DNA of 64,000 bases from the NCBI RefSeq assembly GCF_036365525.1, contig NC_090399.1, forward strand, positions 50,004,430-50,068,429, given 5' to 3'. The DNA is from Heterodontus francisci (taxonomy: Eukaryota). This document shows, piece by piece, positions 1 through 64,000 of this stretch. The translations under genes and the position numbers were made by a program. Numbering within the stretch: the first letter of the stretch is position 1; every line of letters begins with the position of its first letter. The notes under the pieces are model-generated. The model did not search any database, was not told where the DNA came from, and saw only the letters and a program-made list of their open reading frames with translations.

Positions 1-3000
1 CTGAGGCAGACACTGCGCTGAGGGTCACTGAGGCAGAAACTGCCCTGAGGGTCACTGAGGCAGACACTGCCCAGAGGGTCACCGAGGTAAACACTGCCCT
101 GAGGATCACTGAGGCAGACACTGCCCTGAGGGTCACTGAGGCAGACACTGCTCTGAGGATCACTGAGGTAAACACTGCTTTGAGGGTCACTGAGGCAGAC
201 ACTGCTCTGAGGGTCACTGAGGCAGACACTGCTCTGAGGGTCACTGAGGTAAACGCTGCTCTGAGGGTTACTGAGACAGACTCGGCCCTGAGGGTCTCTG
301 AGGCAGTCGCTGCTCTGAGGGTCACCGAGGCATACTCTGCCCTGAGGGTCACTGAGGCAGACTCTGCTCTGAGGGTCACTGAGACAGACACTGCTCTGAG
401 GACCACTGAGGTAAACACTGCTCTGAGGGTTACTGAGGCAGTCGCTGCTCTGAGGGTTCCGAGGGAGACTCTGCCCTGTGGGTCTCTGAGGCAGACTCTG
501 CTCTGAGGGTCACTGAGGCAGACACTGCCCTGAGGGTCACTGAGACAGACACTGCTCTGAGGATCAGTTAGACAGACTCTGCCCTGAGGGTCACTGAGGC
601 AGACACTGCCCTGAGGTTCACCGAGGCAGACTCTGCTCTGAGGATCACTGAGGCAGACACAGCCATGAGGGTCTCTGAGGCAGATTCTGCTCTGAGGGTC
701 ACTGAGGCAGACACTGCCCTGAGGGTCACTGAGACAGACACAGCTCTGAGGGTCAGTTAGACAGACTCTGCTCTGAGGGTCACTGAGGCAGACACTGCCC
801 TGAGGGTCACTGAGACAGACACAGCTCTGAGGGTCAGTTAGACAGACTCTGCTCTGAGGGTCACTGAGGCAGACACTGCTCTGAGGATCACTGAGGTAAA
901 CACTGCTCTGAGGATCACTGAGGCAGACACTGCCCTGAGGGTCTCTGAGGCAGACTCTGCCCTGAGGGTCACTGAGGCAAACACTTCTCTGAGGGTCACC
1001 GAGGCAGACACTGCTCTGAGGGTCACTGAGGCAGACACTGCCCTGAGAGTCACTGAGACAGACACTGCTCTGAGGATCACTGAGGTAAACACTGCTCTGA
1101 GGGTCACCGAGGCAGACACTGCTCTGAGGGTCAGTTAGACAGACTCTGCCCTGAGGGTCATTGAGGTAAACACTGCTCTGAGGATCACTGAGGCAGACAC
1201 TGCCCTGAGGGTCACCGAGGCAGACATTGCTCTGAGGGTCACTGAGGCAGACACTGCCCTGAGGGTCACTGAGACAGACACTGCTCTGAGGACCACTGAG
1301 GTAAACACTGCTCTGAGGATCACTGAGGCAGACACTGCTCTGAGGACCACTGAGGTAAACACTGCTCTGAGGATCACCGAGGCAGACTCTGCCCTGAGGG
1401 TCATTGAGGCAGACACTGCCCTGAGGATCACTGAGGCAGTTGCTGCTCTGATGGTCACCGAGGCAGACTCTGCCCTGAGGGTCACTGAGGTAAACACTGC
1501 TCTGAGGACCACCGAGGCAGACACTGCTCTGAGGGTCACTGAGGCAGTTGCTGCTCTGATGGTCACCGAGGCAGACACTGCCCTGAGGGTCACTGAGGCA
1601 GACTCTGCCCTGAGGGTCACTGAGGCAAACACTTCTCTGAGGGTCACCGAGGCAGACACTGCTCTGAGGGTCACTGAGGCAGACACTGCACTGAGGGTCA
1701 CCGAGGCAGACTCTGCACTGAGGGTCACTGAGGCAGACACTGCCCTGAGGGTCACCGAGGCAGACACTGCCCTGAGGGTCACTGAGGTAAACACTGGCCT
1801 GAGGGCCACCGAGGTAAACACAGACCGGAGGGTCACCGAGGCAGACACTGTTGTGAGGGTCACTGAGGCAGACACTGTCCTGATGGTCACTGAGGTAAAC
1901 ACTGCTCTGAGGATCACTGAGGCAGACACTGCGCTGAGGGTCATTGAGGTAAACACTGCCCAGAGGGTCACCGAGGTAAACACTGCCCTGAGGATCACTG
2001 AGGCAGACACTGCCCTGAGGGTCACCAAGGTAAACACTGCTGTGAGGGTCACTGAGGCAGACACTGCCCTGAGTGTCACCGAGGCACACACTGCTCTGAG
2101 GGTCACTGAGGCAGACACTGCTCTGAGGGTCACTGAGGCAGACACTGCCCTGAGGGTCACCGAGGTAAACACTGCTGTGAGGGTCAGTGAGGTCAACACT
2201 GCTCTGAGGATCACCGAGACAGACTGCTGTGAGGGTCACTGAGGCAGACACTGCCCAGAGGGTCACCGAGGTAAACACTGCTGTGAGGGTCACTGAGGCA
2301 GACACTGCCCTGAGTGTCACCGAGGCACACACTGCTCTGAGGGTCACTGAGGCAGACACTGCCCTGAGGGTCACCGAGGCACACACTGCTCTGAGGGTCA
2401 CTGAGGCAGACACTGCTCTGAGGGTCACTGAGGTAAACACTGCTCTGAGGCTCACTGAGGCAGACACTGCCATGAGGGTCACTGAGGTAAACACTGCTCT
2501 GAGCGTCACTGAGGCAGACACTGCCCAGAGGGTCACCGAGGTAAACACTGCCCTGAGGGTCACTGAGGCAGACACTGCCCTGAGGGTCACCGAGGCAGAC
2601 ACTGCCCTGAGGGTCACTGAGGTAAACACTGGCCTGAGGGCCACCGAGGTAAACACAGACCGGAGGGTCACCGAGGCAGACACTGTTGTGAGGGTCACTG
2701 AGGCAGACACTGTCCTGATGGTCACTGAGGTAAACACTGCTCTGAGGGTCACTGAGGCAGACACTGCGCTGAGGATCACTGAGGTAAACACGTCTCTGAG
2801 GGTCACTGAGGCAGACACTGCCCAGAGGGTCACCGAGGTACACACTGCCCTGAGGGTCACCGAGGTAAACGCTGGTCTGAGGATCACTGAGGCAAACACT
2901 GCTTTGAGGGTCAATGAGGCGGACACTGCACAGAGGGTCACTGAGGCAGACACTGCCCTGAGTGTCACCGAGGCAGACACTACCCAGAGGGTCACTGAGG

Positions 3001-6000
3001 TAAACACTGGCCTGAGGGTCACCGAGGCAGACACTGTTGTGAGGATCACTGAGGTAAACACTGCTCTGACGATCACCGATGCAGACACTGCTCTGAGGGT
3101 CACTGAGGTAAACACTGCTCTGAGGATCACTGAGGTAAACACTACTTTGAGGGTCACTGAGGCAGACTCTGCTCTGAGGGTCACTGAGGCAGACACTGCT
3201 CTGAGGGTCACTGAGACAGACTCGGCCCTGTGGGTCACTGAGGCTGTCGCTGCTCTGAGGGTCACCGAGGCAGACTCTGCCCTGAGGGTCACTGAGGCAG
3301 ACTCTGCTCTGAGGGTCACTGAGGCAGACACTGCCCTGAGGGTCACTGAGGCAGACACTGCTCTGAGGGTCACTGAGGCAGACACTGCCCTGAGCGTCAC
3401 TGAGGCAGACACTGCCCAGAGGGTCACCGAGGTAAACACTGCTCTGAGGGTCACTGAGGCAGTTGCTGCTCTGAGGGTTCCGAGGGAGACTCTGCCCTGA
3501 GGGTCTCTGAGTCAGACTCTGCTCTGAGGGTCCCTGAGGCAGACACTGCCCTGAGGGTCACTGAGACAGACACTGCTCTGAGGATCACTGAGGTAAACAC
3601 TGCCCTGAGGGTCAGTTAAACAGACTCTGCCCTGAGGGTCATTGAGGTAAACACTGCTCTGAGGTTCACCGATGCAGACACTACCCTGAGGGTCACCGAG
3701 GCAGACTCTGCTCTGAGGATCACTGAGGTAAACACTGCTCTGAGGGTCACTGAGGCAGACACTACCCTGAGGGTCACCGAGGCAGACTCTGCTCTGAGGA
3801 TCACTGAGGCAAACACTGCTCTGAGGATCACTGAGGCACACTGCCCTGAGGGTCACCGAGGCAGACACTGCTCTGAGGGTCACTGAGGCAGTCTCTGCCC
3901 TGAGGGTCCCCGAGGCAGACTCTGCTCTGAGGGTCACTGAGACAGACACTGCTCTGAGGACAACTGAGGTAAATACTGCTCTGAGGGTCACTGAGACAGT
4001 CTCTGCCCTGAGGGTCATTGAGGTAAACATTGCTCTGAGGGTCAGTTAAACAGACTCTGCCCTGAGGGTCATTGAGGTAAACACTGCTCTGAGGATCACT
4101 GAGACAGACTCTGCCCTGAGGGTCACTGAGGCAGACTCTGCTCTGAGGATCACTGAGGTAAACAATGCGCTGAGGGTCACTGAGGCAGACACTGCTCTGA
4201 GGGTCACCGATGCAGACACTACCCTGAGGGTCACCGAGGCAGACTCTGCTCTGAGGATCACTGAGGTAAACACTGCTCTGAGGGTCACTGAGGCAGACAC
4301 TACCCTGAGGGTCACCGAGGCAGACTCTGCTCTGAGGATCACTGAGGTAAACACTGCTCTGAGGATCACTGAGGCACTCTGCCCTGAGGGTCCCCGAGGC
4401 AGACTCTGCTCTGAGGGTCACTGAGATAGGCACTGCTCTGAGGACAACTGAGGTAAACACTGCTCTGAGGGTCACTGAGACAGTCTCTGCCCTGAGGGTC
4501 ATTGAGGTAAACACTGCTCTGAGGATCACTGAGGCAGACATTGCCCTGAGGGTCACCGAGGCAGACACTGCTCTGAGGGTCACTGAGGCAGTTGCTGCTC
4601 TGAGGGTTCCGAGGGAGACTCTGCCCTGAGGGTCTCTGAGTCAGACTCTGCTCTGAGGGTCCCTGAGGCAGACACTGCCCTGAGGGTCACTGAGACAGAC
4701 ACTGCTCTGAGGATCACTGAGGTAAACACTGCCCTGAGGGTCAGTTAAACAGACTCTGCCCTGAGGGTCATTGAGGTAAACACTGCTCTGAGGTTCACCG
4801 ATGCAGACACTACCCTGAGGGTCACCGAGGCAGACTCTGCTCTGAGGATCACTGAGGTAAACACTGCTCTGAGGGTCACTGAGGCAGACACTACCCTGAG
4901 GGTCACCGAGGCAGACTCTGCTCTGAGGATCACTGAGGCAAACACTGCTCTGAGGATCACTGAGGCACACTGCCCTGAGGGTCACCGAGGCAGACACTGC
5001 TCTGAGGGTCACTGAGGCAGTCTCTGCCCTGAGGGTCCCCGAGGCAGACTCTGCTCTGAGGGTCACTGAGACAGACACTGCTCTGAGGACAACTGAGGTA
5101 AATACTGCTCTGAGGGTCACTGAGACAGTCTCTGCCCTGAGGGTCATTGAGGTAAACATTGCTCTGAGGGTCAGTTAAACAGACTCTGCCCTGAGGGTCA
5201 TTGAGGTAAACACTGCTCTGAGGATCACTGAGACAGACTCTGCCCTGAGGGTCACTGAGGCAGACTCTGCTCTGAGGATCACTGAGGTAAACAATGCGCT
5301 GAGGGTCACTGAGGCAGACACTGCTCTGAGGGTCACCGATGCAGACACTACCCTGAGGGTCACCGAGGCAGACTCTGCTCTGAGGATCACTGAGGTAAAC
5401 ACTGCTCTGAGGGTCACTGAGGCAGACACTACCCTGAGGGTCACCGAGGCAGACTCTGCTCTGAGGATCACTGAGGTAAACACTGCTCTGAGGATCACTG
5501 AGGCACTCTGCCCTGAGGGTCCCCGAGGCAGACTCTGCTCTGAGGGTCACTGAGATAGGCACTGCTCTGAGGACAACTGAGGTAAACACTGCTCTGAGGG
5601 TCACTGAGACAGTCTCTGCCCTGAGGGTCATTGAGGTAAACACTGCTCTGAGGATCACTGAGGCAGACATTGCCCTGAGGGTCACCGAGGCAGACACTGC
5701 TCTGAGGGTCACTGAGGCAGTTGCTGCTCTGAGGGTCACCGAGGCAGACTCTGCCCTGAGGGTCACTGAGGCAGACACTGCCCTGAGGGTCACTGAGGTA
5801 AACACTGCCCTGTGGGTCACCGAGGCAGACACTGCTCTGAGGGTCACCGAGGCAGACTCTGCCCTGAGGGTCACTGAGGCAGACACTGCCCTGAGGGTCA
5901 CTGTGGCAGACACTGCCCTGTGGGTCACCGAGGCAGACACTGCCCTGTGGGTCACCGAGGCACACACTGCCCTGAGGGTCACTGAGGCAGACTCTGCCCT

Positions 6001-7060
6001 GAGGATCACTGAGGCAGACACTGCCCTGAGGGTCACTGAGGCAAACACTTCTCTGAGGGTCACTGAGGTAAACACTGCTCTGAGGGTCACTGAGGTAAAC
6101 ACTGATCTGAGGGTCACCGATGCAGACACTGCCATGAGGATCACCGAGGCAGACACTGCCCTGAGGGTCACCGAGGTAAACACTGCCCTGAGGGTCACTG
6201 ATGCAGACACTGCCCTGAGGATCACTGAGGCAGACACTGCCCTGAGGGTCACTGAGGCAGACACATCCCAGAGGGTCACCGAGGTAAACATTGCCCTGAG
6301 GATCACTGAGGCAGACACTGCCCTGAGGGTCACTGAGGCAGACACTGCCCTGAGGGTCACCGAGGCAGACACTGCCCAGAGTGTCACTGAGGCAGACACT
6401 GCCCTGAGGCTCACTGAGGTAAACACTGGCCTGAGGGCCATCAAGGTAAACACAGACCGGAGGGTCACCGAGGCAGACTCTGTTGTGAGGGTCACTGAGG
6501 CAGACACTGTCCTGAGGATCACTGAGGTAAACACTGCTCTGACGATCACCGATGCAGACACTGCTCTGAGGTTCACTGAGGTAAACACTGCTCTGAGGGT
6601 CACTGAGGCAGATACTGCGCTGAGGGTCACTGAGGTCAACACTGCTCTGAGGGTCACTGAGGCAGACACTGCGCTGAGGGTCACTGAGGTAAACACTGCT
6701 CTGAGGATCACCGATGCAGACACTGCCCAGAGGGTCTCCGAGGTAAACACTGCCCTGAGGGTCACTGAGGTAAACACTGTCTGAGGATAACTGAGGCAGA
6801 CACTGCTTTGAGGGTCAATGAGGCAGACACTGCTCAGAAGGTCACCGAGGTAAACACTGCCCTGAGGATCACTGCGGTAAACACTGCTTTGAGGGTCACT
6901 GAGGCAGACTCTGCTCTGAGGGTCACTGAGGCAGACACTGCTGTGAGGGTCACTGAGGCAGACACTTCCCTGAGGGTCACCGAGGTAAACACTGCTCTGA
7001 GGATCACTGAGGTAAACACTGCTTTGAGGGTCACTGAGGCAGACACTGCTCTGAGGGTCA
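1..7060 (+). repeat. 27-bp minisatellite (CTGAGGGTCACTGAGGCAGACACTGCT), runs off the window start; contains an ~1.13-kb higher-order duplication
   Basis: Direct reading of the unit; 9-aa periodic ORFs (LRVTEADTA). ORFs 3512-4030 and 4641-5159 are identical at offset 1129. Confidence 0.97.
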
Positions 7061-10000
7061 CTCCTACCTCCCCAGTCCCAATCTCCTGACATCCCCACTC
7101 AAATTCTCTGAAATCTCAGTCTCAATCTCCTGACATCCCCACTCAAAATCTTTGAAATCCCAGTCTCAATCTCCTGTCATCCCCACTCAAAATCTCCGAC
7201 CTCCCAGTCTCAATCTCCTGACATCCTCACCTAAAATCTCCTACCTCCCAGTTCTAATCTCCTGACATCTTCACTCAAAATCTCCTACCTCCCAGTCCCA
7301 ATCTCCTACCACCCCCCCACCCCCAGTCCCAACCTCCTACCTCCCAGTCTCAATCTCCTGACATCCCCACTCAAAATCTCCGACCTCCCAGTCTCAATCT
7401 CCTGACATCCTCACCTAAAATCTCCTACCTCCCAGTTCTAATCTCGTGACATCCTCACTCAAAATCTCCAACCACCCAGTCTCAATCTCCTGACATCCCC
7501 ACTCAAAATCTCCGACCTCCCAGTCTCAATCTCCTGACATCCTCACCTAAAATCTCCTACCTCCCAGTGCCAAACTCCTACCCCACCCCCCAGTCCCAAT
7601 CTCCTTCCTCCCAGTCTCAATCTCCTGACATCCCCACTCAAAATCTCCTACCTCCCAGTCTCAATCTCCTGACATCCCCACTCAAGATCTCCTACCTCCC
7701 AGTCCCAATCTCCTGACATCCCCACTCAAAATCTCCTACCTCCCAGTCCCAATCTCCTGACATCCCCACTCAAGATCTCCTACCTCCCAGTCCCAATCTC
7801 CTACCGCCCAGTCTCAATCACCTAACATCCCCACTCAAAATCTCCAACCTCCCAGTCTCAATCTCCTGACATCCTCACCTAAAATCTCCTACCTCCCAGT
7901 TCTAATCTCCTGACATCCTCACTCAAAATCTCCAACCACCCAGTCGCAATCTCCTGACATACCCACTCAAAATCTCCGACCTTCCAGTCTCAATCTCCTG
8001 ACATCCTCACCTAAAATCTCCTACCTCCCAGTTCTCATCTCCTGACATCCTCACTCAAAATCTCCAACCACCCAGTCGCAATCTCCTGACATCCGCACTC
8101 AAAATGTCCTACCCCCCAGTCCCAATCTCCTGACATTCACACTCAAAATCTCTTGCCTCCCAGTGCCAAACTCCTACCCCACCCCCCAGTCCCAATCTCC
8201 TACCTCCCAGTCTCAATCTCCTGACATCCCCACTCAAAATCTCCTACCTCCCAGTCTCAATGTCCTGACATCTTCACTCAAAATCTCCTACCTCCCAATC
8301 CCAATCTCTTGACATTCCCACTCAAAATCTCCTACCTCCCAGTCCCAATCTCCTGACATCCACACTCAAGATCTCCTACCTCCCAGTCCCAATCTCCTAC
8401 CCCCCAGTCCCAATCTCCTACCGCCCAGTCTCAATCACCTAACATCCCCACTCAAAATCTCCAAGCTCCCGGTCTCAATCTCCTGACATCCCCACTCAAA
8501 ATCTCCTACCACCCAGTCTCAATCTCCTGACATCCCCACTCAAAATCTCCTACCTCCCAGTCTCAATCTCCTGACATCCCCACTCAAAATCTCCTACCTC
8601 CCAGTCTCAATCTCCTGACATCCCCACTCAAAATCTCCTACCTCCTAATCCCAATCTCCTGACATCCTCACACAAAACCTCCTACCTCCCAGTCCCAATC
8701 TCCTGACATCCTCACTCAAAATCTCCTACCTCCCAGTCCCAATCTCCTGACATTCGCACTCAAAATCTCCTGCCTCCCCAGTCCCAATCTCCTGACATCC
8801 CCACTCAAAATCTCCGACCTCCCAGTCTCAATCTCCTGACATCCTCACTCAAAATCTCCTACCTCCCCAGTCCCAATCTCCTGACATACCCACTCAAAAT
8901 CTCCGACCTCCCAGTCTCAATCTCCTGACATCCTAACCTAAAATCTCCTACCTCCCCAGTCCCAATCTCCTGACATCCCCACTCAAGATCTCCTCCCTCC
9001 CAGTCCCAATCTCCTACCGCCCAGTCTCAATCACCGAACATCCCCACTCAAAATCTCCAACATCCCAGTCTCAATCTCCTGACATCCTCACCTAAAATCT
9101 CCTACCTCCCAGTTCTAATCTCCTGACATCCTCACTCAAAATCTCCAACCACCCAGTCACAATCTCCTGACATACCCACTCAAAATCTCCGACCTTCCAG
9201 TCTCAATCTCCTGACATCCTCACCTAAAATCTCCTACCTCCCAGTTCTCATCTCCTGACATCCTCACTCAAAATCTCCAACCACCCAGTCGCAATCTCCT
9301 GACATCCGCACTCAAAATGTCCTACCCCCCAGTCCCAATCTCCTGACATTCACACTCAAAATCTCTTGCCTCCCAGTGCCAAACTCCTACCCCACCCCCC
9401 AGTCCCAATCTCCTTCCTCCCAGTCTCAATCTCCTGACATCCCCACTCAAAATCTCCTACCTCCCAGTCTCAATGTCCTGACATCCTCACTCAAAATCTC
9501 CTACCTCCCAATCCCAATCTCTTGACATTCCCAGTCAAAATCTCCAACCTCCCAGTCCCAATCTCCTGACATCCACACTCAAGACCTCCTACCTCCCAGT
9601 CCCAATCTCCTACCCCCCAGTCCCAATCTCCTACCGCCCAGTCTCAATCACCTAACATCCCCACTCAAAATCTCCAATCTCCCAGTCTCAATCTCCTGAC
9701 ATCACCACTCAAAATCTCCTACCTCCCAGTCTCAATCTCCTGACATCCCCACTCAAAATCTCCTACCTCCTTATCCCAATCTCCTGACATCCTCACTCAG
9801 AATTTCCTACCTCCCCAGTCCCAATCTCCTGACATCCTCACACAAAACCTCCTACCTCCCAGTCCCAATCTCCTGACATCCTCACTCAAAATCTCCTACC
9901 TCCCAGTCCCAATCTCCTGACATTCGCACTCAAAATCTCCTGCCTCCCCAGTCCCAATCTCCTGACATCCCCACTCAAAATCTCCGACCTCCCAGTCTCA

Positions 10001-13000
10001 ATCTCCTGACATCCTCACTCAAAATCTCCTACCTCCCCAGTCCCAATCTCCTGACATTCTAACCTAAAATCTCCTACCTCCCCAGTCCCAATCTCCTGAC
10101 ATCCCCACTCAAAATCTCCGACCTCCCAGTCTCAATCTCCTGACATCCTCACTCAAAATCTCCTACCTCCCCAGTCCCAATCTCCTGACATCCCCAATCA
10201 AAATATCCGACCTTCCAGTCTCAATCTCCTGACATCCTCACCTAAAATCTCCTACCTCCCAGTTCTAATCTCCTGACATCCTCACTCAAAATCTCCTACC
10301 TCCCAGTCCCAATCTCCTACCGCCCAGTCTCAATCACCTAACATCCCCACTCAAAATCTCCAACCTCCCAGTCTCAATCTCCTGACATCCTCACCTAAAA
10401 TCTCCTACCTCCCAGTTCTAATCTCCTGACATCCTCACTCAAAATCTCCAACCACCCAGTCGCAATCTCCTGACATACCCACTCAAAATCTCCGACCTTC
10501 CAGTCTCAATCTCCTGACATCCTCACCTAAAATCTCCTACCTCCCAGTTCTCATCTCCTGACATCCTCACTCAAAATCTCCAACCACCCAGTCGCAATCT
10601 CCTGACATCCGCACTCAAAATGTCCTACCCCCCAGTCCCAATCTCCTGACATTCACACTCAAAATCTCTTGCCTCCCAGTGCCAAACTCCTACCCCACCC
10701 CCCAGTCCCAATCTCCTACCTCCCAGTCTCAATCTCCTGACATCCCCACTCAAAATCTCCTACCTCCCAGTCTCAATGTCCTGACATCTTCACTCAAAAT
10801 CTCCTACCTCCCAATCCCAATCTCTTGACATTCCCACTCAAAATCTCCTACCTCCCAGTCCCAATCTCCTGACATCCACACTCAAGATCTCCTACCTCCC
10901 AGTCCCAATCTCCTACCCCCCAGTCCCAATCTCCTACCGCCCAGTCTCAATCACCTAACATCCCCACTCAAAATCTCCAAGCTCCCGGTCTCAATCTCCT
11001 GACATCCCCACTCAAAATCTCCTACCACCCAGTCTCAATCTCCTGACATCCCCACTCAAAATCTCCTACCTCCCAGTCTCAATCTCCTGACATCCCCACT
11101 CAAAATCTCCTACCTCCTAATCCCAATCTCCTGACATCCTCACACAAAACCTCCTACCTCCCAGTCCCAATCTCCTGACATCCTCACTCAAAATCTCCTA
11201 CCTCCCAGTCCCAATCTCCTGACATTCGCACTCAAAATCTCCTGCCTCCCCAGTCCCAATCTCCTGACATCCCCACTCAAAATCTCCGACCTCCCAGTCT
11301 CAATCTCCTGACATCCTCACTCAAAATCTCCTACCTCCCCAGTCCCAATCTCCTGACATACCCACTCAAAATCTCCGACCTCCCAGTCTCAATCTCCTGA
11401 CATCCTAACCTAAAATCTCCTACCTCCCCAGTCCCAATCTCCTGACATCCCCACTCAAGATCTCCTCCCTCCCAGTCCCAATCTCCTACCGCCCAGTCTC
11501 AATCACCGAACATCCCCACTCAAAATCTCCAACATCCCAGTCTCAATCTCCTGACATCCTCACCTAAAATCTCCTACCTCCCAGTTCTAATCTCCTGACA
11601 TCCTCACTCAAAATCTCCAACCACCCAGTCACAATCTCCTGACATACCCACTCAAAATCTCCGACCTTCCAGTCTCAATCTCCTGACATCCTCACCTAAA
11701 ATCTCCTACCTCCCAGTTCTCATCTCCTGACATCCTCACTCAAAATCTCCAACCACCCAGTCGCAATCTCCTGACATCCGCACTCAAAATGTCCTACCCC
11801 CCAGTCCCAATCTCCTGACATTCACACTCAAAATCTCTTGCCTCCCAGTGCCAAACTCCTACCCCACCCCCCAGTCCCAATCTCCTTCCTCCCAGTCTCA
11901 ATCTCCTGACATCCCCACTCAAAATCTCCTACCTCCCAGTCTCAATGTCCTGACATCCTCACTCAAAATCTCCTACCTCCCAATCCCAATCTCTTGACAT
12001 TCCCAGTCAAAATCTCCAACCTCCCAGTCCCAATCTCCTGACATCCACACTCAAGACCTCCTACCTCCCAGTCCCAATCTCCTACCCCCCAGTCCCAATC
12101 TCCTACCGCCCAGTCTCAATCACCTAACATCCCCACTCAAAATCTCCAATCTCCCAGTCTCAATCTCCTGACATCACCACTCAAAATCTCCTACCTCCCA
12201 GTCTCAATCTCCTGACATCCCCACTCAAAATCTCCTACCTCCTTATCCCAATCTCCTGACATCCTCACTCAGAATTTCCTACCTCCCCAGTCCCAATCTC
12301 CTGACATCCTCACACAAAACCTCCTACCTCCCAGTCCCAATCTCCTGACATCCTCACTCAAAATCTCCTACCTCCCAGTCCCAATCTCCTGACATTCGCA
12401 CTCAAAATCTCCTGCCTCCCCAGTCCCAATCTCCTGACATCCCCACTCAAAATCTCCGACCTCCCAGTCTCAATCTCCTGACATCCTCACTCAAAATCTC
12501 CTACCTCCCCAGTCCCAATCTCCTGACATTCTAACCTAAAATCTCCTACCTCCCCAGTCCCAATCTCCTGACATCCCCACTCAAAATCTCCGACCTCCCA
12601 GTCTCAATCTCCTGACATCCTCACTCAAAATCTCCTACCTCCCCAGTCCCAATCTCCTGACATCCCCAATCAAAATATCCGACCTCCCAGTCTCAATCTC
12701 CTGACATCCTCACCTAAAATCTCCTACCTCCCAGTTCTAATCTCCTGACATCCTCACTCAAAATCTCTGACCTCCCAGTCTCAATCTCCTGACATCCTCA
12801 CTCAAAATCTCCTGCCTCCCCAGTCTCAATCTCCTGACATCCCCACTCAAAATCTCCTACCACCCAGTCCCAATCTCCTGACATTTGCACTCAAAATCTC
12901 CTACTCCCTGTCCCAATCTCCTGACATTCGCACTCAAAATCTCCTACCTCCCCAGTCCCAATCTCCTGACATCCCCACTCAAAATCTCCGACCTCCCAGT

Positions 13001-14220
13001 CTAAATCTCCTGACATCCTCACTCAAAATCTCCTACCTCCCCAGTCCCAATCTCCTGACATACCCACTCAAAATCTCCGACCTCCCAGTCTCAATCTCCT
13101 GACATGCTAACCTAAAATCTCCTACCTCCCCAGTCCCAATCTCCTGACATTCACACTCAAAATCTCCTGCCTCCCCAGTCGCAATCTCCTGACATCCCCA
13201 CTCAAAATCTCCTACCTCCCAATCTCAATCTCCTGACATCCTCACTCAAAATCTCTTGCCTCCCAGTCCCAAACTCCTACCCCACCCCCCAGTCCCAATC
13301 TCCTACCTCCCAGTCTCAATCTCCTGACATCCCCACTCAAAATCTCCTACCTCCCAGTCTCAATGTCCTGACATCCTCACTCAAAATCTCCTACCTCCCA
13401 ATCCCAATCTCTTGACATCCCCACTCAAGATCTCCTACCTCCCAGTCCCAATCTCCTACCCCCCAGTCCCAATCTCCTACCGCCCAGTCTCAATCACCTA
13501 ACATCCCCACTCAAAATCTCCAAGCTCCCGGTCTCAATCTCCTGACATCCCCACTCAAAATCTCCTACCTCCCAGTCTCAATCTCCTGACATCCCCACTC
13601 AAAATCTCCTACCTCCCAATCCCAATCTCCTGACATCCTCACTCAGAATCTCCTACCTCCCCAGTCCCAATCTCCTGACATCCTCACACAAAACCTCCTA
13701 CCTCCCAGTCCCAATCTCCTGACATCCTCACTCAAAATCTCCTACCTCCCAGTCCCAATCTCCTGACATTTGCACTCAAAATCTCCTGCCTCCCCAGTCC
13801 CAATCTCCTGACATCCCCACTCAAAATCTCCGACCTCCCAGTCTCAATCTCCTGACATCCTCACTCAAAATCTCCTACCTCCCCATTCTCAATCTCCTGA
13901 CATCCCCACTCAAAATCGACCTACCTCCCCGTCTAAAACTCCTGACATCCCCACTCAAAATCTCCTACCTCCCAGTCCCAATCTCCTGACATCCCCACTC
14001 AAAATCTCCTACACCAACCAGTCCCAATCTCCTGACATCCCCACTCAAAATCTCCTACACCCCCAGTCTCAATCTCCTGACATCCCCACTCAAAATCTCC
14101 TACCCCCCATTCCCAATTTCCTGACATTCCCACTCAAAATCTTCTACTTCGCAGTCACAATCTCCTACACCCCCCATCCCAATCTCCTGACATTCCCACT
14201 GAAAGTCTCCTACCACCCCC
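7061..14220 (+). repeat. ~44-bp C-rich minisatellite (CTCCTACCTCCCAGTCTCAAT + CTCCTGACATCCCCACTCAAAAT) with ~1.2-kb and ~2.5-kb higher-order periodicity
   Basis: Direct reading. Diagnostic variants recur: CACCGAACA at ~9032/11504; AATCAAAATATCCGA at ~10196/12668; TCCGCACTCAAAATGTCC at ~8092/9306/10608/11777. Confidence 0.96.
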
Positions 14221-14369
14221 CCCAGCCCTCAGTTACCTGATTCCCTTCCTCCCATCCTCCCCAAACTCCAGAACCAAGCTCCTGCCCCAGTTCCTATCTC
14301 CCAATTCCCCATCTCTGTCCCAATCAGTCTCCTCAACAACACCCCCCCCCCCCACCCGCCTCAAACGTT

Positions 14370-17210
14370 GTCCCAGTGGGTAAAAGGGGATGATTCTCTT
14401 CTTTCTGATACTGTATGGTGTATGCATATCTCAGTGCCAGCTCCGGTAAGTTACAGTACACAGTGGGTGAAAGGAGATAATACACTCCTGTCTTGTACTG
14501 TACGGATTGTGTGTGTCTCAGTGTCAGCTCCTGTACAGGCACCACTGGCACCAGCTGGTCCTCATCGTCACAAGGCGAGCCTCTTTAAACAGCTTTCAAA
14601 TCACATGCAGCTTCCACAGTGCGGACTGCGACATCGACCACTTCCTGGTGTGCAGCAAGGTTAGACTCAAACCAAAGAAGCTGCATCATTCCAAGCAGAA
14701 GGGCCGCCCACGCATCAACACTGGCAGAATTTCTCATCCACAGCTGTTACATAAGTTTCTAAATTCACTTGTAACAGCCCTTCAAAACACTCCCACAGGG
14801 GATGCAGGGACCAAGTGGGCCCACATCAGAGACACCATCTATGACTCAGCAATGACCACCGATGGCAATCGTGTGAAGCAGAATGCAGACTGGTTTCAAT
14901 CTCACATTGAAGAGCTGGAACCTGTCATAGCCGCTAAATGCATCGCACTGCTGAACTACAAGAAAGCCCCCAGCGGGTTAACATCCGTAGCACTTAAAGC
15001 AGCCAAAAGCGCTGCACCAAGAACAGCCAGGCGCTGCGCAAATGACTACTGGCAACACCTATGCAGTCATATTCAGCTGGCCTCTGACACCGGAAACATC
15101 AGAGGAATGTATGATGGCATTAAGAGAGCTTTTGGGCCAACCATCAAGAAGATAGCCCCCCTCAAATCTAAATCAGGGGAAACAATCACTGACCAACGCA
15201 AGAAAATGGACCGCCGGGCTGAGCACTACCTAGAACTGTACTCCAGGGAAAATGTTGTCACTGAGACCGCCCTCAATGCAGTCCAGTCTCTGCCAGTCAT
15301 GGATGAGCTGGACGTACAACCAACAAAATCGAGACTCAGTGATGCCATTGATTCTTTAGCCAGTGTAAAAGCCCCTGGGAAGGACGGCATTACCCCTGAA
15401 ATAATCAAGAGTGCCAAGCCTGCTATACTTTCAGCACTGTACGAATTGCTTCGCCTGTGCTGGGATGAGGGAGCAGTACCTCAGGACATGCGCGATGCCA
15501 ATATCATCACCCTCTATAAGAACAAGGGTGACTGCGGTGACTGCAACAACTACCGTGAATCTCCCTGCTCAGCATAGTGGGGAAAGTCTTCACTCGAGTC
15601 GCTTTAAACAGGCTCCAGAATCTGGCTGAGCGTGTCAATCCTGAGGCAAGGTGTGGCCTTCGAGCAGAGAGGTCCACCATTGACATGCTGTTCTCCCTTC
15701 GTCAGCTACAGGAGAAATTCCGTGAACAACAGATGCCCCTCTACGTTGCTTTCATTGATCTCACCAAAGCCTTTGACCTCGTCAGCAGACGTGTTCTCTT
15801 CAGACTACTAGAAAAGATCGGATGTTCACCAAAGCTACTAAGTATCATCACCTCATTCCATGACAATATGAAAGGCACAATTCAGCATAGCGGTGCCTCA
15901 TCAGACCCCTTTCCTATCCTGAGTGGCGTGAAACAGGGCTGTGTTCTCGCACCTACACTGTTTGGGATCTTCTTCTCCCTGCTGCTCTCACATGCTTTCA
16001 AGTCTTCAGAAGAAGGAATTTTCCTCCACACAAGATCAGGGGGCAGGTTGTTCAACCTTGCCCGTCTGAGATCGAAGACCAAAGTACGGAAAGTCCTCAT
16101 CAGGGAACTCCCCTTTGCTGACGATGCTGCATTAACATCTCACACTGAAGAGTGTCTGCAGACTGTCATCGACAGGACTGCGGCTGCCTGCAATAAATTT
16201 GGCCTAACCATCAGCCTCAAGAAAACGAACGTCATGGGACTGGAGGTCGGAAATGCTCCATCCATCAATATTGGCGACCACGCTCTGGAAATGGTTTTGG
16301 AGTTCACCTACCTAGGCTCAGCTATCACCAGTAATCTGTCTATCGATGCAGGAATCAACAAGTGCATGGGAAAGGCTTCCACTGCTATGTCCAGACTGGC
16401 CAAGAGTGTGTGGGAAAATGGCGCGCTGACACGGAACACAAAAGTCCGAGTGTATCAAGCCTGTGTCCTCAGTACCTTGCTCTACGGCAGTGAGGCCTGG
16501 ACAACGTATGTCAGCCAAGAGCAACGTCTCAATTCATTCCATCTTCGCTGCCTCCAGAGAATCCTTGGCATCAGGTGGCAGGACCGTATCTCCAACACAG
16601 AAGTCCTCGAGGCGGCCAACATCCCCAGCATATACACCCTACTGAGCCAGCGACGCTTGAGATGGCTTGGCCAAGGACACATTGTACAGCGAGCTTGTCA
16701 CTGGTATCAGACCCACCAGCCATCCATGTCTCTTCTTTAAGGACATCTGCAAACGCGACATGAAGTCCTGTGACATTGATCACAGGTCGTGGGAGTTAGT
16801 TGCCAGTGATCACCAGAGTTGGCGGACAGCCATAAAGGCGAGGCTAAAGTGTGGCGAGTCAAAGAGACTTAGTAGTTGTCAGGGAAAAAGACAGAAGTGC
16901 AAGGGGAGAGCCAACTATGTAACAGCCCCGACAACCAATTTTATCTGTAGCACCTGTGGATGAGTCTGTCACTCTAGAATTGGCCTTTTTAGCCACTCCA
17001 GGTGCTGCTTCACAAACCACTGACCACCTCCAGGTGCTTACCCACTGTCTCCCGAGACAAGGAGGCCAAAGAAGAAGTGTCAGCTCCTGTACAGGTACAG
17101 TACACAGTGGATAAAAGGAGATGATACACTGCTGTCTGGTACTGTAGTGGGGTATGTATGTCTCAGTGTCAGCTCTTGTACAGGTACAGTGGGTAAAAGG
17201 GAATGTATCA
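14370..17210 (+). repeat. Low-copy ~85-bp tandem repeat (CAGTGGGTAAAAGG...GTGTCAGCTCCTGTACAGGTACAG) split by the RTE insertion
   Basis: Copies start near 14374, 14461, 17105 and 17187. Confidence 0.7.
14540..17076 (+). mobile_element. 5'-truncated RTE-clade LINE (end of APE endonuclease, RT, C-terminal C2H2-like finger), frameshifted, with target-site duplication
   Basis: ORFs 14507-15577 and 15577-16740 with KAPGxDG, FIDLTKAFD, GVKQGCVLAP, FADD; FICSTCG..H finger; GAAGAA tail; exact TSD GTGTCAGCTCCTGTACAGG at 14521-14539 and 17077-17095. Confidence 0.93.
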
Positions 17211-17329
17211 TAAACACTCCTTTCCTGTTTGATTTGAATTGGTAAGAATCACAAATTGCTTTACACATTCACAGGACACGTGTAACGGGCTGTCCAATGT
17301 TTGAGTTTGTTTCAGTGTCACTGGTCCCA

Positions 17330-17880
17330 ATATGTAACCCAAACTGCCCTAGTATCCTGTCTCCCCCTCCCCCTGTGCCCTTTGCATCTCAGTATTACTG
17401 AATACATAATGTAACCTAGACTGCCCTAGCATCCTGTCTCCCCTCCCCCCATGCCCTGTGTGTGTCAGTGTCGCTTGTTCCATTAAGTAAACCAGTGGTC
17501 CCCTCACAGCCTGTCTCCCGACTCCCCCTCCAGAGGTCCTTTTGAATCCTGTCACCCCTACTTCCTAGCACCATGTGTGTCTCACTGTGGCTGATTCCAT
17601 AACGTAACCAGAGTCCTCTTGCAGTCTATCTTCCCCTCCCCCACTCCCTTGTATGTCTCAGTGTTACCGATAACATAATCCAGGAGTCTTCTTGCATCTG
17701 TCTTCCCCTCCCCCGTGCCTTTTATATCTCAGTGTTAACTGATCCTGTGACATAATCCAGGGGTTCTCACAGTCTGTCTTCCCCTCCCCCCTGCCCTATT
17801 TGTCTCAGTGTTACCGGCTCCACTATGTAACCCAGGGATCCCCTCATAGCCTGTCTCCCACTCCCCGGTGACTTGTGTGT
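17330..17880 (+). repeat. Degenerate ~65-75-bp tandem repeat (…CCTGTCTCCCCTCCCCC…TCTCAGTGTTAC…TAACC…)
   Basis: About 7-8 diverged copies visible. Confidence 0.65.
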
Positions 17881-18149
17881 TTCCCACACTGCACATCCCA
17901 CACTGCCCAGCGACTGCAGTTAAAGAACTAAAGTTAAACTGAATCTGTTCCAACAGGTGCAGAACTGGAGCTGGTGCCGACACCTTCTTTCTACTCTACT
18001 CTGGCGGCTACCGCTTTCCATCGGAGGGTTTAAACTAATTTGGGAGGGGGGGTGGGGGCAGTGGGACGAAGCAAGGTGCATAGAGGACTGAGAGAGACAA
18101 ACAGCATGTGAGTAAAGAGTAGAACAGAAATAGAAGGCATCAGAGATGG

Positions 18150-18660
18150 TGCTGGCAGAGTAGGGTTGAGGAAATATCTGGGCTTGGAGTTGCAGGCGTG
18201 TAAATGCCGCATGGTAAATAAGGTTGGTGAACTCTAGGTACAAATCACCACCTGGGATTATGATAGAGTGGCGTTAACAGGGACCTGACTCAAACAAGGA
18301 GAGAAATGGGAATGTAATATTCCTGGCTACAAGACATTCAGGAAAGATAGGGAAAGAGAAAAGGAGTTGGGTTGGCAGTATTGATCAAAGGAACTATCAT
18401 TGCACTGGAAAGGGATGATGTAAAGACCTATTTTTCTATGTGGTTAGAACTATAGAACAGTAAAGACTTTATTATATTACCGGGTGTAATCTATAAACCA
18501 CCAAATAGTGGCAAGGTGATAGAGAAGCAAATCTGCAGGCAAATTACAGAAGGATACACAAACGACAGAGTAGAGATAATGGGGGAGTTCAGGGATTCTA
18601 ATATATACTGGGATAGTAACAGTGCGAAGGGCAGAGAGAGGGTGGAAAAAACAAAAGGCA
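18150..18660 (+). mobile_element. CR1-type LINE endonuclease fragment, degenerate
   Basis: Remnants of IPGY..FRKDR..GVG, GVIYKPPNS and IMGEF..NI.W motifs. Confidence 0.65.
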
Positions 18661-19859
18661 AGGTCTGTAATCAGGTGGAGGGCAGTAGAAATTCAATGAT
18701 AAAAGGGATGATGGTGGAAGGCAAAAGAGGATGGTAATGCAGCAAATACAGAAACAGTGGCTCTGGAGAAGATGTAAATGGGTAAAACAGAATCGTCACC
18801 GACAGCTGCTGTCTAAAAAAGGGAACAGAGTGACTCCTGACACCAGAGCAGATGTGTATTCTGCACATGCTCACATCCATGCATGTATCGGGCTGCTGAA
18901 TTGCACTCGTTCACTCACGCTCAGTTTCCAATACTTCGATGACGTGTTTAGCGAACGCCCTCAGGCGCCTGACAGTGTCTGGATTTCTTGCACGTGCGCT
19001 GTTCCAATCCATACATGGTGACATCATCACGCGCCTTCGCTGACGTGGTGGCGCCCTCGGAACTTCCTCAGTCGTACAAGTTGGGGCCCCAAGAAGAGAT
19101 TATCTTTAAACCAGAGAGGTGGCTGTGCATTGTTTCAGACCTGAGCACCTGGCCATTTATGTATTAATTATTGTACTTATTTAGTAATCATTGCATTTCA
19201 CACCATCGGAAGGAGGTTAAATCTCCCTTTCGTCTCTGTGCTCCTTTGCCATGGATCTCAATCCTTGTTAATCTGTTACCATCTTTGCACTTTCTCCTCC
19301 AATCTCCTCTCTTCCACTCTTCCTCTGCCTCTAACAATGGGTGTATTTTAGTTGAATGACAAGTTCAACTTTAATGTTACCTATGCTTTCGCCCGACCAA
19401 GCTTAAATCTGGTCTGCACCATTGCCCATCCTCTGACCACTGTAAACCATGGCGCGGAGTCAACTCCCCCTTTGCCCCTTTATTCCCTTTACCCACTTTA
19501 TCCTGGCCGTCACGTGGGACTAAGTCCTCTTAATTCAGGCTCAGGCTGGGTGTTTGGGATATCGGGGTTACAGGAGAGCCACCCTCCACCTAATCCACCG
19601 GCTAGAGTTAATGGCTTAGTACAAAGAGGAGGAAACTCAGTCCTTTCTTTAACTATCGGTTAACCTGGTCAGTAGCCAGCTGTAGTGAAACACACTCCTC
19701 TCTGTGTGGTAATTCATCATGATTTAAAGCTTGCACACAGCTGTAGAAAAGTTTACACAAACATCAAGCAAATCAATAAATGCTTACAAGCTGTTAAACT
19801 CGAGGAACTCCACGTCAAGGCACAGGAGTAATCAGCTCCCTGGTAACCCTTGAGGTTTC

Positions 19860-21029
19860 TTCTCCTTTAATTCTTATTCCTCCCGTCTTTAACTTTTCCA
19901 TTGTACTGGTGCCTGCGTCCAGTATCTGGACCATTTAGAAATCCGGCACTCATTGAGTTCGCTATTCTTTGTGTCAGCACAGAGTGTCCCACTTGTTCCA
20001 CTAAGGCTGCAGGAGATGACTGTTTCCCTGGAAATAGTTTTGAGGCAGCAGACATCTGATCCAACAGGGAGTCTTTTTCCAAGAACTGAACCCCAGTTAG
20101 AACCAGGAGCCTGTCCATATGCGACACCCTAGCACAATCTAGCATTATAAATGCTAGCGTTGAACCAGGGATCTCCACATTGAATTTCCTCCATCTTTTA
20201 TATTGTCTGTTGAAGTCCACGATATATTTCTCCATTGAATAGCCATCTGTTTTCAAAAATCTATCAAGGTCTGACCATTTCACATAGGTATTTAATGGTC
20301 CATCTTTCTTGCACATCTCATTCAAAAATTCTAACAGAAGATCCAAACCTTCATCAGTATCCAACTAATGAGTATCCAGTTCACAAATTGCTTAAACTTT
20401 TGATTTTACTTTTGGTAGGAAGTGACAATGCCAAGGCCATACCTTGTTTCCTTTTTGGTAGAGACATATTATGTGTCCACATATCCACTTCATTCTTCCA
20501 CTGGTCTTATAGTTCAAACTCAGAGAACATCGGAGCGTAATCGTACCTTGACAATTTTAGAGTCATAGAGAGATACAGCACTGAAACAGGCCCTTCAGCT
20601 CACTGAGTCTGTGCTGACCATCAACCACCCATTTATACCAATCGTACATTAATCCCATATCCCCTACCTTCCCTCAATTCTCCTACCACCTACCTACACT
20701 AGGGACAATTTACAATGACCAATTTAAACATGTATCTGTCATTACCACAATAGCCACTGGGATTTTAGATTTCCATGTGATTTCTTTTTCTTGGTTTCCA
20801 ACGATCACCTTTAGGCAACCATTCTCTGCTACCATGGTATACTCCAGAAAGCTTCTTGTTGAAGGATGATACTGGAGCCAATCTTTACTCAGTTTTGCAT
20901 TTATTTTACGAAGTGAAAAAGTTACAAAAAGGAAGCTCCTCACTTAAACCTTCACCCAGTTTCACTAAAATGTCTGCTTACATATATTCAAGAAGCCCGC
21001 CATCTGCATATGATTAAACACAATTAACA
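19860..21029 (-). mobile_element. Copia-like (GalEa-type) LTR retrotransposon remnant: 5' LTR ~21029-20835, tRNA-iMet PBS 20834-20817, degenerate gag
   Basis: Minus strand TGTTAA...CA LTR followed directly by TGGTAGCAGAGAATGGTT (17/18 complementary to the vertebrate tRNA-iMet 3' end). Gag-like DQWKNEVDMW..KQGMALALSLP..LDTDEGLDLLLEFL..LAF..LDCA. Confidence 0.7.
20558..20730 (-). mobile_element. SINE fragment (HE1/V-SINE-like with CR1-type tail) inserted into the LTR element
   Basis: TAGAGTCATAGAG...CAGCACTGAAACAGGCCCTTC tail and CCTACACTAGGGACAATTTA body motif typical of shark SINEs, recognised from memory. Confidence 0.55.
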
Positions 21030-21151
21030 TACAGAACCCAGGGGTCAAAGGGCAAGGTGCAGTACACCACTACACTGAACCCAGCCCCGGAGTGAAATGT
21101 AACAAAACATTAATGCAAAGCAGCAAAAGATCCATCCGGCCAGTTATCTTG

Positions 21152-21278
21152 TTAGATGCAACAGTGAGGCTGCTCAGGTTTGCAGTCACTCGCCAGTGTA
21201 ACAGAGAGCATCTCCATGCTGTCTTCCCAGCTGCGCAGCTGGTGAGAGTCTTGGATTGAATGAGGAATCAATGCTCGT
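21152..21278 (-). other. Probable terminal exon of the class I-like gene (3' UTR in the current frame; former cytoplasmic-tail exon if exon 5 is frameshifted)
   Basis: Strong polypyrimidine acceptor ctcctcccatttctccttcccag|AC about 250 nt after the exon-5 donor. Phase-2 reading is open: RALIPHSIQDSHQLRSWEDSMEMLSVTLASDCKPEQPHCCI*. Confidence 0.5.
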
Positions 21279-21334
21279 CTGGGAAGGAGAAATGGGAGGA
21301 GATTAGAGATGGAATATTGCCATTTATTAACTTG

Positions 21335-21465
21335 TTTCCTTGTTCGTGCATTTCCTACATTACAACAGTGACTACACTTCAAAAAGTACTTCATCAGCTG
21401 TAAAGTGCTTTGAGATGTCAGGTGCTCATGAAAGGCGCTATAGAAATGCAAGTCTTTCTTTTTTG
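21335..21465 (+). mobile_element. 3' part of a Deu-domain SINE (SacSINE1/AmnSINE-like) in the last intron
   Basis: TTTCCTACATTACAACAGTGACTACACTTCAAAAAGTACTTCAT...GAAAGGCGCTATAGAAATGCAAGTCTTT; the same tail occurs at 56520-56610 and 62480-62580. Confidence 0.75.
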
Positions 21466-21567
21466 TCAAGTTACTTGTTTTTAGGTTGATGATTAAGATG
21501 TGGGACTGGGATGCGTGATCTTACTCACCTGCGCTTAGACCTTTCCTCTCTCCTAATGTTCTGTTCT

Positions 21568-21653
21568 CTAAACCTCTCCTGCGATTATTGCCAGCACAGC
21601 TAAGAGCCCCAGCACTGGGCCAGGACTAATAATCTCATTCGACCCTCCGGATT
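21568..21653 (-). CDS. Class I-like exon 5, connecting peptide plus hydrophobic segment ending in TAG (ESGGSNEIISPGPVLGLLAVLAIIAGEV*)
   Basis: Acceptor tttttacctggtgtgcag|AA. Phase-1 reading gives a linker plus hydrophobic stretch. The exon continues past the stop to a strong donor CAG|GTGAGT at 21529. Confidence 0.72.
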
Positions 21654-24600
21654 CTGCACACCAGGTAAAAACACATACAGCACATTAAGGGACATTAACA
21701 GTGAAGTACGAGAAGTTGAAGATAATAACCCACTTCGCCAGGAGTGTTTATGTCACTGACAATGGGGGCAACCCTCAGCTCACACACCCCAACCAGCACC
21801 CCCCTCCCCCCGCAACAGCATTCGACCCAACAATGGAGCAGCTACACTTTCAATTTTGGAATTGATAGGTTTTGGGTGACAACCAATGGGCCCCCGTTTT
21901 ACACCCGACCCCACATTTCTTTTCCATTGAGTGGGTAAAACAGAGCTACGGATTCACACTTGCCAGTTTCCGTGTTACTGCCCGAGGTCAGTTTCACCAC
22001 CCGAGAGCTTGAGAACGGCCCATCTTGGATTGTCCATCAGCGGCTGGTGAGATCCATTTTTAAGGAAAACCATTCCGCAGGATTTCTATAGGAAGTGGCT
22101 TTCGGTTGAATATTGTCAAGCATTGGCTAAAGATTGCCTGTATCCTATTGCAATGATATATCCAATGCAATCGAAGACCATGGACAGAATTTTTAACCAG
22201 ACCAACTCGTTGGCAGTGGATGATTGCCTGGGGGTGGTGGGTCAGGAATCCGCTTGTGAAAGAAGTGGGCTTTGCCGTGGCTGTTTATCTCAGCCGTGGC
22301 ATTAATATCGCGCCTCCGGGTTTCCCAACCAGTCACAGAGTACAGGCGTGGTGATGACCCGCAACCATCAATGGAAGGATTTCTATTTAAAGGGAGCACC
22401 CCCTCCCCACCCTGCTCAATTAGGGGTCTGAATGGCTGCATCTGAGCATCTGGTTCCTGAGGCTTCAGCAAGCACAAGAATGAAAGTGCAAGGTGGAAAT
22501 TCTGCTCCCCGGTTCTCTGACTCTTCCCTGGAGATCCTACCGTGGGCTGCAATGGCCTGCAGAGCAGTATTGTTTCCTGTGGCTGGAAGTGGCAGACACA
22601 GTAAGCAGTAGACTTTTACATCTTTCCTGAATTGGGGTGCCCAGAATTGGGCACGATACTCCAGCTGAGGCCTAGCCAGTAATTTATAAAGTTCCAGCAT
22701 GATCTCTTTGCTTTCGTATTCTTGTGCCTTTAATTATTAACCCAAATGCTCGTAAAACCACCTGATCAACTTGGCCTGCCCGTGTTTTGAAGGAATTATG
22801 TATAGGACACCAAGGTCACCAATACTTTTCAAAATCTACCCATTTACAGTTAAATGTCTTTCCACATCTGTCCTTCCAAAGTACATCACCTGACATGTCT
22901 CCACATTGAACTCCATCCACCAGATGTTTTTGAACATCTGTGAACTTTATAATGCTGCTCCCTACATCGTAGACAAAATCGTTTATAAAAACTGAAAAGA
23001 GCAATGGACTCAAAACTGACCCTCAGGAAACGTCAGCGTGTCTGAAAAACATCCACCCCCACGAACCTTCACTTCCTGTCACTGAGATATTTATGTATCC
23101 ATAACGCTGCTTCCCCCTTAATTCCATGGGCTTCCATCTTCTTAATAAGCCTCCTGCATGGCAGTTTGTCGAACGCTTTCTGAAAGTCCATATATATATA
23201 TATATATATATAATATCTACTGCACGACTTTCTCTGTTACCTCAAAGAATTCAGTCAAGTTAGACAGACAAGATTTATCTTTAACATTTCCGTGCTGTCT
23301 CTCCCTGAGTAAAACAAACCTTTCCAACTGAAAGGCTGAGGTCATGAACTCCCCGGTCTGCTGAGTGACTATTTGCCCCCCGACCTCACCGGCTGTACCT
23401 GAATCTGTTCATGTCTTTGTGGTTTAATTTCAGTCAGTCTCCAGCCCGGTGCTGGTCGAGTTCTATAGTTAGGCCTCTCCTCACTCTTCCATGTATTTTT
23501 CAAAACTCTCTTTCCCTCCATTTTACCTCTATCTCGTTGACTCATGACTAATAAAGGGTAAATAAGTTAAATCTGTTTCCAGTGGCAGAAGCATCAGTAA
23601 CTAGAGGACACAGATTTAATATAACTGCAGGGCTATGAGGAAAGAGAGAGGACAAGCAGGCCTATATTGAATAGTGCTTTAAAAGAACTGCACAGGCATG
23701 ATGCGCCAAATGTTGTCTTTTGTGCAGCATCATTGTATGATAACTTACCTGACCTCACTATCAGAGTCTTGGACAGGCTGCTGTGTTGAACCTGACAGGA
23801 GTAGTCATTTGCGCCAATGCCTTCAATGTTAATGAGGATTTCCATCCTGTATGTCGCATCATGGTTTGGTAAAACTGTCACACTAAGGTGGTCTGACACA
23901 GGTTCGTCATTCCTCAGCCAGGTGGCATTGATGGCACGTGGGTAGAAGGCAGTGATGAGGCACAAGAGGGTTCTGGGCACCCCACCAGTGAAGTTCCTTT
24001 GGAAAAGCAGCACCTGAGGAGCAACTGGGGAAGAACTGAGAATCAAATCACTATTTCTATAAACTCGATAACACATTCAGCAAAGAGAACCAGATCACAC
24101 TCAGTATCTGCATCCAAATCACACTCTGCATCTGGATCCAGATCACACTCAGTATCTGCATCCAAATCACACTCTGCATCTGGATCCAGATCACACTCAG
24201 TATCCAGATCCAGATCAGACTCAGCATCCCGATCCAGATCACACTCAGTATCCGGATCTAGATCACACTCTGCATCTGGATCCAGATCACACTCAGTATC
24301 CAGATCCAGATCAGACTCAGCATCCCGATCCAGATCACACTCAGTATCCAGATCCAGATCAGACTCAGCATCCCGATCCAGATCACACTCAGTATCCAGA
24401 TCCAGATCAGAATCAGCATCCGGATCCAGATCACACTCAGTATCCAGATCCAGATCAGACTCAGCATCCCGATCCAGATCACACTCAGTATCCAGATCCA
24501 GATCAGACTCAGCATCCGGATCCAGATCACACTCAGTATCCAGATCCAGATCAGACTCAGCATCCCGATCCAGATCACACTCAGTATCCAGATCCAGATC

Positions 24601-27600
24601 AGACTCAGCATCCGGATCCAGATCAGACTCAGTATCTGGATCCAGATCACACTCAGCATCTGGATCCAGATCACACTCTGCATCCGGATCCAGATCACAC
24701 TCAGTATCCGGATCTAGATCACACTCAGCATCCCGATCCAGATCACACTCTGCATCCGGATCCAGATCACACTCAGTATCTGCATCCAATTCACACTCTG
24801 CATCTGGATCCAGATCACACTCAGTATCCAGATCCAGATCACACTCAGCATCCCGATCCAGATCACACTCAGCATCCCGATCCAGATCACACTCAGGATC
24901 CGGATCTAGATCACACTCAGCATCTGCATCCAAATCACACTCTGCATCCGGATTCAGATCACACTCAGTATCCAGATCCAGATCACATTCTGCATCCAGA
25001 TCCAGATCACACTCAGCATCCCGATCCAGATCAGACTCAGTATCCGGATCCAGATCACACTCAGTATCCAGATCCAGATCACACTCAGTATCCGGATCCA
25101 GATCAGACTCAGTATCCGGATCCAGATCACACTCTGCATCCCGATCCAGAGCAGACTCAGTATCCAGATCCAGATCACACTCAGCATCCCGATCCAGATC
25201 ACACTCAGTATCCAGATCCAGATCACACTCAGTATCCGGATCCAGATCACACTCTGCATCCGGATCCAGATCACACTCAGCATCCTGATCCAGATCACAC
25301 TCAGTATCCGGATCCAGATCACACTCTGCATCCGGATCCAGATCAGACTCAGCATCCCGATCCAGATCAGACTCAGTATCCGGATCCAGATCAGACTCAG
25401 TATCTGGATCCAGATCAGACTCAGTATCCGGATCCAGATCACACTCTGCATCCAGATCCAGATCAGACTCAGTATCCCGATCCAGATCACACTCAGAATC
25501 CGGGTCCAGATCACACTCAGTATCCGGATCCAGATCACACTCAGCATCCCGATCCAGATCACACACATTATCCAGATCCAGATCACACTCTGCATCCGGA
25601 TCCAGATCACACTCAGCATCCTGATCCAGATCACACTCAGTATCCGGATCCAGATCACACTCAGTATCCAGATCCAGATCAGACTCAGTATCCAGATCCA
25701 GATCAGACTCAGTATCCGGATACAGATCACACTCAGTATCCGGATCCAGATCAGACTCAGTATCCAGATCCAGATCACACTCAGTATCCCGATCCAGATC
25801 ACACTCAGTATCCGGATCCAGATCACATTCAGTATCCGGATCCAGATCACACTCAGTATCCGGATCCAGATCAGAATCAGTATCTGGATCCAGATCACAC
25901 TCAGTATCCAGATCAGACTCAGTATCCGGATCCAGATCAGACTCAGTATCCGGATCCAGATCACACTCAGCATCCCGATCCAGATCACACTCAGTATCCG
26001 GATCCAGATCACACTCTGCATCCCGATCCAGATCACACTCTGCATCCGGATCCAGATCACACTCAGCATCCCGATCCACATCACACTCAGTATCCGGATC
26101 CAGATCACACTCAGCATCCCGATACAGATCACACTCAGTATCTGGATCCAGATCACACTCAGTATCCGGATCCAGATCACACTCTGCATCCGGATACATA
26201 TCACACTCAGAATCTGGATCCAGATCACACTCTGCATCCGGATACAGATCACACTCAGCATCCCGATCTAGATCACACTCAGTATCCAGATCCAGATCAG
26301 ACTCAGTATCCAGATCCAGATCACACTCTGCATCCGGATCCAGATCACACTCAGTAACCGGATCCAGATCAGACTCAGTATCCAGATCCAGATCACACTC
26401 AGCATCCCGATCCAGATCACACTCAGAATCCGGATCCAGATCACACTCTGCATCCGGATACAGATCACACTCAGCATCCCGATCCAGATCACACTCAGTA
26501 TCCGGATCCAGATCAGACTCAGTATCCGGATCCAGATCACACTCAGCATCCCGATCTAGATCACACTCAGTATCCAGATCCAGATCAGACTCAGTATCCA
26601 GATCCAGATCACACTCTGCATCCGGATCCAGATCACACTCAGTATCCGGATCCAGATCAGACTCAGTATCCAGATCCAGATCACACTCAGCATCCCGATC
26701 CAGATCACACTCAGTATCCAGATCCAGATCACACTCTGCATCCGGATCCAGATCACACTCAGCATCCAGATCCAGATCACACTCAGTATCTGGATCCAGA
26801 TCACACTCAGTATCCAGATCCAGATCACACTCAGCATCCCGATCCAGATCACACTCAGTATCCAGATCCAGATCACACTCTGCATCCGGATCCAGATCAC
26901 ACTCAGCATCCCGATCCAGATCACACTCAGTATCCGGATCCAGATCACACTCAGCATCCCGATCCAGATCACACTCAGTATCCGGATCCAGATCAGACTC
27001 AGTATCCGGATCCAGATCACACTCAGCATCCCGATCCAGATCACACTCAGTATCCAGATCCAGATCACACTCTGCATCCGGATCCAGATCACACTCAGCA
27101 TCCCGATCCAGATCACACTCAGTATCCGGATCCAGATCACACTCAGCATCCCGATCCAGATCACACTCAGTATCCGGATCCAGATCACACTCAGTATCCG
27201 GATCCAGATCACACTCAGCATCCCGATCCAGATCACACTCAGTATCCGGATCCCGATCACACTCAGTATCTGGATCCAGATCACACTCTGCATCCGGATC
27301 CAGATCACACTCTGCATCCCGATCCAGATCACACTCAGTATCCGGATCCAGATCACACTCAGTATCCGGATTCAGATCACACTCAGCATCCAGATTCAGA
27401 TCACACTCAGCATCCTGATCCAGATCACACTCAGTATCCCGAACCAGATCACACTCAGTATCCGGATCCAGATCACACTCAGTATCCGGATTCAGATCAC
27501 ACTCAGCATCCCGATCCAGATCACACTCAGTATCCGGATCCAGATCACACTCTGCATCCCGATCCTGATCACACTCAGTATCCGGATCCATATCACACTC

Positions 27601-30600
27601 AGTATCCGGATCCAGATCACACTCTGCATCCCGATCCTGATCACACTCAGTATCCAGATCCAGATCAGACTCAGTATCCAGATCCAGATCACACTCAGCA
27701 TCCTGATCCATATCACACTCAGTATCCAGATCCAGATCACACTCAGTATCCGGATCCAGATCACACTCTGCATCCGGATCCAGATCAGACTCAGTATTCG
27801 GATCCAGATCACACTCAGTATCCGGATCCAGATCAGACTCAGTATCCGGATCCAGATCACACTCTGCATCCGGATCCAGATCACACTCTGCATCCGGATA
27901 CATATCACACTCAGCATCCCAATCCAGATCAGACTCAGTATCCAGATCCAGATCACACTCAGCATCCCGATCCAGATCACACTCAGTATCCGGATCCAGA
28001 TCATACTCTGCATCCGGATACAGATCACACTCAGTATCCGGATCCAGATCAGACTCAGTATCCAGATCCAGATCACACTCAGCATCCCGATCCAGATCAG
28101 ACTCAGTATCCGGATCCAGATCACACTCAGCATCCCGATTCAGATCAGGCTCAGTATCCAGATCCAGATCACACTCAGTATCCGGATCCAGATCACACTC
28201 TGCATCCGGATCCAGATCAGACTCAGTATCCGGATCCAGATCACACTCTGCATCCCGATCCAGATCAGACTCAGTATCCAGATCCAGATCACACTCAGCA
28301 TCCAGATCCAGATCACACTCAGTATCTGGATCCAGATCAGACTCAGTATCCGGATACAGATCACACTCAGCATCCCGATCCAAATCACACTCAGTATCCC
28401 GATTCAGATCAGGCTCAGTATCCAGATCCAGATCACACTCAGTATCCGGATCCAGATCACACTCTGCATCCGGATCCAGATCAGACTCAGTATCCGGATC
28501 CAGATCAAACTCTGCATCCGGATCCAGATCAGACTCAGCATCCCGATCCAGATCAGACTCAGCATCCAGATCCAGATCACACTCAGTATCTGGATCCAGA
28601 TCACACTCAGTATCCGGATCCAGATCACACTCAGCATCCCGATCCAGATCACACTCAGCATCCAGATCCAAATCACACTCAGTATCCGGATCCAGATCAC
28701 ACTCAGTATCTGGATCCAGATCACACTCAGTATCCGGATCCAGATCACACTCTGCATCCGGATCCAGATCACACTCAGCATCCCGATCCAGATCACACTC
28801 AGCATCCGGATCCAGATCACACTCATTATCCGGATCCAGATCACACTCAGTATCTGGATCCAGATCACACTCTGCATCCTGATCCAGATCAGACTCAGTA
28901 TCCAGATCCAGATCAGACTCAGTATCCGGATCCAGATCACACTCTGCATCCCGATCCAGATCACACTCAGCATCCAGATCCAGATCAGACTCAGTATCCG
29001 GATCCAGATCACACTCTGCATCCTGATCCAGATCAGACTCAGTATCCAGATCCAGATCAGACTCAGTATCCGGATCCAGATCACACTCTGCATCCTGATC
29101 CAGATCAGACTCAGTATCCAGATCCAGATCAGACTCAGTATCCGGATCCAGATCATACTCTGCATCCTGATACAGATCACACTCAGCATCTGGATCCAGA
29201 TCACACTCAGCACCTGGATCCAGATCACACTCTACACCCTGGTCCAGATCACACTCAGCATCCGGATCCAGATCACACTCAATATCCGGATCCAGATCAC
29301 ACTCTGCATCCTGATCCAGATCAGACTCAGTATCCAGATCCAGATCAGACTCAGTATCCGGATCCGGATCACACTCTGCATCCGGATACAGATCACACTC
29401 AGCACCTGGATCCAGATCACACTCTGCACCCTGGTCCAGATCACACTCAGCATCTGGATCCAGATCACACTCAGCACCTGGATCCAGATCACACTCTGCA
29501 CCCTGGTCCAGATCACACTCAGCATCCGGATCCAGATCACACTCAGCATCTGGATCCAGATCACACTCAGCACCTGGATCCAGATCACACTCTACACCCT
29601 GGTCCAGATCACACTCAGCATCCGGATCCAGATCACACTCAATATCCGGATACAGATCACACTCTGCATCCGCATCCGGATCACACTAAGTATCCGGATA
29701 CAGATCACACTCAGTATCCGGATCCAGATCACACTCTGCACCTTGATCCATATCACACTCAGCATCCCGATCCAGATCACACTCTGCATCTGGATCCAGA
29801 TCACACTCAGTATCCCGATCCAGATCACACTCTGCATCCGGATCCAGATCACACTCTGTATCCGGATCCAGATCACATTCTGCATCCAGATCCAGATCAC
29901 ACTCAGCATCCCGATCCAGATCACACTCAGTATCCAGATCCAGATCACACTCAGCATCCCGATCCAGATCACACTCAGCATCCGGATCCAGATCACACTC
30001 AGTATCCGGATCCAGGTCACACTCTGCATCCGGATCCATATCACACTCAGCATCCCGATCCAGATCAGACTCAGTATCCGGATCCAGGTCACACTCTGCA
30101 TCCGGATCCAGATCACACTCTGCATCCGGATCCAGATCACACTCAGCATCCCGATCCAGATCAGACTCAGTATCCAGATCCAGATCACACTCAGCATCCC
30201 GATTCAGATCAGGCTCAGTATCCAGATCCAGATCACACTCAGTATCTGGATCCAGATCACACTCTGCATCCGGATCCAGATCAGACTCAGTATCCGGATC
30301 CAGATCACACTCAGCATCCCGATCCAGATCAGGCTCAGTATCCAGATCCAGATCACACTCAGTATCCGGATCCAGATCATACTCTGCATCCAGATCCAGA
30401 TCAGACTCAGTATCCAGATCCAGATCAGACTCAGCATCCGGATCCAGATCACACTCTGCATCTGGATCCAGATCACACTCAGTATCCGGATCCAGATCAC
30501 ACTCAGTAACCGGGTCCAGATCACACTCAGCATCTGGATCCAGATCACACTCAGTGTCCGGATCCAGATCACACTCAGTATCCGGATCCAGATCAGACTC

Positions 30601-33600
30601 AGTATCCAGATCCAGATCAGACTCAGTATCCGGATCCAGATCACACTCTGCATCCTGATCCAGATCAGACTCAGTATCCAGATCCAGATCACTCTCTGCA
30701 TCCCGATCCAGATCAGGCTCAGTATCCAGATCCAGATCACACTCAGTATCCGGATCCAGATAACACTCTGCATCCGGATCCAGATCAGACTCAGTATCTG
30801 GATCCAGATCACACTCAGCATCTGGATCCAGATCACACTCTGCATCCGGATCCAGATCACACTCAGTATCCGGATCCAGATCACACTCTGCATCCGGATC
30901 CAGATCACACTCTGCATCCGGATTCAGATCACACTCAGTATCCAGATCCAGATCACACAGTATCCGGATCCAGATCACACTCAGCATCTGGATCCAGATC
31001 ACACTCAGCACCTGGATCCAGATCACACTCTGCACCCTGGTCCAGATCACACTCAGCATCCGGATCCAGATCACACTCAATATCCGGATCCAGATCACAC
31101 TCTGCATCCGGATCCGGATCACACTCAGTATCCGGATCCAGAACACACTCTGCATCCGGATACAGATCACACTCAGCATCTGGATCCAGATCACACTCAG
31201 CACCTGGATCCAGATCACACTCTACACCCTGGTCCAGATCACACTCAGCATCCGGATCCAGATCACACTCAATATCCGGATACAGATCACACTCTGCATC
31301 CGCATCCGGATCACACTAAGTATCCGGATACAGATCACACTCAGTATCCGGATCCAGATCACACTCTGCACCTTGATCCATATCACACTCAGCATCCCGA
31401 TCCAGATCACACTCAGTATCCCGATCCAGATCACACTCTGCATCCGGATCCAGATCACACTCTGTATCCGGATCCAGATCACATTCTGCATCCAGATCCA
31501 GATCACACTCAGCATCCCGATCCAGATCACACTCAGTATCCAGATCCAGATCACACTCAGCATCCCGATCCAGATCACACTCAGCATCCGGATCCAGATC
31601 ACACTCAGTATCCGGATCCAGGTCACACTCTGCATCCGGATCCAGATCACACTCAGCATCCCGATCCAGATCAGGCTCAGTATCCAGATCCAGATCACAC
31701 TCAGTATCCGGATCCAGATCACACTCTGCATCCGGATCCAGATCAGACTCAGTATCCAGATCACACTCAGCATCCCGATTCAGATCAGGCTCAGTATCCA
31801 GATCCAGATCACACTCAGTATCCGGATCCAGATCACACTCTGCATCCGGATCCAGATCAGACTCAGTATCCGGATCCAGATCACACTCTGCATCCCGATC
31901 CAGATCAGACTCAGTATCCAGATCCAGATCACACTCAGCATCCCGATCCAGATCAGGCTCAGTATCCAGATCCAGATCACACTCAGTATCCGGATCCAGA
32001 TCACACTCAGCATCTGGATCCAGATCACACTCTGCATCCAGATCCAGATCAGACTCAGTATCCGGATCCAGATCAGACTCAGTATCCGGATCCAGATCAC
32101 ACTCTGCATCTGGATCCAGATCACACTCAGTATCCGGATCCAGATCACACTCAGTAACCGGATCCAGATCACACTCAGCATCTGGATCCAGATCACACTC
32201 AGTGTCCGGATTCAGATCACACTCAGTATCCGGATCCAGATCGCACTCTGCATCCAGATCCAGATCAGACTCAGTATCCGGATCAAGATCACACTCTGCA
32301 TCCCGATCCAGATCAGACTCAGTATCCAGATCCAGATCACACTCAGCATCCCGATCCAGATCAGGCTCAGTATCCAGATCCAGATCAGACTCAGTATCCA
32401 GATCCAGATCACACTCTGCATCCGGATCCAGATCACACTCAGTATCCGGATCCAGATCAGACTCAGTATCCAGATCCAGATCAGACTCAGTATCCAGATC
32501 CAGATCACTCTCTGCATCCCGATCCAGATCAGGCTCAGTATCCAGATCCAGATCACACTCAGCATCCCGATCCAGATCAGGCTCAGTATCCAGATCCAGA
32601 TCAGACTCAGTATCCAGATCCAGATCACACTCTGCATCCGGATCCAGATCACACTCAGTATCCGGATCCAGATCAGACTCAGTATCCCGATCCAGATCAC
32701 ACTCAGTATCCAGATCCAGATCACACTCAGCATCCCGATCCAGATCAGACTCAGTATCCAGATCCAGATCACTCTCTGCATCCCGATCCAGATCAGGCTC
32801 AGTATCCAGATCCAGATCACACTCAGTATCCGGATCCAGATAACACTCTGCATCCGGATCCAGATCAGACTCAGTATCTGGATCCAGATCACACTCAGCA
32901 TCTGGATCCAGATCACACTCTGCATCCGGATCCAGATCACACTCAGTATCCGGATCCAGATCACACTCTGCATCCGGATCCAGATCAGACTCAGTATCTG
33001 GATCCAGATCACACTCAGCATCTGGATCCAGATCACACTCTGCATCCGGATCCAGATCACACTCAGTATCCGGATCCAGATCACACTCTGCATCCGGATC
33101 CAGATCACACTCTGCATCCGGATTCAGATCACACTCAGTATCCGGATCCAGATCACACTCAGCATCTGGATCCAGATCACACTCAGCACCTGGATCCAGA
33201 TCACACTCTGCACCCTGGTCCAGATCACACTCAGCATCCGGATCCAGATCACACTCAATATCCGGATCCAGATCACACTCTGCATCCGGATCCGGATCAC
33301 ACTCAGTATCCGGATCCAGAACACACTCTGCATCCGGATACAGATCACACTCAGCATCTGGATCCAGATCACACTCTGCATCCGGATCCAGATCACACTC
33401 TGCATCCGGATCCAGATCACACTCTGCATCCGGATTCAGATCACACTCAGTATCCGGATCCAGATCACACTCAGCATCTGGATCCAGATCACACTCAGCA
33501 CCTGGATCCAGATCACACTCTGCACCCTGGTCCAGATCACACTCAGCATCCGGATCCAGATCACACTCAATATCCGGATACAGATCACACTCTGCATCCG

Positions 33601-36600
33601 CATCCGGATCACACTAAGTATCCGGATACAGATCACACTCAGTATCCGGATCCAGATCACACTCTGCACCTTGATCCATATCACACTCAGCATCCCGATC
33701 CAGATCACACTCAGTATCCTGATCCAGATCACACTCTGCATCCGGATCCAGATCACACTCTGTATCCGGATCCAGATCACATTCTGCATCCAGATCCAGA
33801 TCACACTCAGCATCCCGATCCAGATCACACTCAGTATCCAGATCCAGATCACACTCAGCATCCCGATCCAGATCACACTCAGCATCCGGATCCAGATCAC
33901 ACTCAGTATCCGGATCCAGGTCACACTCTGCATCCGGATCCAGATCACACTCAGCATCCCGATCCAGATCAGACTCAGTATCCAGATCACACTCAGCATC
34001 CCGATTCAGATCAGGCTCAGTATCCAGATCCAGATCACACTCAGTATCCGGATCCAGATCACACTCTGCATCCGGATCCAGATCAGACTCAGTATCCGGA
34101 TCCAGATCACACTCTGCATCCCGATCCAGATCAGACTCAGTATCCAGATCCAGATCACACTCAGCATCCCGATCCAGATCAGGCTCAGTATCCAGATCCA
34201 GATCACACTCAGTATCCGGATCCAGATCACACTCAGCATCTGGATCCAGATCACACTCTGCATCCAGATCCAGATCAGACTCAGTATCCGGATCCAGATC
34301 AGACTCAGTATCCGGATCCAGATCACACTCTGCATCTGGATCCAGATCACACTCAGTATCCGGATCCAGATCACACTCAGTAACCGGATCCAGATCACAC
34401 TCAGCATCTGGATCCAGATCACACTCAGTGTCCGGATTCAGATCACACTCAGTATCCGGATCCAGATCGCACTCTGCATCCAGATCCAGATCAGACTCAG
34501 TATCCGGATCAAGATCACACTCTGCATCCCGATCCAGATCAGACTCAGTATCCAGATCCAGATCACACTCAGCATCCCGATCCAGATCAGGCTCAGTATC
34601 CAGATCCAGATCAGACTCAGTATCCAGATCCAGATCACACTCTGCATCCGGATCCAGATCACACTCAGTATCCGGATCCAGATCAGACTCAGTATCCGGA
34701 TCCAGATCACACTCTGCATCCGGATCCAGATCACACTCAGTATCCGGATCCAGATCACACTCAGTATCCGGATCCAGATCACACTCAGTATCCAGATCCA
34801 GATCACACTCAGCATCCCGATCCAGATCACACTCAGCATCCGGATCCAGATCACACTCAGTATCCGGATCCAGGTCACACTCTGCATCCGGATCCAGATC
34901 ACACTCAGCATCCCGATCCAGATCAGACTCAGTATCCAGATCACACTCAGCATCCCGATTCAGATCAGGCTCAGTATCCAGATCCAGATCACACTCAGTA
35001 TCCGGATCCAGATCACACTCTGCATCCGGATCCAGATCAGACTCAGTATCCGGATCCAGATCACACTCTGCATCCCGATCCAGATCAGACTCAGTATCCA
35101 GATCCAGATCACACTCAGCATCCCGATCCAGATCAGGCTCAGTATCCAGATCCAGATCACACTCAGTATCCGGATCCAGATCACACTCAGCATCTGGATC
35201 CAGATCACACTCTGCATCCAGATCCAGATCAGACTCAGTATCCGGATCCAGATCAGACTCAGTATCCGGATCCAGATCACACTCTGCATCTGGATCCAGA
35301 TCACACTCAGTATCCGGATCCAGATCACACTCAGTAACCGGATCCAGATCACACTCAGCATCTGGATCCAGATCACACTCAGTGTCCGGATTCAGATCAC
35401 ACTCAGTATCCGGATCCAGATCGCACTCTGCATCCAGATCCAGATCAGACTCAGTATCCGGATCAAGATCACACTCTGCATCCCGATCCAGATCAGACTC
35501 AGTATCCAGATCCAGATCACACTCAGCATCCCGATCCAGATCAGGCTCAGTATCCAGATCCAGATCAGACTCAGTATCCAGATCCAGATCACACTCTGCA
35601 TCCGGATCCAGATCACACTCAGTATCCGGATCCAGATCAGACTCAGTATCCGGATCCAGATCACACTCTGCATCCGGATCCAGATCACACTCAGTATCCG
35701 GATCCAGATCACACTCAGTATCCGGATCCAGATCACACTCAGCATCTGGATCCAGATCACACTCAGCACCTGGATCCAGATCACACTCTGCACCCTGGTC
35801 CAGATCACACTCAGCATCCGGATCCAGATCACACTCAATATCCGGATCCAGATCACACTCTGCATCCGGATCCAGATCACACTAAGTATCCGGATCCAGA
35901 TCACACTCAGTATCCGGATCCAGATCACACTCAGCATCTGGATCCAGATCACACTCTGCACCCTGTCCAGATCACACTCAGCATCCGGATCCAGATCACA
36001 CTCAATATCCGGATCCAGATCACACTCTGCATCCGGATCCGGATCACACTAAGTATCCGGATACAGATCACACTCAGCATCTGGATCCAGATCACACTCA
36101 GCACCTGGATCCAGATCACACTCTACACCCTGGTCCATATCACACTCTGCATCCGGTTCCAGATCACACTCTGCACCCGGATCACAGTTACACTCCGAAC
36201 CTGGATCCAGATCACATTCTGCACCCGGATCTCAGTCACACTCTGAACCTGGATTCAGATCACACTCTGCACCCGGATCACAGTCACACACTGATCTAGG
36301 ATCCAGATCACACTCTGCACCCGGATCTCAGTCACACTTTGCACCTGGATCTAGATCACACTCTGCACTTGGACCCTAGTCACACTCTGCACCAGGATCC
36401 TGATCACACTCTGCACCAGGATACCAGTCACACCCTGCACCAGGATACCAGTCACACTCTTCACCCGGATCCCAGTCACACCCTGCACTAGGATCCCAGT
36501 CACACTCTGCACCCGGATCCCAGTCACACCCTGCACCAGGATCCCAGTCACACTCTGCACCAGGATCCTGATCACACTCTGCACCAGGATCCCAGTCACA

Positions 36601-39600
36601 CTCTGCACCAGGATCTTGATCACACTCTGCACCCGGATCCCAGTCACACCCTGCACCAGGATCCCAGTCACACTCTGCACCAGGTCCTGATCACACTCTG
36701 CACCCGGATCCCAGTCACACCCTGCACCCGGATCACAGTCACACTCTGCACCCGGATCCCAGTCACACTCTGCACCAGGATCCCAGTCACACTCTGCACC
36801 AGGATCCTGATCACACTCTGCACCTGGATTCTAATCACACTCTGCACCTGGATCCAGATCACAATCTGCACCTGGATGCTGATCACACTCGGCACCCAAA
36901 TCCCAGTCACACTCTGCACCCGGATCCAGATCACACTCTGCACCTGGATCCAGATCACACTCTGCACCTGGATCCCAGTCATGCTCTGCACCCGGATCCC
37001 AGTCACACTCTGCACCTGGATCCCAGTCACACTCTGCAACAAGATCCCAGTCACACTCTGCATCCGGATCCAGATCACACTCTGCACCTGGATCCAGATC
37101 ACACTCTGCACCTGGATCCCAGTCATGCTCTGCACCTGGATCTCAGTCACACTCTGCATCCGGATCCCAGTCACTGTCTGCACCCGGTTCCAGATCACAC
37201 TCTGCACCCGTATCCCGATCACACTCTGCACACGGATCCCAGTCACTGTCTGCACCCGGTTCCAGATCACACTCTGCACCCGTATCCTGATCACACTCTG
37301 CACATGGATCCCAGTCACACTCTGCACCCGGATCCAGATCACACTCTGCACCTGGATCCCAGTCATGCTCTGCACCTGGATCTCAGTCACACTCTGCATC
37401 CGGATCCCAGTCACTGTCTGCACCCGGTTCCAGATCACACTCTGCACCCGTATCCTGATCACACTCTGCACATGGATCCCAGTCACACTCTGCACCCGGA
37501 TCCAGATCACACACTGCACCTGGATCCAGATCACACACTGCACCTGGATCCAGATCACACTCTGCACCTGGATGAGGATCACACTCTGCACCTGGATCCC
37601 AGTCACTCTCTGCACCCGGATCCCGATCACACTCTGCACCCGGATCCAGATCACACACTGCACCTGGATTCAGATCACACTCTGCACCTGGATGAGGATC
37701 ACACTCTGCACCTGGATCCCAGTCACTGTCTGCACCTGGATCCCGATCACACTCTGCACCTGGATGAGGATCACACTCTGCACCTGGATCCCAATCACAC
37801 TCTGCACCCGGATCCCAGTCACTGTCTGCACCCGGTTCCAGATCACACTCTGCACCCGTATCCCGATCACACTCTGCACACGGATCCCAGTCACACTCTG
37901 CACCTGGATCCCGATCACACTCTGCACCCGGATCCAGATCACACACTGCACCTGGATCCAGATCACACTCTGCACCTGGATGAGGATCACACTCTGCACC
38001 TGGATCCCAGTCACTCTCTGCACCCGGATCCCGATCACACTCTGCACCCGGATCCAGATCACACACTGCACCTGGATTCAGATCACACTCTGCACCTGGA
38101 TCCCGATCACACTCTGTACCCGGATCCCGATCACACTCTGCACCCGGATCCCGATCACACTCTGCACCCGGATCCCAATCACACTCTGCACCCGGATCCC
38201 AATCACACTCTGCACCCGGATCCCAGTCACACATTGCACCTGGATTCCAGTCACACTCAGCACCCGGATCCCAGTCACACTCTGCACCCGGATCCCGATC
38301 ACACTCTGCACCTAGATCCCAGTCACACTCTGCACCTAGATCCCAGTCACACTCTGCACCTGGATCCTGATCACACTCTTCCCCATGGGTCCAGATCACA
38401 CTTTGCACCTGGATACCAGTCACACTCTGCACCTGAATCCCCATCACCCTCTACACCTGGATCCTGATCACACTTTGCACCCGGATCCCAATCACAGTCT
38501 GCACCTGGATCCAGATCACACTCTGCACCTGGATCCCAGTCACCGTCTACACCCAGATTCTGATCATACTTTACACCTGGATCCCAATCACAGTCTGCAC
38601 CTGAATCCAGATCACACTCTGCACCTGGATCCCAATCACACTCTACACCCAGATCTAGATCACACCCTGCGCCCGGATCCAGATCACACTCTGCACCTGG
38701 ATCCCAGTCACCCACTACACCCGGATCCAGATCACATTCTGCACCCGGATCCCGATCACACTTTGCACCTGGATCCCAATCACACTCTACACCCGGATCC
38801 CGATCACACTCAGCACCTGGATGCAGATCACATTCCGTATGTAAATGATGGTTTTCCACTTGCCTTTTCTTTCCAGAGCTGCTTTACCAGCTGCAAGGGT
38901 TTTCTGCAGATTTTGAATACAGCCTTCGCGCAGTGACTTGATAAAAGTGATATCGGTGGTTAGCATTTGTTGAAATTCATTCTGCAGCATGCTAAAAATG
39001 CCTTCTGCCTTGCAATGCATGGTGGCCGTGTCACATTCAATCTCTCCAAGCATGCCAGTGTATATCTTTACAAAGCCGATGGTGCTGTTGTTGTTGTATT
39101 GTGTGCAGCTCCAGAGTCCCTGAAGGTATGTCACAGCTGGAAATGATCAACAGGTCGAGCAGGCATTATTGTCAGAACTCTCCAATCCCCTCGCCATTGA
39201 ATAGCGTCTCTGATACCCGAGTGAGTAAATGTACCGTCCGCAGAGGTACAGAGAAGGAAGACCCGACAAGAGACTGTGGTGAGTGACTCTACTCTTGCTC
39301 TAGTTTCTCTCTTGTCTCCCCTCATGCCCTCTCCAAGTTCGTCTTTTCCATGGGATGCACATCCAGCTCCCTCGACCCCATTCCCACTGAACTGCTGGTC
39401 ACCCAACTTCCCATTGTGTTGTGTGTCCAGTACTTTAGGAAGGATGTGAAGGTATTGGAGGGGTACGGAAAGGTGCGAGAATGTTTCTGGGTGATGAGGG
39501 AATTCTGTTACGTGGATAGATTGGAGAAGCTGGGCCTGTGCTTTATAGAGAAGAGAAGGTTGTCAGGAGATTTGACAGCAGTGTTCAAAATCACGAGGGG

Positions 39601-42600
39601 TCGAGACAGAGTAGATAGAGAGAAACTGTTCCCAGGGTCCGGAACCAGAGGACATCGATTTAAAGCGAATGACAAAAGAACCAGAGGGGACATGAGGAAA
39701 ACGATTTTTACACAGTAAGTGGTTAGAATCTGGAATGCACTGCCTGAGAGTGTGGTGGAGGTAGGTTCAATCAAGGCCTTCAAAACTGAATTGGATAGTT
39801 ATCTGAAGATAAAAGATTTGCACGGATACAGGGGAAAGGCAGCGCAGTAGAAGTAGCTGTGTTTCTCTTGCAGCGAGCTGGCACAGACACGACGGGTCGA
39901 ATGACCTCCTTCTGTGCTGCTAGCCATTCTATGATTCACTGATTCTATTCTCTTCCTGGGTCCCATGTTACCTGACATTAATGATTCTCCCTCCTCAGAG
40001 GAGTTCTGTCCCTCTCTGCTTCAAATCTGCTCTCATCATTCGTCTCCTTAAAAAAACCAACCCTTGACCCCCACCATCCTTGCAAGCTCCCTTTCTTCTC
40101 CATACTTCTTGAATGCGTTGCCACCTCCCAAATCCGTGCCCATATTTCCTGGAACTCCATGGTTGAATCCCTCCAATCATGTTTCCGCCCCCTGCCACAG
40201 TACCGAAATGGCTCTTATCGAAGTCATAAATGACATCCTATGTGATTGTGACAAAGGTAAACTTTCCCTCCTCGTCCTTCTCGACCTGTCTGCAACCTTT
40301 GACACGGTTGACCACACCATCCTCCTCCAACGCCTCTGCACTGTTGTCCAGTTGAATGGGACTGCCCTCACCTGGTTCCATTCTTCTGTAGTTAATCATA
40401 CCCAGAGTATCACTTGCAATGGCTTCTCTTTCTGCTCCTGCACTGTTATCTCTAGTTTCCCCCAAAGATCTATCCTTGGCCCCCTCTTATTTCTCATCTA
40501 CCTGCTGCCCCTCAGTAACATCATCCAAAAGTGCAGTATTAGTTTTCACATGTGCACTGACGACACCCAGCTTTACCTCACCACCGCCTCTCTCGACTCC
40601 TCCGCTGTTGCTAAATTATCAGACTGCTTATCTGACATCCAGTACTGGATAAACAGAAATTTCCTCCAATTTAATATTGGGAAGACTGAAACCATTGTCT
40701 TAGTGCCCTCAAACACGGTTCCCTAGTTACCAACTCCATCTCTCTCTCTCTCTCTCTCTCTCTAGCTCAAACTAAAACAGACTGTTGACAACCTTCGTGT
40801 CACATTTGACCCCAAGATGAGTTTCCAATCACATATTTGCACCATTACTGAGACTGCCTATTTCCACCTCCATCACATCTCCTGCTTGCCCCCTGCCTCA
40901 TCTCCTCTGCTGGTGAAACCCTCCTGCCTTTATTAACTCCTGGCCAGTCTCCCATATTCTAGTCTCCATTAACTTGAGCCCTTTCAGAACTCTGCTGCCT
41001 ATTCCTTAACTCGCACCAAGTCCCATTCACCTATCACCATGTACTCACTGACTTACATGGACTTCCTGTCAAGCAACGTTTTGATTTTAAAATTCTCATC
41101 CGTGTTTTCAAATTCCTCCAAGGCCTCACCTCTCCCTATCTCTGGAATCTCCTCCAGGCCTACAACCCTCTGAGATATCTGCACTTCTCTAATTCTGGCC
41201 TCTTGTGCATCCCCGATTTTAATCACTCCACCATTGCTGGCTGTACCTTCAGCTACTGAGGCCTTAAGAGCTGGAAATCCCTCCCGAAACCTCTCCACCT
41301 CACTCACACACTTTACTCCTTTAAGAGCTCCTTAAGACCTACCTCTTTGACCAAGCTTTTGGGCATTTAACCTAATGTCTCCTTAGGTGGTCGGGGGCAC
41401 ATTTTGTTTGGTTACTCTCGTTTAAAGGACTTTGGGACATTTTATTATGTTAAAGGCACAATATATTGTTATTATCTTTTTGTCCTTGTAATTCTGTAAC
41501 TGGAGAGGTGAAGAACCTATTCTCGATGTCTCTTGTGAGCAATAATTCCCACTAAGAAACCTTTGATATGATTGACACATTGGCATCTACCCAGCATGCA
41601 GTTCGGCTTTAACCTACAAGGGCAACAGAGGTCAAATGAAACGCACCAAGCAATCCGAGGAATGGAGCGACCTTACTGGAGAGAAGCTGTTGAAGAGCGT
41701 TTGCAGTCTTAGTCTGCTGCACCCAGTAGTCATCTGTAAAATTGTCGACCATCCATAGCTGCCTGGGCACGCTCTTCTTGAGGTTGCTGTCGTAGTACTG
41801 GGTCTGCAGGTCATCCAGCATCCTGACCACAGAGAGCTCTGGCAGGCCAAGGAGAGGGGTGCTGTAGATGTAGCGAGACATCAAAGTGTGGGAGCCTGAG
41901 GGAAAGTTGCAGAGAAGGATTGTGAATGTGGGAGGGGCCCAAACCTGCAGATTGTGAACCACCTTTGACCTCTAGCCTCCAGGAGAAGGAGCAGGACATA
42001 GAACATAGGAAATAGGAGCAGGAGTAGACCAAACGGCCCATCGAGTCAGCTCCGCCATTCAATAAGATCATGGCTGACCCTTGACTTCAATTCCACTTTC
42101 CCACCCGCTCCCCATATTCTTGATTTCCCGAGCGACCAAAAAATCTGTCTGTCTCAGCTCTAAATATATTCAACGATGGAGCATCCACCACCCTCTGGGG
42201 TAGAGAATGCCAAAGGTTCACAACCCTCTGAGTGAAGACATTTCTCCTCCTCCCAGTTCCAAGTGATCACCCCATTATCCTGAGACTCTGCCCTCGTCTT
42301 CCAGATTCCCCAGGCAGGAACAACAACCTCTCAGTGTCAACCCCTTCAGAATCTTGTATGATTCAATGAGATTACCTCTCATTCTTCTGAACTCCAGCGA
42401 GTACAGACCCAATTTGCTCAGCCACTCATCAGAGGACAACCCTCTCATTCCCAGGGACCAACCTAGTGAACCTTCACTGCACCGTCTCTAAGACGAGTAT
42501 GCCCTTCCTTAGGCATGGAGACCAAAACCATAAATAGGGCTCCAGGTGTGGTCTCACCAAAGTCCCGTATAATTGCCGCAAGGCTTCCTTATTCTTGTTC

Positions 42601-45600
42601 CCCAATCCCCTTGCAATAAGGAGCTTTGTATGGCTCCCAACTCGACTGTTACCCAGGATCGTCCCAGCTGATAAGCAGGATTGTGGACACGGGAGGGGGA
42701 GAGCATGATGAAGCTGGTCTGTCAGGCTCCCTGACAACAGAACAATTGGCTCAGCAGCCTCTGCAGACCATTGGTGGTGGCTGGGCAGAGGAGGACTTTG
42801 AACACGAGGCCTGTGGTTATCTGTGGAAGTGCGCCTGGGGACCAGCCAGCATCCAGACATCAGGCGGGTCCGCTCTCTGAATAGAAGGAGCTAAAACTAG
42901 AGGGGGGTCAGAAATTGGTCTGGACCCCATCCTCAAGCAAACAGACTCAGGCTTCTCAACCCCCTGACTGAGAGACCAGGGAATGGCCTCGGGCCAAATG
43001 TATATCAGAGTAACTGATACCAGACGTGCCTTTATGGGCAGCTTGTGTATCAGAGCGGCCTGAATGTGAAGCCTGTGGCCTAGGCCCGAGGGTTTAACCT
43101 TAGACCTGAAGCACAGAGTCCACATGTGTGGCTCAAGGGAATGGAAAGCTGTGATGTTTCTGAAAGACATTTCAGCAACTGCGACTCTTTGAGTGCTTTT
43201 CACTGTCTCAGGCCATCTGAAAGCCTTTGCAGGAAATGAAATATTTTATTGAAGTGTCTTTGCTGTTGTCATGTAGGAACAGTAGTAGCCAAGCTCCCAC
43301 AACCAGCAATGGAATAAATGAACATATTATCACAGAATCACAGAATTCATCGAAACACAGAATCATTACAGCACAGAGGAGGCCATTCTACCTGTTGTGT
43401 CTGTGCTGGTTCTCTGAAAGAGCAATTCAGCTAGTGCCACTCCCCAGCCTTCTCCCCTTAGCTCTGCACATTCTTCCATTTCAGATAACACTCCAATTCC
43501 CTTTTGCAGGCCTCAATTGAACCTGCCTCCATCACATTCCCTGGCAGTGCATTCCAGATCTTAACCACTCGCTGCATGAAAATGTTTTTCCTCATGTCGC
43601 TTTTGCTTCTTTTGCCAATTACCTTAAATCTGTGCCCTCTCATTCTCGATCCTTTCATGAGTGGGAACAGTTTCTCTCTATCTACTCTGTTCAGACCCCT
43701 CATGATCTATCAAGTCACCTCTCAGCCTTCTCTCCTCCAAGGAAAACAGAGCCAGCTTCTCCAATCTACCTTCATAACTGAAATTCCTCATCCCTGGAAC
43801 CATTCTCGTGAATCCTTTCTGCACTCTCTTCAATGCTTTCATGTCTTCCCTAAAGTGCAGGGCCCCAACTGGGTGCAATACTCCATCTGTGGCTGGAATA
43901 GTTTCTTACACAAGTTCAACATAACTTCCTTGCTCTTGTACTCTATGCCCCTATTATTAAAGCCCAGGATACTGTATGCTTTATTAACCGCTCTCTCAAT
44001 CTGTCCTGCCACCTTCAATGACTTATGCACATATACACCCAAGTCATTCTGCTCCTGCATCCCTTTTAGAATTGTACCCTTTATTCTATATTGTCTCTCC
44101 ACGTTCTTCCTGTCAAAATGAATCACTTCACAGTTCTCTGCATCGAACCTCATCTGCCATCTGTCTGCATTCCACCAACTTATCTATGTCCTTTTGAAGT
44201 TCGACACTATCCTCCTCACAGTTCACAATGCTTCCAAGTTTTGTATCATCTACAAACTTTGAAATTGTGCCCTGTACAACAAGGTCTAGGTCATTAATAT
44301 ATATCAGGAAAAGCAAGGGTCCCAACACTCATCTCCGGGAACTCCACTATGAAACTTCCTCCAGCCTGAAAAACATCCATTTACCACTATTCTTTGTTTC
44401 CTGTCACAGAGCCAATTCCGTATCCATGTTAATAAAAGCAAAATACTGCGGATGCTGGAAATCTGAAATAAAAACAAGAAATGCTGGAACCACTCAGCAG
44501 GTCTGGCAGCATCTGTGGAAAGAGAAGCAGAGTTAACGTTTCGGGTCAGTGACCCTTCTTTGGAACTAGCAAATTTTAGAAATGTCAAAGGTTACAAGCA
44601 AGTGAGGCGGGGGTGGGGCAAGAGATAACAAAGGAGAAGGTGTAGATCGGACAAGGCCACATAGCTGACCAAAAGGTCATGGAGCAAAGGTAAACAATAT
44701 GTTAATGATGTGTTAAAAGACACACAATTTGTACAGATAGGGTGTTAACGGACTGAAGATTGAAAAGCAGCCAGTACAAAAATTTCAGAGCATGACGGGC
44801 CCCCCATTTTACTTTGATTTTTAGTTATTTTTCCTTTTTCCTTTTATACATTTTTTACAATTTTTTTTGTATGTTTATTTCATTTCATCTTAGTTTGTTC
44901 AGTTTGCTTACCCACTGCTTTGTTACATGTTTGCAGCAGCCTGGTGAGCAACCTTGCTCAATGCCAATGTGTTTGAGCAAGCCAGGAAGCTGTACAATGA
45001 TTTGATAAGTTCCCACCCAGGAAACATATTCATGTGTATCAGACTTCCACAGGATAGGAACAGCTTAAAGTTGACCCAAGGGCTGAGACACCACAAAATG
45101 CTCAGCTAGTCCAGAGGGTTCCAGTCCTCTCACTTCCCCACATGTGGTTACATTGGTCACCAGTGTGGGACAGACATGTGATCATTGCTGAAGGAGGGAA
45201 CTGAGCCAAGGACATCAGCTTCCTGTTACATCTTGCAGTAATGGTGAAGGCAGATTGTGTAAGCCTGAGGAATGGGAAGGAAGGACAGGTGTTCACTGCA
45301 GCATTCGATGCGTCAGCTTCCCTTTGAGTTATATTCAGAGTCTCTCCCAGTCCCAGCTCGACAAGTTCAGCTACACTGAGTGGCGATTGTGGCCTGTCAG
45401 TCACAGCCGGAGTCTCTTCAAATCCCCACACTCAACTCACTGTACCTCCTCCCATGCTCCTCACTCCTTCACCCCTCACTCTTGTACACCTCAGTTCTCC
45501 ATCCCTCACTCCTCTGCCCCTCCCCCTTCCCCTTAACTGCTCGACCTGGGCACTGGGCATAACAAAGGAAAACCCAGCCGTGTAGACCCTGCAGAATTCT

Positions 45601-48600
45601 CCTCGCTAACATCTGGGGACTTGGGCTGAAATTGGGAGAGCTGTCCCACAGACTAGTCAAGCAGCAGCCTGACATAGTCGCACTCATGGAATCATACCTT
45701 ACAACGTCCCAGACACCACCAGCACCATCCCCATCCCACCGGCAGGAACAGGTCCACCAGAGGTGGTATACAGTCACGAGGGAGTGGTCCTGGGACTCTT
45801 CAACATTGACTCTGGACCCCATGAAGTCTCATGGCATCAGGTCAACCATGGGCAAGGAAACCTCCTGCTGATTACTACCTACCGCCCTGCCTCAGCTGAT
45901 GAGTCAGTACTGCTCCATGTTGAACACCACTGGGAGGAAGCACTGAGGATGGCAAGGGCACAGAATGTACTCTGGGTGGGAGACTTCAATGTCCATCACC
46001 AAGAGTGGCTCGATAACACCACTACTGACTGAGCTGGCCATGTTCTGAAGGACATAGCTGCCAAGCTGGGCCTGTGGCAGGTGGTGAGGGTTCTGTTATG
46101 CTCATGTGAAGTGCAGGGATTGGAAACACAAGAACTCAAACTGAAGAGTTATAAAAATGTGACTTTTCTTTTAAATATGCTGGAAAAATGGCTGCCAAAG
46201 GTCAAACCTGTATATTCCAACTGTCTTACGAATTGGTTAAAAAGTAAAGGATACATTCCAAGGCAAGGGGTGTCAATTACACCCATCTTGAACCCATCAA
46301 TGGACATTATTTAATTGAATGGGTTCTTCTGAAACAAGGAAGGTGTGAAGTAGCCACACCCTGGGACATTGTCAGTCATCACAGGGAGGAATATCTATGT
46401 CTCCCAACAAAGGCAAGATGTGAGACCATTTTTGACCTTAAAAGTAGCCCTCTGAAGAGAGAGAGAAAAAGAATCAGGACAAACATCACCAAAACCTGTC
46501 CAGCTGACAACTGGGAGAGGATCCAGAAAGATAGTGCCCTGCAGTGAGTTCTACACTTCAACTTGTGCAGAGAACTGGAAGTGATCCCCTGTCTCCAGAC
46601 TGAAATTTCAACCAACAGAAAAACCTACAATCAACCCAGGCCTGCAACTTCAAAGAAGAAATTGACTTTTGCGAAGATTCAACAGGTAACCATTAACCCC
46701 GAAACCCTACCTCACTTCAACTCCATTTCGTTTTTCCCTCTCTATCTCTTGCGTATGTGCGTGTGAGTGAATGCGTGGGTGCGGTTGTGACCATTTCAGG
46801 AGTGAATATTGCTCAATAAATAGTTAATCATCTGTTTTAAACCTACAAGAAAATCTGTCGCTGTCTGTTTGTTTGAAAAGTAAATCACAGAGCGGTTAAA
46901 ACCCTAATAAAAAAAAACACTGCTGCAGTCAGTTGGGAGTTAAACAGTGGGACCCAACTACACCATTCACCCCGTGGCCATAACAAATTGGGGGGTCGAA
47001 GTCGTGATCTGAACCATCAAATAAGTGAGGGATTTGAAAACAGGAGGGAAATTGACCTCTAAAATTGTGGAAAAATAAGAAAACGGGTTTTCTTGTATTC
47101 TTCTGTTTTTCTCTACAGTGCTAGAAACAAAAGAGATGGCTGCATTTAATGCTAAGGCATTTGCACAGCAGGGAGACATATCCCATATGTTAAATAAATT
47201 AACTATTGAATATTTAGAAAGCTTAGCTACAGAGGTGGGAATCACTTTCAAACTAAAATCAAAGAAACCTGAACTGGTGAAGAGTCTGGTTAACTGTTTT
47301 AAACTCACCCCTAAACTAGAAGAAGAAAACATGGAATCTGAGTCTGAAAAGGTAGCTCTAGCTAGAATTTGGTTGCAGATGGAAAGGGAAGAAGTACAGC
47401 TACAGTTGAAAGAGAAGAGATGCAGCTTCAAAAGGAGAGAGAAGAAAGAGAATTTCAGCTTTAAAGGGAAAGAGAAGAAAGGGAATTTCAGTTGAAAATA
47501 GAGGAAATACAATTGCAGAGGAGAAGAGAGAAAGCAATGAGAAAGGTTACAGAGATGTGTCCCATAGCAGAACAAACTCCACGGTTATGCTAAAAGGGCT
47601 TACTGGAAAATACTTGAAGGTTCCCTTAGTTAAAGATTACCCACAGAGTAAGTTGGTCACCAGGGTAGTGACAGTCAGGGTCATTCCAAGCTTAACCATG
47701 CGGGGTGGGGGGGGGGGGGGGCAACCTATTGCTGGGCAATGACTTGGTAGGAAGCACAGTATTGTGCCAGAGGATCCAGAGTAGTCCACAGAGACTGGAG
47801 AAATTGAGGGGAACAAACAAACTCTGCACAGCTGCAGAGGCCGACGAAGTCCCAAAAATCCCACAGGGGGTGGTGTTAGAGCTAGTAAAGATTAAAGAGG
47901 CTAAAGAAAAGCCAGTAGAATTTAAAGAGGTGAAAATAACGCCAACGAAATTTAAAGGAGCTGAGATAAAAGCAGCAAACCTTGAAGAAAAAGCACCAGA
48001 GGCATAGTTAGCCGAAACCTCCTTTAAAAAATTAAATAGATTCAGGGAAAGTTCCAAATAGGAAATCCATGAGTGAGGGAAATGCCTCAGCTAGCTGATG
48101 AGCCACAGGGGACTGCAGTGGAAGCTGGACACCACCTGTGAGCAGTATTATCCCAGAGGACATGGGGCAGATTAAGGAATAACCTATCCCCAAAGTAAAA
48201 GCAAAAGGGGAGGAAAATACCCTAAGGAAGGCAACACTTGTGTTCTGATGCCAGACCTGCTGAGTATTTCCAGCACTTTCTGTTTTTATTTGAGATTCCA
48301 GCATCCGCAGTATTTTGCTTTTATTTTAGTGCAGGAGGACATGCCAGGAGCAGCGCCAGGCATATCTTAAAATGAGGTGTCAACCTGGTGAAACCACAAC
48401 ACAGGACAACATGCATGCTAGACAACGGAAGCAGCATGCTAAGCAATCCCACAGCCAATGGATCAGATCAAAGTTCTGCAGTCCTGCCACATCCAGTCAT
48501 GAATGGTGGTGTACACTAACTGGAGGAGGAGGCTCCACAAACATCCCCATTCCAAATGATGGAGGAGCCCAGCATATCAGTGCAAAAGACTAGGCTGAAG

Positions 48601-50741
48601 CATTTGCAACAATCTTCAGCCAGAAGAACCGAGTGGATGATCCATCTCGGCCTACTCCTGAAGTCCCCCAGCAGCACAGATGCCAAACTTCAGCCAGTTC
48701 AATACACTCCACCTGATAACAGGAAATGCTGAATGCACTGGATACTGCAAAGGCTATGGGCCCTGACAATATTCCAGCAATAGTACTGAGACCTGTGCCC
48801 CAGAATGGGCTGCGCCCCTAGCCAAGCTGTTCCAGTTCAGCTACAACACTGGCATCTACCCAGCAATCTGGAAAATGGCCCAGGTCTGTCCTGGCATCTT
48901 GATCATCAATAAAGTGATGGAAGGTGGTGTCGACAGTGCCATCAAGTGGCACTTACAGAGCAATAACTTACTCACTGATGTTCAGTTTGGGTTTCACCAT
49001 GGCCACTCCTGATTTCATTAAAGCCTTGGTCCAAACATTAACAAAAGAGCTGAACTCAAGAGGTGAGGTGAGAGTGACTCCCCTTGACATCAAGTCAGCA
49101 TTTGACCGAGTATGACATCAAGGAGCCCTAGCAAAACTGACGTCAATGGGAATCAGGGGGAAAATTCTCCACTGGTTGGAGTCATACCTAGCACAAAGGA
49201 AGATGGTTGTGGTTGTTAGAGGTCAATCATCTCAGCCCCAGGACATCACTGCAGGGGTTCCTCATGGTAGTGTCCAAGGCCCAACCATCTTCAGCTGCTT
49301 CATCAATGACCTTCCTTCAGTCAGAAGGTCAGAAGTGGGGATGTTCGCTGATGATTGCACAATGTTCAGCACCATTCATGACTCCTCAGATACTGAAGCA
49401 GTCCGTGTCGAAATGCAGCAAGACCTGGACAATATCCAGGCTTGGGTTGATAAGTGGAAAGTACCATTCGTGCCTGGCACTTGTGCGGCACATGACCATG
49501 GCATCTCCAACAAGAGATGATCTAGCCATCTCCCCTCAACATTCAGTGGTATTACCATCGCTGAATCCCCCACTATCAGCATCCTAGGGGCTACCATTGA
49601 CCAGAGAGTGAACTGGAGTAACCATATAAATACCATGGCTACAACAGCAGGTCAGAGGCTAGGAATCCTGAGGCGGGTAACTCACCTATTGACTCCCCAA
49701 AGCCTGTCCACCATCTGCAAGGCACAAGTCAGGAGTGTGATGGAATACTCTCCACTTGCCTGGATGGGTGCAGCTCCAACAACACTCAAGAAGCTTGGCA
49801 CCATCCAGCACAAAACAGCCCACTTGATTGGCACCCCATCTACAACATTCACTCCCTCCACCACTGACGCACAGTGGCAGCAGTGTGTACCATCTACAAG
49901 ATGTACTGCAGCAACTCACCAAGGCTCCTTCGACAACACCTTCCAAACCCGCCACCTCTACCACCTCGAAGGACAAGGGCATCAGATGCATGGGAACACC
50001 ACCACCTTCAATTTCCCCTCCAAGCCACACACCGTCCTGACTTGGAACTATGTCACCGTTCCTTCTCTGGTTAAAATCCAGGACCTCCCTTCCTAACAGC
50101 ACTGTGGGTGTACCTACCCCACATGGAATGCAGCGGTTCAAGAAGGCAGCTCACCACCACCTTCTCGAGGGTAATTAGGGATGGGTAATAAATGTTGGCC
50201 TTGCCAGTGATGCCCACATCATATGAAAGAATAAAAAAAGTACTGACCCTCTGACTGTGCAACACTCCCTTGGTACTGACCCTTTGACGTGCAGCACTCC
50301 ATCTGTACTGACCCTCTGACCATGCAGCACTCCCTCAGTACTGACCCTCTGACAGTGCAGCACTCCTTCAGTACTGACCCTCTGACAGTGCAGTATTCCT
50401 TCGGTACTGGATTCACTGCTGGAGTTGGCTTGAATTCTCAGCCTTCTGACTCATGGACAAGAATGCTCGGCTCTGAGCCAGGTCTGGCCAGGATCCAAGA
50501 GCTTGCTGCTGCCTGTATTGTAAGGTGATAGTGTGTGGAGTAAATCTCCAGCTTGCCACCCAGCCCACACTGCCCCAGGCTATTTGACTGGCACCATAGG
50601 TCAGTGCCCCTTCTCCATATCATCTGATTGTCATTCACTCCCCCAGAAATCCCTTACCTTACCTGCACAGACTGCCAGAGCAGAGCAGAGAGACAGCACG
50701 ATGAAGTGAAAGCCTGCAGTGTGTCTGTTCCGACCAGCCAT
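21568..50741 (-). CDS. Nonclassical MHC class I-like heavy chain gene, spliced model join(50741-50663, 41895-41647, 39136-38864, 24024-23749, 21653-21568), ~320 aa
   Basis: Five exons in canonical class I order (leader, a1, a2, a3 C1-set Ig, TM-like). All junctions are phase 1 and join in frame (G|GC=Gly, G|CT=Ala, G|TT=Val, G|AA=Glu); lengths 79+249+273+276+86=963 nt. Motifs: GSHTL, LPE, YYDS, PRQxW, YW; LQxxxxC...C..L..L..G; FYP, W, LPNxDxTY, YSCQVQH. Confidence 0.88.
22590..23330 (-). mobile_element. CR1 LINE RT/3' fragments, with a (TA)n microsatellite at ~23190-23212
   Basis: ORF remnants LARPQLEY..QFWAP and PLLFSVFIND..IKFTD. Confidence 0.75.
23749..24024 (-). CDS. Class I-like exon 4, alpha3 C1-set Ig domain (VAPQVLL...LLCLITAFYPRAINATW...VLPNHDATY...YSCQVQHSSL)
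   Basis: Acceptor ttcttccccag|TT, donor CAG|GTAAGT, 276 nt; full MHC C1-set signature (CxxxxFYP, W, LPNxDxTY, YxCxVxH). Confidence 0.95.
24090..38833 (+). repeat. 24-bp minisatellite (CCAGATCACACTCAGTATCCGGAT), ~14.7 kb, ~600 units, filling the alpha2-alpha3 intron
   Basis: Direct reading; 8-aa periodic ORFs (DLDPDTEC, SRSHSVSG). The variant CCCAGTCACACTCTGCACCTGGAT dominates from ~36100 on. Identical sub-blocks at 31780, 34006 and 34960. Confidence 0.98.
38864..39136 (-). CDS. Class I-like exon 3, alpha2 domain (AVTYLQGLWSC...LREGCIQNLQKTLAAGKAALERK)
   Basis: Acceptor catttccag|CT; 273 nt; canonical C101/C164-equivalent cysteines, LQ (Q96), C-terminal L..G..LER pattern. Ends at a GC donor AAG|GCAAGT. 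Confidence 0.85.
39290..41460 (+). mobile_element. L2-clade LINE remnant (RT to 3' end), interrupted by a CR1 3' fragment at ~39415-39945
   Basis: LDPIPTELL, STEMAL, LLDLSATFDTVDHTILL, SILGPLLF and TDDTQLY motifs; nested CR1 tail RLEKLGL..RRLSGDL..TRGH. Confidence 0.85.
41647..41895 (-). CDS. Class I-like exon 2, alpha1 domain (GSHTLMSRYIYSTPLLGLPELSVVRMLDDLQTQYYDSNLKKSVPRQLWMVDNFTDDYWVQQTKTANALQQLLSSKVAPFLGLL)
   Basis: Acceptor tttccctcag|GC; GSH start, GLPE, LDD, YYDS, PRQxW and YW are class I alpha1 motifs. The 3' end is uncertain: best donor TTG|GTGCGT at 41647, with in-frame alternatives at 41677 and 41614. Confidence 0.88.
41995..42620 (-). mobile_element. CR1 LINE 3' fragment
   Basis: LVRPHLEP..FWSP.LRK; CR1 tail CATAGAACATAGGAAATAGGAGCAGGAG read on the plus strand. 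Confidence 0.75.
43335..44430 (-). mobile_element. CR1 LINE RT-3' segment
   Basis: LGPLLFLIYINDL, KFVDDTKL, DLGVYVH, RRLRGDLI, RGHRFK motifs. Confidence 0.88.
44431..44930. mobile_element. Penelope-like element terminal fragment
   Basis: AAAATACTGCGGATGCTGGAAATCTGAAATAAAAAC...GAGTTAACGTTTCGGGTC; related copies at 48245-48330 (inverted) and 54105-54295. Confidence 0.6.
44933..45468. repeat. Near-identical duplicate of the class I-like proximal upstream region (50832-51366)
   Basis: Direct comparison at offset ~5899; only scattered substitutions. Confidence 0.92.
45545..50238 (+). mobile_element. CR1-group LINE (APE fragment 45545-46090; RT and 3' end 48330-50238), split by an LTR element
   Basis: WVGDFNVHH; LDIKSAFDRV, GVPHGSVQGP, FINDL, FADDCT; 3' end GAATAAAAAAA. 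Confidence 0.85.
46094..48240 (+). mobile_element. Gypsy-like LTR retrotransposon remnant: LTR 46094-46985, tRNA-Pro-like PBS ~46989, decayed gag/protease
   Basis: LTR termini TGTTATG...CATAACA (7-bp inverted), internal AATAAA, PBS TGGGGG; coiled-coil gag ORF 47118-47495 and LLLGNDL motif. Confidence 0.75.
50240..50480 (-). mobile_element. Deu-SINE 5' part with ~5 tandem copies of the 33-bp unit
   Basis: AGTACTGACCCTCTGACAGTGCAGCACTCCCTC repeats next to an inverted tRNA-like head. Confidence 0.7.
50663..50741 (-). CDS. Class I-like exon 1, signal peptide MAGRNRHTAGFHFIVLSLCSALAVCA
   Basis: ATG in strong Kozak context (AGGATGG), basic n-region, hydrophobic core, small residues before the cleavage site, donor G|GTAAG in phase 1. 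Splices to give mature N-terminus GSHTL. Confidence 0.8.
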
Positions 50742-50744
50742 CCT

Positions 50745-50960
50745 GAGGATTGGGAGCAGGAGCAGCAGCAACAGCTCGGACAAGCCTGGAGCTGAGTGAC
50801 TCCTGTTTACTGAGCGAGTCTGCACTCGTGGGCAGCAGCCTGGTGAGCAACCTTGCTCAGTGCCAATGTGTTTGAGCAAGCCAGGAAGCTGTACGATGAT
50901 TTGATAAGTTCCCACCCAGGAAACATATTCATGTGTATCAGACTTCCACAGGATAGGAAC
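50745..50960 (-). promoter_or_regulatory. Candidate proximal promoter/5' UTR of the class I-like gene; Y-box-like ATTGG at ~50863-50867
   Basis: Position upstream of the ATG; CCAAT on the plus strand ~120 bp upstream; TGAGCAAccTTGCTCA inverted repeat at ~50844-50859. Confidence 0.35.
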
Positions 50961-51359
50961 AGCTTAAAGTTGACCCAAGGGCTGAGACACCACAAACTGC
51001 TCAGCTAGTCCAGAGGGTTCCAGTCCTCTCACTTCCCCACATGTGGTTAGATTGGTCACCAGTGTGGGACAGACATGTGATCATTGCTGAAGGAGGGAAC
51101 TGAGCCAAGGATATCAGCTTCCTGTTACATCTTGCAGTAATGGTGAAGGCAGATTGTGTAAGCCTGAGGAATGGGAAGGAAGGACAGGTGTTCACTGCAG
51201 CATTCGATGCATCAGCTTCTCATTGACTTATTCAGAGTCTCTCCCAGTACCAGCTCGACAAGTTCAGCTACACTGAGTGGCGATTGTGGCCCGTCAATCA
51301 CAGCCGGAGTCTCTTCAAATCCCCACACTCAACTCATTGTACCTCCTCCCATGCTCCTC

Positions 51360-52645
51360 ACTCCTAATCCCCCACCCTCACTCCTGCACTTCTTCACCCC
51401 TCACTCCTCCACCCCCCATTCCTGCACCCTCATTCCTTCACCACTCCAACTCTCAATCATCCACCCCTCACCCTTCAATCCCTCACTGCTCCAACCCCCT
51501 CACTCTTTCACTGCTCACTCCTCCACCCCTCACTCTCCCACCCTCCACCCCTCACTCCTCCACTTCCTTACCCCTCACTCCTCCACCCCTCACCTCTCAA
51601 TCCCTCACTCCTCCACTCCTTGCGCCCTCCAAACCTAGCTCCCTCCATCCCTCAGTCCTCCATCCCTCACTCCTCCCCACTTCTTCACCCCTCTCTCCCT
51701 CACCCCCTCTACACCTCATTTCTCTCCCAATCATTTCTCCACTCCTCAGCCCTCACTCCTGTACTGTTCACTTCTCTATCTCTCAGCCCTGTAACCCTCA
51801 CTGTTCTACCTCGAACTGTGGTACCCTCACTTATGTACACATCACTCATTTGCTCCTCATTCTTCTACTCTCACTCTTGGACCTCACTCAGGAATGCCTC
51901 ACTCCTGTACTGCTTGATAGTCCACCCTCACTCCTGCATCCATAATTCCTGTATCCCATCACTCCTCTAACCATCGCTTTTATTGTTTTCAACTCTGTAT
52001 CCCTCACTCCTCTACCTCTCAATCTGCACCCCTCACTTTTGTATTCACCACTCCAGTATCTTCAATATTTTACCCCTCACTCCTGTACCCCTCACTCAGG
52101 AACCTGTGATTCCTGTATCTCTCACTCCTTTACCCCTAAACATGGACCCTTACTCCTGTACACCACACACCTCTCCTAACTCAGGAACCCCTCACCCCTG
52201 TATCCTCATTCCTGTACCCACAGTCATATATCTATCACACTTGTACCCCTCCTCCCTACTCAGGAACTCCTCACTCTTGTACACCTCGCTCCCCCACCAT
52301 GTAGTCTCCTGTCCTTTGACTGTCACTCCTGTACTCATCATTCCTTTGCCCTCATACCCGCACTCCTCACTCCCTTACCCTTCACTCCTGGATCCCTCTC
52401 TCCTGTACTCTTCACTCCTGCCCCCCTCAGTTCTTTATCCTGTACCCCTCACTCTTGGATCCTTCAGTCCTGTACTCTTTACTCCTGTGCCCTCACTCTT
52501 TCATGCTGTACCCCTCACTCCTGGATCCTTCACCTCTAGATACCTCACTCTTGAACCCTGACTCCCTTGCCCCTCATTCCTGGACCAATTGCTCCCTTGC
52601 CCCCCGACTCCTTTACCCCTCAATTCTGTACCCCTCACTTCCAAA
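51360..52645 (+). repeat. Degenerate C-rich simple repeat (CCCTCACTCCTGTA-like)
   Basis: Direct reading. Confidence 0.8.
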
Positions 52646-52684
52646 AGATGTGGGAGGAGGGGACCTTGCTGATTTAGGTCAGGC

Positions 52685-53125
52685 GGCGGGTGGGGACTGG
52701 GAAGGGGATAGGAGGGGAGGAGTGTGCAGTGCAGAGGGGGCAGTGGGGTGCAAGGGGACTGGGAAGGGGAAGGGGAGGAGTGTGCAGTGGGGAGGGGGCA
52801 ATGGGGGCTGGGGGCAGAGTGTGCAGTGGGGAGGGGTCAGTGGCAGATGCAGGAAAGGGATATGAGCTGGGCTAACAGGACAGAAGGAGCAGTTGTGTGG
52901 GTAGGGCCTGGGAAGGGGATAGGAGGGGAGGAGTGTGCAGTGGGGAAGGTCGGTGGTGGATGGGGGTGCAGGGGATGAGGAGGGCTGGCAGGGGGGAGGG
53001 GCCAGCGGGGTGTGTGGGACTGGGAAGGGGATAGGATGGAATGTGCATCCTATGGAGTGGGGAGGGAGCAGTGACGGATGGGGGGAGGGATTATGTGGAG
53101 GGTTGACAGGGCTGACGGGGGCAGT
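52685..53125 (+). repeat. G-rich degenerate repeat (GGGACTGGGAAGGGGATAGGAGGGGGAGGAGTGTGCAGTGGG)
   Basis: Direct reading; dense G-runs. Confidence 0.7.
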
Positions 53126-54104
53126 AAATGATAAAGTCATGAGACTAAGTTAGGACAGCCTTCCAGAGGATGGATTGAAGAGATCGGAATTTCAATGTGA
53201 GGTCACCTGAGGAAGATCAGAGCATTTTCCCGGAGGGGCAGACAGGTATTTCGGAGTCCATGGACTGAAAGCACGGAAAGTTAGGCCACTCTGGAGTCAC
53301 AGCAGGGAACACTAGTTACAGCAAACAACAGTGCAAAGTGGGAACTCTCTCCTCCAAAAGACTGTTGAGGCTGGGAGTCAATTGAAAAATTCCCGACTGA
53401 GGTTGGGAGATTTGTGATCAGTAAGGGTTATGGAATGAAGATGGAGTGAAGATACAGATCAGCCATGATCTAATTGATGGGCTGAGTGGCCTTCTTCAGT
53501 CCTTGTATTCTTTGTTTTAGTGGAAAGTGACTGGCGATTGTAGAAATCACACATCCCACACCCTGGCTGGCAATTTCCTCGGTGTGTGAATGAAATTCAG
53601 ATTAGAGGGGTTATTGGACAGACTGCTCATCATAGGTCCCACCCTGAGGTCAGGAATCAAACACGAGGCGGGCGATCGAGCCCATCAATTTGCTGTCATC
53701 GGAATGGAAGTTGCGATACTGATGAATCGTTTCTCTCGCTCCCTGTCCAGGAAGAGACAGCGCTCCCTCACTTCCACAGGGATAACACGGGATGTGTGTG
53801 ATGGAGCACGGGATGAGCCCAGGATCTGGTGTCAGAGACTCTCACAAGCCCAGCACATCTGCAAATGCCTTTGCTTTATTTCACAAACAGAGAGGGGAAG
53901 CAGTAAGAGAGGGAGGAAATCTCAATTACAAAAAGGAAGTGCACACGATTGGAATAGAACAGATAAACAATTGCTGAGATTCCCAAGAATGTAAGCATTC
54001 CCAAGAATGTAAGCATTCTCCATCCGCGCATTAACCCCGCCCCACCCACCACTTCTCACAGCTTTAACCCCTTCCCCCACCCTGAGTATTAACATATCAT
54101 TCTA

Positions 54105-54295
54105 TTCTGATGAAAGGTCATGTCTGAACCATTAATAAAAATATAAAGTATTGGAAACACTCATTAGCTCTGGCTGTATCTGTGGAGAGAGAGAAGCAGA
54201 GTTAACGTTTCAGGTCGGTGACCTTTCATCTGAAATGTTAACTCTCTCCACAGATGCTGCCTGACCTGCTCAGTATTTCCAGCATCTGCAGTAAA
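54105..54295. mobile_element. Penelope-like terminal remnants in inverted arrangement, with degenerate hammerhead-ribozyme-like cores
   Basis: CTGATGAAAGGTC at ~54107; minus strand GATGAAAGGTCACCGACCTGAAACGTTAAC at ~54230-54201; inverted TCTGTGGAGAG…CTCTCCACAGA arms. Confidence 0.55.
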
Positions 54296-54587
54296 TTATT
54301 TACAGCTTTTAGGTGCGAAGGTACAAACATATTTACAAACATTTGCTAACCAGGAGTTCTGAAAGAATGGATGTATAGTGCCCATAATGAGGGCTGATCT
54401 GCATAAATGTCCCGCTAGTGTTATGTATTTCAATTTTAGGCTGACGTTTGAGACATGACCAGTGGATAATCTGCATTTGAAGGGATGTTGCTGCTACTAG
54501 GGTAGGTCACAGACTGACTGTCAGCACTGTGCAGTCTTATTCCTGTCACACAGTCACCTTAATACCTTGGACCAAGCCAGCGAGGTA

Positions 54588-54920
54588 GTCAGCTGATCAG
54601 TCGCAGCCAATCAGGAACAACTACAGAGGCCATATTGTCACCATTGGCCAATGAGGTTGCCGAGGAGGATCACTGCTCCACTGGATCATTAATAGGTCAG
54701 AGCATTGGACAGGCCATATGACCATTGCTGCCCAGTGAGATTGCTCAAACGAATTATCAATCTACCAGATCACTAACGGGTCAAAGTGTTGGGCAGGTCA
54801 TGTGATCATTCCTGCCCAATGAGGATTGCGGCAATGAATTATCAATCCACTGAATCACGAGTGGATGAAGCGGTGGGCAGGTCATGTGATCACTGAACGT
54901 ACCCAATGAGATTGCTCAGC
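54588..54920. promoter_or_regulatory. 84-bp-period degenerate array carrying CCAAT boxes and E-boxes
   Basis: Units start at 54629, 54713, 54797 and 54881; CCAATGAG in three of four units; CATATG/CATGTG at the start of units 2-4. Confidence 0.5.
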
Positions 54921-55429
54921 AGGAGCACCTATCAGTATTAAAACTGTGCATCAACGCAGTAGCAGGGTCAAGCTCACTGCATTAGCCAGAAATGTCCATC
55001 CAAATAGATTGATGTCCAACTTAGATCAACAACAAATTGAAATTAATGCCACAGAGAATCAAATAGGATGTATAACAGGCGGCTTCATGACATCGCCCAC
55101 TTTACACTGTTGCCTGACATTCAAATGAAGCCCTGACCTAGAGCAGGGTCTGGGTTCACAGATCCAGTTATTAAACCAGTGCTTGTTCAGCACTCCCCTC
55201 ATTGTTGTCTGAATTGGGAGTGTTTGCAGGCATTAAAACAGCGGTTGCTCCTTTCTCATCAGAGTCCTGCGAAGATTGACTGATGTTGGAACCTAAGAAA
55301 CAGCAAACAATGAGGTGTCAGCAAATAAACCCAACAGAACATGATTCAAAGAAAGCCGTCTCATTCCATTCGGGTTAACTCATAATAGCGCGCAGAGAAG
55401 TGATGCGACACAGTTCACTGTCTCTTCGT

Positions 55430-55820
55430 ATCCATGTGACCTGTGCTGTGTCACGTGACCTGTGCTGTGTCACTCAGGGGTGACGTTGGCCAAGTTGAAC
55501 AGTTGAGAGTCGGGTCAGGAGCGGGTCACACTGCTTTGGCCTCACTTTCTCCAGTCACTGGGCTGGTGCGGAACGTGAAGCCTGGAGACCAGGAATGGCC
55601 ATCCCATAAACCATGGGCCATTCACAAAAACACCTGCACTGGGAATTTCCTCCACCTTCTCTCGTCCCACCATCACCATGATTTCAGGAGACAGCCCATT
55701 GGGAGGGAGAAGAGTTACAGGGTCACTGAGTTACAGGAGACTCTCGGGAGAATTCCCCACCCCTGTTACTGCCATTGTAATTAACAAACAGCACTCAGGA
55801 AAAGGCTTCACTTTCCTGTG
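55430..55820. promoter_or_regulatory. Candidate enhancer: GTCACGTGAC (55450), TGACGT (55481), NF-kB GGGAATTTCC (55641), kB-like site ~55747, IRF-like GGAAAGTGAA (55816-55807)
   Basis: Motif matches in unique sequence ~4.7-5.1 kb upstream of the class I-like ATG. Confidence 0.35.
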
Positions 55821-56164
55821 ATCCCTCTCTGCTTCCTGTCTGCCAGTCAACTCCCCTCCACTCCACTCCCCTCGCCTTCTGCTCCCCTCCCCTCCCTCCC
55901 ATTCTCTCCCCTCTACCGCTTCCCCACTCATTCCTTCCCCTCCCCCGCCACTCCCCTCACCCCCCCTTTCTCTCTCCTCTTCTCCCTTCCCCTCTCCTCC
56001 CCTCCATCCTCTCACATCTCCTCTCCTCCCTTTTCCCTCTCACATTCCTCCCCCTCCATTGCCTCCCTCACTGTCTTGTCCTAGCCCCACCTCCTCCCTC
56101 ACCTCGACTCCTGCTCTCCCTCACGCCTCCCATCCTCTGCCCTTCCTTTGCCTCTCCTCTTAGG

Positions 56165-56612
56165 TGTGTCAGCCACGGCTCAGTTTGTAGCACTCTCGCT
56201 TCTGAGTCACCCGGTTCTGGGTACAAGTCCTACTCCAGCGCTAGAGGTCAAAAATCAAGACTGACACTCCAGTACAACACTGAGGGAGTGCTGCACTGCC
56301 AGAAGTGCTGTCTTTCCAATGAGGCATTAAACTGAACCCCTGTCTGCCCTATTTGGTGAATGTAAAAGATCCCATGCACAATTTCAAAGAAGAGCAGCCC
56401 AGTTATTTCTGGTATCCAGGCCACTATTTATCTCAATCAACATTACAAAACAATGATAATCTAGTCATCATCATAGTGCTGTTTGTGGGATCTTGCTGTG
56501 CGCATACTGGCTGCTGCGTTTCCTACGTTGCAACTGTGACTACACTTCACAAGTACTTCATTGAGATGCCCGATGGTCATGAAAGGCGCGATATAAATGA
56601 AAGTCTTTTCTT
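56165..56612 (+). mobile_element. Near full-length tRNA-headed Deu-domain SINE (SacSINE1-like)
   Basis: GGCTCAG...box-A/B-like head, single ACTGAGGGAGTGCTGCACTG segment, GTAAAAGATCCCATG, GTGGGATCTTGCTGTG, 3' GAAAGGCGCGATATAAATG tail. Confidence 0.8.
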
Positions 56613-57003
56613 TTCTTCCCCTTCACTGCCCCTCTGCCCTTACCTTCCTCACTTTGCCCTGCTCCTCACCCCACTAACTCTCTCCCGCTTACACCCTCCT
56701 CCAGATTCCATACACAGGCTGATGAACTTTGCAATGACACAGTGCTCATTCCCAGGGTGACATCACTCTCTGCATACTTTGTGCTAAAGGTTGGTCCATG
56801 TATCTCGGCTCCACATTCCTATTTTACTTACTTCCTGTCTCAGGAGAACCCAAGTCGGATCCTAAAGAAATAAAAAGACACACGTTCAGAAACTGCGAAA
56901 TCAGCGTGAAAATATTAAAATCAGTGACAGACATTTCAAAGTGCTTCAAAAATCGAACTTCTTTCACGAGTGTGTCGTCAGATAAACAACAGGGTAAAAT
57001 TCC

Positions 57004-57026
57004 TCACGGATTATTCCCCTTGGAAC
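57004..57026 (-). CDS. Possible final coding exon of the upstream TM gene (GSKGNNP*)
   Basis: First unique sequence after the 33- and 25-bp arrays; acceptor ttgttctgaacctacag|GT gives a short phase-1 tail and stop. Weak support. Confidence 0.25.
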
Positions 57027-57077
57027 CTGTAGGTTCAGAACAAGGGCCATGGAAAGGCCAGAAGCAAGACACTAGGA

Positions 57078-59305
57078 GATGGGATCAGACAGGACACAGG
57101 GAGATGGGAATAGACAGGACAGAGGGAGATGGGATGAGACAGGACAGAGGGAGATGGGATTAGACAGGACAGAGGGAGATGGGATGAGACAGGACAGAGG
57201 GAGATGGGATTAGACAGGACAGAGGGAGATGGGATGAGACAGGATGCAGGGAGATGGGATGAGACAGGATGCAGGGAGATGGGATAAAACAGGACACAGA
57301 GAGATGGGATTAGACAGGATGCAGAGAGATGGGATTAGACAGGACACAGAGAGATGGGATTAGACAGGATGCAGGGAGATGGGATTAGACAGTTTGCAGG
57401 GAGATGGGATTAGACAGGATGCAGAGAGATGGGATGATACAGGACGCAGAGTGATGGGATGAGACAGGATGCAGGGAGATGGGATAAAACAGGACACAGA
57501 GAGATGGGATTAGACAGGATGCAGGGAGATGGGATTAGACAGTTTGCAGGGAGATGGGATTAGACAGGATGCAGAGAGATGGGATTAGACAGGCCACAGA
57601 GAGATGGGATTAGACAGGATGCAGAGAGATGGGATTAGACAGGACACAGAGAGATGGGATGATACAGGACACAGAGAGATGGGATGAGACAGGATGCAGG
57701 GAGATGGAATGGGACAGGACACAGAGAGATGGGATGAGACAGGATGCAGGGAGATGGAATGGGACAGGACACAGAGAGATGGGATGATACAGGACACAGA
57801 GAGATGGGATTAGACAGGATGCAGAGAGATGGGATTAGACAGGCCACAGAGAGATGGGATTAGACAGGATGCAGAGAGATGGGATTAGACAGGACACAGA
57901 GAGATGGGATGATACAGGACACAGAGAGATGGGATGAGACAGGATGCAGGGAGATGGAATGGGACAGGACACAGGGAGATGGGATGAGACAGGACACAGA
58001 GAGATGGGATGATACAGGACACAGAGAGATGGGATTAGACAGGATGCAGAGAGATGGGATTAGACAGGCCACAGAGAGATGGGATTAGACAGGATGCAGA
58101 GAGATGGGATTAGACAGGACACAGAGAGATGGGATGATACAGGACACAGAGAGATGGGATGAGACAGGATGCAGGGAGATGGAATGGGACAGGACACAGG
58201 GAGATGGGATGAGACAGGACACAGAGAGATGGGATGAGACAGGACACAGAGAGATAGGATTAGACAGGACACAGAGAGATGGGATGAGACAGGACACAGA
58301 GAGATAGGATTAGACAGGACACAGAGAGATGGGATGAGACAGGACACAGAGAGATAGGATTAGACAGGACACAGAGAGATGGGATGAGACAGGACACAGA
58401 GAGATAGGATTAGACAGGACACAGAGAGATGGGATGAGACAGGACACAGAGAGATAGGATTAGACAGGACACAGAGAGATGGGATGAGACAGGACACAGA
58501 GAGATAGGATTAGACAGGACACAGAGAGATGGGATGAGACAGGATGCAGGGAGATGGAATGAGACAGTTTCAGGGAGATGGGATTAGACAGACACAGAGA
58601 GATGGGATTAGACAGGACACAGAGAGATGGGATGAGACAGGACACAGAGAGATGGGATGAGACAGTTTCAGGGAGATGGGATTAGACAGGACACAGAGAG
58701 ATGGGATTAGACAGGACACAGAGAGATGGGATTAGACAGGCCACAGAGAGATGGGATTAGACAGGACACAGAGAGATGGGATTAGACAGGACACAGAGAG
58801 ATGGGATTAGACAGTTTCAGGGAGATGGGATTAGACAGGACACAGAGAGATGGGATTAGACAGTTTCAGGGAGATGGGATTAGACAGGACACAGAGAGAT
58901 GGGATTAGACAGGACACAGAGAGATGGGATTAGACAGGCCACAGAGAGATGGGATGAGACAGGACACAGAGAGATGGGATTAGACAGGACACAGAGAGAT
59001 GGGATTAGACAGGACACAGAGAGATGGGATTAGACAGGCCACAGAGAGATGGGATGAGACAGGACACAGAGAGATGGGATTAGACAGGACACAGAGAGAT
59101 GGGATTAGACAGGACACAGAGAGATGGGATGAGACAGGACACAGAGAGATGGGATTAGACAGTTTCAGGGAGATGGGATTAGACAGGACACAGAGAGATG
59201 GGATTAGACAGGACACAGAGAGATGGGATTAGACAGGACACAGAGAGATGGGATTAGACAGTTTCAGGGAGATGGGATTAGACAGGACACAGAGAGATGG
59301 GATTG
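57078..59305 (+). repeat. 25-bp purine-rich minisatellite (GAGAGATGGGATTAGACAGGACACA)
   Basis: Direct reading, ~89 units. Confidence 0.96.
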
Positions 59306-59344
59306 GGGACGCAGTTGTGGCGTGTGGGTGGCGGTTGCACCCAA

Positions 59345-62275
59345 TACTGATTGAGTGCTGCACTGTCGGAGGGGCAGTACTCAGGGAGTGCTGCACTATC
59401 AGAGGGGCAGTACTGAGTGAGTGCTGCACTGTCGGAGGGGCAGTACTCAGGGAGTGCTGCACTGTCAGAGGGGCAGTACTGAATGAGTGCTGCACTGTCA
59501 GAGGGGCAGTACTGAGTGAATGCTGCACTATCAGAGGGTCAGTACTGAGGGGGTGTTGCACTGTCAGAGGGGCAGTACTGAGTGAGTGCTGCACAGTCAG
59601 AGGGGCAGTACTGAATGAGTGCTGCACTGTCAGAGGGGCAGTACTGAATGAGTGCTGCACTGTCAGAGGGGCAGTACTGAGTGAATGCTGCACTATCAGA
59701 GGGTCAGTACTGAGGGGGTGTTGCACTGTCAGAGGGGCAGTACTGAGTGAGTGCTGCACTGTCAGAGGGGCAGTACTGAGTGAGTGCTGCACTGTCGGAA
59801 GGGCAGTACTGAGTGAGTGCTGCACTGTCCGAGGGTCAGTACTGAGTGAGTGCTGCACTGTCCGAGGGTCCGTACTGAGGGAGTGTTGCACTGTCGGAGG
59901 GGCAGTACTGAGTGAATGCTGCACTGTCAGAGGGTCAGTACTGAGGGAATGCTGCACTGTAAGAGGGGCTGTACTGAGTGAGTGCTGCACTGTCAGAGGG
60001 GCAGTACTGAGGGAGTGTTGCACTGTCAGAGGGGCAGTACTGAGGGAGTGTTGCACTGTCAGAGGGGCAGTACTGAGTGAGTGCTGCATTGTCAGAGGGG
60101 CAGTACTGAGTGAGTGCTGCACTGTCAGAGGGGCAGTACTGAGTGAGTGCTGCATTGTCAGAGGGGCAGTACTGAGGGGGTGTTGCACTGTCAGAGGGAC
60201 AGTACTGAGGGATTGCTGCACTGTCAGAGGGGCAGTACTGAGTGAGTGCTGCACTGTCAGAGGGGCAGTACTGAGGGAGTGTTGCACTGTCAGAGGGGCA
60301 GTACTGAGTGAGTGCTGCACTGTCAGAGGGGCAGTACTGAGTGAGTGCTGCACTGTCAGTGGGTCAGTACTGAGGGGGTGTTGCACTGTCGGAGGGGCGT
60401 TACTGAGTGAGTGCTGCACTGTGAGAGGGGCAGTACTGAGTGAGTGCTGCACTGTCAGAGGGGCAGTACTGAGTGAGTGCTGCACTGTCGGAAGGGCAGT
60501 ACTGAGTGAGTGCTGCACTGTCCGAGGGTCAGTACTGAGTGAGTGCTGCACTGTCCGAGGGTCCGTACTGAGGGAGTGTTGCACTGTCGGAGGGGCAGTA
60601 CTGAGTGAATGCTGCACTGTCAGAGGGTCAGTACTGAGGGAATGCTGCACTGTAAGAGGGGCTGTACTGAGTGAGTGCTGCACTGTCAGAGGGGCAGTAC
60701 TGAGGGAGTGTTGCACTGTCAGAGGGGCAGTACTGAGGGAGTGTTGCACTGTCAGAGGGGCAGTACTGAGTGAGTGCTGCATTGTCAGAGGGGCAGTACT
60801 GAGTGAGTGCTGCACTGTCAGAGGGGCAGTACTGAGTGAGTGCTGCATTGTCAGAGGGGCAGTACTGAGGGGGTGTTGCACTGTCAGAGGGACAGTACTG
60901 AGGGATTGCTGCACTGTCAGAGGGGCAGTACTGAGTGAGTGCTGCACTGTCAGAGGGGCAGTACTGAGGGAGTGTTGCACTGTCAGAGGGGCAGTACTGA
61001 GTGAGTGCTGCACTGTCAGAAGGGCAGTACTGAGTGAGTGCTGCACTGTCAGAGGGGCAGTACTGAGGGGGTGTTGCACTGTCGGAGGGGCGTTACTGAG
61101 TGAGTGCTGCACTGTGAGAGGGGCAGTACTGAGTGAGTGCTGCACTGTCAGAGGGTCAGTACTGAGTGAGTGCTGCACTGTCAGAGGGGCAGTACTGAGT
61201 GAGTGTTGCACTGTCAGAGGGGCAGTACTGAGTGAGTGTTGCACTGTCAGAGGGTCAGTACTGAGTGAGTGCTGCACTGTCAGAGGGGCAGTACTGAGTG
61301 AGTGTTGCACTGTCGGAGGGTCAGTACTGAGGGAGTGCTGCACTGTCAGAGGGGCAGTATGGAGGGAGTGCTGCACTGTCAGAGGGTCAGTACTGAGTGA
61401 GTGCTGCACTATCGAGTGTCAGTACTGAGGCAGTGCTACACTGTCTGAGGGTCAGTACCAAGGGAGTGCTGCAGTATCGGAGTGTCAGTACTGAGGGAGT
61501 GCGGCACTATCGGAGTGTCAGTACTGATGGGGTGCTGCACTGTCAGAGGGTCAGTACTGAGGGAATGCTGCACTGTAAGAGGGGCTGTACTGAGTGAGTG
61601 CTGCACTGTCAGAGGGTCAGTACTGAGTGAGTGCTGCACTGTCAGAGGGGCAGTACTGAGTGAGTGTTGCACTGTCAGAGGGGCAGTACTGAGTGAGTGT
61701 TGCACTGTCAGAGGGTCAGTACTGAGTGAGTGCTGCACTGTCAGAGGGGCAGTACTGAGTGAGTGTTGCACTGTCGGAGGGTCAGTACTGAGGGAGTGCT
61801 GCACTGTCAGAGGGGCAGTATGGAGGGAGTGCTGCACTGTCAGAGGGTCAGTACTGAGTGAGTGCTGCACTATCGAGTGTCAGTACTGAGGCAGTGCTAC
61901 ACTGTCTGAGGGTCAGTACCAAGGGAGTGCTGCAGTATCGGAGTGTCAGTACTGAGGGAGTGCGGCACTATCGGAGTGTCAGTACTGATGGGGTGCTGCA
62001 CTGTCAGAGGGTCAGTACTGAGGGAGTGCTGCACTATCAGAGGGTCAGTACTGAGGGAGTGCTGCACTATCGGAGTGTCAGTACTGATGGGGTGCTGCTC
62101 TATCAGAGGGTCAGTACTGAGGGAGTGCTGCACTATCGGAGTGTCAGTACTGATGGGGTGCTGCTCTATCAGAGGGTCAGTACTGAGGGAGTGCTGCACT
62201 ATCGGAGTGTCAGTACTGATTGGGTGCTGCACTGCCAGAATGGCCATGCTGAGGCAGAGCTGCACTGTCAGAAAT
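59345..62275 (+). repeat. 33-bp minisatellite (GAGTGCTGCACTGTCAGAGGGGCAGTACTGAGT) expanded from within a Deu-SINE; SINE 3' body continues 62275-62585
   Basis: 11-aa periodic ORF (ECCTVRGAVLS); the unit matches the single-copy SINE segment at ~56270-56305; downstream flank is SINE body and tail. Confidence 0.93.
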
Positions 62276-62654
62276 GCCGTCTTTTAGATCAGGAGTCAGA
62301 TTGATGCCCAGTCTGTCCTTTCAAGGGAATGTAAAAGATCCTATCTCCCTCTGTTAGGATGAGCAGCGAAGTTCTCCATAGTAACAGTTATATAAACCAC
62401 AATCGCTACAACAGAGTATTTGGTCATTAGCACACTGCTGTTTATGGGATCTTGCTGTGTACAAATACTTGCCATGCTTTCTACATTAAAACAGTGACAA
62501 TCTGCAGGGCATTTCATTGGCAGTAAAGTGCTTTTGGAGGTCTAGAGGCTTTGAAAGGTGCTATATCAATGCAAGTCTTTCCTTTTAATAAAACCTGAGG
62601 ATCACTTGGAGACAGTTGAGTGATGACTGTGGGGAGTAAATGATGAAATCTTAC

Positions 62655-62798
62655 CATTCTTTAAACACCAGCCCAGTCCGGAGTTCTTTCCATTTTTATA
62701 CTTGTACAAAACAGCAGCAACAGCACCGATGAAGCAAAGCAAGACAATCACCAAAACGATAGAGACAATTATCCCCGTTTTCGAACCATTGCGTTCAT
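62655..62798 (-). CDS. Transmembrane exon of a second type I membrane protein gene whose 5' part lies beyond the window (DERNGSKTGIIVSIVLVIVLLCFIGAVAAVLYKYKNGKNSGLGWCLKN)
   Basis: Acceptor ttcttgttcactcag|AT, donor ATG|GTAAGA, 144 nt phase 1-1; ~23-aa hydrophobic segment followed by basic stop-transfer YKYK. Confidence 0.8.
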
Positions 62799-63399
62799 CT
62801 GAGTGAACAAGAATAAGGTAAGTCTCTGCTCCTAACACATACACTGAGCCTAGATTATCCTCACCCAGTGTAATGGGGAGAGACAGTCTCAGCTTCCAGT
62901 GCACTGACCCCAGCCCGGAATGTCCCCACCCAGTGTAACGGGGAAAGACAGTCTCAGCTTCCATTGCACTGATCCCAGCCCAGACAGTTCTACAGCGATG
63001 TCCGGAGTTTTGTCACTGCCCTTGTGATTCAGGAGAGAGGAAGAGGGACAATGGTCCTCGAGTGATATTCCTGGCTGTGGGGAACATTTGCATTAATCCA
63101 GTGCAAACCAGGTGCTCTAAGGCAGCTGAAGTCCATTAGATGGGGAGCAATGACAGGACGGAAGATGCTGACGTTAAACTGTCGGCACCTTACAGGACAG
63201 GGGTTGGAATGGCCGGCAGTTAAAGGGACAGTCAGGATTAAGCAGTGGGTAAATACAGCTTACATAGCAACAAGGACTCAGGGAGAATGTCAATTCACCG
63301 AGCAGATTACCACTTACAGGATAATCAAGCATCAAAGCTTCTTCCAACTTTTCCACAACACAGGCAAGGATCCTTTTATTGTGGGATCAGCATAACCTC

Positions 63400-63850
63400 G
63401 TGTTATTCCCATTCTTTACCTTGTGTAATACCAAATCCGTACCCCAGGTTTTCCCCATTCTTTACCCAAGGTTTTCCCCATTCTTTACCCAAGGTTTTTC
63501 CCATTCCGTACCCTGGGTTATTCTTATTCTTTGCCCTGTGTAATTCCCAGTCCAAACCCCCCTGGGTTATTCCCATTCCTTAGTCTTGGTGTAGTCTTCT
63601 GTACCCCAGCCTATTCCAATTTCTTACCCTGGTTTATTCCCATACCTTAGTCTTGGTTATTCCCATTCTGTACCCCAGGCTATTCCCGTTTCTTACCCCG
63701 GTTTATTCCCATTTCAGACCCTGGGTTATTCCCATTCTTTATCTTGGGTTATTCCTTACCTCAGGGTATTCCCATTTCTCACCCTGAGTTATTCCCATTC
63801 TTCACCCCAAGTGATTCACGTTCCATAACTCATGTTTTTCCCATTCCTCA
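63400..63850 (+). repeat. Degenerate ~22-bp tandem repeat (TTATTCCCATTCTTTACCCxGGG)
   Basis: Direct reading. Confidence 0.75.
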
Positions 63851-63856
63851 CGCTGT

Positions 63857-64000
63857 TTTTTTTTATTGGTTCATGGGATGTGGGTGTCGCTGGCCAGGCA
63901 GCATTTATTGCCCATCCCTAATTGCCCTTGAGAAGGTGGTGGTGAGCTGCCTTCTTTAACCACTGCAGTCCATTTGGGGTAGGTACACCCACAGTGCTGT
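63857..64000 (-). mobile_element. 3' end of a CR1-group LINE, same family as 50095-50238
   Basis: Reverse complement of the 50095-50238 tail (GAGAAGGTGGTGGTGAGCTGCCTTCTT…GGGTAGGTACACCCACAGTGCTGT). Confidence 0.85.

Follow-up and report, generated by a model that had tools for sequence, protein, structure and literature searches.

The window, a 64,000-nucleotide stretch of Heterodontus francisci DNA (contig NC_090399.1), contains on its minus strand a five-exon gene that, judged from sequence and predicted fold, is the orthologue of nurse-shark UFA (PDB 8GM8). The 320-aa model proposed in a preliminary description of the locus is correct, and its five exons give a protein identical to RefSeq XP_067865432.1 (P0003). 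The exons of the gene, and one exon of a neighbouring gene that serves as a control, are as follows.

50663–50741, minus strand: leader exon, encoding a 26 aa signal peptide and the first base of the next codon.
41647–41895, minus strand: alpha1 exon.
38864–39136, minus strand: alpha2 exon, with the extra Cys144/Cys151 that are typical of UFA.
23749–24024, minus strand: alpha3 (Ig C1) exon, the last beta strand comprising residues 288–291.
21529–21653, minus strand: anchor exon of 125 nt, consisting of 28 codons, the stop and 39 nt of 3'UTR, followed by a GTGAGT donor.
20888–21278, minus strand: next and apparently last exon, fully untranslated; the joint 21278–21529 is present in two contigs.
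62655–62798, minus strand: anchor exon of the upstream class I neighbour (control), encoding a full transmembrane helix and then basic residues.

The leader is the sole hydrophobic ATG-to-GT candidate in the 41.9–62.5 kb region; it has a hydrophobic core, and leaders align among the orthologues. The alpha2 exon ends in a GC rather than a GT donor (window 38864–38858, minus strand; a GC-AG intron), in agreement with the RefSeq model. An alternative alpha1 donor, GTAAGG at 41676 (minus strand), lies 30 nt upstream of the main one and gives isoform X2 (310 aa), in which the alpha1 helix is 10 residues shorter at its end, so that the groove would change. The intron between alpha2 and alpha3 (24040–38800, about 15 kb) is nearly all short-period tandem repeat, and further repeat arrays occupy about 1–7 kb, 7–14 kb and 57–62 kb of the window. 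Downstream of the gene, positions 14471–16963 (plus strand) hold what we take to be LINE-type reverse transcriptase remnants, broken across several frames.

UFA is a low-copy gene in this genome: the next alpha3 matches are 41–46% identical (among the 150 of 304 candidates that were scored), and the DNA of the anchor exon has a single match. Among the 50 alpha3 matches listed, 37 fall on the contig of the window, and UFA thus lies within the MHC class I cluster. The upstream class I neighbour (L071, L072) matches, at 60–74% per exon, the gene that lies upstream of UFA in Scyliorhinus, which indicates that the local gene order is conserved. This neighbour was considered as a UGA gene and rejected, as it matches the UGA structure 9CH4 only with E 2e-22 and UGA maps to another locus (L017); it is possibly UDA, in single copy.

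The best PDB match of the encoded protein is 8GM8, the shark nonclassical MHC class I molecule UFA (E 1.3e-87, 53% identity), and the next chain is 9CH4 (UGA; E 4.6e-36). A structure model calculated from a 75-row alignment has a mean pLDDT of 88, and fold comparison with this model again returns 8GM8 as the best entry (Z 26.3, rmsd 2.0, 257 aligned residues). The first structure model, from an 11-row alignment, reached a pLDDT of 49.8 and was used only for PDB titles. In a quick tree of 52 ectodomain rows, whose topology follows the shark and ray groups, the window protein groups with 8GM8 and eleven sequences from sharks and rays in a 13-row clade with an SH-aLRT support of 100. The likeness to nurse-shark UFA thus comprises a common clade, the extra alpha2 cysteines, the low copy number and the location in a class I cluster, while the crystal construct differs in that it ends at the end of alpha3 (265 aa). 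The Cys pair 144/151 is nearly invariant in UFA and absent in classical-like sequences; Heptranchias lacks both residues.

The groove is nonclassical, with loss of the peptide-anchor residues: at the eight positions that we take to be the peptide anchors, only Y59 is kept, as judged by eye in an alignment with classical-like sequences. UFA and UGA have been described as CD1-like and single- or low-copy, with lipid binding cited as a personal communication (PMC12562908), and UFA has also been described as CD1-like and lipid-binding on the basis of unpublished data (PMC10751288). The word GPI is absent from the main texts of both papers, where the type of anchor is undescribed.

The anchor exon (21653–21529, minus strand) follows an acceptor reading ...TGCAG and, read in phase with the alpha3 exon, translates as ESGGSNEIISPGPVLGLLAVLAIIAGEV followed by the stop. 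It is organized into the following elements.

21643–21651, minus strand: omega-site candidates S294 (S-G-G) and G295 (G-G-S), according to the rule in PMC10491789.
21616–21642, minus strand: spacer S297–P305, ending in a Pro that is kept in 14 of 14 orthologous C-termini.
21571–21615, minus strand: hydrophobic run V306–V320, 15 aa, C-terminal, with one Glu at −2 and a predicted helix at 306–319.
21568–21570, minus strand: TAG stop, without a cytoplasmic tail.

The preliminary description stated that the exon ends right after the hydrophobic segment with neither basic stop-transfer residues nor a tail, that two more in-frame stops follow and that the stop lies 39 nt upstream of the donor. All of this holds, the two additional stops being TAG at 21555–21553 and TAA at 21537–21535. 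Nonsense-mediated decay follows a rule of 50–55 nt, and with a stop 39 nt before the last junction the transcript is expected to escape it. A contig of run X5 reaches position 20888, 12 nt beyond an AATAAA at 20905–20900; contigs do not prove an RNA end, and this reach fits the untranslated exon being the last. The proposed omega candidates fared unequally: S294 (S-G-G) passes the small-residue rule, and G-S-N, with G296 as omega, fails owing to the Asn at omega+2. G295 (G-G-S) also passes. G296 is the column used by most UFA orthologues, and it is in the Heterodontus protein that Asn stands at +2.

Two ways of gaining a tail were examined and rejected. A weak donor-like GTTTAG at 21573 (minus strand) overlaps the last codon and the stop; if used, it would append a 30-residue open frame of the next exon (21278–21186) as a tail, but the site is weak and neither spliced contig uses it, among the joints listed. 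The alternative frame past the hydrophobic part is open and basic, and a frameshift would restore a tail; this is taken as chance because the orthologues stop in the same register.

Sequencing reads were inspected in 4 of the 24 listed runs, aligned to window positions 20700–24070. A DNA contig of run X1 covering 21438–22685 shows 0 differences and 0 gaps. A 1648-nt spliced contig of run X5 has the canonical joints 23749/21653 and 21529/21278 and likewise shows 0 differences; as this contig carries the exon, the stop is present in a spliced transcript. X1 and X5 derive from one sample (S1), possibly the source of the assembly itself, and X5 and X13 are taken as RNA by guess and from their spliced joints. 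The X13 contig, from organism B, has the same two joints, and its exon is 126 nt long with four substitutions and one gap; the position of the extra base (from_end 39, compared with 38 expected at 21566) suggests that it sits after the stop. Run X17 (organism D) is uninformative, with no piece listed over the anchor exon. The TAG at 21570–21568, for which a check in reads, cDNA and orthologues had been recommended, is confirmed in the DNA contig and the spliced contig, and the orthologues stop in the same register.

A set of 22 UFA-type records was gathered by similarity searches; these are gene models, not protein data. The tail-less hydrophobic end is found in the same register in 17 of the 22, and is present in each of the 11 shark and ray genera that have a full-length model. 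These are the sharks Heterodontus, Pristiophorus (partial name), Heptranchias, Mustelus, Scyliorhinus, Cetorhinus, Carcharodon and Chiloscyllium, and the rays Narcine, Hemitrygon and Hypanus. The remaining five records are the crystal ectodomain (P0010), two GenBank hypothetical models (P0008 and P0011) from species that also have tail-less RefSeq models, and two RefSeq isoforms from Narcine (P0012 and P0017) without any hydrophobic segment. A transmembrane helix of about 20 residues followed by basic residues and a tail, as in ordinary transmembrane class I molecules, occurs in 0 of the 22 UFA records. An indel that would restore such an end was likewise sought in the coding part of the reads, and none was found there.

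Elasmobranchs divide into two sister lineages, the sharks and the rays (PMC10751288). The presence of the tail-less end in both indicates that it predates their split. The divergence of sharks and rays dates back roughly 270–300 million years. The end noted in the preliminary description is real, and it characterizes the UFA lineage as a whole, in sharks as well as rays, rather than a single species. No holocephalan UFA appears among the named matches of the similarity searches, which does not imply its absence. Two stingrays have a second UFA-like record (P0033 in Hemitrygon and P0169 in Hypanus) of 231 aa, without alpha2 and with the same tail-less end; lacking alpha2, these records are outside the tree and were assigned to UFA by similarity, and they could represent a skipped-exon isoform of a paralogue.

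The UFA end was compared with the published pattern of GPI signals, which comprises a small omega residue, a non-Pro residue at omega+1, a small residue at omega+2, a spacer of 8–12 residues and a hydrophobic stretch of 15–20 residues, the hydrophobicity of which must fall within a narrow, non-crossing window (PMC10491789). The hydrophobic tail of the signal starts at omega+10 (PMC2571997). The test set consisted of 14 non-redundant UFA C-termini, from which three duplicate isoforms and the five exceptions were left out. As controls, 84 of 146 other matches were retained that have an alpha3 motif and a hydrophobic segment of 15–32 residues within 60 residues; these exclude Ig heavy chains, and the filter for a long segment partly builds in their helix length.

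An omega triad located 10–15 residues before the start of the hydrophobic segment was found in 14 of 14 UFA sequences and in 6 of the 84 transmembrane class I controls; the corresponding Fisher P of 1e-12 overstates independence, as the UFA sequences are related. With a window of 8–14 residues, 16 of the 84 controls carry the triad. S294 and G295 lie 12 and 11 residues, respectively, before V306. The distance from the second alpha3 Cys to the C-terminus is 41–46 residues in UFA and at least 49 in the 84 controls, and the hydrophobic run is followed by 0–4 residues in all 14 UFA sequences, compared with a median tail of 30 in the controls. The control helix has a median length of 22 and is followed by at least two Lys/Arg in 78 of 84 sequences, compared with 0 of 14 in UFA. 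The best 19-residue insertion score, computed without positional terms, ranges from +1.2 to +5.8 in UFA, whereas the control median is −3.7 and 3 of the 84 controls exceed +1. The upstream neighbour's anchor exon (62798–62655) scores −4.8 (dG19). The UGA relatives P0040, P0041 and P0049 keep a helix of 19–21 residues and a basic tail. Within the set of sequences examined, the tail-less end is specific to UFA.

RGM proteins and alkaline phosphatases are GPI-anchored in mammals. The Heterodontus genome supplied seven positive controls of this kind, the final exons of four RGM genes and of three alkaline phosphatase genes. At a distance of 8–14 residues, 5 of these 7 ends pass (L025 and L040 fail), and at a distance of at least 10 residues, 4 of 7 pass and 3 fail. 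Their insertion scores, −0.6 to +4.6, are like the range seen in UFA, and the hydrophobic runs of those that pass measure 12–18 residues. Ly6/uPAR genes were sought as additional positive controls and none were found, and the glypican matches sought for the same use stop short of the last exons.

The UFA signal also has features that fit the pattern less closely. The hydrophobic run after the Pro has 15 residues in 12 of the 14 sequences and 13 in two lamniform sharks, compared with the 15–20 of the pattern. In 5 of the 14, a charged residue (Glu, Arg or Lys) stands 2–4 positions from the C-terminus; charges within the helix of a GPI signal can reduce transamidase activity (PMC10491789). No omega column is kept in all species, the common column being occupied by Arg in Chiloscyllium and Pro in Narcine. 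In GPI proteins, omega tends to be preceded by a polar linker of about 10 residues that has no fixed structure (PMC10491789); in the folded model of UFA, only 2–3 coil residues separate the omega candidates from the last alpha3 strand (288–291).

UFA combines a signal peptide, an omega triad with spacer and a terminal hydrophobic stretch without a tail, and the layout that the preliminary description recognized as GPI-signal architecture (small-residue omega candidates, a Pro-containing spacer and a terminal hydrophobic stretch) is upheld by the rule-based test. On these grounds, UFA is probably GPI-anchored.

The 15-residue helix could instead stay uncleaved and act either as a short, tail-less membrane anchor or as an ER/Golgi retention segment. 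The AF2 prediction of a helix at 306–319, the short linker and the lack of an invariant omega column are in line with such a role, as are the 3 of 84 transmembrane controls with tails of at most five residues and the ability of proULBP2 to reach the surface on its uncleaved signal (PMC10491789). We regard this alternative as unlikely, given that none of the 14 UFA sequences has a favourable insertion score, that the Lys/Arg residues after the helix, nearly general in the controls, are missing throughout UFA, and that a correctly spaced small-residue triad is found in each of the 14.

The same positive insertion scores would suit a molecule that is mainly secreted, a ZAG-like soluble lipid carrier with a tip too weak to hold the chain and not a substrate of the transamidase. 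The Narcine isoforms P0012 and P0017 have no hydrophobic segment, and if the anchor exon were skipped in the gene of the window, translation would end three residues beyond alpha3. Secretion, however, has no evident need for a Pro-delimited run of such constant length, and both spliced contigs contain the anchor exon, with no skip joint among the joints listed; this explanation, too, has little probability. A third possibility, that an assembly error or a recent disabling mutation has placed the stop in what is otherwise a normal transmembrane class I gene, could be argued from an exon length of 125 nt, which is not a multiple of 3, from the open and basic frame after the hydrophobic part and from the 126-nt exon with one gap in organism B, but it is extremely improbable, as assembly error or a pseudogene is ruled out by the exact match of the DNA and spliced contigs, by the four upstream exons, which are all open and equal to the RefSeq protein, and by the conservation of the end in the same register across 11 genera.

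If UFA is GPI-anchored, its marginally hydrophobic tip would be held by the GPI transamidase after import into the ER, and the chain would be cut at a small residue about 10–13 positions before the hydrophobic run, namely S294 or G295. The cut heavy chain would be joined to GPI, and mature UFA would reside on the outer leaflet without a cytosolic part. A tail-less molecule could not carry cytosolic sorting motifs, and lipid would then be loaded or carried in the secretory pathway or at the surface. Release by phospholipase, or by skipping of the anchor exon, could yield a soluble form. A single origin of the signal, before sharks and rays diverged, is most likely: an ancestral transmembrane exon would have been shortened and closed by a stop, leaving the following exon as 3'UTR. 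The fuller reading of UFA as a GPI-anchored, lipid-binding and CD1-like molecule, already fixed in the shared ancestor of sharks and rays, is tentative, somewhat short of probable.

UFA shares features with several known systems. Mouse Qa-2 (H2-Q7/Q9) is a GPI-anchored class Ib molecule with a soluble form that arises when exon 5 is lost (PMC6292030). Qa-2 and UFA are both class Ib molecules with alpha1–alpha3, and share, by prediction, the logic of their anchors; Qa-2 is, however, a rodent molecule loaded with peptide (PMC6292030), whereas UFA keeps one of the eight peptide-anchor residues and is not a Qa-2 member. We infer that the two anchors are of independent origin, Qa-2 being outside the tree. 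The Hypanus orthologue P0167 bears the automatic NCBI name 'H-2 Q7 alpha chain-like', which is a label and not evidence.

ULBP/RAET1 and RAE-1 are class I-like, some of them GPI-anchored (PMC6769792, PMC10491789); ULBP/RAET1 proteins are without alpha3 and beta2m, and their grooves tend to be closed (PMC6769792). UFA has an alpha3 domain and is not a member of this group. The preliminary description had envisaged a GPI-anchored class I-like ligand; the anchor part of this proposal is in agreement with the rule-based signal, while the protein is the CD1-like UFA, for which a ligand role in the ULBP/RAE-1 sense, with binding to NK receptors, would be a separate assumption. The predicted GPI anchor of UFA is best read as convergent with those of mouse Qa-2 and human ULBP.

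Most CD1 molecules carry tail motifs for endosomal sorting. CD1 and EPCR have class I-like grooves for hydrophobic ligands, and CD1 is transmembrane (PMC6769792); UFA, reported as CD1-like (PMC12562908), differs from CD1 in having no tail. CD1 is not among the best 50 entries of the fold comparison, which neither supports nor excludes kinship. UGA (PDB 9CH4) represents a second CD1-like class Ib lineage (PMC12562908), only 26–29% identical to UFA and equipped with a transmembrane helix and a basic tail.

UFA is a candidate ancient CD1-like molecule of jawed vertebrates that is so far known from its ectodomain structure, and the sites at which it can encounter lipids and T cells depend on its anchor. 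A GPI anchor would imply residence in rafts and enzymatic shedding, and would make UFA a GPI-linked MHC class I molecule outside mammals in which a lipid groove is combined with a lipid anchor. Sharks would then have two lipid-binding class I routes, one through tailed UGA and the other through tail-less, raft-resident and sheddable UFA. The conversion of a class I transmembrane exon into a GPI signal, known from mammalian Qa-2/ULBP, would have a separate origin in cartilaginous fish and would have persisted in sharks as well as rays. A search of largely open-access literature found no paper that connects GPI with UFA or with class I molecules of sharks; the primary description of UFA lies outside that literature, and its authors may already have noticed the tail-less end.

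The UGA gene of Heterodontus is probably L017 (G000:C29:49567168-49570401), about 460 kb from UFA on the same contig. Its alpha2 is 71% identical to P0040, which in turn matches 9CH4 with E 2e-114. Cluster paralogues at L013–L016, L018 and L019 have alpha2 and alpha3 exons just about 120 nt apart.

What the first reader, a model, noticed from the sequence alone, without database searches (positions are those of the whole stretch)
21568..50741. Intact but highly divergent nonclassical MHC class I gene hidden in repeats, candidate new or poorly known shark lineage
Seen: four ectodomain exons splice in frame with no stops over 27 kb of repeat-filled introns, and alpha3 is a textbook class I C1 domain. 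Established: classical class I molecules keep Y7, Y59, Y/R84, T143, K146, W147, Y159 and Y171 to anchor peptide ends. My by-eye alignment to HLA numbering gives S7, Y59, L84, L/Q143, E146, F147, S159 and T171, so about 1 of 8 is kept. W167 is N, the alpha2 YDG motif is absent and the N86 glycan site is lost. Beta2m-contact features (Q96, the alpha3 LPN proline) and H3/D29 remain. Inference: a beta2m-associated nonclassical molecule that does not present conventional peptides. I cannot tell by eye whether it belongs to a described cartilaginous-fish lineage (UBA, UCA, UDA, UEA, UFA) or is new.
Basis: partly seen in the sequence, partly recalled or inferred. Interest (0 to 1): 0.9.

Follow-up and report, generated by a model that had tools for sequence, protein, structure and literature searches.

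The report
Horn shark UFA nonclassical MHC gene
This is a real, intact and transcribed nonclassical MHC class I gene, but it is the horn shark copy of UFA, a shark lineage that is already described and has a solved crystal structure, so it is not a new lineage.

Summary
On the minus strand, five coding exons (50741-50663, 41895-41647, 39136-38864, 24024-23749, 21653-21568) splice in frame into 320 codons. The product is identical to RefSeq XP_067865432.1 of Heterodontus francisci. Assembled RNA contigs from four runs of one sample carry the exon 1-2, 2-3 and 3-4 junctions. The exon 3-4 junction uses a GC donor and spans a 14.8-kb intron that is almost entirely one 24-bp minisatellite.

The suggestion of a new lineage fails. 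Each ectodomain exon has its best solved-structure match in PDB 8GM8, titled "shark nonclassical MHC class I, UFA". The alpha2 exon matches nothing else in the PDB. It matches only three related proteins among 1.84 billion cluster representatives. Twenty-three elasmobranch relatives give a gene tree that follows the species tree, so this is the 1:1 orthologue of nurse shark UFA.

The literature describes UFA as CD1-like and lipid-binding.

Every full-length member ends directly after a short hydrophobic stretch, with no cytoplasmic tail, which resembles a GPI-attachment signal. That reading is untested.

Verdict: already known, low novelty.

The parts
50663..50741 (-). Exon 1, coding part: ATG and signal peptide (MAGRNRHTAGFHFIVLSLCSALAVCA, then the first base of the G codon). 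The 5' UTR extends further upstream by at least about 220-330 nt, judged from contig lengths.
   Evidence: Sequence. The loose end at 41898 in RNA contigs matches the end of exon 1. Identical to P0027 residues 1-26.
41647..41895 (-). Exon 2, alpha1 domain (83 codons), long-donor form (isoform X1).
   Evidence: Pfam MHC_I E 2.2e-6. Best PDB hit 8gm8 at E 1.5e-19. Contigs of four runs cover 41647-41898 with 0 mismatches.
41677..41677 (-). Last exon base before the alternative GT donor used by RefSeq isoform X2 (310 aa). That isoform removes the last 10 residues of alpha1.
   Evidence: P0008 compared with P0027. No contig with this junction appeared, but contigs drop rare variants.
38864..39136 (-). 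Exon 3, alpha2 domain (91 codons). It holds the canonical Cys pair plus an extra lineage-specific Cys pair. It ends at a GC donor.
   Evidence: The only meaningful PDB hit is 8gm8, E 4.7e-20. Only 3 related proteins were found among 1.84 billion representatives. RNA contigs join 39136 to 41647.
24090..38832 (.). 24-bp minisatellite of about 615 copies that makes up about 99% of intron 3 (38863-24025).
   Evidence: Tandem Repeats Finder. The intron is removed in RNA: the loose end at 38864 equals the start of exon 4.
23749..24024 (-). Exon 4, alpha3 domain (Ig C1-set).
   Evidence: Pfam C1-set E 7.9e-14. 8gm8 at E 2.4e-32.
21568..21653 (-). Exon 5, coding part: connecting peptide (ESGGSNE), then a short hydrophobic C-terminus (IISPGPVLGLLAVLAIIAGEV), then TAG. 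There is no cytoplasmic tail.
   Evidence: Identical to the C-terminus of P0027. The same tail-less ending occurs in 20 of 20 full-length relatives.

Best explanation
The stretch holds the horn shark (Heterodontus francisci) orthologue of UFA. [quoted passage not shown]

Shown here:
- The gene is intact.
- It is transcribed and spliced as modelled, across a GC-AG intron that is almost entirely minisatellite.
- It encodes a class I heavy chain with a signal peptide, alpha1, alpha2, a C1-set alpha3 and a short hydrophobic C-terminus.

Inferred from orthology, from the loss of 7 of 8 peptide-end anchors, from hydrophobic replacements along both helices, and from what the literature reports for UFA:
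- It pairs with beta2-microglobulin.
- It holds a hydrophobic, non-peptide ligand (lipid) in a CD1-like manner for recognition by lymphocytes.

Inferred from the conserved C-terminal architecture only:
- It sits in the membrane by a GPI anchor or a tail-less anchor, so it cannot use CD1-type cytoplasmic sorting motifs.
For: Identity:
- The exon translations are 100% identical to horn shark RefSeq proteins.
- P0027 (XP_067865432.1) equals the five-exon model.

Lineage:
- Per-exon PDB searches give 8gm8 as top hit at E 1.5e-19, 4.7e-20 and 2.4e-32.
- The lineage profile scores 419 bits against 8gm8. It scores 177 for 9ch4 (UGA), 148 for MR1, 111 for CD1 and 111 for nurse shark classical UAA.
- Entry titles name 8gm8 as UFA and 9ch4 as UGA.
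- The predicted model (pLDDT 71.9) matches 8gm8 best: Foldseek E 1.9e-29; VIA-align Z 24.0 over 257 residues.
- The tree splits sharks from rays at 100/100, and the horn shark is sister to the other galeomorphs at 97/98.

Expression:
- Contigs of 0.7-1.6 kb in four runs join exons 2 and 3 exactly.
- Their loose ends match exon 1 and exon 4.

Function:
- UFA is described as very similar to CD1 in its binding region and as mapping in the class Ib cluster with UDA and UEA (PMC10751288).
- Crystal structure and mass spectrometry are said to suggest lipids like those bound by human CD1d (PMC12562908, a personal communication cited there).
- Only Y59 of the eight anchors is kept.

Tail:
-.
Against: - No ligand, beta2-microglobulin pairing or membrane-anchor data exist for the horn shark protein.
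- The lipid claim rests on a review's personal communication and an 'unpublished data' remark. I could not find the primary UFA paper in the library.
- Identity to nurse shark UFA is only 49% in alpha1 and 45% in alpha2, so the ligand may differ between species. For example, Y7 is kept in nurse shark and rays but is S in horn shark.
- MHC linkage of this window was not verified. The only hints are unchecked scan notes of other class I-like genes on the same piece, megabases away.
- All RNA evidence comes from one sample, and its library type is a guess.
Confidence: 0.85

Rival explanations
1. It is the UFA orthologue, but it does not present lipids. It either binds another small hydrophobic or non-peptide ligand, or has a ligand-independent role, as FcRn, HFE or ZAG do.
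For: - Alpha1 and alpha2 evolve fast: 45-49% identity to nurse shark UFA.
- FcRn and chicken YF1*7.1 structures score within about 3-4 Z units of UFA.
- Zinc-alpha-2-glycoprotein scores as high as MR1 in the profile search.
- The lipid claim for UFA is second-hand.
Against: - The literature states CD1-like groove features and lipid content for UFA.
- Both helices carry many hydrophobic residues at groove-facing positions (by-eye mapping).
- The gene has been conserved as one copy per shark species across more than 250 million years.
Confidence: 0.2
2. It belongs to a new, undescribed cartilaginous-fish class I lineage.
For: - Pfam MHC_I is only borderline, and the alpha2 exon has no Pfam hit.
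- RefSeq gives only a generic 'MR1-like' name.
Against: - All three domains match UFA (8GM8) far better than anything else.
- The gene tree is congruent with the species tree and includes nurse shark UFA.
Confidence: 0.02
3. It is a decaying or silent pseudogene whose open frame is a leftover.
For: - The introns are huge and repeat-filled.
- One donor is non-canonical (GC).
- The stop falls right after the hydrophobic segment, and another frame stays open to a GT downstream.
Against: - The 320-codon frame is intact.
- Spliced contigs at depths of 150-850 occur in four runs.
- The early stop and tail-less end are conserved in all full-length relatives.
- Structural residues (Cys pairs, the C1-set core) are conserved.
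Confidence: 0.03
4. It is a conventional peptide-presenting class I molecule with unusual anchors.
For: It has a class I fold. Y59, H3, Q96 and the alpha2 disulfide are kept.
Against: - Seven of eight peptide-end anchors are replaced.
- None of T143, K146, W147, Y84 or Y171 is kept anywhere in the lineage.
- The alpha1 helix is about 4 residues shorter than in classical molecules.
Confidence: 0.03

Closest known systems
UFA of nurse shark (Ginglymostoma cirratum), PDB 8GM8
   Same: - Best match of every ectodomain exon.
- Same domain order and same extra Cys pair in alpha2.
- Same loss of the C-terminal peptide anchors.
- Orthologous by tree.
- Best structural match of the predicted model.
   Different: - Only 49%, 45% and 63% identity in alpha1, alpha2 and alpha3.
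- Horn shark has S where nurse shark and rays keep Y7.
- The crystallised chain lacks the C-terminal anchor, so it says nothing about the tail.
UGA of sharks, PDB 9CH4
   Same: - Second-best hit for alpha1 (E 1.8e-11) and for the lineage profile at 177 bits.
- Also reported as a CD1-like class Ib molecule.
   Different: - The alpha2 exon shows no detectable similarity to it, even at E up to 10.
- 28-29% identity in the structural alignment.
- A separate lineage.
CD1 of tetrapods
   Same: The literature reports a CD1-like groove and lipid content for UFA. Both are nonclassical and low-copy.
   Different: - By sequence, CD1 is no closer than classical class I: 111 bits against 148 for MR1.
- The CD1-type Pfam domain PF16497 has no hit in the horn shark protein and a sub-threshold hit in nurse shark UFA.
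- There is no cytoplasmic tail, so no CD1-type tyrosine sorting motif.
- The resemblance is one of function; family membership by sequence is not shown.
MR1 (the name RefSeq gives it)
   Same: Class I fold, with moderate alpha1 similarity at E about 4e-6.
   Different: - The alpha2 exon has no detectable similarity to MR1.
- The profile score is far below that for UFA.
- The automatic name is only a nearest-mammal label.
Chicken YF1*7.1 (lipid and lipopeptide-binding class I)
   Same: Next-best structural matches after UFA, at Z 21.1-21.3. It is a nonclassical molecule with a hydrophobic groove.
   Different: Its Z values are tied within 1 with many classical and FcRn structures, and identity is 24%. 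There is no evidence of a special relationship.

Membership tests
UFA lineage (elasmobranch MHC-Ib) | All three ectodomains are most similar to the reference UFA (nurse shark, 8GM8). | tested here: met
   Searches give E 1.5e-19, 4.7e-20 and 2.4e-32. The profile scores 419 bits against 177 for the next hit.
UFA lineage (elasmobranch MHC-Ib) | Falls in one clade with reference UFA, with a gene tree that follows the species tree (orthology). | tested here: met
   sharks and rays split at 100/100, and the horn shark is sister to the other galeomorphs at 97/98. Caveat: no other class I lineage could be fetched as an outgroup.
UFA lineage (elasmobranch MHC-Ib) | Single or low copy in sharks. | tested here: inconclusive
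   The searches returned one horn shark protein cluster with two isoforms of one gene. The genome itself was not scanned.
UFA lineage (elasmobranch MHC-Ib) | Maps in the MHC class Ib cluster with UDA and UEA, between brd2/b2m and hsd17b8/rxrb (PMC10751288). | not testable with these tools
The only hints are unchecked scan notes of class I-like genes on the same piece, 2-17 Mb away.
UFA lineage (elasmobranch MHC-Ib) | Hydrophobic, CD1-like groove that holds lipid. | not testable with these tools
   Only indirect evidence exists: anchor loss, hydrophobic helix residues by eye, and literature statements.
Classical MHC class I (Ia) | Eight conserved peptide-end anchors: Y7, Y59, Y/R84, T143, K146, W147, Y159, Y171. 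| tested here: not met
   The horn shark keeps only Y59 (plus landmark alignment). The lineage keeps Y7 in some species but never keeps 84, 143, 146, 147 or 171.
MHC class I superfamily | An alpha1-alpha2 platform with the alpha2 disulfide, plus a C1-set alpha3. | tested here: met
   C1-set at E 1e-12. MHC_I at 27.4 bits, just below the 28.3 cut-off. The predicted fold has two helices over a sheet plus an Ig domain. All top structural matches are class I-type chains.
CD1 family | Sequence membership in the CD1-type alpha1-alpha2 domain (Pfam PF16497), and a cytoplasmic YXXZ sorting motif in most isoforms. | tested here: not met
   The horn shark protein has no PF16497 hit. CD1 chains rank below MR1 and classical chains. 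There is no cytoplasmic tail.
GPI-anchored proteins | C-terminal signal: small residues at the attachment site, a short polar spacer, then 12-20 hydrophobic residues ending the protein. | tested here: inconclusive
   The pattern is present in 20 of 20 full-length members. The horn shark reads SGGS, then NEIISPGP, then VLGLLAVLAIIAGEV. No GPI predictor or experiment was available, and a tail-less transmembrane anchor fits as well.

The most novel reading that the evidence does not exclude
UFA molecules, this one included, may be GPI-anchored, or at least entirely tail-less. Every full-length shark and ray member ends in a cluster of small residues, a short spacer and 14-17 hydrophobic residues, with no cytoplasmic residues at all. 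A lipid-presenting class I molecule of this kind could not use the tyrosine-based endosomal sorting that tetrapod CD1 depends on. It would have to load its ligand in the secretory pathway, at the surface or through raft recycling. I could not find the primary UFA paper, so I do not know whether this has already been described.
Probability: 0.4. Interest if true: 0.4.

Novelty: already known. Interest (0 to 1): 0.2.

Why it matters
UFA, with UGA, is the evidence that CD1-like lipid presentation may be as old as jawed vertebrates. A well-documented orthologue from a basal galeomorph shark therefore has modest comparative value.
- It shows which groove positions vary. For example, Y7 is S here.
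- It shows that an extra alpha2 cysteine pair and a tail-less, GPI-signal-like C-terminus are conserved across the lineage.
- It corrects an automatic 'MR1-like' name.
- It shows that a 14.8-kb intron that is 99% minisatellite, with a GC donor, is still spliced correctly.

It does not reveal a new lineage or a new mechanism.

Tried and rejected
- **Joined model:** I did not build or search a joined spliced model. Each exon was searched by reference. Full-length work used the public protein P0027, which the tools returned and which equals the model.
- **Outgroups for a wider tree:** I tried to fetch UAA, UBA, UDA, UEA and UGA sequences. Region-restricted searches with alpha1 and alpha3 of P0027 returned only UFA-lineage proteins. 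No outgroup could be added, so separate alpha1/alpha2 and alpha3 trees against other lineages were not made.
- **Primary UFA paper:** five literature searches found none. A search for 9CH4 returned only unrelated chemistry hits.
- **Earlier scan notes:** there were none for this place, and none mention UFA, CD1 or brd2.
- **Frameshift in exon 5:** I considered this because another frame stays open to a downstream GT. I rejected it because the early stop is conserved in all relatives.
- **Shorter alpha1 donor (41677) as the main form:** rejected. Relatives align through the longer form, and all RNA contigs use 41647.
- **GT donor 24 nt upstream of the GC donor in exon 3:** rejected. RNA contigs and relatives keep the GKAALERK end.
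- **dN/dS:** not done, because no orthologous coding DNA was available.
Full report
**What is there.**
The gene lies on the minus strand. Reading the sequence gives five coding exons.
- Exon 1: 50741-50663. It holds the ATG and the signal peptide and ends at a GT donor.
- Exon 2: 41895-41647, alpha1.
- Exon 3: 39136-38864, alpha2. Its donor is GC, in the context G|GCAAGT.
- Exon 4: 24024-23749, alpha3.
- Exon 5: 21653-21568. It holds the connecting peptide and a hydrophobic end, then TAG.

All junctions are phase 1. The sum is 963 nt, or 320 codons plus the stop. The window contains no N.

I never built or sent a joined sequence. Full-length comparisons used a public protein that the tools returned.

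**Is it a class I gene?**
Pfam gives C1-set for the alpha3 exon (E 7.9e-14). It gives a borderline MHC_I match for alpha1 (27.8 bits against a cut-off of 28.3) and nothing for alpha2.

A model predicted from a 23-sequence alignment has a mean pLDDT of 71.9. It shows two long helices over a sheet, followed by an Ig domain. All of its top structural matches are class I-type heavy chains.

**Which gene and which species.**
The alpha2 and alpha3 exon translations are 100% identical to P0008. The alpha1 exon is identical to P0008 up to the point where P0008 uses a shorter donor.

The cluster look-up names two proteins of Heterodontus francisci:
- XP_067865433.1 (isoform X2, 310 aa);
- XP_067865432.1 (P0027, isoform X1, 320 aa).

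Both carry the name [quoted passage not shown]. P0027 reads exactly as the five exons in order. So the window is horn shark, and the gene is already in RefSeq under a generic name.

**Which lineage.**
Each ectodomain exon, searched alone against all PDB chain sequences, has 8gm8_A as its best hit:
- alpha1: E 1.5e-19;
- alpha2: E 4.7e-20;
- alpha3: E 2.4e-32.

The alpha2 exon has no other meaningful PDB hit, even at E up to 10. Against 1.84 billion cluster representatives it finds only three related proteins. A fourth hit is a low-complexity repeat protein.

A full-length relative used as query returned 25 proteins, all from sharks and rays. They come from:
- sharks: Cetorhinus, Carcharodon, Mustelus, Pristiophorus, Heterodontus, Chiloscyllium, Scyliorhinus, Heptranchias and Ginglymostoma;
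- rays: Pristis, Hemitrygon, Amblyraja, Mobula and Narcine.

The nurse shark entry (P0012, 265 aa) is the 8GM8 chain. The fold search prints the entry titles:
- 8GM8: "Crystal structure of shark nonclassical MHC CLASS I, UFA", released 2024-11-27;
- 9CH4: "... UGA", released 2026-03-18.

A profile of the 23 relatives gives these scores:

| PDB target | Bits |
|---|---|
| 8gm8 (UFA) | 419 |
| 9ch4 (UGA) | 177 |
| 6a2b (a class I chain) | 156 |
| MR1 | 148 |
| CD1 | 111 |
| nurse shark classical UAA (6lup) | 111 |

A maximum-likelihood tree of the 23 proteins follows the species tree.
- Sharks split from rays at 100/100.
- Pristiophorus and Heptranchias sit at the base of the sharks.
- The horn shark is sister to the remaining galeomorphs at 97/98.
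- Nurse shark UFA pairs with Chiloscyllium at 100/100.

With one sequence per shark species, this is the pattern of 1:1 orthology. The caveat is that I could not fetch other named lineages as outgroups.

**Is it expressed?**
One sample (four runs, library type guessed as RNA) holds all sampled words of exon 3.

Laid on 38800-42300, each run has one contig of 727-1648 nt. Each contig covers exon 3 (38864-39136) and exon 2 (41647-41898) with no mismatch. Each joins 39136 to 41647, skipping 2510 nt with GT..AG ends on the gene's strand.
- The loose end at 38864 is the reverse complement of the first bases of exon 4. So the GC donor is used and the 14.8-kb intron is removed.
- The loose end at 41898 matches the end of exon 1.
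- The contig lengths fit a full mRNA with untranslated ends.

This rules out a silent pseudogene. It also shows that the long alpha1 donor (isoform X1) is the assembled form. No contig carried the X2 junction, but contigs drop rare variants.

I used conserved landmarks (H3, the DD motif, PRxxW, YW, Q96, C101, C164, the GK near the end of alpha2) and the lineage alignment. HLA numbering is from my own knowledge.

| HLA position | Horn shark | Across the lineage |
|---|---|---|
| 7 | S | Y in nurse shark, Chiloscyllium and all rays; H, Q or N in other sharks |
| 59 | Y | Y in 21 of 23 |
| 84 | L | never Y or R... R in two sharks, never Y |
| 159 | S | not Y |
| 167 | N | mixed |
| 171 | T | not Y |
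| 143 / 146 / 147 | Q / F / Q | none is T, K or W |

The alpha1 helix is about four residues shorter than in HLA. The N86 sequon and the YDG motif are absent. H3, Q96 and the alpha3 LPN are kept. So the by-eye count of about 1 of 8 anchors is right.

Groove-facing helix positions are mostly hydrophobic by this mapping. Examples are A65, L68, L71, L72, F79 and L82 in alpha1, and L134, F138, M141, L142, F148 and L152 in alpha2 (mature numbering). This mapping is an inference.

**What it most likely does.**
[quoted passage not shown] It cites unpublished data for this. It also says UFA maps in the class Ib cluster with UDA and UEA.

PMC12562908 reports, as a personal communication, that crystal structure and mass spectrometry suggest UFA and UGA bind lipids comparable to those of human CD1d.

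By orthology, the horn shark protein most likely presents a lipid or other hydrophobic ligand. This step is inferred. I could not find the primary paper.

By sequence, the lineage is not a CD1 family member. CD1 chains rank below MR1 and classical chains, and the CD1-type Pfam domain is not hit.

**Lineage features seen here.**
1. An extra cysteine pair in alpha2 (C144 and C151 of P0027) is present in 21 of 23 sequences. It is lost as a pair in the other two. The model places the two residues on neighbouring strands. This suggests a second alpha2 disulfide.
2. All 20 full-length members end right after a cluster of small residues, a short spacer and 14-17 hydrophobic residues, with no cytoplasmic residues. 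The horn shark reads SGGS-NEIISPGP-VLGLLAVLAIIAGEV. This is the architecture of a GPI-attachment signal, though a tail-less membrane anchor fits as well. Either way, the CD1-type cytoplasmic sorting motif is absent.
3. Only the alpha3 sequon NAT is conserved, in 21 of 23.

**Gene architecture.**

| Intron | Length (bp) |
|---|---|
| 1 | 8767 |
| 2 | 2510 |
| 3 | 14839 |
| 4 | 2095 |

Intron 3 is one 24-bp minisatellite from 24090 to 38832, about 615 copies. Only 31 and 65 unique bases remain next to the donor and the acceptor. It has a GC donor, yet it is spliced.

**Surroundings.**
The rest of the window is satellites and retroelement remains. There is also one exon-like open frame at 62655-62798 on the same strand. 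It has an AG acceptor, a GT donor and a transmembrane-like sequence.

Unchecked scan notes list other class I-like genes on the same piece, 2.2, 7.2-7.7 and 16.6 Mb away.

**Verdict.**
But the gene is the horn shark UFA: a described lineage with a solved structure, and an annotated RefSeq gene. Novelty is low.

The points worth keeping are the tail-less, GPI-signal-like end, the extra cysteine pair, the variable position 7 and the minisatellite intron.

Noticed in passing
window 24025-38863 (intron 3; array 24090-38832): An intron of 14,839 bp is about 99% one 24-bp minisatellite of about 615 copies at 86% match. Only 31 and 65 unique bases flank the GC donor and the AG acceptor. RNA contigs show that it is still removed correctly. 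On the gene's strand the array also reads as a 1542-aa mechanical ORF.
   Followed up: partly
window 62655-62798, minus strand: An exon-like frame with an AG acceptor and a GT donor, phase 1 to phase 1 (144 nt). It encodes a connecting-peptide/transmembrane/basic stretch (…ERNGSKTGIIVSIVLVIVLLCFIGAVAAVLYKYKNGKNSG…). It may be the membrane exon of a neighbouring gene upstream on the same strand, possibly another class I-type gene whose other exons lie beyond the window.
   Followed up: no
window 1-14211 and 57068-62272: Large satellite arrays flank the gene: a 27-bp unit (1-7062, 262 copies), a 44/23-bp unit (7061-14211), a 25-bp unit (57068-59304) and a 33-bp unit (59345-62272). With intron 3, tandem arrays make up more than half of the 64-kb window.
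   Followed up: no
window 41677 (alternative donor of exon 2): RefSeq isoform X2 uses a GT donor 30 nt upstream of the main one. This deletes the last 10 residues of the alpha1 helix. None of the four runs' contigs shows this junction.
   Followed up: partly
window 14507-16740 (+), 40064-40726 (+), 49146-50096 (+), 19867-20364 (-): There are retroelement remains: reverse-transcriptase-like ORFs downstream of the gene and inside introns 1 and 2, and a gag-like ORF at 19867-20364.
   Followed up: no
runs X5-X11 (organism B): Runs of a second organism, from two studies, hold about 22% of the sampled words of the alpha2 exon. This is presumably a close relative with its own UFA copy.
   Followed up: no
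alignment A1 (rays: Mobula, Hemitrygon, Pristis): UFA-lineage genes are single per shark species, but several occur per ray species: five in Mobula birostris, three in Hemitrygon akajei and two in Pristis pectinata. They form two ray sub-clades.
   Followed up: partly
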